In this document: positions 1-64,000 of the stretch, in pieces
How the letters are laid out: each line of letters starts with the position of its first letter
How positions within the stretch are numbered: position 1 is the first letter of the stretch
DNA from: Eledone cirrhosa
Lineage: Eukaryota
Assembly (NCBI GenBank): GCA_964016885.1
Contig: OZ024742.1
Span: 137,392,001 to 137,456,000 of the forward strand
Direction: 5' to 3'
Length of the DNA stretch: 64,000 bases
Position numbers and translations under genes: made by a program
Notes under the pieces: generated by a model
Seen by the model: only the letters and a program-made list of their open reading frames with translations
Told to the model about the DNA's origin: nothing
Databases searched by the model: none

Positions 1-470
1 AATGCAGGCAATGTTTCTATGTTTGGTAGCTGAAATGAAAGGGGTATTGTCGAGGTGGCTGAAAGGACTGAAGGCAGGCATTTTGTACTTCGCCAATACT
101 TCATGAACATTTTCAACATCCACTTGGAAAGAAAAATGTTAGTGGAGAGGTAATTGAGGCACGCCTCCTAGAATATCTGTTAAAAGGTGGTTGAATGTAA
201 CGATGACAGCCCGTGTTATTATGCCTACGCTGACCATGAGCCGGCAACCTGGTTAGTTTGGAGAGTACAGGAGCACCTTCGTACGGAGCTATTGAAGAGT
301 AGGATGCTTTCGGGTGAGAGGGGCTCCAAAGGTACCCTTCTATGATCCGCGCCCATAGGGAATCTTTCATGTTATAACCTTTTCTTATTCGATTTCTTTG
401 TAAACCTCCAGTGTCCATGTTTTATATTGCCCACAACTATGTCGGCCGTTGTGGTAATGAAACAATTCAT
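1..470 (+). mobile_element. Old Tx1-clade LINE, 3' fragment (ORF2 C-terminus + 3'UTR)
   Basis: Aligns by eye with 9000-9490 and 20680-21146: 'ctgaaaggactgaag...cacttggaaagaaaa...gtggagagg', ending 'tatgtcggccgttgtggtaatgaaacaattcatt'. Confidence 0.7.
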
Positions 471-704
471 TAGGCGGATTGGCAGTATCGTAGAGCGTCT
501 AACAACATACTTTGTGACATAGAGGTACAGCCTTTTACTTACGGAGTTTATATCCCGCCGAGGTTAGCTTTGCTTTTCATCATTACAGGGTTAATAAAAT
601 AAAGTACTAGTAATGCACTTGAGCCGATTTATTGAATTTCCCCGTGTTCCAAAATTGTTAGCCCTGTGCCTAAATCAGAAAATATTATTATTATTATTAT
701 TATT
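471..704 (+). mobile_element. tRNA-derived SINE (diverged) with (TTA)n tail
   Basis: A-box-like TGGCAGTATCG, degenerate B-box GAGTTTATATCCC, central 'gcttttcatcattacagggttaataaaataaagtac', tail 'gccctgtgcctaaatcagaaaatattatt'. Confidence 0.8.
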
Positions 705-3700
705 GTTCTTTGAGTCTCAGTCATTGATGTTATTTAACTGGAAAGTTTGTTGAAATGAATATCAAGCCGCTACCTGCAGCCTCAGATATTCAGGACGTAT
801 CGGAGGGTTCTTGCTGTTCCCAGCAAGCATGCCTTTTGAAGTGTTCCAAAAAGCGGGGCGGGGTCAATTTTCTTTAACCATCCTTGGAAACTCTTTGAGA
901 TAGTACCTAGTGCGCCTATGACAATCGGGACCACTCTGACTTCAAGGCAGTTCCAAATCCTTTTTACCTCCCACTTTGAGTCCTGGTATCGGTTAATTTT
1001 CTCCTTCTCCTTTTCTTGCACTCTCGTGTCAAATGGGCAGGCTACATTTACAATCAGGCACGATCTTTTTTCCTTGTCCCAAACCACCAGGTCAGGCCAA
1101 TTGTGTTCTAATGTCTTGTCCGTTTGTATCCTAAAATCCCACAGCGCCTTCACCTGATCGTTTTCTATCACCGACTCTGGCTTATGCTCATACCACTTCT
1201 CAGAATGTGGTAAATTGTTTACTTTGCATAGATGCCAGTGCATCACCCTCCCTATCACATCATGTCTCCAGTCTTTATAGTGAGTCTGGGTTAGGTGTTT
1301 ACACTCGGATACAATTTGAGCCAGTCTCCTCTCTTTCTCTCCACAGATCCTACCTAGTGAGCAAGCCTCCTCCTTGTAAATATATTGTTTCACCAACTTC
1401 GTTTTGAGGGCCTGCTCTTGCGCAGCCATTAGCATTCCTTCTGTAGCCTTTTTAAGGTCTTCTCTTTGTAACCAGTTCCATGTCTGTGGATATCTAAATT
1501 CAGTTTTCCTAAAGAAGGTACTATGAAGGGATTTTTCATGGAGGTTGCTCTTCCTCATTGTTGATATTTCCTCCTTGGCCATCCCCCGGTCTATTGTCCC
1601 TCTCCTTCAGTACAATTCTGAGCATTGGCTCCTTACTATCAGTCACGTATTTGTGTAGGTTGTTTTTCTCCATCTGAACACAGTCCTCTATGCTGATAAG
1701 ACCTCTTCCACCTTCAGATCTCCTTAAGTAGAGTCTATCGACATCACTCCTCTTGTGGAACATGTTGTAGATAGTCAATAGCTTCCTAGTCTTCCTATCC
1801 ATTTCTTTTTGTTCAGCAACATTCCATCTCAGAATTCCCGCACTGTAACTAATAATAGACACAGCTCGATAAGTTACTGCACTTATGGCATTCCTACTGT
1901 TCAGATGTGACCTTAATACGCTACTGACTCTCCGAATGTATTCAGTTCTTATCAATTCCTTCATTTTTTTGTTCTTAATGTCATCAGCTTCCAGAACACC
2001 CAAATAATTGTACCCTTCTTCAGAGTCAATTTCCTTTATCATCTTACCTGTTGGTACCTGGATTCCGTTGCTTCTGCTCAATTTACCCCTCTTCACCACA
2101 AGGACTCCACACTTACTTATACCAAATTGCATACATATATCATTGCTGAAAATACGGACAGTGTAAACAAGCACATCCAACTCCTTCTCACTCTTCTCGA
2201 AGAGCTTAAGATCGTCCATGAAGAGGAGGTGATTGAAGGTAAGCCCTCCCTTTCCCAACCTGTATCCTGCTCTCACTTTTCGCAGTACACTGGTCAGGGG
2301 CATCAGGGCAAGGACAAACAGCAGAAGGGACAGACTATCTCCCTGGAAGATACCTCTCTTGATCTTCACGCTTCCCAAGGATTCTCCAGTTGATGTTAAA
2401 TCTGTTTCCCAGGACTTCATACTTTTGCCCAACAACTGTCTGATGTTATCTGCCACCTTGAAGATCTCCAGGCTTTTGGTGATCCAAGAATGAGGCACTA
2501 TGTCAAATACCTTTTTGTAGTCTATCCATCCCATGGCAAAACCAGTGCATCTCCTCTTGCAATTCCTCATTACCATCTTATCAATAAGTAGCTGGTCCTT
2601 TGTACCACGTGACTTCTTTCGGCATCCTTTCTGTTCGTCCGGTAACAAGTTGTTTGTGTGGGGGTGATGGTAGATTTCCTCAGACACAATGCTCGTCAAC
2701 AGTTTCCATATTACGGACAGACATGTGATAGGTCTATAATTGGTAACATCATTATCCTTGATTCGGTCTTTCATTATCAGATCTGTGTTACCTTTTGTCA
2801 TCCACTCTGGTACCTCACCTGACATCAAGCAGTCATTGAACATGGTTGTCAGTTTCGGGTGGAGGGTTGTTATATTTTTAATCCAATACCCCTGCACACC
2901 ATCTGGGCCTGGTGATTTCCAGTTGGTTAGTGTGTTGGTGTACCTGTTCACTAATCTCCTTCTGTACTGTCTCGATCCACACTGCCTGGTCATTATGTTT
3001 AATATCCTGCTCCCATATTCCTCTCTAGAATGTTTTAGTTTGTTCCGCCTCAGGGATCAAGTCGTTGCCTCTTTCTTTCCCTTCAAGCTGTCCAAACAGC
3101 ATCTTCTGGTTGTTGTCGAACATGCGGTTCTGTCTATACTGACTGACTCTGTTCTCGTATCGCCTGATTTTTGCACTCTTTGCTACAATGCGTTGCTTCA
3201 GTTCCTCTATGATAATATTTAGCTTTTCCTCCTAGTTTTGTTCTTTATTTCCAGTCTATTTTTAGTGTCTATGTTTTTTAGTGTCCCGTTCAGTAGGGAC
3301 TCAAGCTTTCCAATGTCATTTCTCATTTCCCTGATTTGACCACTCAGTCGTTTCTTCCACCAAGGCTCTGATCTTTCTTGTTTGTTGTTTCCTCTCGCTT
3401 TTATACCAAGTAGTTTCTTCACCGTATTTACTGTTGCTTTGAGGATATTGTTGCACTGGTGAAGGCTCCTGGCCTCAAGGTATGGGATGACTTTGTTTAC
3501 CTTAGCTGTTGTTTCTTTTAACTTTTTCCTGTCTACAAATCTTAGGTTCATAGGTCTCCCACTATCATTGTTCAATTCATCTACCACTAAGTTTAGGATA
3601 TCAACCAAATCTTGTCCAAATCTCTCAGCTCAGTTCCTCCAGTTGCAGCTCGCTTATCCACCCATTAGTTCTTATTACCCGAGCCTGCCCGGCCAATTTT

Positions 3701-4257
3701 TGTTCATCTAATTTATATAGACCAATCTCGTTCCAGATGTTATGCATCCGTTTCCTATAGCTTTTCTCCTTGGGTTACTCTTCAGGTAACATTGCATAAC
3801 AGTTCTATTCAATTCTTTCGTCCAGTTGGTTCTGGTCCCTTTCCTTCTTCTTCTTCCTCCGACACCAGCAGTATTTGGTTGACAGCCAGGTCCCTGCTGC
3901 TGAGCCAGGGAGCACTTGTTGGGTGAGAGTCTGTCACATGACAATCTAGTCTCCATTTCACCGTTATTCGAACTGTTTAGGTTCGACATTTAAACACTCT
4001 TATCGAGGATTGGCGAATGTATGGTTACATAACCACCGGTGATTTCATCACCTCCGGTGATTTCGTCACTCCCGATGATTTTTTTGTGGCATTATCACGC
4101 TGTAGACGAACATAAATAAACAAACAAACAAACAGACAAAAGAAACCCCAAAATGAATAAGCATAAGTTTCATTGTAATGTAATGTTTGAATGTCTGACT
4201 TAGGATTTCCCTTCCCTTCTCTGTCCGTCTGTTTGTTTTTCTCTTCATTTTTCTTTC

Positions 4258-4260
<3 letters not shown>
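705..4260 (-). mobile_element. R4/Dong-clade RLE non-LTR retrotransposon (family Dong-A), near full length
   Basis: Single fragmented ORF with RT, zinc-finger and RLE motifs. Flanked on both sides by (TAA)n on its sense strand, the known Dong target. Confidence 0.93.
782..3989 (-). pseudogene. Dong-A ORF (RT + CCHC + restriction-like endonuclease), frameshifted
   Basis: ORF pieces 3708-3989, 3219-3608, 1536-2993, 782-1582: WKSPGPDG, NYRPITCL, QGDSLS, HLLFMDD, RICGE...SEC, RHD, PDLVV...EKINRYQD. Confidence 0.9.

Positions 4261-4329
<69 letters not shown>
4261..4329. repeat. (ATT)n microsatellite between head-to-head Dong and Tx1
   Basis: Pure ATT run. Confidence 0.98.
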
Positions 4330-6051
4330 GGCGACCTACGTAGTAAATCGTATCATCGTGAGCTCCGCAAAGGTTTGTTATTTTCAGTTATTTAAAATTG
4401 CCATTTATGGAAATTTTTTATTGTTAACTGTGTATAAGTGCACATACATTGATTTCTGAAAAGACACTCAAAAATATTGGGGCCTTGAGCCCCAAATTTA
4501 AACTTTTTATAATTATCAAACAAAAAATGTTTTCTTTGCAAAATAATGGATGATACAGATTCACTCCTTCCTCACAATGCAACACCTCACACCGACACCA
4601 CCATTGCAAGCATTGCTACGTTTGCCAACACTGGAATTGTAGGCAGTAGCAATATTTTAAATTTGTCTCAGGCAGACGTTCATTTCCCGCCATTACCAAT
4701 GACTGCAGGTGTTAAAGCCGCCACCAGCACCACCACCACCGCGACAGACACGACCCCCACCACCACCACAGCGGCAACAGAAACAAAAAAAAATTAACTC
4801 ATGATATCGAAATGAATTCAACCAAAATGAACTATTCCACACCGAACACCACTGACGCCGCCACCACCACAACTGAAACTAAAATTAACAATAGCAAAAA
4901 TAACGATAATACCAACAGCAACAATGAAATTAAGAAACCTACCCTGAGTTTTGCGAGAGTAGCAAAAACGTGCGAAGCGATTCAGGTAACTCAGGAGGAA
5001 TTAGTCGAAGCCAAAGGAATGGTAAAGAAAGATGGGTACAGGGTCAGCCTCACCCCCCCCCCCACACACACACACCTAATAAAATGGAGCAACGTCGCCT
5101 ATGCACCGTGTCTTATCGGACAATAAACATAAAATCGCGCCGAGTGGAACGGGCATCTGAGTCCCAAATCCAAAAAGCTTTGGGACATGTGTAGGCAAAG
5201 AAAACCCACATCAGACGTGGGAAGAAGTATGGAACCGTGGACGTGTTCTTTGAAATACCACAGCAGGCAAGAGAACACTCCATGGCCCCATTAAGAAGTG
5301 ACGACTTCACACTCGTCCCAAGCTATTGTGGCCAGAGACTTGTGAAGATCAGGGTGACCCACGTTCCACCGGCCATCGAAATTCCCTGGTTAATGGCTGC
5401 CGTCCTCGCTGGCATCGAGGCGAAAAACCAAAATAATAGAAATAGCAAAGGAAAAGCAGGAGAACTGGTCCGGATCTGGGATGGAGCTCCAGATCCAAGC
5501 GGACCATAAAAGCATTGAAGAGATCCCAGAGGTAATAGACCTCACTGACGGCAGCCACCTCACCGTAATCGTCGAGGGCAGAAGACCTAGGTGTGTCGTT
5601 TGTGGTGAAGGAACCCACCTAAGGGCTTTCTGACCTCAGGCTAAAAGGTTGAGGCCACCTCTCTTACTCACCCCAGTGACTCAACCATCAACACCACCAG
5701 CAGCAGAAATAGCAGCAACAACTATAGCAACAACCCCAGCAACAGTAGCAAAACCAACACCACCACCACCCAACGCCCCAGAACTAGCACCAGCACCTAC
5801 ACCATCCACCACGCCACAACCAAACCCAACGCCTGTTGAGGATTTTCCACTCCCCGGCTTATCCCAACTGGAGACAGATTGTGACGACGAGGAGTGGGAA
5901 ACGGTATCAGGAAAAAAGAGAAAAAAAAGAAATCAAAAAAGAAAAAAATCTCTTCCTTCCCCCTCAAAAAACAAAATACAGAGGGAAACAAATAAATTAT
6001 CGAACAAGAAAGTTAAGACAGATATGCCACCATCCACACCAGCATCACCAA
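4330..6051 (+). mobile_element. Tx1-clade LINE family A: 5'UTR + ORF1, 3' part deleted
   Basis: Starts ggcgacctacgtag right after the ATT tract, same start as 6656. ORF1 from ATG 4546 has a C-x2-C-x4-H knuckle (CVVCGEGTHLRAF), a P/T-rich linker and WETVSGKKRK. Homologous to 51460-53165. Confidence 0.85.
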
Positions 6052-6579
6052 TTACTTGTATCCTTCTTCAGTGTCAATTTCCTTTATCATCTCACCTGTT
6101 GGTACCTGGATACCGTTGCTTCTGCTCAATTTACCCCTCTTCACCACAAGGACTCCACACTTACTTATACCAAATTGCATACATATATCATTGCTGAAAA
6201 TACGGACAGTGTCAACAAGCACATCCAACTGCTTCTCACTCTTCCGGAACAGCTTAAGATCGTCCATGAAGAGGAGGTGATTGATGGTAAGCTGTCCCTT
6301 TCCCATCTTGTATCCTGCTCTCACTTTTCGCAGTATAATGATCAGGGGCATCAGGGCAAGGACAAACAACAGAGGGGACAGACTATCTCCCTGGAAGATA
6401 CCTCTCTTGATCTTCACGCCTCCCAAGGATTCTCCAGCTGATGTTAACTCTGTTTCCCAGGACTTCATACTTTTGCCCAACAACTGTCTGGTGTTAACTG
6501 CCACCTTGAAGATCTCTAGGCTTTTGGTGATTCAAGAATGAGGCACCATGTCAAATTCCTTTTTGTAGTCTATCCATCC

Positions 6580-6580
<1 letters not shown>
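6052..6580 (-). mobile_element. Dong-A internal RT fragment
   Basis: ORF 6052-6504 (QGDSLSPLLF, HLLFMDD) closely matches 2010-2535. Its 5' end abuts (TAA)n. Confidence 0.9.
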
Positions 6581-6646
<66 letters not shown>

Positions 6647-6655
6647 GTTATTATT
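6581..6655. repeat. (ATT)n microsatellite
   Basis: ATT run with one GTT. Confidence 0.98.
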
Positions 6656-9496
6656 GGCGACCTACGTAGGAAATCGTATAATCGTGAGCTCCGCAAACGT
6701 TTGTTATTTTCAGTTGTTTCAAATTGCCATTTATGAAAAATGTTTGTTGTTAAGTGTTTATAAGGTCACATAATTTGCTTTCGGAAAAGGACACTCAAAA
6801 AGATTGGGGACTTGAGCCCAAAATTTAAACTTCTATAATTATCAAACAAAAAATTAGTTTGAAAAAAACATGGACGACTCACAGCTACACCAGCCTGACA
6901 GCCTTCCTCAGCCTAACTCATACCAACACAACCATTGTAAATATTACTACGCTTGCCAAAGCTAAAAATATAAGCAGTAGCAATAATTTAAATGTGTTTC
7001 CTGCAGACATTCATTTCTCGCCATTACCATTGACTGCAGGTGTTGAAGCCGCCACCCCCAGCACCACCACAGCGACAACAGAAAAAAAAAATTCTGTTAT
7101 GACATGGAAATGGGTTCACCTAGAATCGACTCTTCCACACTGAAGACCACTGACGCCACCACCACCACAACTGAAACTAAATATAACAATAACAAAAATA
7201 ACAATAACAACAACAGCAACAACAACAACGCGTCGTTTTCCAAAGAAGCCAAAAAATGCGAAACAAACCAAGTAACTCAGGAGGAATTAGATGAAGCCAA
7301 GAGAATGGAAAAGAAAGATGGGTACAGGGTCAGACTCCCCCCTCCCCTGAAGCTAATCAAATGGAGCATCGTCACCAATGCACCGTGTCTTATCGGACGA
7401 TTAACATAAAATCGCGCCGAGTGGAACGGGCATCTGTGTCCCAAATCCAAAAAGCTTTGGGACATGTGTGGGCAAACAAAACCCATATCAGACGTGGGCA
7501 GAAATATGGAACCGTGGACGTGTTCTTTGGAAAGCCACAGGAGGCGGGAGAGCACTCCATGGCCCCATTAAGAAGCGACGACTTCTCACTCGTCCCAAGC
7601 TATTGTGGCCAGAGACTCGTAAAGATCAGGGTGACGCACGTTCTACTAGCCATCGAAATTCCCTGGATAATGGTTGCCGTCCTCGCCGGCATCGAGGCCA
7701 AGACCAACATAATAGAAATAGCAAAAGAAAAGCAGGAGAACTGGTTCGGATCAGGGATGGAGCTCCTGATCGAAGCGGACCAAAAAAGCATTGAGGAGAT
7801 CCCAGAGGTATTAGAGCTCACTGACGGCAGCCACCTCATCGTAATCGTCGAGGGTGAAAGGCCTAGGTGTGTCGTTTGGGGTGAAGTAACCCACATCATG
7901 CGCTCGGTCCGCCAAGGATGTCCCCTCTCGTTTCTCTTGTACGTATTGACTCTCGAGCCATTACTGCACAAACTGGAGATGTTGAGGGGCGCCCGCGCGA
8001 ACTAGGATGCGGAAGATCCGTGTCAGCATATGCGGACGATGTCACCGTAGTGGTGTCGAACGCCAAACACATCGAGGCGATCGGCACTACACTGAGAGAA
8101 TACGAAGCGGTGACAGGAGCAATGATCAACCAGAAAAAGTCAGTGGGCATGCAGCTCGGCACCTGGAGAGGCAGGTCCATGTCGTCCAACAGAGTCGTCG
8201 GGCGCTGGACGGACGGACCGGTTAAATTTCTCGGGGTCTGGTTCGGTCCGGAACTCCAGACGGACAAAAATTGGGATGAGGTGATAAGCAGTGTGGTTTC
8301 TCTCACCCAGAAATGGGCCGAGAGGAAGCTATCCCAGAAAGGTAGAGCGGAGGTGGCTAACGCGTATATCGCGTCCGTCATCTACTACCGCCTGACAGTC
8401 GTACCTTGTCCTAAGGCCCGCCTGACTGCGCTAGAGCGTTTGCTCTTTCGATTTTTGTGGAAGGAATGCGCTGCGATGGTCAGGCGGTCCATCTACTGTC
8501 AACATCCCCTACGTGGAGGGCTGGGAATGCCGTGGCTGATGATGCGCAGACATGCGCTCAGGCTACGACATATCCACCTCTTCCTCGACGGTGATCAGGT
8601 GTGGTCGCCGTTTGCTAGACGCGTCTTTCCCCAGGTCGTCTCCTTGACGGAGCTGCAGTCCTGGGTCAAGCGAAGACCGAGAGGGAGCGCTTGGAGACTG
8701 GAATGTCTTCAGGCTTTCACAGCCCTCGACCAATCGAGCAATGTGATCGGTGGAAACTCCACCTTGGCGTTTTATAGAGGATTAGTGGAGGGGATGAGTG
8801 ACGACGTACTTGGGGAAAACTCTAGGCGTCGTCGAAAATCAACTAGCCAATCTCTTCGGAAGAACTTTCGGGCCGGGGCCTATGGACAACTTCCAGTAAT
8901 ACTTGGCCTGGCAGTGCTACCGGGGAGCTTTGCCAGTTAGGGTTAAACTCTACAGGCATGGAGGTGCCTGCCCTCTTCCTTTAGCCGGTAAGGGCAGGCA
9001 GTTTTTATCTGTCTGGTGGCCATGGCGAAAGAGATAGTATGGTGGACACGTTTGAAAGGGCTGAAGACGAGCACTTATCTCTTCCGTGATGCCCTGATTA
9101 ACTTTTTCAAATTTCATTTAAAAAGGAAAATCAGGGTAGAAAGGGAAGTGCTCTCTTCCCAGCATTTTGTTGAAAGATGTGTAAGAGAGGCAAGAATGGC
9201 CCGAGTGAATGGGCCTACTCTGAGTATGTGTCTGTAAATTAAAGGTGGAAAACTGGGAGAGGGCACTTGCCTTGGTGGTCAGGGTCATTGTGGCTTTTTA
9301 ATGGGCTTTCTCCATGAATGTCCCTCGGAAGTATCCCCCCTATTGGGACATTTTATCATTGTTCTATTATTACATCCTCTGTTTCTTGTTTCTTACACGC
9401 AGAAATGCCCATTTGTACCGTCCTGTATTGTAATGTACTGTCCTTAATGTCTACTTTATGTAAACCCTTGTGGTTAATAAAGAAATCATTATTATT
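6656..9496 (+). mobile_element. Tx1 family A copy with both termini and a large internal deletion (ORF1 knuckle fused to RT)
   Basis: ORF 7361-8005 runs from CVVWGEVTH straight into IMRSVRQGCPLS. ORF 7918-8940 has SAYADD and GGLGMPWL. 3' end 'cccttgtggttaataaagaaatcattatt'. Confidence 0.9.
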
Positions 9497-9914
9497 GTTC
9501 TTTGAGTCCTATTATTATTATTATTACTATTATTATTATTATTATCATGGAAGTAGACACGTCACAGGAAATTTCGTTCCCGTAAGATTTTATTGCAAAC
9601 TTAATGCAAAAATATATTGTTTTGTGTTAACACAGTGGTCGAAATTGATCGGTATTTAGCCCTTCGGGTCTCATTCCAATTTCAACTTTGCATTTAGCAA
9701 ATACATCCCATCGTGGAAGTATACACGTCGCCATAAAAAAAGAAATTTTGTTCCCGTAATTTTGTGATTTTGAACAGTTTTATTGCGCACCTGATGTAAA
9801 AATCATATTATTTTGTGTGTAAACACACCCACTTCATTTTAAGTGGTCGAAATTAATCGGTATTTAGCCCTTCGGGGCTAAATCCCAATTTGAACTTTGC
9901 ATCTAGCAAAGAAA

Positions 9915-11994
9915 ATGGCGTCATTCAAAAAATCCATTTCCCTGCCGTGCATTCAGTCAAAAATTACCCTTTCAGCAAGATATCCTTCACAACCTTCTTT
10001 TTCTTCCTCCAGCTGTCAGAGTGGAGTCTCGCTTTCCTTTTCTTCTCCTTCACCGTCCCAAAGTCAAGCGAATACCACTCCCCTCTCTCCTCCAGCAAGT
10101 ATCAGTCGTGAAGCGACTGCCACTGATACAATTGATACATTTAACATCAAAGAAACTAGCAACAATCAGCGTGAAGTCTCGCTTTCCTTTTCCTCTTCTT
10201 CACCAAATAGTAAAAGTCAGCCTAATGCCATTCTTTCCTATTCACCCAACGGCAGTCTTGAAGCGGCTGCAGCTGATACATTTAACAACAAGGGAGATAG
10301 CAGCAGCTGTTAACGATAACACCTGTGGTAGCAGTAGCGGCGGCAGCTGTAGCAACCCCAACAACACCGTTTGTAGTAGTGGCAACAACAACAAGACCAG
10401 CAGCAATGAGGCCACTGAAAAAGAGACCACCTCTTTTGCAAAAATAACTCGCAACGTAGAAACAATCATCATCACAGAGGAAGAGATGGCGGTTGCAAGA
10501 CACATGGTAACCAGAACTGAATTTTCAGTGTCCTTGAAACCACCAACCCACTTCCTGGAGGATCAAGAGCGATGCACAGTGTCGTACTGCACGATTGCTA
10601 TGAAATAGCATCGTGTGGAGAAAGCCTCGGGGTCCCAAATCCAGAAAGCCTTGTTGAACTGTGTGGGCACGGAAAATCCACATCACCGGTGGGAAGAAAT
10701 TTGCTACTGCGGATCTCCTTTTAGCTACCACCCAGGAAGCAAAACGCACTCACTGAAGACCCTACGGAGTGATGACATAACTTTAGAAAAAAATTGCAAA
10801 GGTCAAGGTAACGCAGGTCCCACCCTACATACCCGTGCCTTGGCTGGTTGTGTCTGTTCTAGCGGGCATCGAAGATAAAACAAAGATTCTGCAGGTAAAG
10901 AAGTTGGGGAAAGAGGACTGGTCCGGTATTAGAATGGAGATGCTCATCCAAACTGACCAGGACTCCATCAGCGCTATTCCCGACGTAATAGACCTTGGGA
11001 ATGGCTCCCAACTTCCCATATATTTTGAAGGAAGGCGCCCAAAATGCATCGACTGTGGATCAAAGTCTCACCTCAGGGCTTTCTGTACACAGAAAATATC
11101 AAAGGCCAAGGTCACCATCTTCCAACGCCAGAACCGCTGCCATCAGAAACAGAGCAGTCAGCGAAAAAGTTGGGAGCTTCTACAGAGACTAGGAAGACAA
11201 CGTCCGTGACACCCACACAAAAGCCACGGACAACAAAAACAGCGATGGCAGCTGCAGCAACAGAAACAGCAGTACTAGCTGCAACTGTGCCAAGAACGGC
11301 AAACCAGGCTCCACCACCACCACCAACAACAACAACAACACAGACAAATGAGAGGGTAGAACTCATACCCCTCCTCGACCTCTCACAGTCGGACATGGAG
11401 TATGAAGCGGCTGAGGAGTGGAAAACGGTTGTTAACAAAAAACAAAACAAAAAAAAACGGAAAAACACCACAGCTCCACCTTCCAAAAGCGAAGGCAAAG
11501 AAAAAAGAATAAAGACTGCAAGGAGACTTGCAGCAACACCACCAAAATCACCATCACCTCCACAAGCATCACCACCAACAACAACCACACCACCAGCAGC
11601 ATCACCAAAAACACCAACATCACAAACACAACAAACCACACATACCCAACAGCAACAACAAGAAAACAGCAACAAAACCACCCCTCCCCCACAAATATAC
11701 ACAGCCATAAACATTGCACGCCAAGGTCTTATGGAACACATAAAACACCACACCGATATTTCAGACGTAAATTACCACACATCACCAACACCAAGAACAT
11801 TACCAAAAAACATTAACATTGTAGAAATTGAACTCGAAAATTACAAACAATTAAAACAAAAATTCTCCAATGCAGTTGGGGATTTCAGGGAGTGACTCTC
11901 CAAAAGAATATACAAATATATCGTCTTGGAGACACACATGACCAGCCAAAGGGACGGTTCTACTGTCCCTTCCCCACACGATCAATGTAAGTGA
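9915..11994 (+). pseudogene. Tx1-B ORF1 (CCHC zinc-knuckle gag-like protein), disrupted
   Basis: ORF pieces 9897-10313, 10021-10608, 10835-11209 (knuckle) and 11044-11895. Confidence 0.75.
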
Positions 11995-12025
11995 TCTTTT
12001 CTCACTTGCCCAGTTCCTCACCAAC

Positions 12026-14965
12026 ATGGCAGTACTAAGAATAGGCAGCATAAATGCACGTAGCCTGGGGTTTCTTGGAAGCAGGGTCACCTGCTGAACG
12101 ACCTCAGTTCACTAAACATAGATGTGGTGGCCATCAGTGAGACCAGAATCTCCGAAGCACGGGCCTTCGCACCGGTCCTCGGCGGCTACAATGTATACGT
12201 ATCTCCCAGCCGTCGAGAATCGGGGCAGGAGTTGCTGTGCCTTTTAGGAGAAGCTTGGATCTCGCCATACGAGCCATCTTCCTGGACACAGAAGGCAAGT
12301 CGGTGGTATTGGACGTGACCGGCAGCGAAGGCAATGCTTTCAGGCTAGTAGCCATCTACGCCCCAACAGGGGCAGCACGGCCAGATTTCTTCAGATGTCT
12401 AGAGACCTTTCTTGGAATGTCCCGCTCTTTAGTGTTAGTGGGCTACTGGAACGGTATCTTAGATGCACGCTGGGATTATGTGGGGCTAGTATAAAGGACA
12501 GGAGGGTGTAAAAGCCTCAACAAACTGCTCAAACGTTTTGAACTGTCTGACAGGTATAGACTGGATTATCCGAATGTACCAATGTGGACATGGGCAAACC
12601 GCATTAGATAGGGTATTCTGTAGGGAAACAGATAAGGCTAGTGTAATTTGTCCACAATTTAAAGTAGTCGAATACACGGACCACAAATTCGTGATCTGTG
12701 AGGTCGACTTAGACAGACTTCATAGGCAAGGACCCGGCTACTGGAAGCTGAACGTGTCGTTCCCGGCGCGCAAAGATTACAGAAACCGGATTAGCGAATT
12801 AGTTAAGCGTGTGTTGACTGGTGCGATCGTCAACAACAGGTGGTTGTTTACCCTGAAAAGGGCTATTAGAGTAGAATCGATAAGGTTTAGCAAAGGAGTA
12901 GTGATAGAGGAAAATTGAGTAGAGGGAGAGCTAATTAGAAAACTAGAAAAGGCGGTTAGGACAGGCATCGCAACCGACGTTGAGATTGGCACTTGACCAA
13001 TTCTTCAACGCCAAGAATGAAGGATGCGTTGGCAGAGCTAGAGCACGTGCTCTGAGACACGAGGGGACGAAAGCCGTTCAATGGGCCCGGGTAGTGGAAG
13101 CGCGACATGGCAACAAATCCACAATACGGTCTTTGCCTGTTCAAAACGGGCGCAAATTGCTCGAACCCGAGCAGATGTGTGCGGCTTTTCAACAGCACTC
13201 TGCTCGATTGTTCGGGGGCAGCGGCGGACAGGATCGGAGTATGGACTTCGATGCATACATTGACGGACTGCCACGGCTCTCAGCAATCGCACCACAGTGC
13301 TGCGAAAGGCTGACAACAGCAGGTGAAATAAGGGCAGCGATTTCTAACTGCACGAGGGGTAAATCGCCATGTATGGATGGTCTACCCTACGAGCTTTATG
13401 CGTACATGCCAGACTTGATCGGCGACCTCTTGACAGATGTATATTGCAATTGGCAGCAGAAGGGGAGCATTCCCAGTTTTGTGAGCCGGGGAGCTGTGGC
13501 GCTGTTGAGAAAAGACCAGAGAAAAAGGAGACGTTATAGACAACTTCAGGCCCATAACTCTGCTAAACACAGAGTTCAAGATTTTGGACAAGGTGTTAGC
13601 AAAGAGATTGGCACTTGTCGTCGGTAATCTGGTGGAAGAGGCGCAGACAATTGCCATTACGGACAAATCTATCCACGACAACCTCCATCTCATGCGATAC
13701 ATCATAGAGCAGGTGTTTAAGTAACCGGGCACGGGTGGGGTTGTGATCAACTTGGATCAATCTAAACATTTGATAGGGTCGACCATTGCTATCTGGCTGC
13801 GGTCCTCGAGGCGGCCGGCTACGGGCCCGTTTTTAGAGGCTGGATCGCTGCAATGCACAGCGACATCTGCTCGATTGTGAGGGTGAATGGTCACCTGTCG
13901 AAGCCGTTCAGCATCATGCGCCCGGTCCGCCATTGTTGTCCCTTTCGTCCCCCTGTACGTACTGGCTCTCGAGCCATTACTGCACAAATTGGAGACCATG
14001 AGTGGGGTACCTCGCGAACTAGGATGCGGAAGATTTGTGTCGGCTTATGCCGATGTCGTCACAGTTGTGGTGTCGAGTACCAAACACGTCCAGATGCTAG
14101 GCACCGCTCTCAAGGAATACGAAGCGTTGTCAGGAGCAAAGATAAACCATGAAAAGTCGGTAGGCCTGCAACTCAGCAGATGGAGAGGCAAGTCCATGCC
14201 GTCCGACAGCGTCGTGGGGCGCTGGGCGGAAGGACTGGTTAAATTGCTCGGGGTCTGGTTTGGTCCGGACCTCCAGAGGGAAAAGAACTGGCCGTCCTAC
14301 CTTGCCCCCGTCCAACTCTGACAAAAATGGAGCGCCTTCTCTTCCGCGTTTTGTGGAAGGGGCGTGTTCCCATTGTCAAACGATCCATCTGCTTCAGCAC
14401 CCGTTGCTTGGATGACTGGGCATGTCGTGGCTAATGATCCGCAAACATGCGCTGAGGCTGCGACATTTCTGGTGCTTCCTTGACGGTGAACAAGTGTGGT
14501 CGCCGTTTGCCAGACACGCTTTTCCCGCAGTTCGTCTCCTTGACGCAGCTGCTGTCCTGGATCCGAAAAAGACCGAGAGATAGCGCTTGGAAGCTGGAAT
14601 ATCTCCAGGCGCACACCGCTCTCTACCAGCTGGACACAGGTATCGGTGGAACATCCACCTTGGCGTTCTATAGAGGACTAGTGGAGGGGAAGAGCGACGA
14701 GGTTCTCGGGGAGACACTGGACGTCGAAGACGATCAGCTGTTTGTTCTCTTCAAGAGAACTTTCAGCCCAGGACCTATGGACAATTTCCAGAAATCCCTG
14801 ACCTGGCAGTTCTACGGGGAGCGTTGCCGGTTCGAGATAAGCTCTACAGACACGGAGGTGCTGTCAGCCGAGCCTGTCCGGGATGGGCGCATGACGACGA
14901 AACCGTCGTGCACGCACTCGTTCAGTGCCCCAGAATTGCTGACTCGTGAAGCTATGTCGAACAGT
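12026..14965 (+). pseudogene. Tx1-B ORF2 (APE endonuclease + reverse transcriptase), disrupted
   Basis: MAVLRIGSIN, AISETR, LVAIYAP, YTDHK, GPGYWKLN, GKSPCMDGLPYE, SAYAD. Confidence 0.88.
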
Positions 14966-15218
14966 GCGAGAGGGCGCTTGGCCGTGGTCTTTTGTGTGGT
15001 TTTCGCCCTGATTGACACTCGGAGGCTTCCCCCTTATTGGGGTATTTTTATTGTTTGAATTTTAATATATTTTACACGTTTGTGTTTTTATAACCTTTTA
15101 ATACGGCCAAAATCCCACTTTGTATCGTCTTGTGCCGTTTGTAATGTGTTTCTTCATGATAGCCCTTGTGGCCAATAAAGAAACCATTATAATAAAAATA
15201 ATAATTATTATTATTATT

Positions 15219-15282
15219 GTACTGGATAATTGCTGGACTTGTGCCAAAAGTAGAAACAATTATTATTATTATTATTATTATT
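15219..15282 (+). mobile_element. 5'-truncated SINE 3' end in an ATT tract
   Basis: 'gtactggataattgctggacttgtgccaaaagtagaaacaattatt' matches the SINE terminus. Confidence 0.8.
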
Positions 15283-15496
15283 GAGTCTGAACTTTTTTTC
15301 TTTTTTCTCGCTTTCGTAAGTTTATTTATTTACCAGTCAAAACTTATTTATTGAATTTTTTGTTGTTGTGTAAGGCATATAAGCCCTTGGACTTTGCCCT
15401 GTGAAGGGGAAACAATAATATTTGGGCCTTTTGGCCCAAATATTTGAACTCTTTTACATTTTAAAAAATTATCGAAAAAAACAAAAACAAAAAAAC

Positions 15497-17427
15497 ATGG
15501 ATGAGCCACGCCCCCCAGCGATATGCCTGCTGTAAAAAAACATGGCTGAGCTACGCCCCCCCCCCCCGCGATATGCCTAAGTTGAGAGGGGTGCTACGGC
15601 GATATTAACAGAAATTGATACAACAAACACCACCACAAACAATGTGAATAAAGACAGCAATAACAACACTGAGAACTCTAATTTTGAAAAAAATGACAGT
15701 AACAGCGACAACGAAAATACAGATAAAACAAAAAATGGCAAATGCAACAACAATATCAACACAACTAACATGAAAACAACAATAATAACAGCGACAGTGA
15801 TAAAAACAACACCAAGAAGAACAACGACAACAACAACAACACACCCAACAACAAGAACACATTCGCTGCGGCAAGCAGCCAAAAAGAAGCCATGCTTCAA
15901 CATGGACCTTTAAACAAAGATGAAAAGTTGGCCCAGGCCTGGAGGCTCATCAAACAAGAGCAAACCTGGGTCAACTTAACTGTCCCGGTAGAAGCTATTG
16001 AGGCAGTGGAGCGCAGAACGGTGCATTATAGATGCATCTCAGCACAAACCAAAAGGGCAGCTTTAATCCCACAGGCAGATGTCGAAGTCGCACTGAGGTG
16101 CATCAGAGATGACAACGAATACATAGCGAGGGGCAGACAGTACGGCACCATTTCGGTGCTGTTCAGGTCAGAAGCCATCGCTATGAAACACGCTATGACT
16201 CCTTGCAAAACCAGCAAGGTCATAATGTACCCCTTCCACATGGGAAAAAGATCGGTCTGTCTCCGCATTCCGAGAATCCCACCAGGATTGACATATGGTG
16301 GTTTCTGGGATATGTGATTGTGGAGGGGATAGATACCGTCCCGATAGAAGTGACAAGAATGGCCAAAGAGGACTGGTCCGGGGCTGACCTGGAGATACTT
16401 CTGCAGATCAGGCCGGAGAATGTGAAGACAATCCCGGACTACATCCGCCTTCAGAATGGGACGGTCATTCATATTATTACCGAGGGCAAATGGCTGCATT
16501 GTTTTGTTTGTGGGGAAAAAACCCATTTGCGAGCCTTCTGCCCTCAACAACTGAAAGATGCAAGGGATTGAAGTGCTCCACTGCTGCCGTCGCCGGGGCG
16601 AGGACCACAACCAACACCAGCACCAGCAAAACCACCAACAACACCAATAGAAAGATAACCACCAACATTGTCCACTCAGGGGGGAAACGAGGAAAGTTGT
16701 CAAATCCCCCCCCCCCCCCCAAAAAAAAAAATAAACACATCAATAAAAACATGAACACAATAACAGACACAGACCCCTCATCTACCAGTAGTGAAGATGA
16801 GGGAAAACAAAAATCCCCCAAAATACAAAAAAGGAAACACAAAAAGAAAAAAAAACTCAACAAAGCACAAAATCACCCACAATAAAAAACGCAGACACCA
16901 CCCACGCAAACATCTCTCCAATAACACCAACATCAACATCACCATCACCATCACCAGAATCCTCCAAACGCAAACAACCTAAACAGACGCAAGAACAAAT
17001 ACACACACAAACATCTGAAACCACAGGCACCGCACTCACAACAAACACAGACACAACCGAAACAACACCACCAAAACAATCACCACCACAGCCACGCAAG
17101 CAAAAAAAATCACACCAACAAAACATACAAAACTTCGTGCTCGTCAGGAGGGCCAACAAGGAACTGATGTCCTTCGTAGCACGAAGTAAAAATATACAAA
17201 ATGAGGTGGACATTTTTAAATCGAGCACATTTCGCGTGCCGGAAGATTTGGTTCTGCTGCGAATGTCGATCGAATTATACAAAGAAATACGAGACAGCTT
17301 TCCTCGGGTCGGGGGAACCTCGAACGTAAAACCAACTTCAAGACTTTTAAAGTGGTTCCCAAAAGAAACCCCACCAACTATGGAGGTCGTACAACCTGAC
17401 CTTCACAAGAGCTCGGAAGGTAAGTAA
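15497..17427 (+). pseudogene. Tx1-C ORF1, disrupted
   Basis: Pieces 15644-15913, 15892-16317, 16203-16571 (knuckle), 16490-16885 and 17137-17427. Confidence 0.75.
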
Positions 17428-17459
17428 ACTTTTCCTCTCTCTCTGTTTAACCTGCCAAC

Positions 17460-20400
17460 ATGGCCGTATTAAGAGTAGGATCCTTAAATGTTCGAGGCCT
17501 GGGATCGTCCTGGAAGCAGGGTCACCTGCTCAATGACCTCAGGTCTCTAGAAATGGATGTAATTGCTGTCAGCGAGACCAGGATTTCCGACACGCGCGCA
17601 GAAGCCCCCATTTTCGACGACGACTATCAGATCTTTGCATCTGTTAGCCGGCCGGGAATGGGAGGTGGGGTGGCAGTGATGTTTAGGAAAGGCATGGATC
17701 TCGAGGTAAGGTCGATCTTCCGGGACCCGGACGGGAAGTTGGTGGTCCTGGCCGTGAACAATAACGAAGGTGGTGGCTTTAGACAGGTGGCCGTCTATGC
17801 TCCTAATGGGGCAGGACGGCCGGACTTCTTTAGACGCATGGAAGCCTTTCTGGGCACGTCTCGCCCTTTACTGTTAGCGGGGGACTGGAACGGTATATTA
17901 GACGCACGCTGGGACTGTGTGGGAGTATCCGATAGGAGCGGGTGGTGCAAAAGCCTCAGGAACCTGATCAGCCAGTTCCAACTGTCTGACAGGTACCGAC
18001 TAGATTTCCCTAATGCGCCAGTGTGGACCTGGGCTAACCGCATAAGGTCATCTAGATGGTATATATACAGTATATTCATTAGGAAAATAGACAGAAATAG
18101 TGTAAGCTGTCCAGGTCGCCTATTCAGATCACAAGTTTGTGATCTGTATGGTCGACCTAGATAAGACGCGTATGTTAGGACCTGGTTACTGGAAGCTAAA
18201 CATGTCATTTCCGGCACGTAAGGCTTACAGGGACCAGGTCAACAATTTAGTTAAGAAAACGTTGATAGCGGGAGTCGTCAACAATAGATGGTGGGGGGGG
18301 GGGCTCTCAAAAGAAATGTTAGAGTAATGTCGATAGAGTTTAGCAAAGAAGTAGCGTTAGAGAAAAATAAAAAGGAGGGGGAGTGGTAGATAAGTTAAAC
18401 GAGGCTATTGGTAGTGGCATTGCCACTGACGAGCTAGCGGCGAGAATGGCATTAGACCATTTCTTCAAAGCGAAACACGAGGGTTGCATTGTCAGAGCTA
18501 AGGCGCGTGCTCCGAGAAACGAGGGAACCAAAGCTGTTCGATGGGCCCGCGCGGCAGAGGCGCAGCGTGGTAATAAAACCACGATTCGGTCTTTGACGGA
18601 CCGTGACGGACACGAGCTGAACGATTCCAAGCGGTTGTGTGAGGCCTTTCGCCAACATTTGGCTCGATTGTTCGGGGGAAGTGGCGGGTCAGAGATGGTG
18701 GCGGACTTCAGTCCCTACCTCGATGGCTTGCCGCAACTCTCGACGGTTGACGCTGGGCGCTGCGAAAGGCCAATCACTTCAGCCGAGATTCAGGATGCTC
18801 TTGTCGGCTGCATGAGGCGCAAGTCACCCGGTTTGGATTATCTGCCTTACGAGCTTTACGTAAATATGCCAGACTTGTTATCCTATCTCCTCGAAGCCCT
18901 CTATGGCAACTGGCAGCAAAACGGGGGAATTCCCAGATCTGTGAGGTGGGGCGTAGTAACGCTGATAAGCAAAGACGAAAACAAGAGGGACACATAAACC
19001 AATTTCAGGCCCATAACTCTGCTCACACAGAGTTTAAGATTTTGGCCAGGGTGTTAGCGAAGAGGTTGGCGCTTGTCGTCGGGGATTTGGTTCAGGGGGC
19101 GCAAACTTGCGCAATCCCAACCAGGTCCATACACGATAACCTCCACCTAATGCGATACATCATAGAGAGTGTAGGGTGTAAACCTGGCTTCGATGGGGCT
19201 CTGATCAATTTAGATCAATCGAGAGCATTCGATAGGGTCGACCATCGGTAGCTGGAGGCTGTCCTCAAGGCGGCTGGCTTCGGCCCCACCTTCAGAAGCT
19301 GGATCGCTGCAATGCACAGCGGCACCTGCTCGATGGTCAAAATTAATGACCACCTCTCGGAACTGTTTCAGGTCTCCCGATAGGTCGGTCCGTGAAGGGT
19401 GCTCTCTCTCCTCCCTTCTGTACGTATTGACTCTCGAGCCTTTACTGCGGCAGCTGGAGCTGTTGCAGGGCATCCCGCTCGAACCGGGACGCGGAAAGGC
19501 TGTGTCGGCTTATGCGGACGACATCACCGTGATGGTGTCGGACACCTCAGAAATCGAGGTGGTCGGCAACTTATTGGAGGAATATGAAAGGTTGACGGGA
19601 GCAAAACTTAACCCGGAAAAGTCGGTGGGCTTGCACCTCGGCACCTGGAGAGGCAAGTTCATGCCGTCCAACAGCGTCGTTAGGCGCTGGACGGACGGAC
19701 TGGTAAAGTTGCTAGGGGTTTTGTTTGGACCAGACCTCCAGGTGGATAAGAATTGGGACGAGGTGACGGGCAGGGTAGTCAGTCTGACCCAGAAATGGGC
19801 TGGGATGAAGCTATCACTGAAATGTCGGGCGGAGGTGGCGAACGCGTACATCGCGTCCGTCATCTACTACCGTCTGACCGTCGTCCCTTGCCCCCGTTCA
19901 CGCCTAGCCATCTTGGAGCGGCTCCTCTTCAAATTCTTATGAGGGGGTCAGGTTACGCTGGTGAGGCGGTCCATCTGCTGCAAGCACCCTCTTCGTGGAG
20001 GGCTGGGCATGCCGTGGCTAATGATGCGCAGTCACGCGCTGAAGCTGCGGCATCTCCAGATATTCTGCCTAAACGGTGAACAAGTGTGGTCGCCGTTTGT
20101 CAGACGGGCCTTTCCGCAGCTCGTTTCTTTGACTGAGCTTCAGTCCTGGGTCAAAAAGAGACCGAGACTGGGTGACTGGCATCTGGAATGCTGCTAGGCA
20201 CTCACTGCCCTCTACCAGGCGGGCAATGCGGTCAGTGGAACTACCACTCTCGTGTTCTATAGAAGATTAGTGGTGGGCAAGTGCGCCGACGCACTCGGAG
20301 AGGTTCTGGGGGTCAACGAAGTCGAACTAACCAGTCTGTACCGGAGGACCTTTGAGCCGGGGACGATGGATAATTTCCAAAATCCCTCGCTTGGCAGTGC

Positions 20401-20888
20401 TACCGGGGGGCACTGCGGGTTCGACATGAACCCTACAGGCACGGAAGTGCTGTCAGACGGACCTGCCCGAGATGCACGCAGAGCGACGAAACCGTTCTGC
20501 ACGCACTCGTCCAGTGTCCGTGCATTACTGACTTGTGGAGTTATGTTGAACAGCTGTTGTCGCGTGTAGAACGGATCCGGCATCGGCCGAGTCCATAGTG
20601 AAGATCGACCCGCCGCCTTCTTTTGGCCAGGAAGGGCAGGCAATTTTCCTCTGTCTGGTGGCAGTAGCGAAAGAGGTTGTATGGTAGACGAGGTTGAAAG
20701 GACTGAAGACAGATACTTTTCTCTTCGGCCAATCCTTCATCATCTTTTTCAAGTTTCACTTGGAAAGGAAGGTGAGGGTGGAGAGAGAAGTGCTGCCCCC
20801 CACCACCACCAGTACATTTGCTTAAAAGTGGGTGAATGTGGCGAGAATGGCCCGTGTGAGTGGGCCTACTCTGGTCATGCGGCTGTAG
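17460..20888 (+). pseudogene. Tx1-C ORF2 (APE + RT + C-terminal cysteine-rich region), disrupted
   Basis: MAVLRVGSLNVRG, AVSETR, VAVYAP, LAGDWNG, GPGYWKLN, NLDQSRAFDRVDH, SAYADD, GGLGMPWL. Confidence 0.9.
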
Positions 20889-21165
20889 GTAGGTAAATTT
20901 GAGGAGGAGAGGGGTGCCCTTCCCGGGTGCTATCGAAGCATCGGGTCGTTCAGGATTGGTGTGGTACCTGAGCGAACCCTGGGTGGTCATCCCCCCTATT
21001 GGGGAATTTTTCTTGTTATATTTTTCTTGTTAATTTGTTATTTTTATTCGTATTGTTTACTCGATTTTTCTGTAAAATCCCACTGTCCCAGTCTTTTGTA
21101 TTGTCCCCTATATGTCGGCCCTTGTGGCCAATAAATGAAATCATTATTATTATTAGTAGTGAATT

Positions 21166-21367
21166 GGGCGGAGAATTGGCAGTATCGGTAGAGGGTCGGA
21201 CGCCATGCTTTGACGCATAGATATACGGCCCTTGCCATTCTGAGTTCAAATCCCGCCGACGTTAACTTTGCCTTTCATCCTTACGTGGTCGATAAAATAA
21301 AGTACCAGTAATACACTGGGCAATTGCTGGCCTTGTGCCAAAAGTAGAAACAATTATTATTATTATT
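21166..21367 (+). mobile_element. tRNA-derived SINE, full length, with about 18-bp TSD
   Basis: A box TGGCAGTATCGG and B box GAGTTCAAATCC. Flanked by attattattattagtagt at 21143-21160 and 21356-21373. Confidence 0.9.
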
Positions 21368-21440
21368 AGTAGTAGTAGTAGTTGTAATAGTAGTAGTAGT
21401 AGTAATAGTAGTAATATCAGTAGTAGTAGTAGTAGAAGTT
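21368..21440. repeat. (TAG)n-rich microsatellite
   Basis: Imperfect AGT run. Confidence 0.9.
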
Positions 21441-22329
21441 GAGATTATTGTTGATGGTAGTGCTGGTGCTGGTGCTTGGGTAGCTCTAATATTAGTAGTA
21501 ACTAAGGTTGTGGTGCTGGTTTTGTTGGAGTTGGTGTTGGTGATAATGTTTGAGTTCTTTGTTCTGTGAAAGAGGCGTTATAATCTCATGAAACATTTCT
21601 TCTGAAAGAGGAATAAAACATCCGCTGCAACTCTGTATGATACAATAGTACACCGTCAAAATGAAGTACTGATAGAAAGTGACAATTAGCAAGCCGACAC
21701 TATTGGTAATTTGACAGTTTAGTCCTATATTTGTTACATGTGGATCAGTTTTAATCCATTTCCTTTCTTTGATATCTCTTTAAGGTTTCTTTCCTTTCCG
21801 ATTTCCCCTTGATTAGATGAGGCAATTAATACCTACATTTTTCACAGGCCAACAGGAAATAAAGAACACTATTCTTAGCCATTAAGTTCTAACTGGAATT
21901 AAATGAATATTCTGAGGGTATTAATAGGCAGTTATATCACCAGAGAATCCAAAGAAATAGCATTTGTCGTGAAGAAATGGAGAAGGACAATAATTATAAT
22001 TTCTTACATGCATTACAATATACGGAATATTTTATTTATGTGAGAGCTTTGGTCCTTTGAATGAATATAACTAAATACCTGGTTCATAGCTTATTGATTT
22101 CATATGCTGGAATATATTACGTACAATAACGTTCTTAAATGTGTAAGTTCTGACTGGCATATTGCTTCTTCTAATATCTTATATTGTGGGATTCTGATGT
22201 TATTTCAATGAATAGCAATTTATTCTGAAAGGCTTTAATTGAACTTTTCTCATATTAATTTGAGCGGAAATTTTGGACGAAAATATGCTGCCTCTTCAAC
22301 AAATAAATAAAGAATTGTCCTAACAATCT

Positions 22330-22515
22330 GTGGATTAGCAGTATCGGTAGATCATCAGACACCATGCTTTGCAGCAGAGTTACGGCCCTTTACGTTCTGA
22401 GTTCAAATCCCGCCAAGGTCAAGTTTGCTTTCAACCTTCCGGGATCGATAAAATAAAGCAACAGTAATGCACTGGGGGTAATTGCTGGCCTTGAGCCAAA
22501 AGTAGAAACAGTTAT
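22330..22515 (+). mobile_element. tRNA-derived SINE
   Basis: Same A/B boxes, central domain and 'ggccttgagccaaaagtagaaac' tail. Confidence 0.85.
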
Positions 22516-22589
22516 ATTATCCATAGGAGTAAGGAAATCCACGCTGTTAATTTAGAAAAAGAATTTTGCAAGTTCTTCACACCCGGCAC

Positions 22590-22810
22590 TTTCAGCTTAA
22601 CTTGCCGCCTACAAGTGACAAAGTCGAATGAGAGATGATGGAGGGGAAAAAATAGTCTAGAAATAGAATGTGCTCATATGAAAGACCATGCTGGAACACA
22701 AATTATGCGCATTCGGAGACACTATTTACTCAATCTGCACAGATGCCTATGGAGTAACAAATCCCAAAACAAAAATACCTCCTCGGAAATCCAGGCGCCA
22801 GCGAGAAAAC
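22590..22810 (+). mobile_element. Fossil fragment resembling the pre-RT region of a Hero-like RLE retrotransposon
   Basis: Manual translation LNLPPTSDKVE*...LEHKLCAFGDTIYSICTDAYG...KSRRQRE. Family assignment is from motif recall. Confidence 0.4.
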
Positions 22811-23479
22811 GCTTGGGATATATCATGTTTGTATTTTAACGCACGCCAAGGAAAGTAACTCAGGATGAGTCGTATTTTATAGTATTGATACTAGCGATAC
22901 TGTTGACGCCTCACCGCTACCATGACTACCAACATTAGTTTTCCAAACAAAAAAAAAACGTTTAAATTTAACTTTGAAAGTAGAGGCAAAGGAGAGGAGT
23001 GTCAGCTAGATCCTGTAAATACACACGTCCCCGATATCCGGATGGCTAAATGTCAGCAGAAGGGCGCCCAAGACTTATGACCTGATGCGGCCCGGCCTCC
23101 TTAGGGTGAAAGAAACTAAGGGTTTAAACATTGGTTTGAGATGAGTTTCTTCTCTGAAGACCTGCAGTTCAGAATTCCTGAGGGTTTCATATCACTCTGG
23201 GTTATGCATGTTGACCAGATTGTTATGAAACACGGAATATTTTCGCCATCACATTCAACCTTTTAGGAATAGCTTGAGCTCAAACATTTTCTGGTGTGAT
23301 TAACCACCCTCGTAATCAGACTCTCTCAAATCTCTTCTAATAACATTAAAATAAAAGATTAAGCATCTTAAAGGAGTCGTCTATCCGGCATGGTGCTCTT
23401 TCTGGTTTGGAACTGTATTCTCTTGCTGATTTCATATCTTGATTCATTCTTATTTTCCTCTCTTCTCTCATCTTGTTTT

Positions 23480-24960
23480 TGCTCGATGAGAGTCGAGTCA
23501 TCTTAGTTCAATTATCCAGAGGTATTATTATGCATAGAACCAACAAGGTCAACCAGTGGCCTCCATTGCTCATCCGGTGCCAGCCCCTCAGCAACCTCCA
23601 ATGTGCCGTCGAGCCTCTGGAACGTTTCCTTGATAACATCCAGCCATTTGGTGCGGCGCCTGCTGCAGGGACTCTTCAAGCCTTTAGCTGCTGCGTCGAA
23701 CGAGAGTAATATCATGGTAGGATCATCTGACGGCAGGCGGAGAACATGTCTGTACAAGAGCATGCGGCGGATGGCTTTGTAGCGGGAGGCTCTGTTCTGA
23801 TGGCCTTGTTCCGTGTCCGGCTAAGCCGGCGTACAATTAAATATCACCAGCGTCCACAGTGAAATCCAGGACTGTTTGGGAGGACGTCACGCGCAGACAG
23901 GTTGATACTTGATTTAAATATCTCCCAGTTGTCGGTCTCGTCCTTGGCCAGGGCGCTAACGCAATTGGAGAGGGAGCATGCAAATGTAGAGGCGTTTTGG
24001 GAATCACGGAGACAGGATGAGTCAAGGCGGGGTTGGTACTTGGTGACAGGGTCCACTCGCAACCTCAGCTTCAGTGTGGCAGTCAGCAACTGGTAGCCGG
24101 TATTGCCAAGTTTAGCACCTAGGTAACAATCGACCCCCCAGCGGTGGGAGATGATGACGTGTTTCATCGCCTTCTGAGTGTAGCCGTGCAGACTGTACCA
24201 GTCTAATGATTGATGAGTTTGCAGGAGAACTATGTGTCGGCGATACAGAGATTGTTGTAGTGACACTGAAGCAGCAGGCAATTACCGTTGTCATTGGCGG
24301 GAAAAGGTTGTGCGAATTGGCTGAATCTGCAATGTGTCGGTTGTAGGGAACTTGGCAGAAGAAGAGATAGTAGATGTGAACGCCGTCAGGGTTTGTCCTA
24401 AAACCTGTTGGATCAGGACAGGGTAGTTGTCCCTCATAGTGTCCTCTGAGATATATGTAGGAACATAGGTTACGGTGATAGTTATCTTCCCATGAATGTG
24501 GATAAACTGGGCGAACAACAAACGATCGCTCGCTAGGTTGCAGCTGATGACTGACTTACGGTCGTGCATTTGCATGGATAGTGCCACGCTGCAGAGCCCG
24601 TCCGGTTTTAAAGTCCACTTCAGATGAGGCAGTCATCTCCCATGGGTCTTGCGTTGTCGTGGCGAATGGGGCATGTGTATTCGGTAAATCAGTGAGAGTG
24701 TTACTGTCTAGAGATTTGCGCCTGATAGGGCCATTCTAGGCGGGCCGGTCTCCGGTAACCCGCGGCGCGTCGACGCACCACCAATATGGCAGCCCCATCA
24801 TCCGACTACCGGAAAAAACCATCAACTAAACCGACCAGTTAAAACTGGTCTGCTCAAGATCAGAACGGACCTCTGCATGTCCTCTATCAAGAGAAATAGA
24901 CTTAAGCTCCAAAACTCGTGTTGCCATTGAACATCCTGTCGCTCCTTTGCTCCGGAGCAG
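23480..24960 (-). mobile_element. RTE-clade LINE, internally deleted (APE + C-terminus, most RT missing)
   Basis: SDRLLFAQFIHIHGKITITVTYVPT, WYS..., YQLLTATLKLRL, and C-terminal RHVLRLPSDDPT...RRRTKWLDVIKE. Confidence 0.75.
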
Positions 24961-26599
24961 TCACTCTGCTGCCCTGAGAACTGTCCCATTATAACATCAC
25001 ACTGGCGGGATTCTGCGAGAAACACTGGCCTGGCAGAGGCTTATTCATTCTTATTTTTAGAACATCAAATTTTCAAAAATGGCGCGGATTATCTTTCATA
25101 CATTCTGTAAAGCGTAGAATGGAAACTGATTGTGTTACGATCAGTGTCATGCATCGATAATTTAAGATTAATATACAACCACCATTGAGTCAGAATGAAA
25201 CTTGCACACAAGAAAATACATTTAGTTCTCTTCGTGAAACTTTGCCTTGAGATGTCATAGTTATTAAAGAAGGGCTGTAATTGAAAGAGGTTTGTAATGA
25301 AGTAGACATACACAATTGAAAAACATATTTTAATCACCGAATTAAATAGTTCAACAAGTGGAATATGTACTGATGCGTGATGAATATTAGTTCCGTTAAA
25401 GAGTCTAATAGAGAAGAATGTTGTAGAGAAAGAGTACCTATATGAAAATCCATTAATGAAATTGAAAATGAGACGCTAAGTGTAAACAAATTGTTATATA
25501 ATACTACAAATACAAATGTTTAAGAAGATAAATTAAATAGAAAAGAAAAGAAATTTAAAGACTATAATTCTAAGCCATCAGAGAAACTACCCACGTCACA
25601 TCTAGAGGAGAATGTGATCAAGTGTGAAAGTTTATAACGAGAACAAAGATGTTAAGACACGGAGTAAATGAATTATCGTTGTTTGATATTTAGCTGCAAT
25701 ACTTTTGAAATACCTTCAGAGGATTATGTACTTAATTGTAAATTTAACACGCCATTGCCTACGTTAAAAGTAGCGTCGTGTAGATTTTTAATCTTGGAAA
25801 ACTTGAATGGTGTTAAATGAGAATGATAGTATGATTGGTAAGACACCACTCCCCCCAAGCTATAGAATATTGGTTGAAATGGAAATTGTATCCAGTAATA
25901 AGTATACATATATTCCCATCAGTTCCTTTGACTTACTTGGTGATCATGACGAAACTTATTGTTTCAACTTTTCTCCTGAAGAAACGGCATCTTTGACTGT
26001 TGGATATGAAACAAATGCTCAAAGGTTATATCGTTTTTAGATTCTAGTTTCAGACGAGAGATCACCATGAACAGTTTATGGACTATAAACATTCCATCAA
26101 AGCTAATAATATTCATGATTGTGGAATAGCTATTGAGTTTATTAGTATTTATTTCATACGCCTCTGGTACGAAGTATGCTGTAATTTGGATTTGAAAATC
26201 AGACACTGAAGTATACCCAACGAACGAGGGTTTCGACATATTTTCGAAAACTGATTACTTGATTACATAGAACAATCTTTTTTTTAAAATTCAATTTGAA
26301 GTTTTATTGTAAACAATTCAAGTGTCTTTTATGGTTGTGAAAACGGAAAAGGAAGAGAAAAGCAAGGGTTCTCGGGTCACAGAGGAATGTGGAGGTGAAA
26401 GGGAGAGGGTGATGTGCTATGGGCTTAGGGTGCGGCGACATTGAACAGATTATTTCAATGTTTCATTAACATCTGGATTCTGGCATATGATAATATATAA
26501 TCGTCTTCACGAATATTTTTTAGAGTTTTTACTCATTCCACCTGTTTTCAAGATTATGTCACCTAATTTTATAGCCAACAATCTCGTCAAAAGAGAATG

Positions 26600-26960
26600 A
26601 TGTAATGTCGCTTGGAACGTACGAGGGGAGAAGGGGATAGCTATCATCGGAATCAGGAACTCGCCTTAGGTTCTTTCAGATCAACAATTTATAGGATTTG
26701 TGTTTTCTACTCTGAAATTAAGTTGTATAGCTCTTATATACGCTCCAGAATAACTTATTTATTAATACTCTCATGATTATGCTGTTCTCACAGTGCTACT
26801 AGGTAATCTAAACAGGTTAAAGGTAAATGTTTCTCATTTTGAACAAACCTTTTCTTATGTATGAGGCAATGGCTGACGTTATATTCTTGCACCGTCTACA
26901 ATTTTCAAAATCGGTTCTGTTTGCTCGATGTTAGCGTTTCTAGTAGATACAGCTCGATGC
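26600..26960 (+). mobile_element. Very degraded APE-endonuclease fragment of an old LINE
   Basis: Manual translation gives KGIAII, SDQQFI, IALIYAP and VLLGNLN in the order of the APE motifs GVAI / D.R / YAP / GDFN. Confidence 0.4.
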
Positions 26961-26986
26961 TATTTCAATGAATTCATAGAAAACCA

Positions 26987-27109
<123 letters not shown>

Positions 27110-27299
27110 TTTATATATGTCAATTATGGCCAAAAGGTTAAGATCACGTAAGAATGATTTTAAAATCCCCAATTAATGCAGAGTAGTATTGTTTCATCTA
27201 TTTTATATTTCGAAAAATACTTCCAGCATCTTCAATATATCACCATCGTTATTTGAATAATTTTAAAGCTTTGATCTTGTCATGTGTGAATACCTAAGA

Positions 27300-28410
27300 A
27301 ATGGGCAACACAATCATCATGTCCTAATATTGAAAAATCCCAAATTTTATCTGTAAGACCTAATTTACTCCGACCATGGGATTCCAGTCAAATAGTGTCA
27401 TAGTACTACAACAGTTCATAATTCTATTAACAAATACTACATTTTTTAGTCATATTCAAACTGAAACAAAAACGTTAGCTATGATTGTATTTTTAAAAAC
27501 CACTCACGTTCGCCTACAATTTCATGCAGAAAACAAACGTTATCTACGTTACCTGGTAGTGGTACATATGTTAGTCGCATCTCTTTCCCCCATAGTTGTA
27601 TCATGAATTTTGTTAAAAGCTTGCAAGCATACCCGCAAGCCAAGATTGATATTGGATATGAAAAAGAAGCCCCTGGCATTCACAAAAATACATGAACACC
27701 GGATGAAGAGAAATTAAGTTAAGTTGTTTTCTGGTGAATCAACGATGCAGTATTTTGAAATAGGCTAGTACCGAATCAAGAGGCCTCGTGGAATAATATA
27801 TGATGAAAAACATCCTATTTAGAAAAGGAAACAGAATCTGGCATATGATCTGGGGTTACATTTCTAAGTATAGAATAGGTGATTTATTTTTCTTTGAACA
27901 AGCAACAACTAGAATGGCCAAAACTACCTGAAATTGGTGTTGGACAAACATGAAATACACATGCACATGTATGAATGCAATGCATTCATAAACACTGTTG
28001 CTCCATGGTACAAGACAAAGATTGTGCAAAAATACTGTTAAAAGTTTAAGCTCACATTATTGAGCATAGTTACGTCCCTTTACGATCTGAGTTCAAATCC
28101 CGCCGAGGTTGACTTTGCCTTTCATCCTTACGGGGTCGATAAAATAAAGTACCAGTAATGCACTGGGTAATTGCTGGCCTTGTGCCTAAAGTAGAAACAA
28201 TTATTGAATAGACGCTAACGTGGATCTCATTGAAAATATATTAGAAGAAGGGAAGCATTAGGTTGCAGACAAAGATGCATCCAGAGTAAAGGCATGAAGA
28301 ACGTGCGGATTAAAGACATTTTACAGGAACATTGCCAGTCTTCTGTGTCCAGCATACCTATTTGTATACAAGCCGTCAACAAGACATAAACAAATATTAG
28401 TTTATAGTGA
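27300..28410 (+). mobile_element. Tc1-like DNA transposon transposase fossil, interrupted by a SINE
   Basis: Manual translation: RKPRLILDMKKKPLAF, KLFSGES (FSDES), KRPRG, MIWGYIS, NGQNYL, FINTVAPWY (FMQDGAPCH). After the SINE: DLIENIL (DLNPIENLW), SSIPICIQAV (SMPRRLQAV). TIRs not found. Confidence 0.8.
28063..28205 (+). mobile_element. 5'-truncated SINE inside Tc1, TSD attattga
   Basis: B box, central domain and tail present. attattga at 28056-28063 and 28200-28207. Confidence 0.88.
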
Positions 28411-28619
28411 GGTTGACGGTGTAAAGTGAGTATTTTAATTTTATAAGATGTTGTAATATAGGCCTGAACGTGTGCCTGGTTGACACGCGCGAAGGACGGT
28501 ACGGTATGTTTCTTTTTCGTACCGTTCACCATATTGCAGTTTTGGTGGTCTTCTTCGTGTCACTCATTAATCTGGTACTTTCTCAACCAGCGAAAAATAT
28601 ATTGCAGTCTTAATTTCAT

Positions 28620-29810
28620 GCCACAAAAACTGGCGATGGGCCTGCAACATCACAACACTTAGAGGTAAGGAGCAGGAACAAGTGGAGGATGGTAGATGCT
28701 ACCGGCTAGATATAGTTGGGATTTCCTCAACAAACTTCCGTGGCTGTGGTATGGTAGAATTGGTTAGATGATGGAAACTCTACTACTCAAGTGTGCTGCC
28801 GGAAATGACTGCACAAGCGGAAGTGGGGATACTCTCAAGCCCCCGGCTGTCAGAATGTATTAGACTAGATTCCATCAGTAAGGAGGATTTGCCTCTTGAA
28901 ACTTAGGCTGAAGGATAGATCTCTGTGGATAGTGAACGCTTATGCACCAAACAAGCAGTCCGAAGAGAGATATTTCCTGCAGCGTTTGATGTAATTAAGA
29001 CCGAGTCATATATTCTGACGAGTGATGTCCATGCACTTGTTGACACTGACCACCAGACACGGAAAGGATTGATTGAAAGGAATGGCGAACCCAATCTAAC
29101 TACGAATGAAGAGACGTTATTAGAATTCTGTTCTAACAATGGACACTCTATTATGAACACCTTCTTCCAGCACAGAAACATCCATAAATATATATGGTAT
29201 AAGGGGAACCGGGGACAGAGATCAGTAATTGATTTTATTACTATATCTGATATCTTCGATTCTGTGCTGGATTTACCTGTTAAGAGAGGTGCTGAGCTCC
29301 ATCTAGTTTTCAGCAGGTTGAGATAACCTAAAGCCAAATAAGCCGACGATAAAGTGGGGAGCGTTGGTAGATAAGGAAATCAGGACTAAGTATGCTGATA
29401 TTATTGAATCAAAATTCAGAGAACTGTCTGAGGACGTCGAGACAGAGTGGTGATTGTTCAACTCAGCAGTTTCTACTTCCGCTGTTAAATAGCGGGCGAA
29501 AGAGACTTGGTGAGGCACCGGATGGCAAGAGGACCCCTTGGTTCAATCAAGAGGTCAAAGATGCCCTCTGATCAAAAAGGAGGGCTAAAAATCTTGGCTT
29601 TGAAATAATTCCTCCTTCTTGCACTTGCAGTACAAACAGGCATGATAACTCGCAGCAGAGGCAGTAAAACCGTTTGGGTTATGATATGATGGAATCAAAC
29701 TTTCGATCAGCAGATATACTGTTCTGGCCGACCATCCGCCGTCATCGTAATAAGAAGTCCTCCACCAAACCTGCTATCAGGAACGCGTTTTGGATAATCC
29801 TCTCTTCAGA
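28620..29810 (+). mobile_element. RTE-clade (Rex3/Expander-like) LINE, APE fragment
   Basis: GKEQE...YRLDIVGISST, VNAYAP, LLEFCSNNGHSIMNTFFQHR, GQRSVIDFI, KRGAEL, RTPWFNQEVK. Confidence 0.8.
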
Positions 29811-31125
29811 CGAGTATCCAGTTAGCATATTCCTTACGCATTAACCTCCGCCCCACATTTCAAGCTAATCACAACATAGAAAGCTTTAAGTGCGTCATTG
29901 TATAGTTATACCAAAATCCCTATATAACTCAGCCATCAAGAGAAACTTGACAACCTGCTTGGAGTCTGAATACGGCGCCAGCGGTTGTTAAATTGAATAA
30001 ATAAGTAAATTAATCCGACTAATTCTTAAACCTATGTAAGCCAGAGTGACTGACCCACTTGATAATTTGACAACTTAGTCTTGAGACCATCCACATATTC
30101 TTAACAAGGGTATATTATCAACCACACTTTCTTGCCTATAGAAACCTTTATATATTTCATATGCTTACTTGTAGTGGAACTGCTTTCTTCGTGTTCAGAA
30201 CTACGGTGGCATATCTAATACAAAACATTACAAATTAACACCTGTCTGATAAAACCCATCAAAGTGTTATTATGCAATCACTTTGGTATCTTTGAAATAC
30301 GTATAACAGGATGTATACATAAAACCGACTCTCTTTTTTATAGTATATACATATATGTGTGTGTTTGCGCACGCACGCGTGTGTGTGTATGTGTGCGCGT
30401 GCGTGCCTCGTTTTGTGGGATTTTCTTCCCTGTATTCATGTAAATGATAGTTTATGTTTACTTGCATATTATTGTCCCGTTGTTTTGCTTTTCTAAATAA
30501 TAGTGTTTTTATTTCTTTGTTTAAAGAAGCTTCACTGAAAAGAGTTAAAAATTATGGAATGTGAATGTATTTCTAATCTCCAAAGGATATAGTGTATCAG
30601 AATTTCAGCTTTTATGCTGTCATCCACCTGGCTAGGCTTCTTATTAACTGGAATTCAACCGATTCTTATCAAATAAATGGAGCAGGCAAAGAAGCAAAGG
30701 AAAAGAAGATGGATAAAATCCTCATAAAAGAGGGAAATATATGATCTTAGTAAGAACAGCTGTTGTATTTCCCCTAACGTTGAAGTCAATATTTCCCGTC
30801 TGAGTTACTCATCATTTAACATTACTTTCTTATCTGGTAATGATCTTGAAACAGTCTCTTTCTCATATTTCGGAATTTTTATATGTATTGTTGAGTGATA
30901 TTTTGTGAGGCATGTGTACATGCATAGATATTAGTGTTTCTGTCTGGTAATGCCTATCCACACACACCTTCACATACATAATAACACACACATACACATA
31001 CACACACTGATATAGATACATATTTATAACTTTGAATGGGTATGATTGAGATTGTTCTCATGAGTGTTGTGAGCCTCGTCTTTTTTGTGTGCATTTTCGA
31101 GTGGACGTCTGTTTGATCGCGTGTC

Positions 31126-31281
<156 letters not shown>

Positions 31282-32367
31282 AGATTGCGAGTGTAGTTCA
31301 TCTTAACGATCTTTCGTTTCTCAATGCAATGTTGTGCAAATTCTCCAATTTTACTCAGAATAATTCTGAAAATTATCCCAATACTCACATAGAATTATAT
31401 CAATGATACATGCCGTAATGTACACGCTATATAGTTAATGGTCATGGTTAGAATATAACAGAACTCTCACATCAAACTCTTAAAAGAGAACGCACTGGAT
31501 AATGTAGAATAGGGTTCAAAATCCCTCGAAAAACAATATATGTTAACATATATTATATTTCAGTTCTATTCGGATTTCATTCTCTTTTTTATATCTATTT
31601 ATTTTCTGAGAATATTATAACGTTCTTTATTATTATTTTAATTAAATAAGAAAAATACAGTTTCAAACTGGAAAACAGATTATGAGATTTAGGTTGCATT
31701 TAACCTGGTGCGAAATGTGTAAATGTTACTGATGAGGGACTACAACCTAGTAAGACGTATCTGCCCTTCTCACTGCAGACTAAAACAGATGTGACATGAT
31801 CACAGCTTAAAATATTCATAGCATGACTCTTGTATTTTATTATACCTAACCATACCGTTTCATATACGCTTCTTTAATTAACAACAATTTGTTAGTACTA
31901 TTGCTAATTAATTCTAAACTATTAAGCTTGCACTATATGCAAAGCACCGACACCAGCCGAGATTTCATTTACAATACAAACAAATATATTCAGCCTATAT
32001 GTCATACGCAAAAATTCATGTAAGCTTTAGCTTATTGTTTCTGTGCCGAGTTAGTAAATATAAGTCTATACCAAATGCATTAAAGAACTGTAAAACAGCG
32101 AATTCTGCCAAATAACTCTATTATTTGAGATAAGGGGCCTTTAACTACTGATTCCATGTAAATACGACAGTTATGCTATACAACGTGGATGTAATAAACA
32201 TTTCATACAAACAATTGAAGCGTTGAGTAACTTGAAACTCTTCAGTAAATGTAGGAATCCGAGGTGTAGAATCTAACTGTAACAATTGATTTCTATAAAA
32301 ATAGCGTATCGATAGTCAATCGATAAGATCCTAGACCTCATTCACTTAAAGAGTTGGGTGGAGCTCA

Positions 32368-32446
32368 ACAAATCGGACCGAGGAAACAATGTTTCCATTG
32401 GTCTTTCAAGTTGCTAATAGTATCTGTCGGTCGCAAATCTAGCCAG
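32368..32446 (-). mobile_element. Fragment of second SINE-like repeat (3' part)
   Basis: Matches 33620-33690 and the reverse complement of 34615-34685. Confidence 0.6.
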
Positions 32447-32569
32447 AAAAAAATGTATATATATATTTATACTGTGTCTATGTTTGTGTATAATTTTTTT
32501 TTTTGTTCTTCTTGTATAATTGTTTTTTTTTGTTCTTCTTTTTCATTTTTTGGGGGGGCGATTTAATAG

Positions 32570-32620
32570 ATTTCCCTCCCCAAAATTGATGGCCTTGTGC
32601 CTATATAAGAAACTATTATT
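32570..32620 (+). mobile_element. SINE 3' tail fragment
   Basis: 'ccaaaattgatggccttgtgcctatataagaaactattatt'. Confidence 0.6.
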
Positions 32621-33235
32621 TTGTCTGTATGTACGTCATTCTTAGATCAGTGTAAGGTAAACGAATAATTCATACATTATAGCAGAATGGAGTCTAAATA
32701 TTATAATTTTAACTTTGGTAGGATGTCACTGTTTTACCGCATTCAGATAAAACAGATTTGACTTTGCCGTTTATACATTTCTAGTGTTATATAAGCAAAA
32801 CCTAAACATTTAGAGTTTGTTTTCCTTTGAGTTGAGAACTAATAACTGCCAACAGCAAATATTTTAGCAAACAATCTCTGTAAACTACCTTTCAAAGGTA
32901 ACACTAAGGTAATGAAAATAAGACACACATTTTACATGATTCCATTTACTGCCACAACGAAAAAAGTATTATGTAACATTCATTCCTCTACCTTACATTG
33001 TATGTTATTCTGCACTCATATAGAGGACTGAGTTTTACTTATTTGGTACACAACCTACTATATGTTTGTGTAGGTACAGGTTCCACACACATATACACTT
33101 AAAACACATACAAACAGACACTAGTGTATATATATAAATATATATGTGTGTGTGTGTGTATCTTTCTACCAATATACATGTACGTAAAATGCCTTTCAAT
33201 AGCTTTGTTTTCCCCTCTCCCTCCCCTCTCTCTGA

Positions 33236-33321
33236 ATATATATGTAAATACACACACACATACACACACACACACACACACACATATATAGATATCTACA
33301 TATATATATACATATATATAT

Positions 33322-33382
<61 letters not shown>

Positions 33383-33420
33383 CACATATATGTATATATA
33401 TATATATATACACAATATAT
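33236..33420. repeat. (CA)n/(TA)n microsatellite
   Basis: Read directly from the sequence. Confidence 0.95.
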
Positions 33421-33597
33421 TAATAAATGGAAAGTATATTTATAAAACCATATGTATTTTATTATACATTTTTCAAGGGCAACCAAGGCAAATTATGGTG
33501 CGCTTTCATCAGATAAAATACAGATTTATTTTATAAATAAATTCTGTTTATTTGTTTTATATAATAACCTCTGCATATATATATATATATAAATAAA

Positions 33598-33799
33598 TAA
33601 AGGATCGATCGACTTTCCTCAAATCGGACCGAGGAAAGAATGTTTTCGTCGGTCTTTCCAGTTGCTAATACTATCTATCGGTCACAACTCCAGGTAGTAG
33701 GAGCAACTGGAAATAAAGTGTCTTTCTCAAGGACATAACGCATCGTCCGGTCCAGGAATCGAACTCACAATCTCAAGATTGTGAATCCAATTCTCTAAC

Positions 33800-33802
<3 letters not shown>
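33598..33802 (-). mobile_element. Second tRNA-derived SINE family (CORE-like central part)
   Basis: Minus strand reads gtggttagagaattgg...GAGTTCGATTCC (B box)...tgtccttgagaaagacactttattt. Confidence 0.75.
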
Positions 33803-33854
<52 letters not shown>

Positions 33855-33994
33855 GTTATATATTAGTAAGGTGTATTATTGGTTGTATCAAACGGTCCAA
33901 TAAATTTTTGTTAGCAATATTAAGTTCTCCACTCTTTTGTATATCTCCAATTCCATTTATGGGAACAGCTAGATTATGTAAAACGGAGTATTAG

Positions 33995-34370
33995 TATCAA
34001 AATAAAGATCCGAAATCATGGTATAAATATCCAATCATTTTAATCACGACACATGTTTCAATAAGAGATAGATCGATCGCGTAGCCATGATCGATTATCA
34101 CTGATCCCATCAGCTGAAAATGAATTGTCTTCAAATCCTTGATATGAGGGAGAAAATTAATGATGTTCACTCACATATGAGGGACTAAACTCTGTGAGTG
34201 AACATCGTTAATGTTATCCCTCATATCAAGGATTTGAAGACAATTCATTTTCACCTGACAAGATCAGTGATAATCGATCATGGCTACACGATCGATCTAT
34301 CTCTTATTGAAACATGTGTCATGATTAAAATGATTAGAAATTTATACCATGCCTTCGGATCTTTATTTTG

Positions 34371-34373
<3 letters not shown>
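33995..34373. repeat. About 380-bp palindrome (about 180-bp arms, 17-nt spacer), probable inverted Penelope-like pLTR pair
   Basis: 33995-34175 is the reverse complement of 34193-34373 with scattered mismatches. Each arm has a hammerhead-like motif, and the right end abuts (TA)n. Confidence 0.9.
34245..34333 (+). ncRNA. Degenerate type I hammerhead ribozyme motif (mirror copy at 34123-34035 on minus strand)
   Basis: tcattttcac-CTGACAA (mirror CTGATGG)-long stem II with atcgatc/gatcgat-GAAAC-atgt-GTC-(a/g)tgattaaaatga. Confidence 0.55.
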
Positions 34374-34401
<28 letters not shown>

Positions 34402-34557
34402 TGTATGTGTATGTATGTGTGTGTATGTGTATGTGTATGTGTGTGTGTGTGTGTGTATTTATATATATATTCAGAGAGAGAGATAGGGGGAGGGAGGGAG
34501 AGGGGAAAACAAAGCTATTGAAAGGCATTTTACGTACATGTATATTGTGAATTCGAG

Positions 34558-34703
34558 TGATGCGTTATGTCCTTGAGCAAGACACTTTATTTCATGTTGC
34601 TCCTTCTACCTGGAGTCGCGACCGATAGATAGTATTAGCAATTTGAAAGACCAATGGAAACAATGTTTACTCGGTTTGAATTGACGACAGTCGATCGTTC
34701 CTT
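34558..34703 (+). mobile_element. Second SINE family, 5'-truncated
   Basis: Reverse complement of 33598-33745. Confidence 0.75.
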
Positions 34704-34704
34704 A

Positions 34705-34735
<31 letters not shown>

Positions 34736-35464
34736 GAGTGTGTGTATGTGAGTGAGAGAGAGAGTCTATGTGTGTTTAAGGATTTGGCTGAGATGTCCAA
34801 CGGCTGACTATAAAGGATTGATGCAACAGTTGTGAAATCTTGGATACATTCATTTCAACTCTTGTGAATAACTACAGAATTTTGTCTCATTTGGTCATTC
34901 CATGAGAGTATCTCTGTCAGCCTAAGAACTTTTCAGCCGACTCTCATATGTATGTATGCAAACACACACACACATATATATATATTATTATTATTTATTT
35001 GTATATAGATGCTGTGCACACACGCACATAAATATATATATATATATACATGTGTGTGTGTATGTATGTGTGCCTGTGTCGTGTGTGTGTGGGTGTGTGT
35101 GTGTACATGTGTGTGTATGAGAAAGTAAGGTTTCTTTCATATCCCTCACGGGTAAAAATGTAGAAAGAAGTTGAAAAATGCATTTGCGCTCTTTAAGAAG
35201 ATTTATTTGCAATCACTTTACTGGTTTCACAGATTAATGATTTTCAAATGCATCGAATAACGGCATAGCCATACTCTCCAATAACATTTCCAACTTCATT
35301 TTCCTATATATATAGAAAGAGAGAGGTGCAATGAAATTGAATCTTTAAAGTGGCTTATCAACAATAATATATATATATATATATATAACGAAGGAAATGT
35401 GGTAAGGAACCAGGTGGACCATAACGCACCAAAGTACTCAATACTTACGGTAGTAGAGTGGGTA

Positions 35465-35588
35465 ATAGGAACGAGTAGGACCCCGACGGCTGAGCTCAAG
35501 CCGTTTCGACGGCTAATTGTGACGCTAATTACAGAATTAGCCGTGGAAACGGCTTGAGCTCAGCCGTCAGGGTCCTACTCGTTCCTAT
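35465..35588. repeat. About 124-bp GC-rich palindrome in a (TA)n context
   Basis: ataggaacgagtaggaccccgacggctgagctcaagccgtttcgacggctaattgtg and its near-perfect reverse complement, with an about 10-nt spacer. Confidence 0.9.
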
Positions 35589-35826
35589 ATATATATATAT
35601 ATATCAACCTGATTAGTACTTTTCTCAACCTGATTAGTTCTATCGTTGCTTTGGTATATTTTGTGTGTTAGTTTCACCTACCACAATGTTCGATTTGTCA
35701 AGCTATTTAAACGTATGTTATAACTCTAAGGCCCTATCTTATCGAATGCTTTGCTAACTCATCATTTCATATAAGTCGACCGAATTTACTTGCAAACCCT
35801 CCAGAGATTCGATTTTACTGATTTCC

Positions 35827-36091
<265 letters not shown>

Positions 36092-36357
36092 TGTTTGAGA
36101 GAGTCGTGTGTGTGATTGTGAGTCTGACGGCGTATATATTGGATGATGAACGTAAAGATACATTCTATTTCTGGTGAATATCAAACTTTATTTCATAATA
36201 TTCCAGTCTCTCTTTCAGCAGATTTTATTAATAAGATAATATATTACAAGTTTAACGTCTCAGTATATTGTATGGTGCTGTTAATATATAATATTTTGAT
36301 ATTAAAAGGACATTTATAGTAACTGTTTCGATTCTGATAACCGCTTCATATAAAAGA

Positions 36358-36440
36358 GTATATATGTATATATGTATATACATATATATATATATATATA
36401 TATACATATATATGTATATATGTATATACATGCATATATA

Positions 36441-36472
<32 letters not shown>

Positions 36473-36495
36473 CATATATAAATATACATATATAC

Positions 36496-36574
<79 letters not shown>

Positions 36575-36696
36575 GATATGTATACATATATATATACATA
36601 TATGTATACATATATATGTACATATATATATATACATATACTTATATATATATGCATATATATATATATATATATGTATACATATATGTATACTCC

Positions 36697-36762
<66 letters not shown>

Positions 36763-36764
36763 CA
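36358..36764. repeat. Long (TA)/(CA)/(TG) compound microsatellite
   Basis: Read directly from the sequence. Confidence 0.97.
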
Positions 36765-37012
36765 TTTAAAATACAGTGCAGCTGACGCGTTTTCAAGTAG
36801 TTTCCATGAATATTATTCAAAACGCACCTAATAATGAAACAGAGATCTCCTTAAATATCTTCCCATCCTGCATCCGCACGCACACAAACACAAACACAGA
36901 CACTCACTCACACATATATAAATGTACAGGCGCATACATACATATACATACATATACATACATGCAATTATATATACAATAAACTCAGATATATCATCGT
37001 AATATATCATCT

Positions 37013-37200
37013 TGTGGATTGGCAGTATCGGTAGAAGGTCGGAGGCCATGCTTTCCAGCATAGTTACGTCCCTTTACGATCTGAGTTCAAATCCCGCCGA
37101 GGTTTACTTTGCCTTTCATGCTTACGAGGTCGATAAAATAAAGTACCAGTAATGTACTGGGATAATTGCTGGCCTTGTGCCAAAAGTAGAAACAATTATT
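37013..37200 (+). mobile_element. tRNA-derived SINE, full length
   Basis: A/B boxes, central domain, tail 'ggccttgtgccaaaagtagaaacaattatt'. Confidence 0.9.
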
Positions 37201-39109
37201 AAAATCTGAATTAAGTTTATAAAAACTATAGGCAATACAAGATTTTCATACACTTTTCTGCTTTGATTTATGACTGTCAACAAATATTTTATATCTGTGG
37301 GCTTCACCTATTTCCTCCGTCAATGTTGGTCCACAAATTTGTAAACGATGAAATATTCTTCATTTTCAAGATCATCAATATTGAAGTTATTCTGCTTAAA
37401 GTGTTCGAATTCATTTTTCTTCATGACACAAATATAATGTGTTTTTTTTAAAGTTAATGAATGCTAGTTTTGTCTTCAAATATTACCACTAGTATTCTCT
37501 TAATCTATTGTGCATACTCATTATTGATTTATTGCATTGGCAAAATGTCATATTGGAGAGAATATAATTATATGTGCTATCCGATGATTTGGCACAGATG
37601 CTAGAGTGTCTGACTAAATATCTTACATCATTTACTTCTGTGCTTCTAAGTGTAGAATTCCAAACCCACCCGGGATAATTTGCCTCTTGTCTGTCCAATA
37701 AATGAAATAACACTCATGAAATAAAATCGATTGAATAAACTTTCAGTTTTTCTATACAAATATGAGACTTGAATGTATGTTAGAAATCAATATTAATATG
37801 CAATTAGAATATAAAGTGCGATGAGACTTGTTTAATTTTGTTTCTCAGTGTATGTCTGACGATCGTAAAATCGTGCGTTTAATTTCCGGGTGTGCGTTGA
37901 GTATTTGAGCAATACGCTTTGTTTAACCTTTCTCCAATCTACTCGAATTTAATAAATGAATTGTACCTATATGTTAAAGCGCAAGCATATTCATATTCAT
38001 TTTCTGGCTGAATCATCCTGCGGTTGCACGTGGCTTTTAGAAGGTGTAACTATTTGCATCTTGATTTCACGGGTATGGTATTCCTTTGACTGCATCACCA
38101 ACATAACCCATCGTCGAAAGTGACCAAGGTTCAAGAACAACATAATGCCCTCTATATTCATATTCTACAGACTAGCAACAATGGTTCCTTATACCTTTTA
38201 ATGGTTTCTCATACAGACTGGCAACAATACGATCGAGAACAGATAAAACGGATATAATTGGGAAAAATGCGTTTGGTTTCGTTATTGTAATATTGTGAGT
38301 TCAAATTACGAATTATCATTTATATTTTTTAGGTTGATAAAATCAGAACCTGACACTATAAACGTCCTACAAATTATTACTGACGTTATTCCTATGCTAG
38401 AAATCAATATTAATAAATAAGCCATTTGCCATCATGATTTTCTACATTTAATTATTTCTATATTCAATATTGCGGTGAATTATCAATATTCATAAGTGAT
38501 TCTACTAAAAACACGGCAAGTACACTGTTTCAATTATATCAGGTATAGCATAGATAATTGTCATACCTAAGGCTATTGACAATTTGTACAAGTCACAATT
38601 TCTAAATGTCATAGACAAGCTTCTAACCCTAGAATCACTTACTTTTATTTAAGCAGTACTTAGTAATAACAAGGGGATCTATTGAGATTTAATATTAACC
38701 TATGGTGCAATATCATACGTTCCTAATTTGTTAGAAAGAGTAGTCAATTTCCCTCAGATGGCATCCTACTTACACGTTCAAAAATTGTGTTCTATTCTTT
38801 GATATAGCATGGTACAATAAGAAATATGATATACACACATGTAATATCTTTGATCATGTTCGAACATAACTGACGTTGGGCTGCCTAAAAGAAGAGGCCA
38901 TCAGTTGTATGAAATGTCACCTTCATAAACAATACCTTTATATTTTTGACTATATGTGATACACATGAATGCTAGTGAACCGTAATTAATTACCAGCACG
39001 AGTGCTTATTATATGTCAATTAGTATATATATTTCAGAATAATAGTAAGAGCGAATTGGGTATGTAAACCACAAAATACATGTTTTCATATGGCTGTTTG
39101 GATGATATA

Positions 39110-39160
39110 CATGGCTTCTGATGAGGGTTAATCCAATCCGAAAATTGATTAAATGACTTC
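39110..39160 (+). ncRNA. Degenerate minimal hammerhead-like motif
   Basis: CTGATGA-GGGTT-aatcc-AATCC-GAAA with intact cores and stem II. Stems I and III are poor. Confidence 0.4.
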
Positions 39161-39921
39161 ACGATTCCTCAATTTACAAGGAAATTCGTATATTCTGAAA
39201 TGCTTACAGGCCTACATATTTGATATGTGAATATTCATATATACATTGGTGTTGTCCTGTTTATCCGCTCTGTAATTGTACTGATAAAACTGTCTCATAT
39301 CTATATGTATATATGTATGTATATGTATATATATATATATAAATATATATATTATATATATATATATATATATATGCATACATACATAGATACATACATA
39401 CGTGTTTGTGCACCAATCATCTGATTTGTTGTAATGATAACAAATATAATATGGCGTCTAAAGTAGATTTTTTAGCCAACATATTCTTGTGATCTAAATC
39501 ACGCGTATTCAGTGAATGTAAAAACCAGACGAACTAATGCCACAGTAGTAGAACATTCGCTGCCATTTTGACAGAACTTTGACATCAATATACGAAACTC
39601 GCAATAAAGCCGTCGGCGTAGTTTTGCTTCCTTTCGATAATGTCACCCAAGTAAATGGTCGAAACTGATATGTCTTAGCATATGTCTCAGCGGCATTGCA
39701 ACACTTTGAAACCAGCAGGATTTCATGAGTGTGTCGTTAAGAGAAATTCCAAAACCTACACACTGAGAAGCAGTCACACACATACAGACGTGCGTGTCCA
39801 TACAGACGTGTGCACACACATATATGTTCATATGATTGTGATTGTGCTTAACTAGATCCTTTATCATGATAAATAGAGACGTTAAACATATTAGCAATTG
39901 CATACACAGGAATGATGGTCT

Positions 39922-39922
39922 G

Positions 39923-40003
<81 letters not shown>

Positions 40004-40022
40004 TTATCTATCTATCTATCTA
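39922..40022. repeat. (TCTA)n microsatellite
   Basis: Read directly from the sequence. Confidence 0.95.
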
Positions 40023-40131
40023 GCTAACTATCTTTCTACCAAAATATCTATCTATATGTCTATCTATCATTCTATTTATCTATCTATCCATCCATCTCTC
40101 TATCTACCCATCTATCCATTACATTACATCC

Positions 40132-40173
<42 letters not shown>

Positions 40174-40209
40174 ACGTGTATATTTGAACCCCCCCCCCCA
40201 TAAAAAAAA

Positions 40210-40274
<65 letters not shown>

Positions 40275-40598
40275 CCCAGTGATATGATTTTAACAAAAGC
40301 AAGTCTAGAGCGGTTGACTTTAAGGAATCTTATCTCTTTCGTATCGGGCAGGTTACAAACATTGTGCACTCTGGAATCTGTAATATGCATTAGTAACAGT
40401 CCAAATATTGCCATCACCACTAACATCACCAATAACACAATCATTACACCACCCAAAACAACGGCAACAACAACATTAAAACTACCACCTATCAAGTTAT
40501 CACTAACATCAGCCTCATTAAAGCCAGCACTAACATCACTACCATGACAAACACCACAACAATCAACACCAACACCACAAATACAACAACAATAAAAC

Positions 40599-40661
<63 letters not shown>

Positions 40662-40663
40662 GT

Positions 40664-40721
<58 letters not shown>

Positions 40722-40770
40722 CAGCAGCAGTAGTACTAGTTTTAGTAGTTGTAGTAGTAGTAGCATCAGC

Positions 40771-40805
<35 letters not shown>

Positions 40806-40835
40806 GAGGAGGAGGAGTAGCAGCATCAGCATCAT
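40599..40835. repeat. (TAG)n microsatellite with CAG/GAG variants
   Basis: Read directly from the sequence. Confidence 0.95.
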
Positions 40836-41019
40836 CGGCTGCAGTTGCAGTTCTTGTTGGTGTCGTAGAGCATCTAAAAGAAAGAAAATACACTAAAAAA
40901 ACACAATAAACTAACAAACTAACAAACAAATATTAACATTTAATCCCTGAAGGTAGGGCAACCATATTCAAACCAGATAAAGTAAACAACAAAACAACAA
41001 ACTGCAACAGACCTGCAGA

Positions 41020-41580
41020 AACCAATTCATGACAATACAGCCAACATATTGCCAACATATTCTCAACATATGCCAAGACCTGAATTTCAATTCTAGAATC
41101 TTTGGAAATGACGAGACAGGAGAGCTGGCGCCCCCAGTTATTAGTGACTGCTTGTAGTTTCAAAAGCACTAATGGGGTTACAGCCTCGTAGGTGGCATGA
41201 TGATAGTGGCCAGCAAATCTTGCTCTCCTTTTACGTACAACGACAGATATGCGTGGGAGGCCGGCATATATCTCTCTCAAAGTCAGATCTCACCAGCTTA
41301 TGTTCGGAATGCGTTGAAGCAGGCGAGTGTAGGTGCCATCAAGTTACGTTTGTTGTTTGGATCAAACTGTCCATGTGTCACTTCCATATAGCAAGATTGG
41401 TTGAATTGTTACTTGGAAGAGTCTGATCTTTGTGTGATTGGAAAGATTTGAAGGCCAAACTCGATCCATCTTGCTGCAAGCTGACCATGCTCGGGCCTTT
41501 CTGGTGGGAAAATCCTTCTAAGACTCCATGACCCAGGACTCAAGATACTTGCAATCCTCGACTTGCTTGGTAATATGAGT
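41020..41580 (-). mobile_element. RTE-clade LINE, post-RT fragment
   Basis: Manual translation VEDCKYLESW...KARAWSACSKM...KIRLFQVTIQPILLYGSDTWT, then IYAGLPRISVVVRKRRARFAGH. Confidence 0.8.
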
Positions 41581-41929
41581 GGTAATATGCGGTGAATATG
41601 TACTTCCGGGTCCCAAATAATAGGGGGCGTTGGAATAAGCGAAGGGGAGGGGGGGGGTGACATTTGCTTAAATTCTCATAAGCAGCGGGTTGGGAAATCG
41701 GTGCTTGTATATTGTACGGTCATAAATGTGGGATTTCTTGAATGTTCTTTTTTGTCATATACATTTTTTTTTATGTAAAATAAAATTATTATTAGATTCT
41801 CCAGTTGCTGTATGAATATGAATCATTTACTATAATAATTTCGCCAGAGATAGATTAGCGAAATTTAATAAGAGGGGGCAGGGACTGAAACATTAATAAG
41901 CGGGGAAGGGATGAGTTTTCAAAACCTTG

Positions 41930-44377
41930 AGAGTAGGTAAATTATACCCTGAAGACAGAATTCAGACGGAAATAATCGAAGATATCCAAACAATAGAAAA
42001 TGTCCTTCTGTACGCCAGGATACATTTCCCCAAAATTAAAATCATTCGTTAAATAGCAACAATTATACAAAATGATCCTGGAGATCATATAATTATGTAA
42101 CTAGCATTAAAAATATATGCAAACAACATCGTTGTCACAAAGAAAGTAGGTACTCCCTTAGATCTGCACAAACGAGTATAGCAAAACATACACAAACATG
42201 GAAGTAAAATATACATAAATAAAAGAAAAGACCTCTCAATATTAAATGAAATAGGAAAGAAAGCGACAAAAGAAAGGCAATTCTCTGAAGCTAAGGATTG
42301 CTTAAAACAAGAAATATTTGCAAAGACACAAAGAATCCGGAAATATAAAATACGTCAATATATTTTTCGAACAAACCAACAATTTCACTCGAAACAAAAG
42401 CTATCCGAATCCGGAAATTAGAAGAAACAAAATAGACGTAAATGTAGCTTTAAATGTAAAAGAGGCAATAGAATTCTGAGTAAGAGTGATGGCATTCGGG
42501 GAATCTCCACACACCGGAATAATAGGAACAACGAACACAGGCCCCGAGCAACGATGGGGAGACATTACAAGAAAGGAAGGGTTTAACGCACTAAAAACAC
42601 AAACAAGTGGAAGGTAGCATAGTATGACAAATTCCTAAATTTCTGGTAGAAATATTTTACAGCTCCACATGTCGTTGATGAAAAAGGTTTAATGAGATAC
42701 TGACGAAGCTAAAAATGCACTCGACTTGCGCACTAAAGGGAAAACTACCCTGATATTCAAGAATACTGACACAGTGATTCCCCTAAACTACAGAAACATA
42801 ACACTCTCCAAGCACATTAAAAACCAACCTGTTTCTAGGAGACTAGAAAGCCTCATGTGATTGTAAAGACCAATTAGTAATAAACAAAGTCATAATAGAA
42901 AACTGCAGAAACAGAAACAAAATCTCTGAATGTCATGAATTGATTACCAGAATGCATTTGACAGTGTTTCCCATACACTAGCCATAAATATTGTAGCGCT
43001 TAAAAGAGACATTTATCAAACAGACAGTGAGTAAGTGGCAAATAGTTCAGCAGATATAATCGAAAGATAGATTAAAAGAAACTGAACCCAATTAACTGAA
43101 GGTTATTTGAAGGGGAATCCCTTTCACTATTAATATTGCGCCTAGCCTTGACCCCATTATCTGAGAATGAATGGACTTGGTTATATTTGCTACGGTAAGA
43201 AGATTAACCATCTCATATATATGGATACGCTGCAGAGAAAGGACAATTTAAACACTGCTGTAGAGAGAATATGGATTCATAAAACAAGTATATAGGAAAT
43301 TTGGACTAGAATGCGTCAAAGCAACGCTGAAGATAGGAAAAAACTAGTGATAATTCTTGACAAAGAAACTGCGATAATAATATTAAATCAAATAAAGGTA
43401 TCTAAATACTTAGGAAGCACAGAACTAGGTGGTGTTCAATACACAAATGAAGGAACAACTTAGAAAGGAATAATATAGATGGATTAGATTACTACAGAAC
43501 TAAATGCATAAATAAGGTAGTAGGCATCAATACTCTATAGATCCCCAAAAGTAAACTCGAGTTTTAACATTGTTTCCTAGTCATTAACATAACTAGCATT
43601 ACTAGTGGGGAAACATGTAAAATAATGACTGTGTAAAAATATACCACGTAAAATCATGTATAGAACGGTTATAACTACCACAAACACAAGGGAAAAGGGA
43701 TCTTATGCAACTAGAAAACTATTATAAAATAAATAGTATTAGCTTAAAATCATGTGCAATGTAGAATAATGGTGAATTCTTCTTCTTCTTCTTCTTCTTC
43801 TTCTTCTTCTTCTTCTTCTTCTCCTTCTCCCCCCCCCCCCTTCCTCCTCCTCCTCTCTGAGAGGGGCCTATTGGCAGAATCCTAAAAAACTCCTCCCAAC
43901 AGGTCCTGTCAGAAGAATCCATTTCCAACTGATCCGGCTGGATCACAAAGTAAGACCAGTTGAGTTCATGGATGTTATCCAGCCATCTTGCTTGGCGTCT
44001 ACTCTAGTTCTCCTGCTAGTTTGTTTTGCGCAGGCATATATCTATCAAGTAAATGGAAAAATAATCGAAATATAAAGATCCGGCAATAAAAGTAACCCAG
44101 ATGTGAATAGAGGAACAGAAACAGTCTCTAATATTATGTGTACTTGGAATGATAAAGAACACAAAACTCATAAACAGATACATAACCAAAACTACCGGAC
44201 TTACAAATATACACAACATACAGAATATCACACTACAGCTCACTGCACACATAGTACGAAGTGTACTCTCAATATATAAAACATAAAAAAACAACACTTC
44301 ATATTTCTAATGCAAACATAGCTGTGCCCGGTAATGCAGTGACGTCATGCAATTAAAAAACACTAATATTAATAATA
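41930..44377 (+). mobile_element. Ancient R4/Dong-like element, heavily degraded and interrupted at about 43778-44030
   Basis: Remnants of WK..G.D..PNFW, KDQLVINK, DY..AFDSV, GESLSLL, NHLIYMD, KYLG, KYKD and TAHIVRSVLSI*, followed by a (TAA)n tail. Confidence 0.7.
43778..44030 (-). mobile_element. RTE-like 3' fragment with (GAA)n tail
   Basis: Minus strand R.RRQARWLDNI..., ending in a GAA run (CTT on + at 43778-43822). Confidence 0.55.
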
Positions 44378-44552
44378 ATTGTTTCTACTTTAGGCACAAG
44401 GCCAGCAATTACTGGTACTTTATTTTATCGACCCCGTAAGGATGAAAGGCAAAGTCAACCTCGGCGGGATTTGAACTCAGATCGTAAAGGGACGTAACTA
44501 TGCTGGAAAGCATGGCGTCCGACCTTCTACCCATACTGCCAATCCACCGCCC
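44369..44552 (-). mobile_element. tRNA-derived SINE in the TAA tail of the old Dong
   Basis: Reverse complement of the SINE consensus, with taataat at both ends. Confidence 0.9.
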
Positions 44553-44913
44553 TAATAATATTATTCGTGTGGCATTAAGTATAAAGTAGAATGTCTGTTT
44601 TGTAATTGACGTAGCAAATTTCCGTTTGATACCAAAAGAAAAAAAATGAGGAAAAAAGTAGAATTTGAAATATGAAATACTCAAGTGCCGGAATAATGAA
44701 GTTGAAAAGGTCAGGATCATGCTAATTATCAGTATAACCAAGGAAACTGTGATGAAAATATTGAAAGTAAAACGTATACCGTTAGGTCCTAATCTGGGAG
44801 TGGTAAAGTGCGAAAAAAAAAAACAGTAATGTTTATTTGAAAATACAGAAATTATAAAAAATAGTCCTCGATATAAAATAAGGACAGATATATAGACTAT
44901 CATTATAGGAGAA

Positions 44914-45094
44914 GGAATTGGCAGTATCTGTAGAGGGTGGGTTGGCAGTATCGGTAGAGTGTCTGACGCTATACTTTGACGCATAGAGTTACGGCCCTTG
45001 CCATTCTGAGTTCAAATCCCGCCGAGGTTAACTTCGTCTTTCATCCTTACGGGGTCGATAATTGCTGGCCTTGTGCCAAAAGTAGAAACAATTA
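44914..45094 (+). mobile_element. SINE with duplicated 5' head and 12-bp TSD attataggagaa
   Basis: TSD at 44902-44913 and 45091-45102. 'ttggcagtatc' occurs twice. Confidence 0.88.
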
Positions 45095-45415
45095 TAGGAG
45101 AATGAAAAAGAATGCTTCTCGTTCTATTCAACATGTAACAGATTGATATGAATCGTAAACAAATGTGTTACAATAATATTATCTAATTTCATTTTATCCT
45201 TATTGTTGTTGATAGTGTTTTATATAGTTCCTGTTTCTCATGTTCTTCTACAACCATTTCTCATACCTTGAACTTTCAGAAGCACGGCCTTTCCTTTCAA
45301 AAATACGATATGACAACCGTCCGGAATAGCACTGGGATCCTAGGGGCTGTTTATGAATTGTATATACACTGAAAGACCAGTCGACAATATATTATTTCTG
45401 CTTATCTTCATACGT

Positions 45416-45606
45416 AATAATAATTGTTTCTACTTTTGGCATAAGGCCAGCAATTAGTAGTATATTACGGGTACTTTATTTTATCGACCCCATAAGGATG
45501 AAAGGCAAAGTTAACCTCGACAGGATTTGAACTCAGACCGAAATGGGACGTACCTGTGCTAGAAAGCATGGCGTCCAACCCGCTACTGATACTGCCAATT
45601 CACCGC
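45416..45606 (-). mobile_element. SINE copy 1 of tandem triplet
   Basis: Reverse complement of the SINE consensus. Confidence 0.9.
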
Positions 45607-45617
45607 TCTTCATACGT

Positions 45618-45811
45618 AATAATAATTGTTTCTATTTTAGGCACAAGGCCAGCAATTACCCAGTACATTACTGGTACTTTATTTTATCGACGCCGTAAGG
45701 ATGAAAGGCAAAGTTAACCTCGGCGGGATTTGAACTCAGATCATAAAGGGACGTAACTCTATGCTTCAAAGCATGGTGTCCAACTCTCTACCGATACTGC
45801 CAATCCATCGC
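45618..45811 (-). mobile_element. SINE copy 2 of tandem triplet
   Basis: Reverse complement of the SINE consensus. Confidence 0.9.
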
Positions 45812-45820
45812 TTCATACGT

Positions 45821-46015
45821 AATAATAATTGTTTCTACTTTTGGCACAAGGACAGCAAATTACCCAGTGCATTACTGGTACTTTATTTTATCGAACCCGT
45901 AAGGATGAAAGGCAAAGTTAACCTCGGCGGGATTTGAACTCAGAATGGCAAGGACCGTAACTCTATGCGTCAAAGCATGGCGTCCGACCCTCTACCAATA
46001 CTGCCAATCCACCGC
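45821..46015 (-). mobile_element. SINE copy 3 of tandem triplet
   Basis: Reverse complement of the SINE consensus. Confidence 0.9.
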
Positions 46016-46341
46016 AATAATAATGTAGGCCAAATGTGATGAACTGTGAAGTGTCGACATCAATGTAAATATTTTTCACCTTGGCTCTAGTAATCCGTCG
46101 AACCCTACTATATTGTCGCATTAACATATTGGTTGGTGTTTAGCAACTTCTCTTTTTTGCATCTCGCTCGTAATTCGAACGTAAATACATCCCTTCTACA
46201 GTAAATGTTATCATTATCAAGTTTGTAATCCACCAACTGGGATCTTAGAGACATCACTCTTTTAAGTAATCCTAAATTTCAGCAATGGTGCTGCGTTGTT
46301 ATTAAATGGCTCTTGTGTTGCATTTCTATTTCTCTCTCAAT

Positions 46342-46344
<3 letters not shown>

Positions 46345-46430
<86 letters not shown>

Positions 46431-46460
46431 ATCTATCTATCTATCTATCTATCTGTCTAT
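46345..46460. repeat. (CT)n(CTAT)n microsatellite
   Basis: Read directly from the sequence. Confidence 0.95.
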
Positions 46461-48148
46461 TTCTTTTTCTCTCTCTTTCCGTTCCCCCGTGTTTCCAAAT
46501 TCTCAATTAGCTCTTACTGCTAATACTGGGTTTCCACTCTGCACCTCCAATCTCCTGCTTTATTTCGGTAATATTTTTGTAGTTGTTGGGAGTCATCCCG
46601 ATTTTGAAATGCTTATGAAGCCATCCAATTTCATGGAAATGTTCTTCATATTTGCACTTACAATTCACCAATTTTGTGCTATTTTCAGTTCGTCCTTCAT
46701 GATCGAATAGTCCATTACTTTCAAAGATTGAAATGAATCAGTGCGCAATGTAACTGTCTATGAATATGGTTGTCCCCCTTACGTGGGGATGACCCATGTA
46801 TTGCGGTATGGGTATATTGTCAGTTGTGAATCATACCATCATTGTTCATCGCTTTATTTCTGCATCAGCCTAAAATATTAAGGATAAATTTCTGTGTGAG
46901 TATGTGCCTTCATTAGGCAACACACTAATACACTATTGGTTCATGGTATTCTTATCGTTCTCATATGAATGTCCATTAATGACCTTCACCGTTCTATGCA
47001 AATTGTCTATTTTGGGACGCAATTTACATTCCATTAGACAAAGTTCTTGTGAGACACGGCTCCCAGGTACCATTTTATTGGGAAGCATATATGAGTCTTG
47101 TTGTTGCTGTCTGCCTATTAACAACGAATAGTAAAGTTAACATCGCCACCCTTTTCTGTCTCAAATAATTATTTTCTTCGTGTGTGTCTCTTCCAGATTT
47201 GTAGTCGTCATTTGTTTGTGTTTTTTTTATTTTTTGCCTCCCGCTTTTAATATTATTCATTCATATAATTTATTTTCCTTTTGTGTTTGACTATGAGTCA
47301 TAATTGTTTATGTTGGTTCTACCACCTTGTACAAAACAGATTTTCCTGCTACCTGAACAGATGAAACTGACTTTAAATATGGTTAAGCGAAACAAATTAA
47401 GTATAAAGTTTTGAAATATGTTTTCTTTTTCTTCTGACAACATATATATTTTAAAAGCAGACACCAACGTCACATTCTAATACGTTCATGTGATACGACA
47501 CAGAGGAAAATCCACAATATGTGCATCTAAACTGAATAGGGATGCGTAAAGCGTCTAAACAGAAGAAGAAATAAATAATAATTGACAGACAACAGGCAAA
47601 CAAGTAAACAAATATAAAAAAAGAAACTTTCCAAACGCCATATGTATTATTTTTGTTAGATCTGGGAATCCATTCACCCGAAAGTTAACTGGGCAGCTGT
47701 GAGAGTTGAGAATTTCTGCCTTGACATATCAATTAAAAGAAAAACATTCCATGAGGGTTTTCAATTGAAAGAACAATTTTACCATAAATACATACACATA
47801 TTTTACACACATATATGTGTTTCATTCATATATATACTCTCTTTTCCGAGAATGTATACATATTTACAGGGGGAAACAAATCTCTGTATACTCGCTTACA
47901 CACGTATAAACAAACAGATCCGTTCAGATATTTACATAGATATGCTGATTAGTTCGGAATCGGTTACAGGCAACTACACACTTCTATATAGAACGGAACA
48001 CATAAACATAAAAAGCATAATAGAATAAGCCTAAAGACCCATACACAAACAGGCGTTTATACATAGTCCGCAAAATACTGCACAAACTCTTCCCACTCAG
48101 TCAGACAAATATATATCTATGTATTTACCTCTATATATATGGACACAA

Positions 48149-48204
<56 letters not shown>

Positions 48205-48285
48205 ACTCATACACATATGCGCACAGACAAGCATACGTGTATATAAGTATATGTGTGCGTGTTTGTTTGTTTGTGGTGGTCTGTG

Positions 48286-51200
48286 ATAATAATGCTTTCC
48301 TTATTAACCACAAGGGTTTACATAAAGTAGACATTAAGGACAGTACAGGAGAATACAGGACAGTACAAATGGGCATTTCTGGGTGTAAAAAAAAACAAAG
48401 GATGTAACAAAAAAATAACAATGAAAGATACCCCAATAGGGGGGAAACTTCCGAGGGACATTTATGGAGAAAGCCCATTAAAAGGCCACAGTGACCCTGA
48501 CCACCAGTGCAAGTGCCTTCTCCCAGTTTTCCACCTTTAATTTACAGACACATACTCAGAGTAGGCCCATTCACTCGGGCCATTCTTGCTTCTCTCACCC
48601 ATCTTTCAACAAAATGCTGGGAAGAGAGCACTTCCCTCTCTACCCTGATTTTCCTTTTCAAATGAAATTTGAAAAAGTTAATCAGGGCATCACCGAAGAG
48701 GTAAGTGCTCGTCTTCAGCCCTTTCAAACGTGTCTACCATACTATCTCTTTCACCATGGCCACCAGACAGATGAAAACTTCCTGCCCTTTCCGGCTAAAG
48801 GAAGAGGGCGGGGCAATCCTCACGATGGACTCAGCTGATAGCTGCATCCATCCTACACGCGACAGCAAGTGTTCGACATAAACCCGCACGTCAGCAATGC
48901 TCGGACACTGGACGAGTGCGTGCAGGACGGTTTCGTCGCCCTGCGCGCATCTCGGATATGCCCAGTTGACGGCACCTCCATCCTTGTAGAGTTTATCCCG
49001 AACTTGCAAAGCTCCTCAGTAGCACTACCAGCCCAGGGATTTCTGGAGGTTGTCCATAGGCCCCGGCCCGAATGTTCTTCCGAAGAGATTGGCTAGTTGA
49101 TTTTCGTCGACTCCTAGAGTTTACCCCAAGTACGACGTCGCTCTTCCCCTCCAATAATCCTCCATAGAACGCCAAGGTGGAGTTTCTACCGATCACATTG
49201 CTCGATTGGTCGAGGGCTGTGAGCGCCTGAAGACATTCCAGTCTCCAAGCGCTCCCTCTCGGTCTTCGCTTGACCCAGGACTGCAGCTCCGTCAAGGAGG
49301 CAAGCTGGGGAAAGACGCGTTTAGCAAACGGCGACCACACCTAATCACCGTCGACGAAGAGGTGGAGATGTCGTAGCCTGAGCGCCTGTCGGCGCATCAT
49401 CAGCCACGGCACGCCCATCCCTCCGCGTAGCGTGTGTTTACAGCAGATGGACCGCCTGACCATCGGAGTGCGTCCCTTCCACAAAAAGCGAAAGAGCAAA
49501 CGCTCCAGCGCAGTCAGGCGGGGCTTAGGACAAGGTACGATGGTCAGGCGGTAATAGATGACGGATGCGAGGTACGCATTAGCCACCTCCGCTCGACCTT
49601 TCTGGGTGAGAGAAGCCAGGTGCGCAACTGCAGGCCCACTGACTTTTTGTGGTTGATCATTGCTCCTGTCACCGCTTCGTATTCTCTTAGTGTAGTGCCA
49701 ATCACCTCGATGTGTTTGGCGTTCGACACCACTACGGTGACATCGTCCGCATATGCTGACACGGATCTTCCGCATCCTAGTTCACGCAGGATCCCCCTCA
49801 GCGTCTCCAGTTTGTGCAGTAATGGCTCGAGAGTCAATACGTACAAGAGGGACGAGAGGGGACATCCTTGGCGGACCGAGCGCATGATGTTGAACGGTTC
49901 CGAAAGGTGACCGTTCACTATCACCACAGAGCAGATGTCGCTGTGCATGGCAGCGATTCAGCCTCTGAAGACGGGCCCAAAGCCAGCCGCTCTCAGGACT
50001 GCCGCTAGGTAACGATGGTCGACCCTATCGAAAGCTTTCGACTGATCTAAATTGATCAAGGACCCACCCGTGCCAGGTTCCCTAGCTACCGAGTCTACGG
50101 TGTATCGCATGAGGTGGAGGTTGTCGTGGATGGATCTGTCGGGAATGGCGCATGTCTGCGTCTCTCCCACCAGACCACCAACGACAAGCGCCGACCTCTT
50201 TGCTAGCACTTTGGCCAAAATCTTGAACTCTGTGTTTAGCAGAGTTATCGGCCTGAAATTATGTTATCCCCCTTGTTATGAAATTATGTTATCCCCCGCT
50301 CTTCGACTCACAGAGCTGGGAATTCTCCTGTTCTGTTGCCAGTTGCATTAGACGTCCGCCAAGAGGCCTCCGAACAAGTCTGGCATATGTACGTAAAGTT
50401 CATAGGACAGACCACCCAAACCAGGTGATTTACCCCTTGTGCAGCGAGTCATTGCCTCCCGTCTGAGAGCACGCACCCTAGCTCTGACAACGCAGCCTTC
50501 GTGCTTTGCATTGAAGAATTGGTCAAGAGCCAATTTTGCTGCAAGTACGTCGGTCGCGATGCCTTTGCTAAGCGCCTCATCTAATTTTCTAACTAGTTCT
50601 CCCTCTGCTCTATTTGTCTCTATTGCTAAAGCCTTACTAAGCCTAATGGCTTCTATTCTAATCGCTCTTTTCAGAGCAAACCACCACTTGTTGTTGACGA
50701 TGGCGCTCGTCAACGCCCGCTTAAATAGTTTGCTAATCCAGTCTCTGTAGGCCTTGCACGCTGGTAAGGGCGCGTTTAGCTTCCAGTAACCGGGTCCTCG
50801 TCTATGAATTTTGGACAGCCTATGCTAGGCCTATTTATTTCCCTACAAAATATTCTATCTAGATATGATCTGGATTGTCCCTATGCGGTGTGTCCAAGTC
50901 CACATTGGCACATTCGGGAAATCCAATCGGTACCTGTCAGACAGTTCAAAAGGCCTGAGAGGTTGGTGAGTCTCTTAAACTCTCCTCCCTTATCCGCTAA
51001 TCCCACACAGTCCCAGCATGCATCTAAGATCCCGTTCCAGTCGCCCACTAACACTAAAGAGTGGGACGTTCCAAGAAAGGTCTCCAGGCGCCGGAAGAAA
51101 TCAGGCCGCCCTGCTCCTGTCGGGGCATAGACGGCCACTAGCCTGGAAGCTTGCCCGTTGTGGGTCCAGGAAGATGGCCCGTATGGTGATATCCCAACCT

Positions 51201-53165
51201 TCCGAAAAAGCACAGCAACTCCTGCCCCCGATCCAGGACGGCTGGGAGATGCGTACACATCGTAGCCGCCGAAGATCGGTGCGAAGGCCCGTTCTTCGGA
51301 GATTCTGGTCTCGCTGATGGCCACTACATCTATGTTTAGTGACCTGAGATCGTTGAGCAGGTGGCCCTGCTTCCATGACGACCCCTATCCACGCGCATTT
51401 ATGCTGCCTATTCTGAGTGATGTCATGTTGAAATAGAGTGGAAAAGATGGAAAAGACTACTTACCTTACTTCTCGTAGATGAAGGATGGTTTATCCATCC
51501 TTTTCACTGCTTGTGGCCTCATCCGGAAGGATGTCCTTAGACATCCGCCTGGAGAGTACTTGTCGGAAGTCTCCGATGTCTTTGGGGAATTTTTTTTTAC
51601 TATCGTCTACGTTTTCTGTGTGATGCGAGTGATTTGTATTTGTGGAGGTCGTGTGACCTTTTGGGTTGTTGTGTTGTCTTTTTCTGTGATGCTGGTGTTG
51701 TGTTGGATGTAGTGTAATAATTGGTTGTTGTTCAAATGTAATGCTGTGTAGTGTGTATCGTTTTGGTTGTTTTGTTTTGTTTGCGTTTGTTCTGTTTGTT
51801 TCTGTTTCGCTTTTTGGTGACTATTGTGGTGTTGGTGATGGTGGTGTTGGGGTTAATGATGGTGATGGTGTTGGTGTTTGTGGTGATGGGGTTGGTGAAG
51901 CTGGTGTGGATAGTGGCATAGCTGTCCTAACTTTTTTGTTTGATAGTTTATTTGTTTCCCTCTGTATTTAGTTTTTGGAGGGGGAAGGAAGAGGATATTT
52001 TCTTTTTTGGTTTCTTTTTCTTTCACTCTTTTTTCCTGATACCGTTTCCCACTCCTCGTCGTCACAATCTGTCTCCAGTTGCGATAGGATGGGGAGTGAA
52101 AAATCTCTCCACAGGCGTTGGTTTTGGTTGTGGCGTGGTGGATGGTGTAGGCGCTGGTGCTAGTTCTGGCACGTTGGGTGGTGTTGGTGTTGGTTTTGCT
52201 ACAGTTGCTGTTACAGTTGCTTCTGTTGTTGCTGCTAGTTCTGCTGCTGCTGGTGTTGATGGTTGAGTCACTAAGGTGGGTAAGAGAGGTGGCCTCAACT
52301 TTTTAGCCTGAGGGCAGAAAGCCCTTAGGTGGGTTCCTTCACTACAAGCGACACACCTAGGCCTTCTGCCCTCAATGATTACGGTGAGGTGGCTGCCGTG
52401 AGTGAGGTCTATTACCTATGGGGTCACCTCAATGCTTTTTTGGTCCGCTTGGATCAGGAGCTCCATCCCAGATCCGGACCAGTTCTCCTGCTTTTCTTTC
52501 GCTATTTCGATTATGTTGGTGTTGGACTCGATGCCGGCGAGGACGGAAGCTATTAGCCAGGGGATTTCGATTGCCAGTGGAACGTGGGTCATCCTGATCT
52601 TCACGAGTCCCTGGCCACAATAGCTTGGGACGAGTGTGAAGTCGTCACTTCTAAATGGGGCCATGGAGTGTTCTCTGGCCTCCTGTGGTGTTCCAAAGAA
52701 TACGTCCACGGTTCATATTTTTGCCCACATCTGATGTGGGGTTTTTTTGCCCACACATGTCCCAAAGCTTTTTGGATTTAGGACTCGGATGCCCGTGCCA
52801 CTCAGCACGATTTTATGTTAATCGTCCGATAAGACATTTTATTAGGTGGGGGGTGAGGCTGACACTGTACCCCTCTTTCTTTACCATTCTCTTGGTTTCA
52901 TCTAATTCCTCCTGAGTTACCTGGATTGCTTCGCCCTTTTTTGCTACTCTGGCAAAAGACAGGGTGGTTTTCTTATTCTCATTGTTGTTGTTGCTGTTGT
53001 TGTTATCGTTAATTTTGTTTTTGTTATTTTTAGTTTCAGTTGTGGTGGTGGTGGCGTCAGTGGTGTTCGGTGTGGAAGAGTCCATTGTGGGTGAATCCAT
53101 TTCGATGTCACGAGATAATTTTTTTTTCTTTTGTTTCTGTTGTCGCTGTGGTGGTGGTGGTGGTA
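48286..53165 (-). mobile_element. Tx1 family A, lacking its 5' end, several internal deletions
   Basis: ORF1 pieces 52813-53187 and 52416-52709. ORF2 from ATG 51426 (AISETR, VAVYAP, VGDWNG, NLDQSKAFDRVDH, QGCPLS, SAYADD). Tail 'cccttgtggttaataaggaaagcattatt'. Confidence 0.92.
48542..51426 (-). pseudogene. Tx1-A ORF2 (APE + RT), disrupted
   Basis: ORF pieces 50881-51324, 50348-50713, 49958-50218, 49544-49948, 48734-49009 and 48542-48727. Confidence 0.88.
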
Positions 53166-53185
53166 AAAGATTAAATTTTGTTTTC

Positions 53186-56100
53186 AAAAATTGGCTGGGC
53201 AGGCTCGGGTAATAAGAACTAATGGGTGGATAAGCGAGCTGGAACTGGAGGAATTGAGCAGAGAGATTAGGTTGGAAATGGAGAGTGGAGTATGCCAGGC
53301 AAACGAGCCAGTGGAAAATGAAGATGAAGCGGTTGAGGGAACGGAGGAACCATCCGAAGCAGACAATGATCTGAATGCTGGAATAAATAATACCTGGAAC
53401 AAAGATACGGCCATTGAGGTGATGAATGCCGACGGGCTAGGAAAACATTTGGTTGATATCCTAAACTTAGTGGTAGATGAAATGAACAATGATAGTAGGA
53501 AACCTATGAACTTAAGATTTATAGACAGGAAAAAGTTAAAAGAAACAACAGCTAAGGTAAACAAAGTCATCCCATACCTTGAGGCGAGGAGCCTTCACCA
53601 GTGCAACAATATCCTCAAAGCAACAGCAAATGCGGTGAGGAAATTACTTGGCATAAAAGCGAGAGAATACAAAAAACAAGAAAGATCAGAACCTTGGTGG
53701 AAGAAACGACTGAATAGACATATCAGGGAAATGAGAAATGACTTGGAAAGCTTGAGTCCCTACTGAAGTGGACACTAAAAAACATAGACCCTAAAAATAG
53801 ACTGGAAATAAAGTACAAAACTTGGAGGAAAAGGCTAAATATTATCATAGAGGAACTGAAGCAACGCATTGTAGCAAAGAGTGCAAAAATTAGGCGATAC
53901 GAGAGCAGTGTCAGTCAGTATAGACAGAACCGCATGTTTGACAACAACCAGAAGATGTTGTTTGGACAGCTTGAAGGGAAAGAAAGAGGCAACGACTTGA
54001 TCCCTGAGGCGGAACAAACTAAGACATTCTGGAGAGGAATATGGGAGCAGGATGTTAAACATAATGACCAGGCAGTGTGGATTGAGACAGTACAAAAGGA
54101 GATTAGTGAACAGGCACACCAACAAACTGATTTGAGTATCACAGTTGAAATTCTTAAGAGGCAGGCCGAAAAACTAACAAACTAAAAATCACCAGGCCCA
54201 GATGGTGTGCAGGGGTATTGGATTAAAAATGTAACGTCCCTCCACCCGAAACTGACAGCCATGTTCAATGACTGCTTGATGTTAGGTGAGGCACCAGAGT
54301 GGTTGACAAAAAGTACCACAGTTCTGGTAATGAAAGACTGAATCAAGGGTAATGATGTTACCAACTATAGACCTATCACATATCTGTCCGTAATGTGGAA
54401 ACTGTTGACAAGCATTGTGTCTGAGGGAATCTACCATCACCTCCACACAAACAACTTGTTACCGGACGAACAGAAAGGATGCCGAAAGAAGTCCCGTGGT
54501 ACAAAGGACCAGTTACTTATTGATAAGATGGTAATGAGGAATTGCAAGAGGAGACCCATTGATCTTGCCATGGGATGGATAGACTACAAAAACGCATTTG
54601 ACATGGTGCCTCATTCTTGGATCACCAAAAGTCTAGAGATCTTCAAGGTGGCAGATAACATCAGACAGTTGTTGGGCAAAAGTAGTAAGTATGAAGTCCT
54701 GGAAAACTGATTTAACATCAGCTGGAGAATCCTTGGGAGGCGTGAAGATCAAGAGAGGTATCTTCCAGGGAGATAGTGTGTCCCCTCTGTTGTTTGTCCT
54801 TGCCCTGATGCCCCTGACCATTATACTGCGAAAAGTGAGAGCAGGATACAAGTTGGGAAAGGGAGACCTTACCATCAATCACCTCCTCTTCATTGACGAT
54901 CTTAAGGTCTTCGGGAAGAGTGAGAAGGAGTTGGATGTGCTTGTTGACACTGTCCGTATTTTCAGCAATGATATATGTATGCAATTTGGTATTAGTAAGT
55001 GTGGAGCCCTTGTGATGAAGATGGGTAAATTGAGCAGAAGCAACGGAATCCAGGTACCAACAGGTGAGATGATAAAGGAAATTGACACTGAAGAAGGATA
55101 CAATTATTTGGGTGTTCTGGAGGATGATGACATCAAGAATAAAAATATGAAGGAATTGATAAGATCTGAATACATTCGGAGAGTAAGGAGCGTATTAAAG
55201 TCACATCTGAACTGTAGGAATGCCATAAGTGCAGTAAATTCCCGAGCTGTGTCTATTATTAGGTACAGTGCGGGAATTCTGAGATGGAATGTTGCTGAAC
55301 AAAAAGAAATGGATAGGAAGACTAGGAAGCTATTGACAATCTACAACATGTTCCACAAGAGGAGTGATGTCGATAGACTCTACTTAAGGAGATCTGAAGG
55401 TGGAAGAGGTCTTATCAGCATAGAGGACAGTGTTCAGATGCAGAAAAACAACCTGCACAAATACGTGACTGATAGTAAGGAGCAAATGCTCAGAACTGTA
55501 CTGAAGGAGAGGACAATAGACCAGGGGATGTCCAAGGAGGAAATAACAACAAGGAGAAAGAGCAACCTTCATGAAAAATCCCCTCATAGTAACTTCTTTG
55601 AGAAAACTGAATTCAGAGATCCACAGACATGGAACTGGTTGAAAAGAGGAGACCTTAAAAAGGCTACAGAAGGAATGTTAATGGCTGCTCAAGAGCAGCC
55701 CTCAAAACGAAGGGGTTGAAACACCATAATTACAAGGAGGAGGCTAGCCCACTGTGACGGATCTGTGGAGAGAGAGAGGAGACTGTGGCTCACATTATAT
55801 CCGAGTGTAAACACCTAGCACAGACTCACTCAAAGGGCTAGAGACATGATGTCATGGGCAGGGTGATCCACTGGCACCTATGCAAAGTAAACAATTTACC
55901 ACATTCTGAGAAGTGGTATGAGCATAAGCCAGAGGCGGTGATAGAAAACCATCAGGTGAAGGTGCTGTGGGATTTTAGGATACAGACGGACAAGAAACTG
56001 GAACACAATAGACCTGACCTGGTGGTTTTGGACAAAGAAAAAAGATCGTGCCTGATTGTGGATGTGGTCTGCCCATTCGACACGGGAGTGCAAGAGAAGG

Positions 56101-56422
56101 AGAGGGAGAAAATTAACCGATACCAGGACTTAAAGTGGGAGGTAAAAAGGATTTGGAACTACCATGAAGTCAAAGTGGTCCCGATTGTCATAGGCGCAAT
56201 AGGTACTATCTCAAAATGTTTCCAGGGATGGTTAAAGAAAATTGGCCCCGCCACGCTTTTTGAAACGCTTCAAAAGGCATGCCTGCTGGGAGCAGCAAGA
56301 ACCCTCCGATACGTCCTGAATATCTGAGGCTGCAGGTAGTGGCTTGATATTCATTTCAACAAACTTTCCAGTTAACTAACATCAATGATTGTGACTCAAA
56401 GAACAATAATAATAATAATAAT
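53186..56422 (+). mobile_element. Dong-A, 5'-truncated, with (TAA)n tail
   Basis: Closely matches the reverse complement of 705-3705. RT 54691-55719, RLE 55854-56327, end 'gactcaaagaacaataataat'. Confidence 0.93.
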
Positions 56423-59400
56423 TAAAAAATGAATTAAAATGAACCATGTGTCAGTGAAAACGCGGTAAATTGTAACAAAATGAAGCATGCGTCAGTGAAA
56501 ATGAGGTAAATTGTAACACCTCGAATCCCAGGGTTTAGGCGGAATCACTGACAACAGACCAAATTAAAGAAAGGATCGAAAAAGTGGTGGGAGTGCATGC
56601 TCAAGATGAAACTCCAAATGAAAACAATGAGATCGTAAATGATAAAGAAATGTTTGAGAATGAACTTGCCAACTTGAAGGATGAAATTATGATCGAATGG
56701 ATGAAAATGAAAGAATCTGACATGGGGGAACGAGACACCCTCCCTAAGATCCAGAACTCCAAACAGAACCAAAAGATAATACACAAGACTAACATAATTC
56801 TCAAAAACATTATCATCACAAACAAACTAAACATTACTGATTTAAATCATCTCTATTAGGCATTGGCTAAAGTCACCACTCACTTATGTGGAGTGAAAAT
56901 GAAAAAACAAAGGAATTCCCACAAGAAATCTACTTGGCAAGAGAACATCAATCGCCAAATAAACCTTCTCCGATCTGACATAGAAATGTTAACAAACTAC
57001 AAAGTAGGTGAACATGTTAAACAAACTAAACTTAGAAAATTGAAAAGAAAATACAGTATAAAATCAACAAGTGACATAGATATGCTGATAGAAATAATAA
57101 GCAAAAAGTGTCGGCCAAAGCTGCTCGTATAAGGCGCTTTGAAAAACGATCTAGATTCTATAAGAACAATAATATGTTCAAAAGCAACCAAAGAAACTTC
57201 TACAGAAAAATTGGCAAGTCAACAATAACTGCTAAATCAATACCACCCAAGGAGGAAGTGCAAGAATTCTGGGAAAAGATCTGGGCCGAAGAAAAAGTTC
57301 ATAATATACATGCCCCATGGATAGACAGACAAATGAAAGATACAGCTCACCTTGAGGAACAGATATGGGAAAATAATAGAAAAACCAGCAAATGGAAATC
57401 CCCAGAAAAAGACAAAACGCCAAATTTTTGGATAAATGCCTTCACAGAGTCTCATGAGCTGTTAGCCCAACTTCACAATGAAATAGTTAAGGAGCCAGAA
57501 AAGATACCATCATGGCTAGATAACGGCATTACATTCCTGCTTCCGAAGAATGACGAGACAAACAATCCCCAAAATTACAGACCGATAACTTGCTTGACCA
57601 CAATGTATAAAATGTTAACATCAGTCCTAACTGAATATACATATGACCACCTGATAACAAATGACCTATTTCCCAATGAGCAGAAAGGGTGTAAACGAGG
57701 CTCATATGTCTGTAAGGATCAGCTTTTGGTTAACAAAATGATACCGGAAGATTGTCATAATAGACACAAAAATCTATCAATTGCTTGGATAGATTATAAA
57801 AAAGCATTCCATAGTTTTCCACAGTTGGATTGAAAAATGTTTAGAGATTTTCAAAATATCTCCCATTGTCAGGGGGTTCTTGTCATTCAGTATGAAGACA
57901 TGGAAAACGACACTCCTTTTGAATAGTGAAACAAAATCACTGGAAGTTGGAGACGTTAATATTAATTGTGGAATTTTTCAGGGTGACTCTTTATCACCGC
58001 TTTTATTCTGCATCGCGCTTATACCATTAAGTAAAATGCTCAATGAAACAAAACATGCATATAAAGTCTATGACAAAACCATTAATCACTTGTTCTACAT
58101 GGATGACCTGAAACTATTTGAAAAAAATGATGAACAATTGCAAGGGCTATTATCCACTGTGGAGCAGTTCAGTGATGACATTAAAATGGAGTTTGGACTA
58201 GATAAATGCGCCAAAGCAACGTTCACCAGAGGAAAGCTGCTGAAAAGTTCAGACATTAATCTTGATCGGGGGAATGTGATAAGAGAACTTGATCAAGAGG
58301 AAAATTACAAATATCTAGGTGCTTGTGAAGGAGATGGAATCAAGCACTCGACAATGAGGGAAAGGATAAGGAAGGAATGTTACCGCAGAGTAAGACCAAT
58401 CTTAAGAACGGAATTGAAAGCAAGGAATAGGATCGATACCATAAACACGCTTGCCATACCAGTAGTAACCTTTAGTTACACTGTGATCAACTGGTCAAGC
58501 ACAGAGTTCCGTAGGCTCGATACAAAAATCCGAAAATTCTTAACCATGCACAGAATGCAACACCCTAAGGCAGATACATATAGAATATATCTCCCTAGGA
58601 AAGAAGGAGGACGTCGGTTAATCCAGTTAGATATTGCGTTGAAAACTGCAACAATTGGATTATCTACATATCTAAGGGAATCACATGATTGGATGATCAA
58701 ACTCGTTTTGAAACACGAAAGCATCAAAAGATAATACTCCATTACAAAAGATGCACAAAGATACAGTGATGGACTACAAATTTCAGAAGTCCCATTTACT
58801 GCTGAAATGGAAAACACAGAAAAAGCAAAGCAGGTAAAAGTAACTGCAAAGAAAGAACTGCTACAGAAACTGGCTAAGAAATGGCAGGAAAAGCCTCTGT
58901 ATGGAAAATACCCAGAAAGAGCTAACAATCCTGATGTTGACAAAAGTTTAACCCATCAGTGGTTGGCATCCTCTGAACTGAAATCGGAGACTGAAGGACT
59001 GATTATATCAGCACAAGATCAGTGTCTGTCAACAAAAAATGACCAAGCCAACATAATAAAAAATGGATGCAACCCATTATGCCGTGTATGTAAAAATCAA
59101 CCAGAGACCATTGATCATATAATTTCAATGTGTAGTCCTATAGCTCCAACCGAATACCTAAGCAGGCATGACAGAGCTGCACAATACATACATTGGATAA
59201 TGTGTAAGCATTTTGACCTGCCCCATCAAAAGAATTGGTGGGAGCATCAACCACCCACCTTACTTGAAAAAGATCACATCTCCAGCTTGTCGTACTTTAG
59301 CATACAAACAGACCGAAAAATAGATGCAAATAGACCTGATATAATATTGAAGGACTTTAAAAAGAGGGTATGCCTGCTAATTGATATGTCCGTTCAAATT

Positions 59401-59807
59401 GACAAGAATGTATCTATAAAAACATTTGAAAAATTGAGCAAGTATAAGGACCTGGAGATAGAAATTGGAAAAATGTGCAAATTGAGAACTAAAACAATAC
59501 CAGTGGTTGTAGGCGCTCTAGGAATGATACCTAAGGGGTCTAACGATTACTTTTCGCAAATCCCAGGAAACCCGCGTATAGGAGAAATACAAAAGATAAT
59601 ACTAATGGGAACTACCCATACACTAAGGAAGATTCTGTCAATATAAGTACAACACAAGTCTAAACACCTAAAGTTGCATGTGTGTGTATGTATGTTCTTA
59701 CTTGAACATGGCGGACATTGTTGTCTCTTGAGGACACTGGTTGTGACTTGGTGATATCACAAGGGCCGATATCTAGGGGAAATACAAAGACAGGGAATAA
59801 AAATAAA

Positions 59808-59838
<31 letters not shown>
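56423..59838 (+). mobile_element. Second R4/Dong family (Dong-B), with (TAA)n tail
   Basis: ORF pieces 57108-57833 (NYRPITCL), 57880-58734 (QGDSLSPLLF, HLFYMDD) and 58807-59646 (CRVC...HIISMC, RHD, NRPDII, EKLSKYKDL). Inserted in the tail of Dong-A. Confidence 0.92.
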
Positions 59839-59839
<1 letters not shown>

Positions 59840-62094
59840 CTTCTTTATTGGCCACAAGGGCTGACATCAAGAAAAACATTACAGACGGCACAGGACGGTA
59901 CAGGACGGTACGATGTGGGTTTTGTTCGTGTAAAGATGTTTATTATTTATATAAGAAAGGAAAAAGAAACAGTCATAGAAACATATATACATATTAAAAA
60001 AAAAAATGAAAATTGAAACAATGAAAAATTCCCCAATAGGGGGGAAACCTCCGAGGGTTACTCGTGGCGAAAACCACACAAAAGACCACGGCCACCCTTA
60101 CCACCAGAGCAAGCGCCCTCTCTCATGTTTGCCATTTCTCAAACTACAGGCGTATATTCAGAGTGGTCCCGTTCACTCGGACCATTCTCGTTACATTCAC
60201 CCACCTTTCAACAAACTTGCTAGAAAGCAGCACTTGCCTCTCCACCCTGATTTTCCTCTTCAAGTGAAACTTGAATAAGTTAATTAGGGATTGGCCGAAG
60301 AGGAAAGTGTATGTATTTAACCCTTTCAACCTTGTCCATCACACAATCTCTTTCTCCATGGCCACCAGGCACATGAAAACCGCCTGCTCCTCCTCCTCGA
60401 GGGAAGACGGCGAGACCATCTGCACTATGGACTAAGTCGATAAGCGGATCAGTCCTACACGCGACAGTAACTGTTCGACATAGCTCCACAAGTCAGAAAT
60501 GCTCGGGCACTGAACGAGTGCGTTAAAGATGGTTTCGTCGCTCTGCGCGCATCTCGGACAGGCTCGACTGACGGCACTTCGTACCTGTAGAGCTTATCTT
60601 GAACCAGCAACGCTCCCCGGTAGCACTGCCAGGCCAGGGATTTTTGGAAGTTATCCATAGGCCCTGGGCTGAAAGTTCTCCGGAAGAGAGCAAACAGCTG
60701 ATCTTCTTCGACGCCCAGGATCTCTCCGAGAACGTCGTCGCTCTTCCCCTCCATGAGTCCTCTATAGAACGCCAAGGTGGATGTTCCACCGATACTGGTG
60801 CCCGGCTGGCAGAGGGCAGTGTGCGCCTGGAGACATTCCAGTTTCCAAGCGCTATCCTTCGGTCTTTTTCTGACCCAGTACTGCAGCTCCGTCAAGGAGA
60901 CGAGCTGTGGGAAAACGTTCCTGGCGAACGGCGACCACACCTGTTCACCGTCAAGGAAGCAGCAGAGATCTCGCAGCCTCAGCGCATGTTTGCGCATCAT
61001 CAGCCAAGGCATGCCCAGTCCTCCACGAAACGGGTGTTGACAGCAGATGGATCGTCTGACCATGGGAGCGCGTCCCTTCCACATAAAGCGGAAAAGGAGG
61101 CGCTCCATTTTGGTGAGAGTTGGGCCGGGGCAAGGGACGACGGTGATGCGGTAGCAGATGACGGACGCGATGTACGCATTTGCCACCTCCGCCCGGCATT
61201 TCAGGGACAGTTCCTCTCGGCCCAGTTCTGGGTGAGGGAGGCCACCTTGCTCGTCATCTCGCTCCAGTTTTTCTCCATCTGGAGTTCCACTCCGAACAAG
61301 ACCACGAGCAATTTAACCGGTCCTTCCGTCCAGCACCCCATTATGCTGTCGGACGGCATGGCTTTGCCTCTCCAGGTGCCGCGCTGCAAGTCTACCGACT
61401 TTTCCTGGTTTAGCTTTGCACCTGTCACCGCTTCGTATTCCTTGAGAGCGGTGGCGAGCATTTCGACTTGTCTGGTGCTCAGCACCACCACGGTAACGTC
61501 CTCAGCGTAAGCCGACTCGGATTTCCCGCATCCTAGTTCGCGTGGGACACCCCTCATCGCCCCCAGTTTGTGCAGTAATGGCTCGAGAGCCAATACGTAC
61601 AAGAGGGAAGAGAGGGGTAAACACTGGCGGACTGAGCGCATGATGCTGAACGGCTGCGACAGGTGACCGTTCACCCTCACAACTGAGCAGATGTCGCTGT
61701 ACATTGCTGCGATCCAACGCCTGAAAACGGGCCCGAAACCGGCTGCCTCGAGGACCGCCGCCAGGTACCGATGGTCGACCCTATCGAATGCTTTGGATTG
61801 ATCCAAGTTGATCAGGGCCCCACCGTTGCCAGGTTCCTTAACAACCCTCTCTATGATGTATCGCATGAGGTGGAGGTTGTCGTGTATGGATCTGTCCGGA
61901 ATGGCGTATGTCTGCGCCTCTCCCACCAGACCCTTGAAGACAAGCGCCAACCTCGTTGCTAACACCTTGGCCAAAATCTTGAACACTGCATTTAGCAGGG
62001 TTATGGGCCTGAAATTATCAATAACATCCCCCTTGATCGGGTCTTTTCTCAGCAGCGCCACTGCTCCCCGGCTCACAAAACTGGGAATGCTCCC
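59839..62094 (-). mobile_element. Tx1 family B-like, 3' half (RT to tail)
   Basis: ORFs 61201-62154 and 60455-61186 (KRPKDSAWKLE and GGTSTLAFY, as in 14480-15058). Tail 'gcccttgtggccaataaagaagtcattatt'. Confidence 0.92.
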
Positions 62095-62098
62095 ATAT

Positions 62099-62706
62099 AG
62101 ACTCACTATAAGGGCTGGAGACATGATGTGATTGGCAGGGTGATCCACTGGCACCTATGCAAAGTAAACAATTTACCACATTCTGAGAAGTGGTATGAGC
62201 ATAAGCCAGAGTCGGTGATAGAAAACGATCAGGTGAAGATGCTATGGGATTTTAGGATACAGACGGACAAGAAACTGGAACACAATAGACCTGACCTGGT
62301 GGTTTTGGACAAGGAAAAAAGATCGTGCCTGATTGTGGATGTGGCCTGCCCATTCGACACGAGAGTGCCAAAGAAGGAGAGGGAGAACATTAACCGATAC
62401 CAGGACTTAAAGTGGGAGGTAAAAATGATTTGGAACTGCCATGAAGTCAAAGTCGTCCCGATTGTTATAAGCGCACTAGGTACTATCTCAAAATGTTTCC
62501 AGGGATGGTTAAAGAAAATTGGCACCGCCACGCTTTTTGGAACGCTTCAAAAGGCATGCTTGCTGGTAACAGCAAGAACCCTCCGATACGTCCTGAATGT
62601 CCGAGGCTGCAGGTAGTGGCTTGATATTCATTTCAACAAACTTTCCAGTTAACTAACATCAATGACTAAGACTCAAAGAAAAATAATAATAATAATAATA
62701 ATAATA
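62099..62706 (+). mobile_element. Dong-A 3' fragment (RLE domain + 3'UTR + TAA tail)
   Basis: ORF 62128-62616 NRPDLVVLDKEK...INRYQDL. Confidence 0.92.
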
Positions 62707-62707
62707 A

Positions 62708-64000
62708 CCCCAAGAGTAACCCCAAGGGAAAAGGCTATAGGAAACGGAAGCATGACATCTGGAACAAGATTAGTATATTTAAATTAGATGAACAAAAATT
62801 GGCCGAGCAGGCTCGAGTAATAAGCACTAATGGGTGGATAAGCGAGCTGGAACTTGAGGAACTGAGCAGATAGATTAGGTTGTAAATGGAGAGTGGAGTA
62901 TGCCAGGCAAACGAGCCAGTGGGAAATGAACGTGAAGAGGTTGAGGGAACGGAGGAACCATCCGAAGCAGACAATGATCTGAATGCTGAAATAAATAATA
63001 CCTGGAACAAAGATACGGCCATTGAGGTGATGAATGCCGACGGGCTAGGAAAACATTTGGTTGATATCCTAAACTTAGTGGTAGATGAAATGAACAATGA
63101 TAGTAGGAAACCTATGAACTTAAGATTTATAGACAGGAAAAAGTTAAAAGAAACAACAGCTAAGGTAAACAAAGTCATCCCATACCTTGAGGCGAGGAGC
63201 CTTCACCAGTGCAACAATATCCTCAAAGCAACAGCAAATGCGGTGAGTAAATTACTTGGCATAAAAGCGAGAGAATACAAAAAACAAGAAAGATCAGAAC
63301 CTTGGTGGAAGAAACGACTGAATAGACATATCAGGGAAATGAGAAATGACTTGGAAAGCTTGAGTCCCTACTGAATGGGACACTAAAAACATAGACACTA
63401 AAAATAGACTGGAAATAAAGTACAAAACTTGGAGGAAAGGCTAAATATTATCATAGAGGAACTGAAGCAACGCATTGTAGCAAAGAATGCAAAAATTAGG
63501 CGATACGAGAGCAGAGTCAGTCAGTATAGACAGAACCGCATGTTTGACAACAACCAGAAGATGTTGTTTGGACAGCTTGAAGGGAAAGAAAGAGGCAACG
63601 ACTTGATCCCTGAGGCGGAACAAACTAAGACATTCTGGAGAGGAATATGGGAGCAGGATGTTAAACATAATGACCAGACAGTGTGGATTGAGACAGTACA
63701 AAAGGAGATTAGTGAACAGGCACACCAACAAACTGATTTGAGTATCACAGTTGAAATTCTTAAGAGGCAGGCCGAAAAACTAACAAACTGAAAATCACCA
63801 GGCCCAGATGGTGTGCAGGGGTATTGGATTAAAAATGTAACGTCCCTCCACCCGAAACTGACAACCATGTTCAATGACTGCTTGATGTCAGGTGAGGCAC
63901 CAGAGTGGTTGACAAAAAGTACCACAGTTCTGGTAATGAAAGACTGAATCAAGGGTAATGATGTTACCAACTATAGACCTATCACATATCTGTCCATAAT
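62708..64000 (+). mobile_element. Dong-A, 5'-truncated, running off the window
   Basis: Near-identical to 53186-54393 and starts right after a TAA tract. Confidence 0.92.

What the first reader, a model, noticed from the sequence alone, without database searches (positions are those of the whole stretch)
1..64000. Shared-target system: Dong (RLE) and Tx1 (APE) LINEs plus a SINE occupy the same TAA/TTA microsatellite in strictly opposite orientations
Seen: in the left cluster (ATT on +), all 5 Tx1 copies and the SINEs are + and both Dong copies are -. In the right cluster (AAT on +), both Tx1 copies are - and all 4 Dong copies are +. The old Dong ending near 44370 (+) carries a SINE in - orientation. 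I see no exception. Established: Dong targets (TAA)n, and Tx1-clade microsatellite specialists exist (Kibi on TC, Koshi on TTC). I do not know of a (TTA)n-specific Tx1. Inference: unrelated endonucleases nick opposite strands of one repeat, and each insertion adds a new tail that serves as a target, giving self-seeding 15-20 kb arrays.
Basis: partly seen in the sequence, partly recalled or inferred. Interest (0 to 1): 0.75.

Follow-up and report, generated by a model that had tools for sequence, protein, structure and literature searches.

The report
Two jumping genes share ATT repeats
In this genome, likely an octopus relative's, two unrelated kinds of jumping gene sit in the same ATT/AAT repeat facing opposite ways and stack into chains, likely because each starts copying from a different strand and leaves repeat on both sides, while a small hitch-hiking element needs only one or two ATT units.

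Summary
In the window all 7 APE-type L1-group LINEs (probably Tx1) read with (ATT)n; all 6 Dong/R4-type copies, plus a 14-nt stub, read with (AAT)n. Genome-wide, 2135 of 2288 Tx1-B heads have (ATT)3 directly upstream (background 0.05%). There are 293 opposite tail-to-tail junctions against 0 same-strand Dong-tail/Tx1-head junctions. 5'-truncated copies also often start in the tract, so it is a target, not an encoded head. Correction 1: the SINE is not microsatellite-specific; it uses a short ATTA(T) site with a 14-19 bp duplication and seeds no tracts. Correction 2: rare exceptions exist (1 of 63 Dong/Tx1 pairs). In 600 kb of evenly spaced DNA, 14 of 18 long tracts flank these LINEs, which supports self-feeding arrays. 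Strand-specific nicking is inferred, not shown; tail-primer pairing would give the same polarity. The arrangement resembles TRAS1/SART1 in telomeric repeats, and Dong on TAA is known. I found no (ATT)n-targeting Tx1 in the papers searched (Repbase not searchable). This scan found the same system five times before on other pieces of this genome. Verdict: real; a new variant of a known kind.

The parts
1..470 (+). 3' end of an old Tx1-type LINE (begins about 990 bp before the window)
   Evidence: 66-73% to family D copy
474..683 (+). SINE
   Evidence: 78% to the copy at 21166
684..704 (+). (ATT)7 tract, SINE 3' end to Dong 3' end
705..4260 (-). Dong/R4-type LINE family A, 5'-truncated; RT, CCHC finger, RLE
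   Evidence: RVT_1 4e-21; translation; 93% to a longer copy
4261..4329 (+). (ATT)23 tract, Dong head to Tx1 head
4330..6051 (+). Tx1-type family B: 5' leader and ORF1, 3' part lost
6048..6580 (-). Dong A RT fragment; 5' junction in the tract, 3' part lost, fused to Tx1 ORF1 without a tract
   Evidence: 94% to the copy at 705
6581..6655 (+). (ATT)22 GTT (ATT)2 tract
6656..9494 (+). Tx1-type family B with internal deletions; ends AATAAA..(ATT)n
9497..9510 (-). 14-nt Dong A 3' stub inside the tract
   Evidence: read from sequence; matches Dong 3' ends
9511..9545 (+). interrupted (ATT)n tract
9546..15203 (+). Tx1-type family C, full span, broken ORFs; leader of ~170-200-nt repeated units
15204..15282 (+). 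(ATT)5, 40-nt SINE 3' stub, (ATT)8
15283..21142 (+). Tx1-type family D, full span; APE and RT, broken ORFs
   Evidence: Exo_endo_phos 4e-10, RVT_1 4e-11
21143..21367 (+). (ATT)4, SINE (21166-21352), (ATT)5
42891..44274 (+). decayed R4/Dong-like remnant; weak; ends uncertain
   Evidence: tblastn E 7e-5 and 2e-7 to Dong2
44380..44552 (-). SINE behind the decayed remnant
48286..53164 (-). Tx1-type family B with internal deletions and lost 5' leader; tail of only 2-3 units
53185..56404 (+). Dong A, fused head-to-head to the Tx1 without a tract
56405..56422 (+). (AAT)6 tract
56430..59797 (+). Dong/R4-type family 2, 5'-truncated; RT, CCHC finger, RLE
   Evidence: RVT_1 1e-14; 90-93% aa to an intact copy
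59808..59837 (+). (AAT)10 tract, Dong tail to Tx1 tail
59838..62094 (-). Tx1-type family E, 5'-truncated
   Evidence: RVT_1 3e-23
62099..62681 (+). Dong A 3' fragment, head-to-head with the Tx1 without a tract
62682..62705 (+). (AAT)8 tract
62706..64000 (+). Dong A, 5'-truncated; continues beyond the window to an (AAT)6 tail and an old Tx1 on -

Best explanation
Several APE-type L1-group LINE families (probably Tx1) sit in (ATT)n with their sense strand on the ATT strand, two RLE-type Dong/R4 families sit in the same repeat on the AAT strand, and both likely insert by target-primed reverse transcription from opposite strands of the tract. SHOWN: both kinds carry the tract at head and tail, in fixed orientation and, for full-length Tx1-B, in one fixed phase; truncated copies often start in the tract too; most long tracts in the sampled genome flank these LINEs. 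INFERRED from standard TPRT: Tx1 RNA ending in (AUU)n primes on a nick in the AAT strand, Dong RNA ending in (AAU)n primes on a nick in the ATT strand, and the polarity follows. INFERRED: a staggered cut of about 14-19 bp (measured only for the SINE) would leave at least 5-6 units on both sides, so each insertion turns one target into two and arrays grow. The SINE likely borrows a Tx1-type enzyme (similar 3' end, same strand) but lands at any ATTA(T) and creates no tracts.
For: Tx1-B: 2135 of 2288 exact heads have (ATT)3 directly upstream; 30 of 30 best hits; 43 of 45 heads in my loci have 5 or more perfect units. Family D 28 of 30; family C 19 of 22 distinct heads. Dong: 24 of 29 heads taken in genome order follow (AAT)3 or more; 22 of 29 adjoin another member, none in the wrong orientation. 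Junctions: 293 Tx1-tail/Dong-tail against 0 DongA-tail/Tx1-B-head. Tract-side tally in the fetched loci: Dong termini 174 AAT, 0 ATT; Tx1 termini 196 ATT, 4 AAT; Dong/Tx1 pairs 62 opposite, 1 same. Truncated 5' junctions in a tract of 3 or more units: Tx1 17 of 35, Dong 30 of 47; background 33 of 8128. Where a Tx1 head follows a SINE, that SINE already sat in a tract in 10 of 11 cases, against 5 of 30 ordinary SINEs with 3 or more units. Evenly spaced 600 kb: 14 of 18 tracts of 5 or more units flank Tx1 or Dong. Stop-free natural ORFs with catalytic motifs exist: Tx1-B ORF2 1152 aa, Dong2 1071 aa.
Against: No biochemistry; nick sites are inferred. 15 of 35 truncated Tx1 junctions have no tract within 24 nt: some are inversions, deletions or alignment overrun, some look like SINE-type ATTAT sites. 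So specificity is strong, not absolute. Exceptions: L005 (Tx1 and Dong2 on one strand), a 41-nt Tx1 stub at an AAT tract, L251 (Dong head behind (ATT)5), and 3 of 29 Dong heads behind (AAG)n or (AATGAT)n. Most loci were chosen by element-end searches, not at random. The 14 LINE-flanking tracts of the spaced sample come from only 5 of 60 regions. The duplication length of the LINEs themselves could not be read inside perfect repeats. SINE/Tx1 3'-end likeness is modest: family D 5 of 1000 shuffles, C 19, E 63, B 507. Tx1-clade placement has only SH-aLRT 82 on a quick tree with proxy references.
Confidence: 0.8

Rival explanations
1. Both endonucleases nick either strand of the tract; polarity and tract preference come from pairing of the RNA's repeat tail with the freed primer, so the enzymes need not be strand- or microsatellite-specific. 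The SINE, with almost no repeat tail, would show the bare enzyme preference (ATTA).
For: The SINE uses the same strand and a similar 3' end but only a 4-6-nt site. Some truncated Tx1 copies sit at SINE-like sites (L046, L066). RNA/target annealing improves accuracy in SART1 (PMC7265360 passages).
Against: Endonuclease swaps move specificity between TRAS1 and SART1, and target choice is said to rest mainly on the endonuclease (PMC4494074 passage). The SINE's partner may be another, relaxed family.
Confidence: 0.3
2. The 5' tract of full-length copies is carried by the element (transcription starting in the upstream repeat), or tracts are made at insertion; the true target is only a short ATTAT site.
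For: Full-length Tx1-B junctions have one exact phase. Flanking tracts are long (median about 12 units), while free tracts of 5 or more units are rare (3 in 600 kb).
Against: 5'-truncated copies also start in tracts. SINEs that host a Tx1 already had a tract on their far side in 10 of 11 cases. I saw no unique-sequence duplication around the 20 full-length copies read by eye.
Confidence: 0.1
3. Arrays reflect survival in tolerant regions or local duplication, not targeting.
For: Some junctions are deletions and copies are rearranged.
Against: Selection or duplication would not give base-exact ATT|head junctions in 2135 copies on many contigs with unrelated flanks, nor family-specific strand choice.
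Confidence: 0.03

Closest known systems
TRAS1 and SART1 (R1 clade, Bombyx mori) in (TTAGG/CCTAA)n
   Same: Two LINE families insert in one simple repeat in opposite directions and recognise only 2-3 units (PMC7265360, passages).
   Different: Both are APE-type relatives and the target is telomeric. Here an APE-type and an RLE-type element share a dispersed microsatellite at thousands of sites.
Dong, DongAg, DongBg (R4 clade)
   Same: TAA microsatellite target (PMC3812793, passages); single ORF with RT, CCHC finger and RLE; Dong-R4 is reported as abundant and recently active in Octopus vulgaris (PMC13282606).
   Different: Bombyx Dong has an HDV-like 5' ribozyme (PMC3774820, passages); I found none here. 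Two families with only 33-58% aa identity share one ~690-nt leader.
Kibi (TC)n, Koshi (TTC)n and crocodilian Tx1 (TTCC/TTTC)n
   Same: Microsatellite-specific APE-type LINEs of the Tx1 clade (PMC4494074, passages).
   Different: Target unit is ATT. The octopod lineage is not sister to my fish Tx1 proxy on a quick tree (weak support), so the habit may have arisen separately.
SINEU with Tx1-Mar
   Same: A SINE carried by a target-specific Tx1; two SINEU families show much weaker preference (23% and 13%) than the third.
   Different: Here the SINE shares a 3'-end likeness with the LINE and uses a 4-6-nt site; the partner is not proven.
Shared 5' extremity of ingi and L1Tc, and of Nimb and RTE families
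   Same: Unrelated LINEs share only a short 5' segment (PMC4758252 section 10), like the ~16-30-nt motif common to Dong and Tx1 C/D heads.
   Different: The function of the motif here is untested, and it spans the APE/RLE divide.

Membership tests
L1 group (APE-type LINE) | ORF2 with N-terminal APE, RT and C-terminal CCHC finger, no RNase H | tested here: met
   Exo_endo_phos 9e-14, RVT_1 1e-28, zf-RVT 6e-8 and no other Pfam family; best solved relative human L1 ORF2p, 2e-52
Tx1 clade | Groups with Tx1-clade references on an RT tree, apart from vertebrate L1 | tested here: inconclusive
   Quick tree: falls with an Oryzias Tx1-like proxy and a Stylophora 'TX1'-named protein at SH-aLRT 82; Xenopus L1 proxy outside. 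Tx1L, Kibi and Koshi themselves were not available.
Tx1 clade | ORF1 with a gag-like CCHC knuckle (feature recalled, not from a call) | tested here: met
   C-x2-C-x4-H-x4-C in family B ORF1; no Pfam ORF1 family above cut-off
Tx1 clade | Target preference (over 20% of flanks of one type, criterion in PMC4494074) | tested here: met
   93% of 2288 family B heads; 28 of 30 family D; 19 of 22 family C
R4 clade / Dong | Single ORF: RT, CCHC finger, PD..D/K RLE | tested here: met
   Stop-free 1071-aa ORF with YMDD, C-x2-C..H..C, PD..D and K-x2-KY-x2-L; aligns through the RLE of R2 proteins, 3e-27
R4 clade / Dong | Insertion in (TAA)n on the sense strand | tested here: met
   174 of 174 true termini beside a tract read AAT; 24 of 29 heads in genome order
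R4 clade / Dong | Groups with Bombyx Dong or Ascaris R4 on an RT tree | not testable with these tools
   No named Dong or R4 among the 120 best homologues
R4 clade / Dong | 5' HDV-like ribozyme as in Bombyx Dong | tested here: inconclusive
   No Rfam ribozyme hit; a relaxed home-made descriptor hit 1 of 32 Dong heads; it was not checked on a known ribozyme
SINE mobilised by these Tx1 families | Shared 3' tail with the LINE | tested here: inconclusive
   5 (D), 19 (C), 63 (E) and 507 (B) of 1000 shuffles reach the score; Dong controls 307 and 519
SINE mobilised by these Tx1 families | Same target specificity as the LINE | tested here: not met
   Same strand and core, but 25 of 30 young copies and 31 of 40 copies in the spaced sample have at most 2 units

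The most novel reading that the evidence does not exclude
An octopod lineage holds the first Tx1-type LINE specific for (ATT)n, and it has converged with an unrelated RLE LINE on the two strands of one microsatellite. Between them they now make and hold most long ATT tracts of a 3-Gb genome and share a short 5' control motif. One APE enzyme gives strict repeat targeting in cis but near-free ATTA targeting for its SINE, which would make RNA-tail length the switch for microsatellite specificity.
Probability: 0.25. Interest if true: 0.68.

Novelty: new variant of a known kind. Interest (0 to 1): 0.47.

Why it matters
It gives a natural, genome-wide test of what sets LINE target choice: two unrelated endonuclease types, one three-letter target, opposite strands, stop-free natural copies of both proteins, and a SINE that seems to use a Tx1-type enzyme with much looser specificity. 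It also bears on genome structure. About 6% of the sampled DNA is these LINEs, and most long ATT tracts sampled are their linkers, so microsatellite content and repeat hotspots in this animal would be partly self-made. The mechanism class (TPRT into simple repeats, opposite-facing families) is already known, which caps the surprise.

Tried and rejected
RNA evidence: no RNA holder listed; no reads were laid, so this says nothing on expression. Ribozyme at the heads: Rfam and a relaxed HDV descriptor (1 of 112 heads) gave nothing convincing. Spliced copies at the GTAAGT in the shared motif: 47 of 60 heads read GTAAGT and the other 13 are one- or two-letter variants, none a jump. Relatives with flanks elsewhere: the metagenome scan gave only distant relatives (nearly all 25-36% identity), and none of the 13 of 80 loci checked had an ATT tail. 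Named Dong/R4 references: none. tRNA head of the SINE: ARAGORN found none. A Dong '5' end' query proved to be a truncation point; true heads came. The family E head pattern caught Dong-internal sequence and those rows were ignored. The careful tree did not finish; the quick tree is reported. SINE tails as seeds of new tracts: rejected.
Full report
Setting. The window is G000:C3:137392001-137456000 in a 3.0-Gb genome. The closest named relative of the APE-type RT is from Argonauta hians, 73% identical, so the host is probably an octopod (inference). I did not try to identify the assembly.

The window. ORFs, repeats, Pfam and self-BLAST show two stacks. The left one runs from about 1 kb before the window to 21,367: five APE-type LINEs and three SINE pieces on +, two Dong-type copies and a 14-nt Dong stub on -, joined by (ATT)4-23. 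The right one runs from 48,286 to about 2 kb past the window: two APE-type copies on -, four Dong-type copies on +, joined by (AAT)6-10. There is no exception inside either stack. Three junctions lack a tract and look like deletions or direct fusions. The 'old Dong' near 44.3 kb is only weakly supported (E 2e-7). SINEs between the stacks lie on both strands.

What the elements are. A stop-free family B ORF2 of 1152 aa elsewhere in the genome has APE, RT and zf-RVT and is closest to human L1 among solved structures; ORF1 has a CCHC knuckle. The best named hit of a 690-aa piece is a 'Transposon TX1 149 kDa' protein. On a quick tree of 41 RT rows, families B and E and the Argonauta protein form one branch (99), inside a weakly supported group (82) with a fish Tx1-like proxy, with an L1 proxy outside. 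'Tx1' is therefore likely, not proven. Dong2 has a stop-free 1071-aa ORF with RT, CCHC and RLE motifs that aligns to R2 proteins through the nuclease. Dong A and Dong2 share only 33-58% of residues over aligned pieces. The name Dong rests on architecture and target; no named reference was available.

Is the tract a target? An exact 24-mer of the family B head occurs 2288 times (reversed control 0), and 2135 of these (93%) have (ATT)3 directly upstream in one phase. The background is 29 of 56,932 positions. The 30 best hits, one being the window copy, all have the tract with unrelated flanks beyond it; 43 of 45 heads in my loci have 5 or more perfect units. Family D: 28 of 30. Family C: 19 of 22 distinct heads, three internal repeat units dropped. 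For Dong, the first 30 genome-order hits of a leader 16-mer gave 29 Dong heads: 24 follow (AAT)3 or more, 2 follow (AAG)n, 1 (AATGAT)n, 1 (ATT)5 and 1 no tract. Truncated copies with intact 3' ends test whether the tract is only an encoded head. For Tx1, 22 of 57 rows were internal breaks and were dropped; of 35 left, 17 start in 3 or more units, 3 in two units and 15 in none. For Dong, 7 of 54 were dropped; of 47 left, 30 start in a tract and 17 do not, 7 of those 17 being breaks caused by my reference copies. The matching background is 33 of 8128. Where a Tx1 head follows a SINE, the SINE has 4 or more units on its far side as well in 10 of the 11 cases the script found. So the tract was there first.

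Polarity. Exact patterns give 293 Tx1-tail/Dong-A-tail junctions and 0 Dong-A-tail/Tx1-B-head junctions on one strand. Over 419 distinct tracts in loci L001-L220 and the window, Dong termini read AAT 174 times and ATT never. Tx1 termini read ATT 196 times and AAT 4 times; two of the four are point-mutated tails. Neighbour pairs: Dong/Tx1 62 opposite and 1 same; Dong/Dong 31 same; Tx1/Tx1 21 same and 1 opposite; Dong/SINE 11 opposite; SINE/Tx1 24 same and 2 opposite. These loci were chosen by element-end searches, so they show the rule but not genome frequencies.

The SINE. Among 30 close copies, the 3' flank starts with 1 unit in 10, 2 in 15, 3 in 4 and 5 in 1. An exact direct repeat was found in 28 of 30, always starting ATTA, 14-19 bp long in 18 of 28 (two rows are one tandem locus). 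In the spaced sample 31 of 40 intact ends have at most 2 units. The SINE thus uses the Tx1 strand and core but is no microsatellite specialist, and its 'tail' is the target duplication. Its last 60 nt resemble the ends of families D and C more than shuffles do (5 and 19 of 1000), but not B or Dong. A Tx1-type partner is likely but unproven.

Arrays. Five stacks chosen for closely spaced Tx1-B heads show the same design over about 14-28 kb, two of them with local inversions or a switch of tract strand. Of 29 Dong heads in genome order, 22 adjoin another member. In 60 evenly spaced 10-kb pieces, tracts of 5 or more units number 18: 14 beside a LINE, 1 beside a SINE, 3 free; at 3 or more units the counts are 16, 16 and 65. 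The 14 come from only 5 pieces, so the estimate is rough. Still, most available long targets are flanks of earlier insertions, and that is about enough to explain the two-thirds neighbour rate without extra attraction (inference). If the LINEs' staggered cut equals the SINE's, each side keeps 5-6 units, which matches the shortest common tracts seen (inference).

Mechanism. By standard TPRT (established knowledge) the primer strand is the complement of the RNA's 3' end, so (AUU)n and (AAU)n tails must prime on opposite strands. Any two sequence-specific families on one asymmetric repeat have an even chance of facing apart, so polarity alone is not surprising. Whether the enzymes nick one strand only, or the tail selects among nicks, cannot be told from sequence.

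A side result. Dong A and Dong2 share a ~690-nt leader at 83%. A 16-mer in it is identical in Tx1 family D heads; the family C head aligns to it with score 67 against at most 46 in 500 shuffles over 150 nt, and more weakly over 400 nt. The 16-mer occurs 2092 times (control 5). It holds a splice-donor-like GTAAGT, but no spliced copy and no ribozyme was found.

Literature. TRAS1 and SART1 insert in telomeric repeats in opposite directions (PMC7265360, passages). Dong targets TAA; Kibi TC; Koshi TTC (PMC3812793, passages). Crocodilian Tx1 target TTCC/TTTC, and SINEU preference can be weak (PMC4494074, passages; its supplements could not be read, and the target labels of its Fig. 3 are not in the text, so an ATT entry could be hidden there). 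Bombyx Dong has a 5' ribozyme (PMC3774820, passages). An Octopus vulgaris repeat paper lists active Dong-R4 and L1-Tx1 without targets (PMC13282606, parts 1-2 of 3). Also seen as passages: PMC4640811, PMC10294476, PMC4758252 (with section 10 whole), PMC3747384 and PMC3472496. Kojima and Fujiwara 2004 and Xiong and Eickbush 1993 were not read. Searches found no (ATT)n-targeting Tx1 and no Tx1/Dong shared target. The library lacks most subscription papers and Repbase, and I have an unverified recollection that Repbase-based lists of Tx1 targets include further trinucleotide repeats, possibly ATT.

Earlier scan notes. Five unreviewed notes describe the same system on other pieces of this genome, and one describes a Tx1-like Dong leader. 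They are not independent support; my counts above stand on their own calls.

Verdict. Real and genome-wide; a new variant of a known kind; interest 0.47.

Noticed in passing
window 15307-15322 and 9570-9600; L246-L275 at 1501-1516: A 16-30-nt motif with a GTAAGT core lies 25-55 nt from the 5' end of Tx1 families C and D and of both Dong families; 2092 exact copies in the genome. Function unknown; promoter element or splice donor are leads.
   Followed up: partly
L218:3640-4330; L205-L206 join: Dong A and Dong2, with 33-58% aa identity, share a ~690-nt leader at 83% nt identity, suggesting a leader swap.
   Followed up: partly
L074:2107-2151; L089:2593-2622: The Dong2 leader carries an embedded SINE 3' stub on its own strand in several copies.
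   Followed up: no
window 6050, 53170, 62096; L078, L081, L180, L274: Direct Tx1/Dong fusions without a tract, mostly head to head; deletion is the simple reading, two-RNA priming from both strands was not excluded.
   Followed up: partly
L003, L078, L217: Tx1 copies with inverted 3' pieces, like twin-priming products.
   Followed up: no
window 9546-9900: The family C leader is built of ~170-200-nt tandem units, each with a hairpin closed by TTCG; families B and D have a hairpin at a similar place.
   Followed up: partly
window 21115-21142, 9470-9490: Tx1 3' ends carry AATAAA 6-7 nt before the (ATT)n tail, so cleavage would fall inside the downstream tract (inference from sequence).
   Followed up: no
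window 45405-46015: Three tandem SINE copies on - separated by the same ~17-nt spacer, like repeated insertion into one target duplication.
   Followed up: no
window ~40930-41700: Sequence on - that looks by eye like the 3' part of another LINE (RTE-like, from recall); not matched by the Tx1 or Dong queries.
   Followed up: no
L255, L260, L272: 3 of 29 Dong heads follow (AAG)n or (AATGAT)n instead of (AAT)n: relaxed targeting or later drift of the tract.
   Followed up: no
window 21367-21439; L033, L034, L042: (ATT)n tails often run on into (AGT)n tracts.
   Followed up: no
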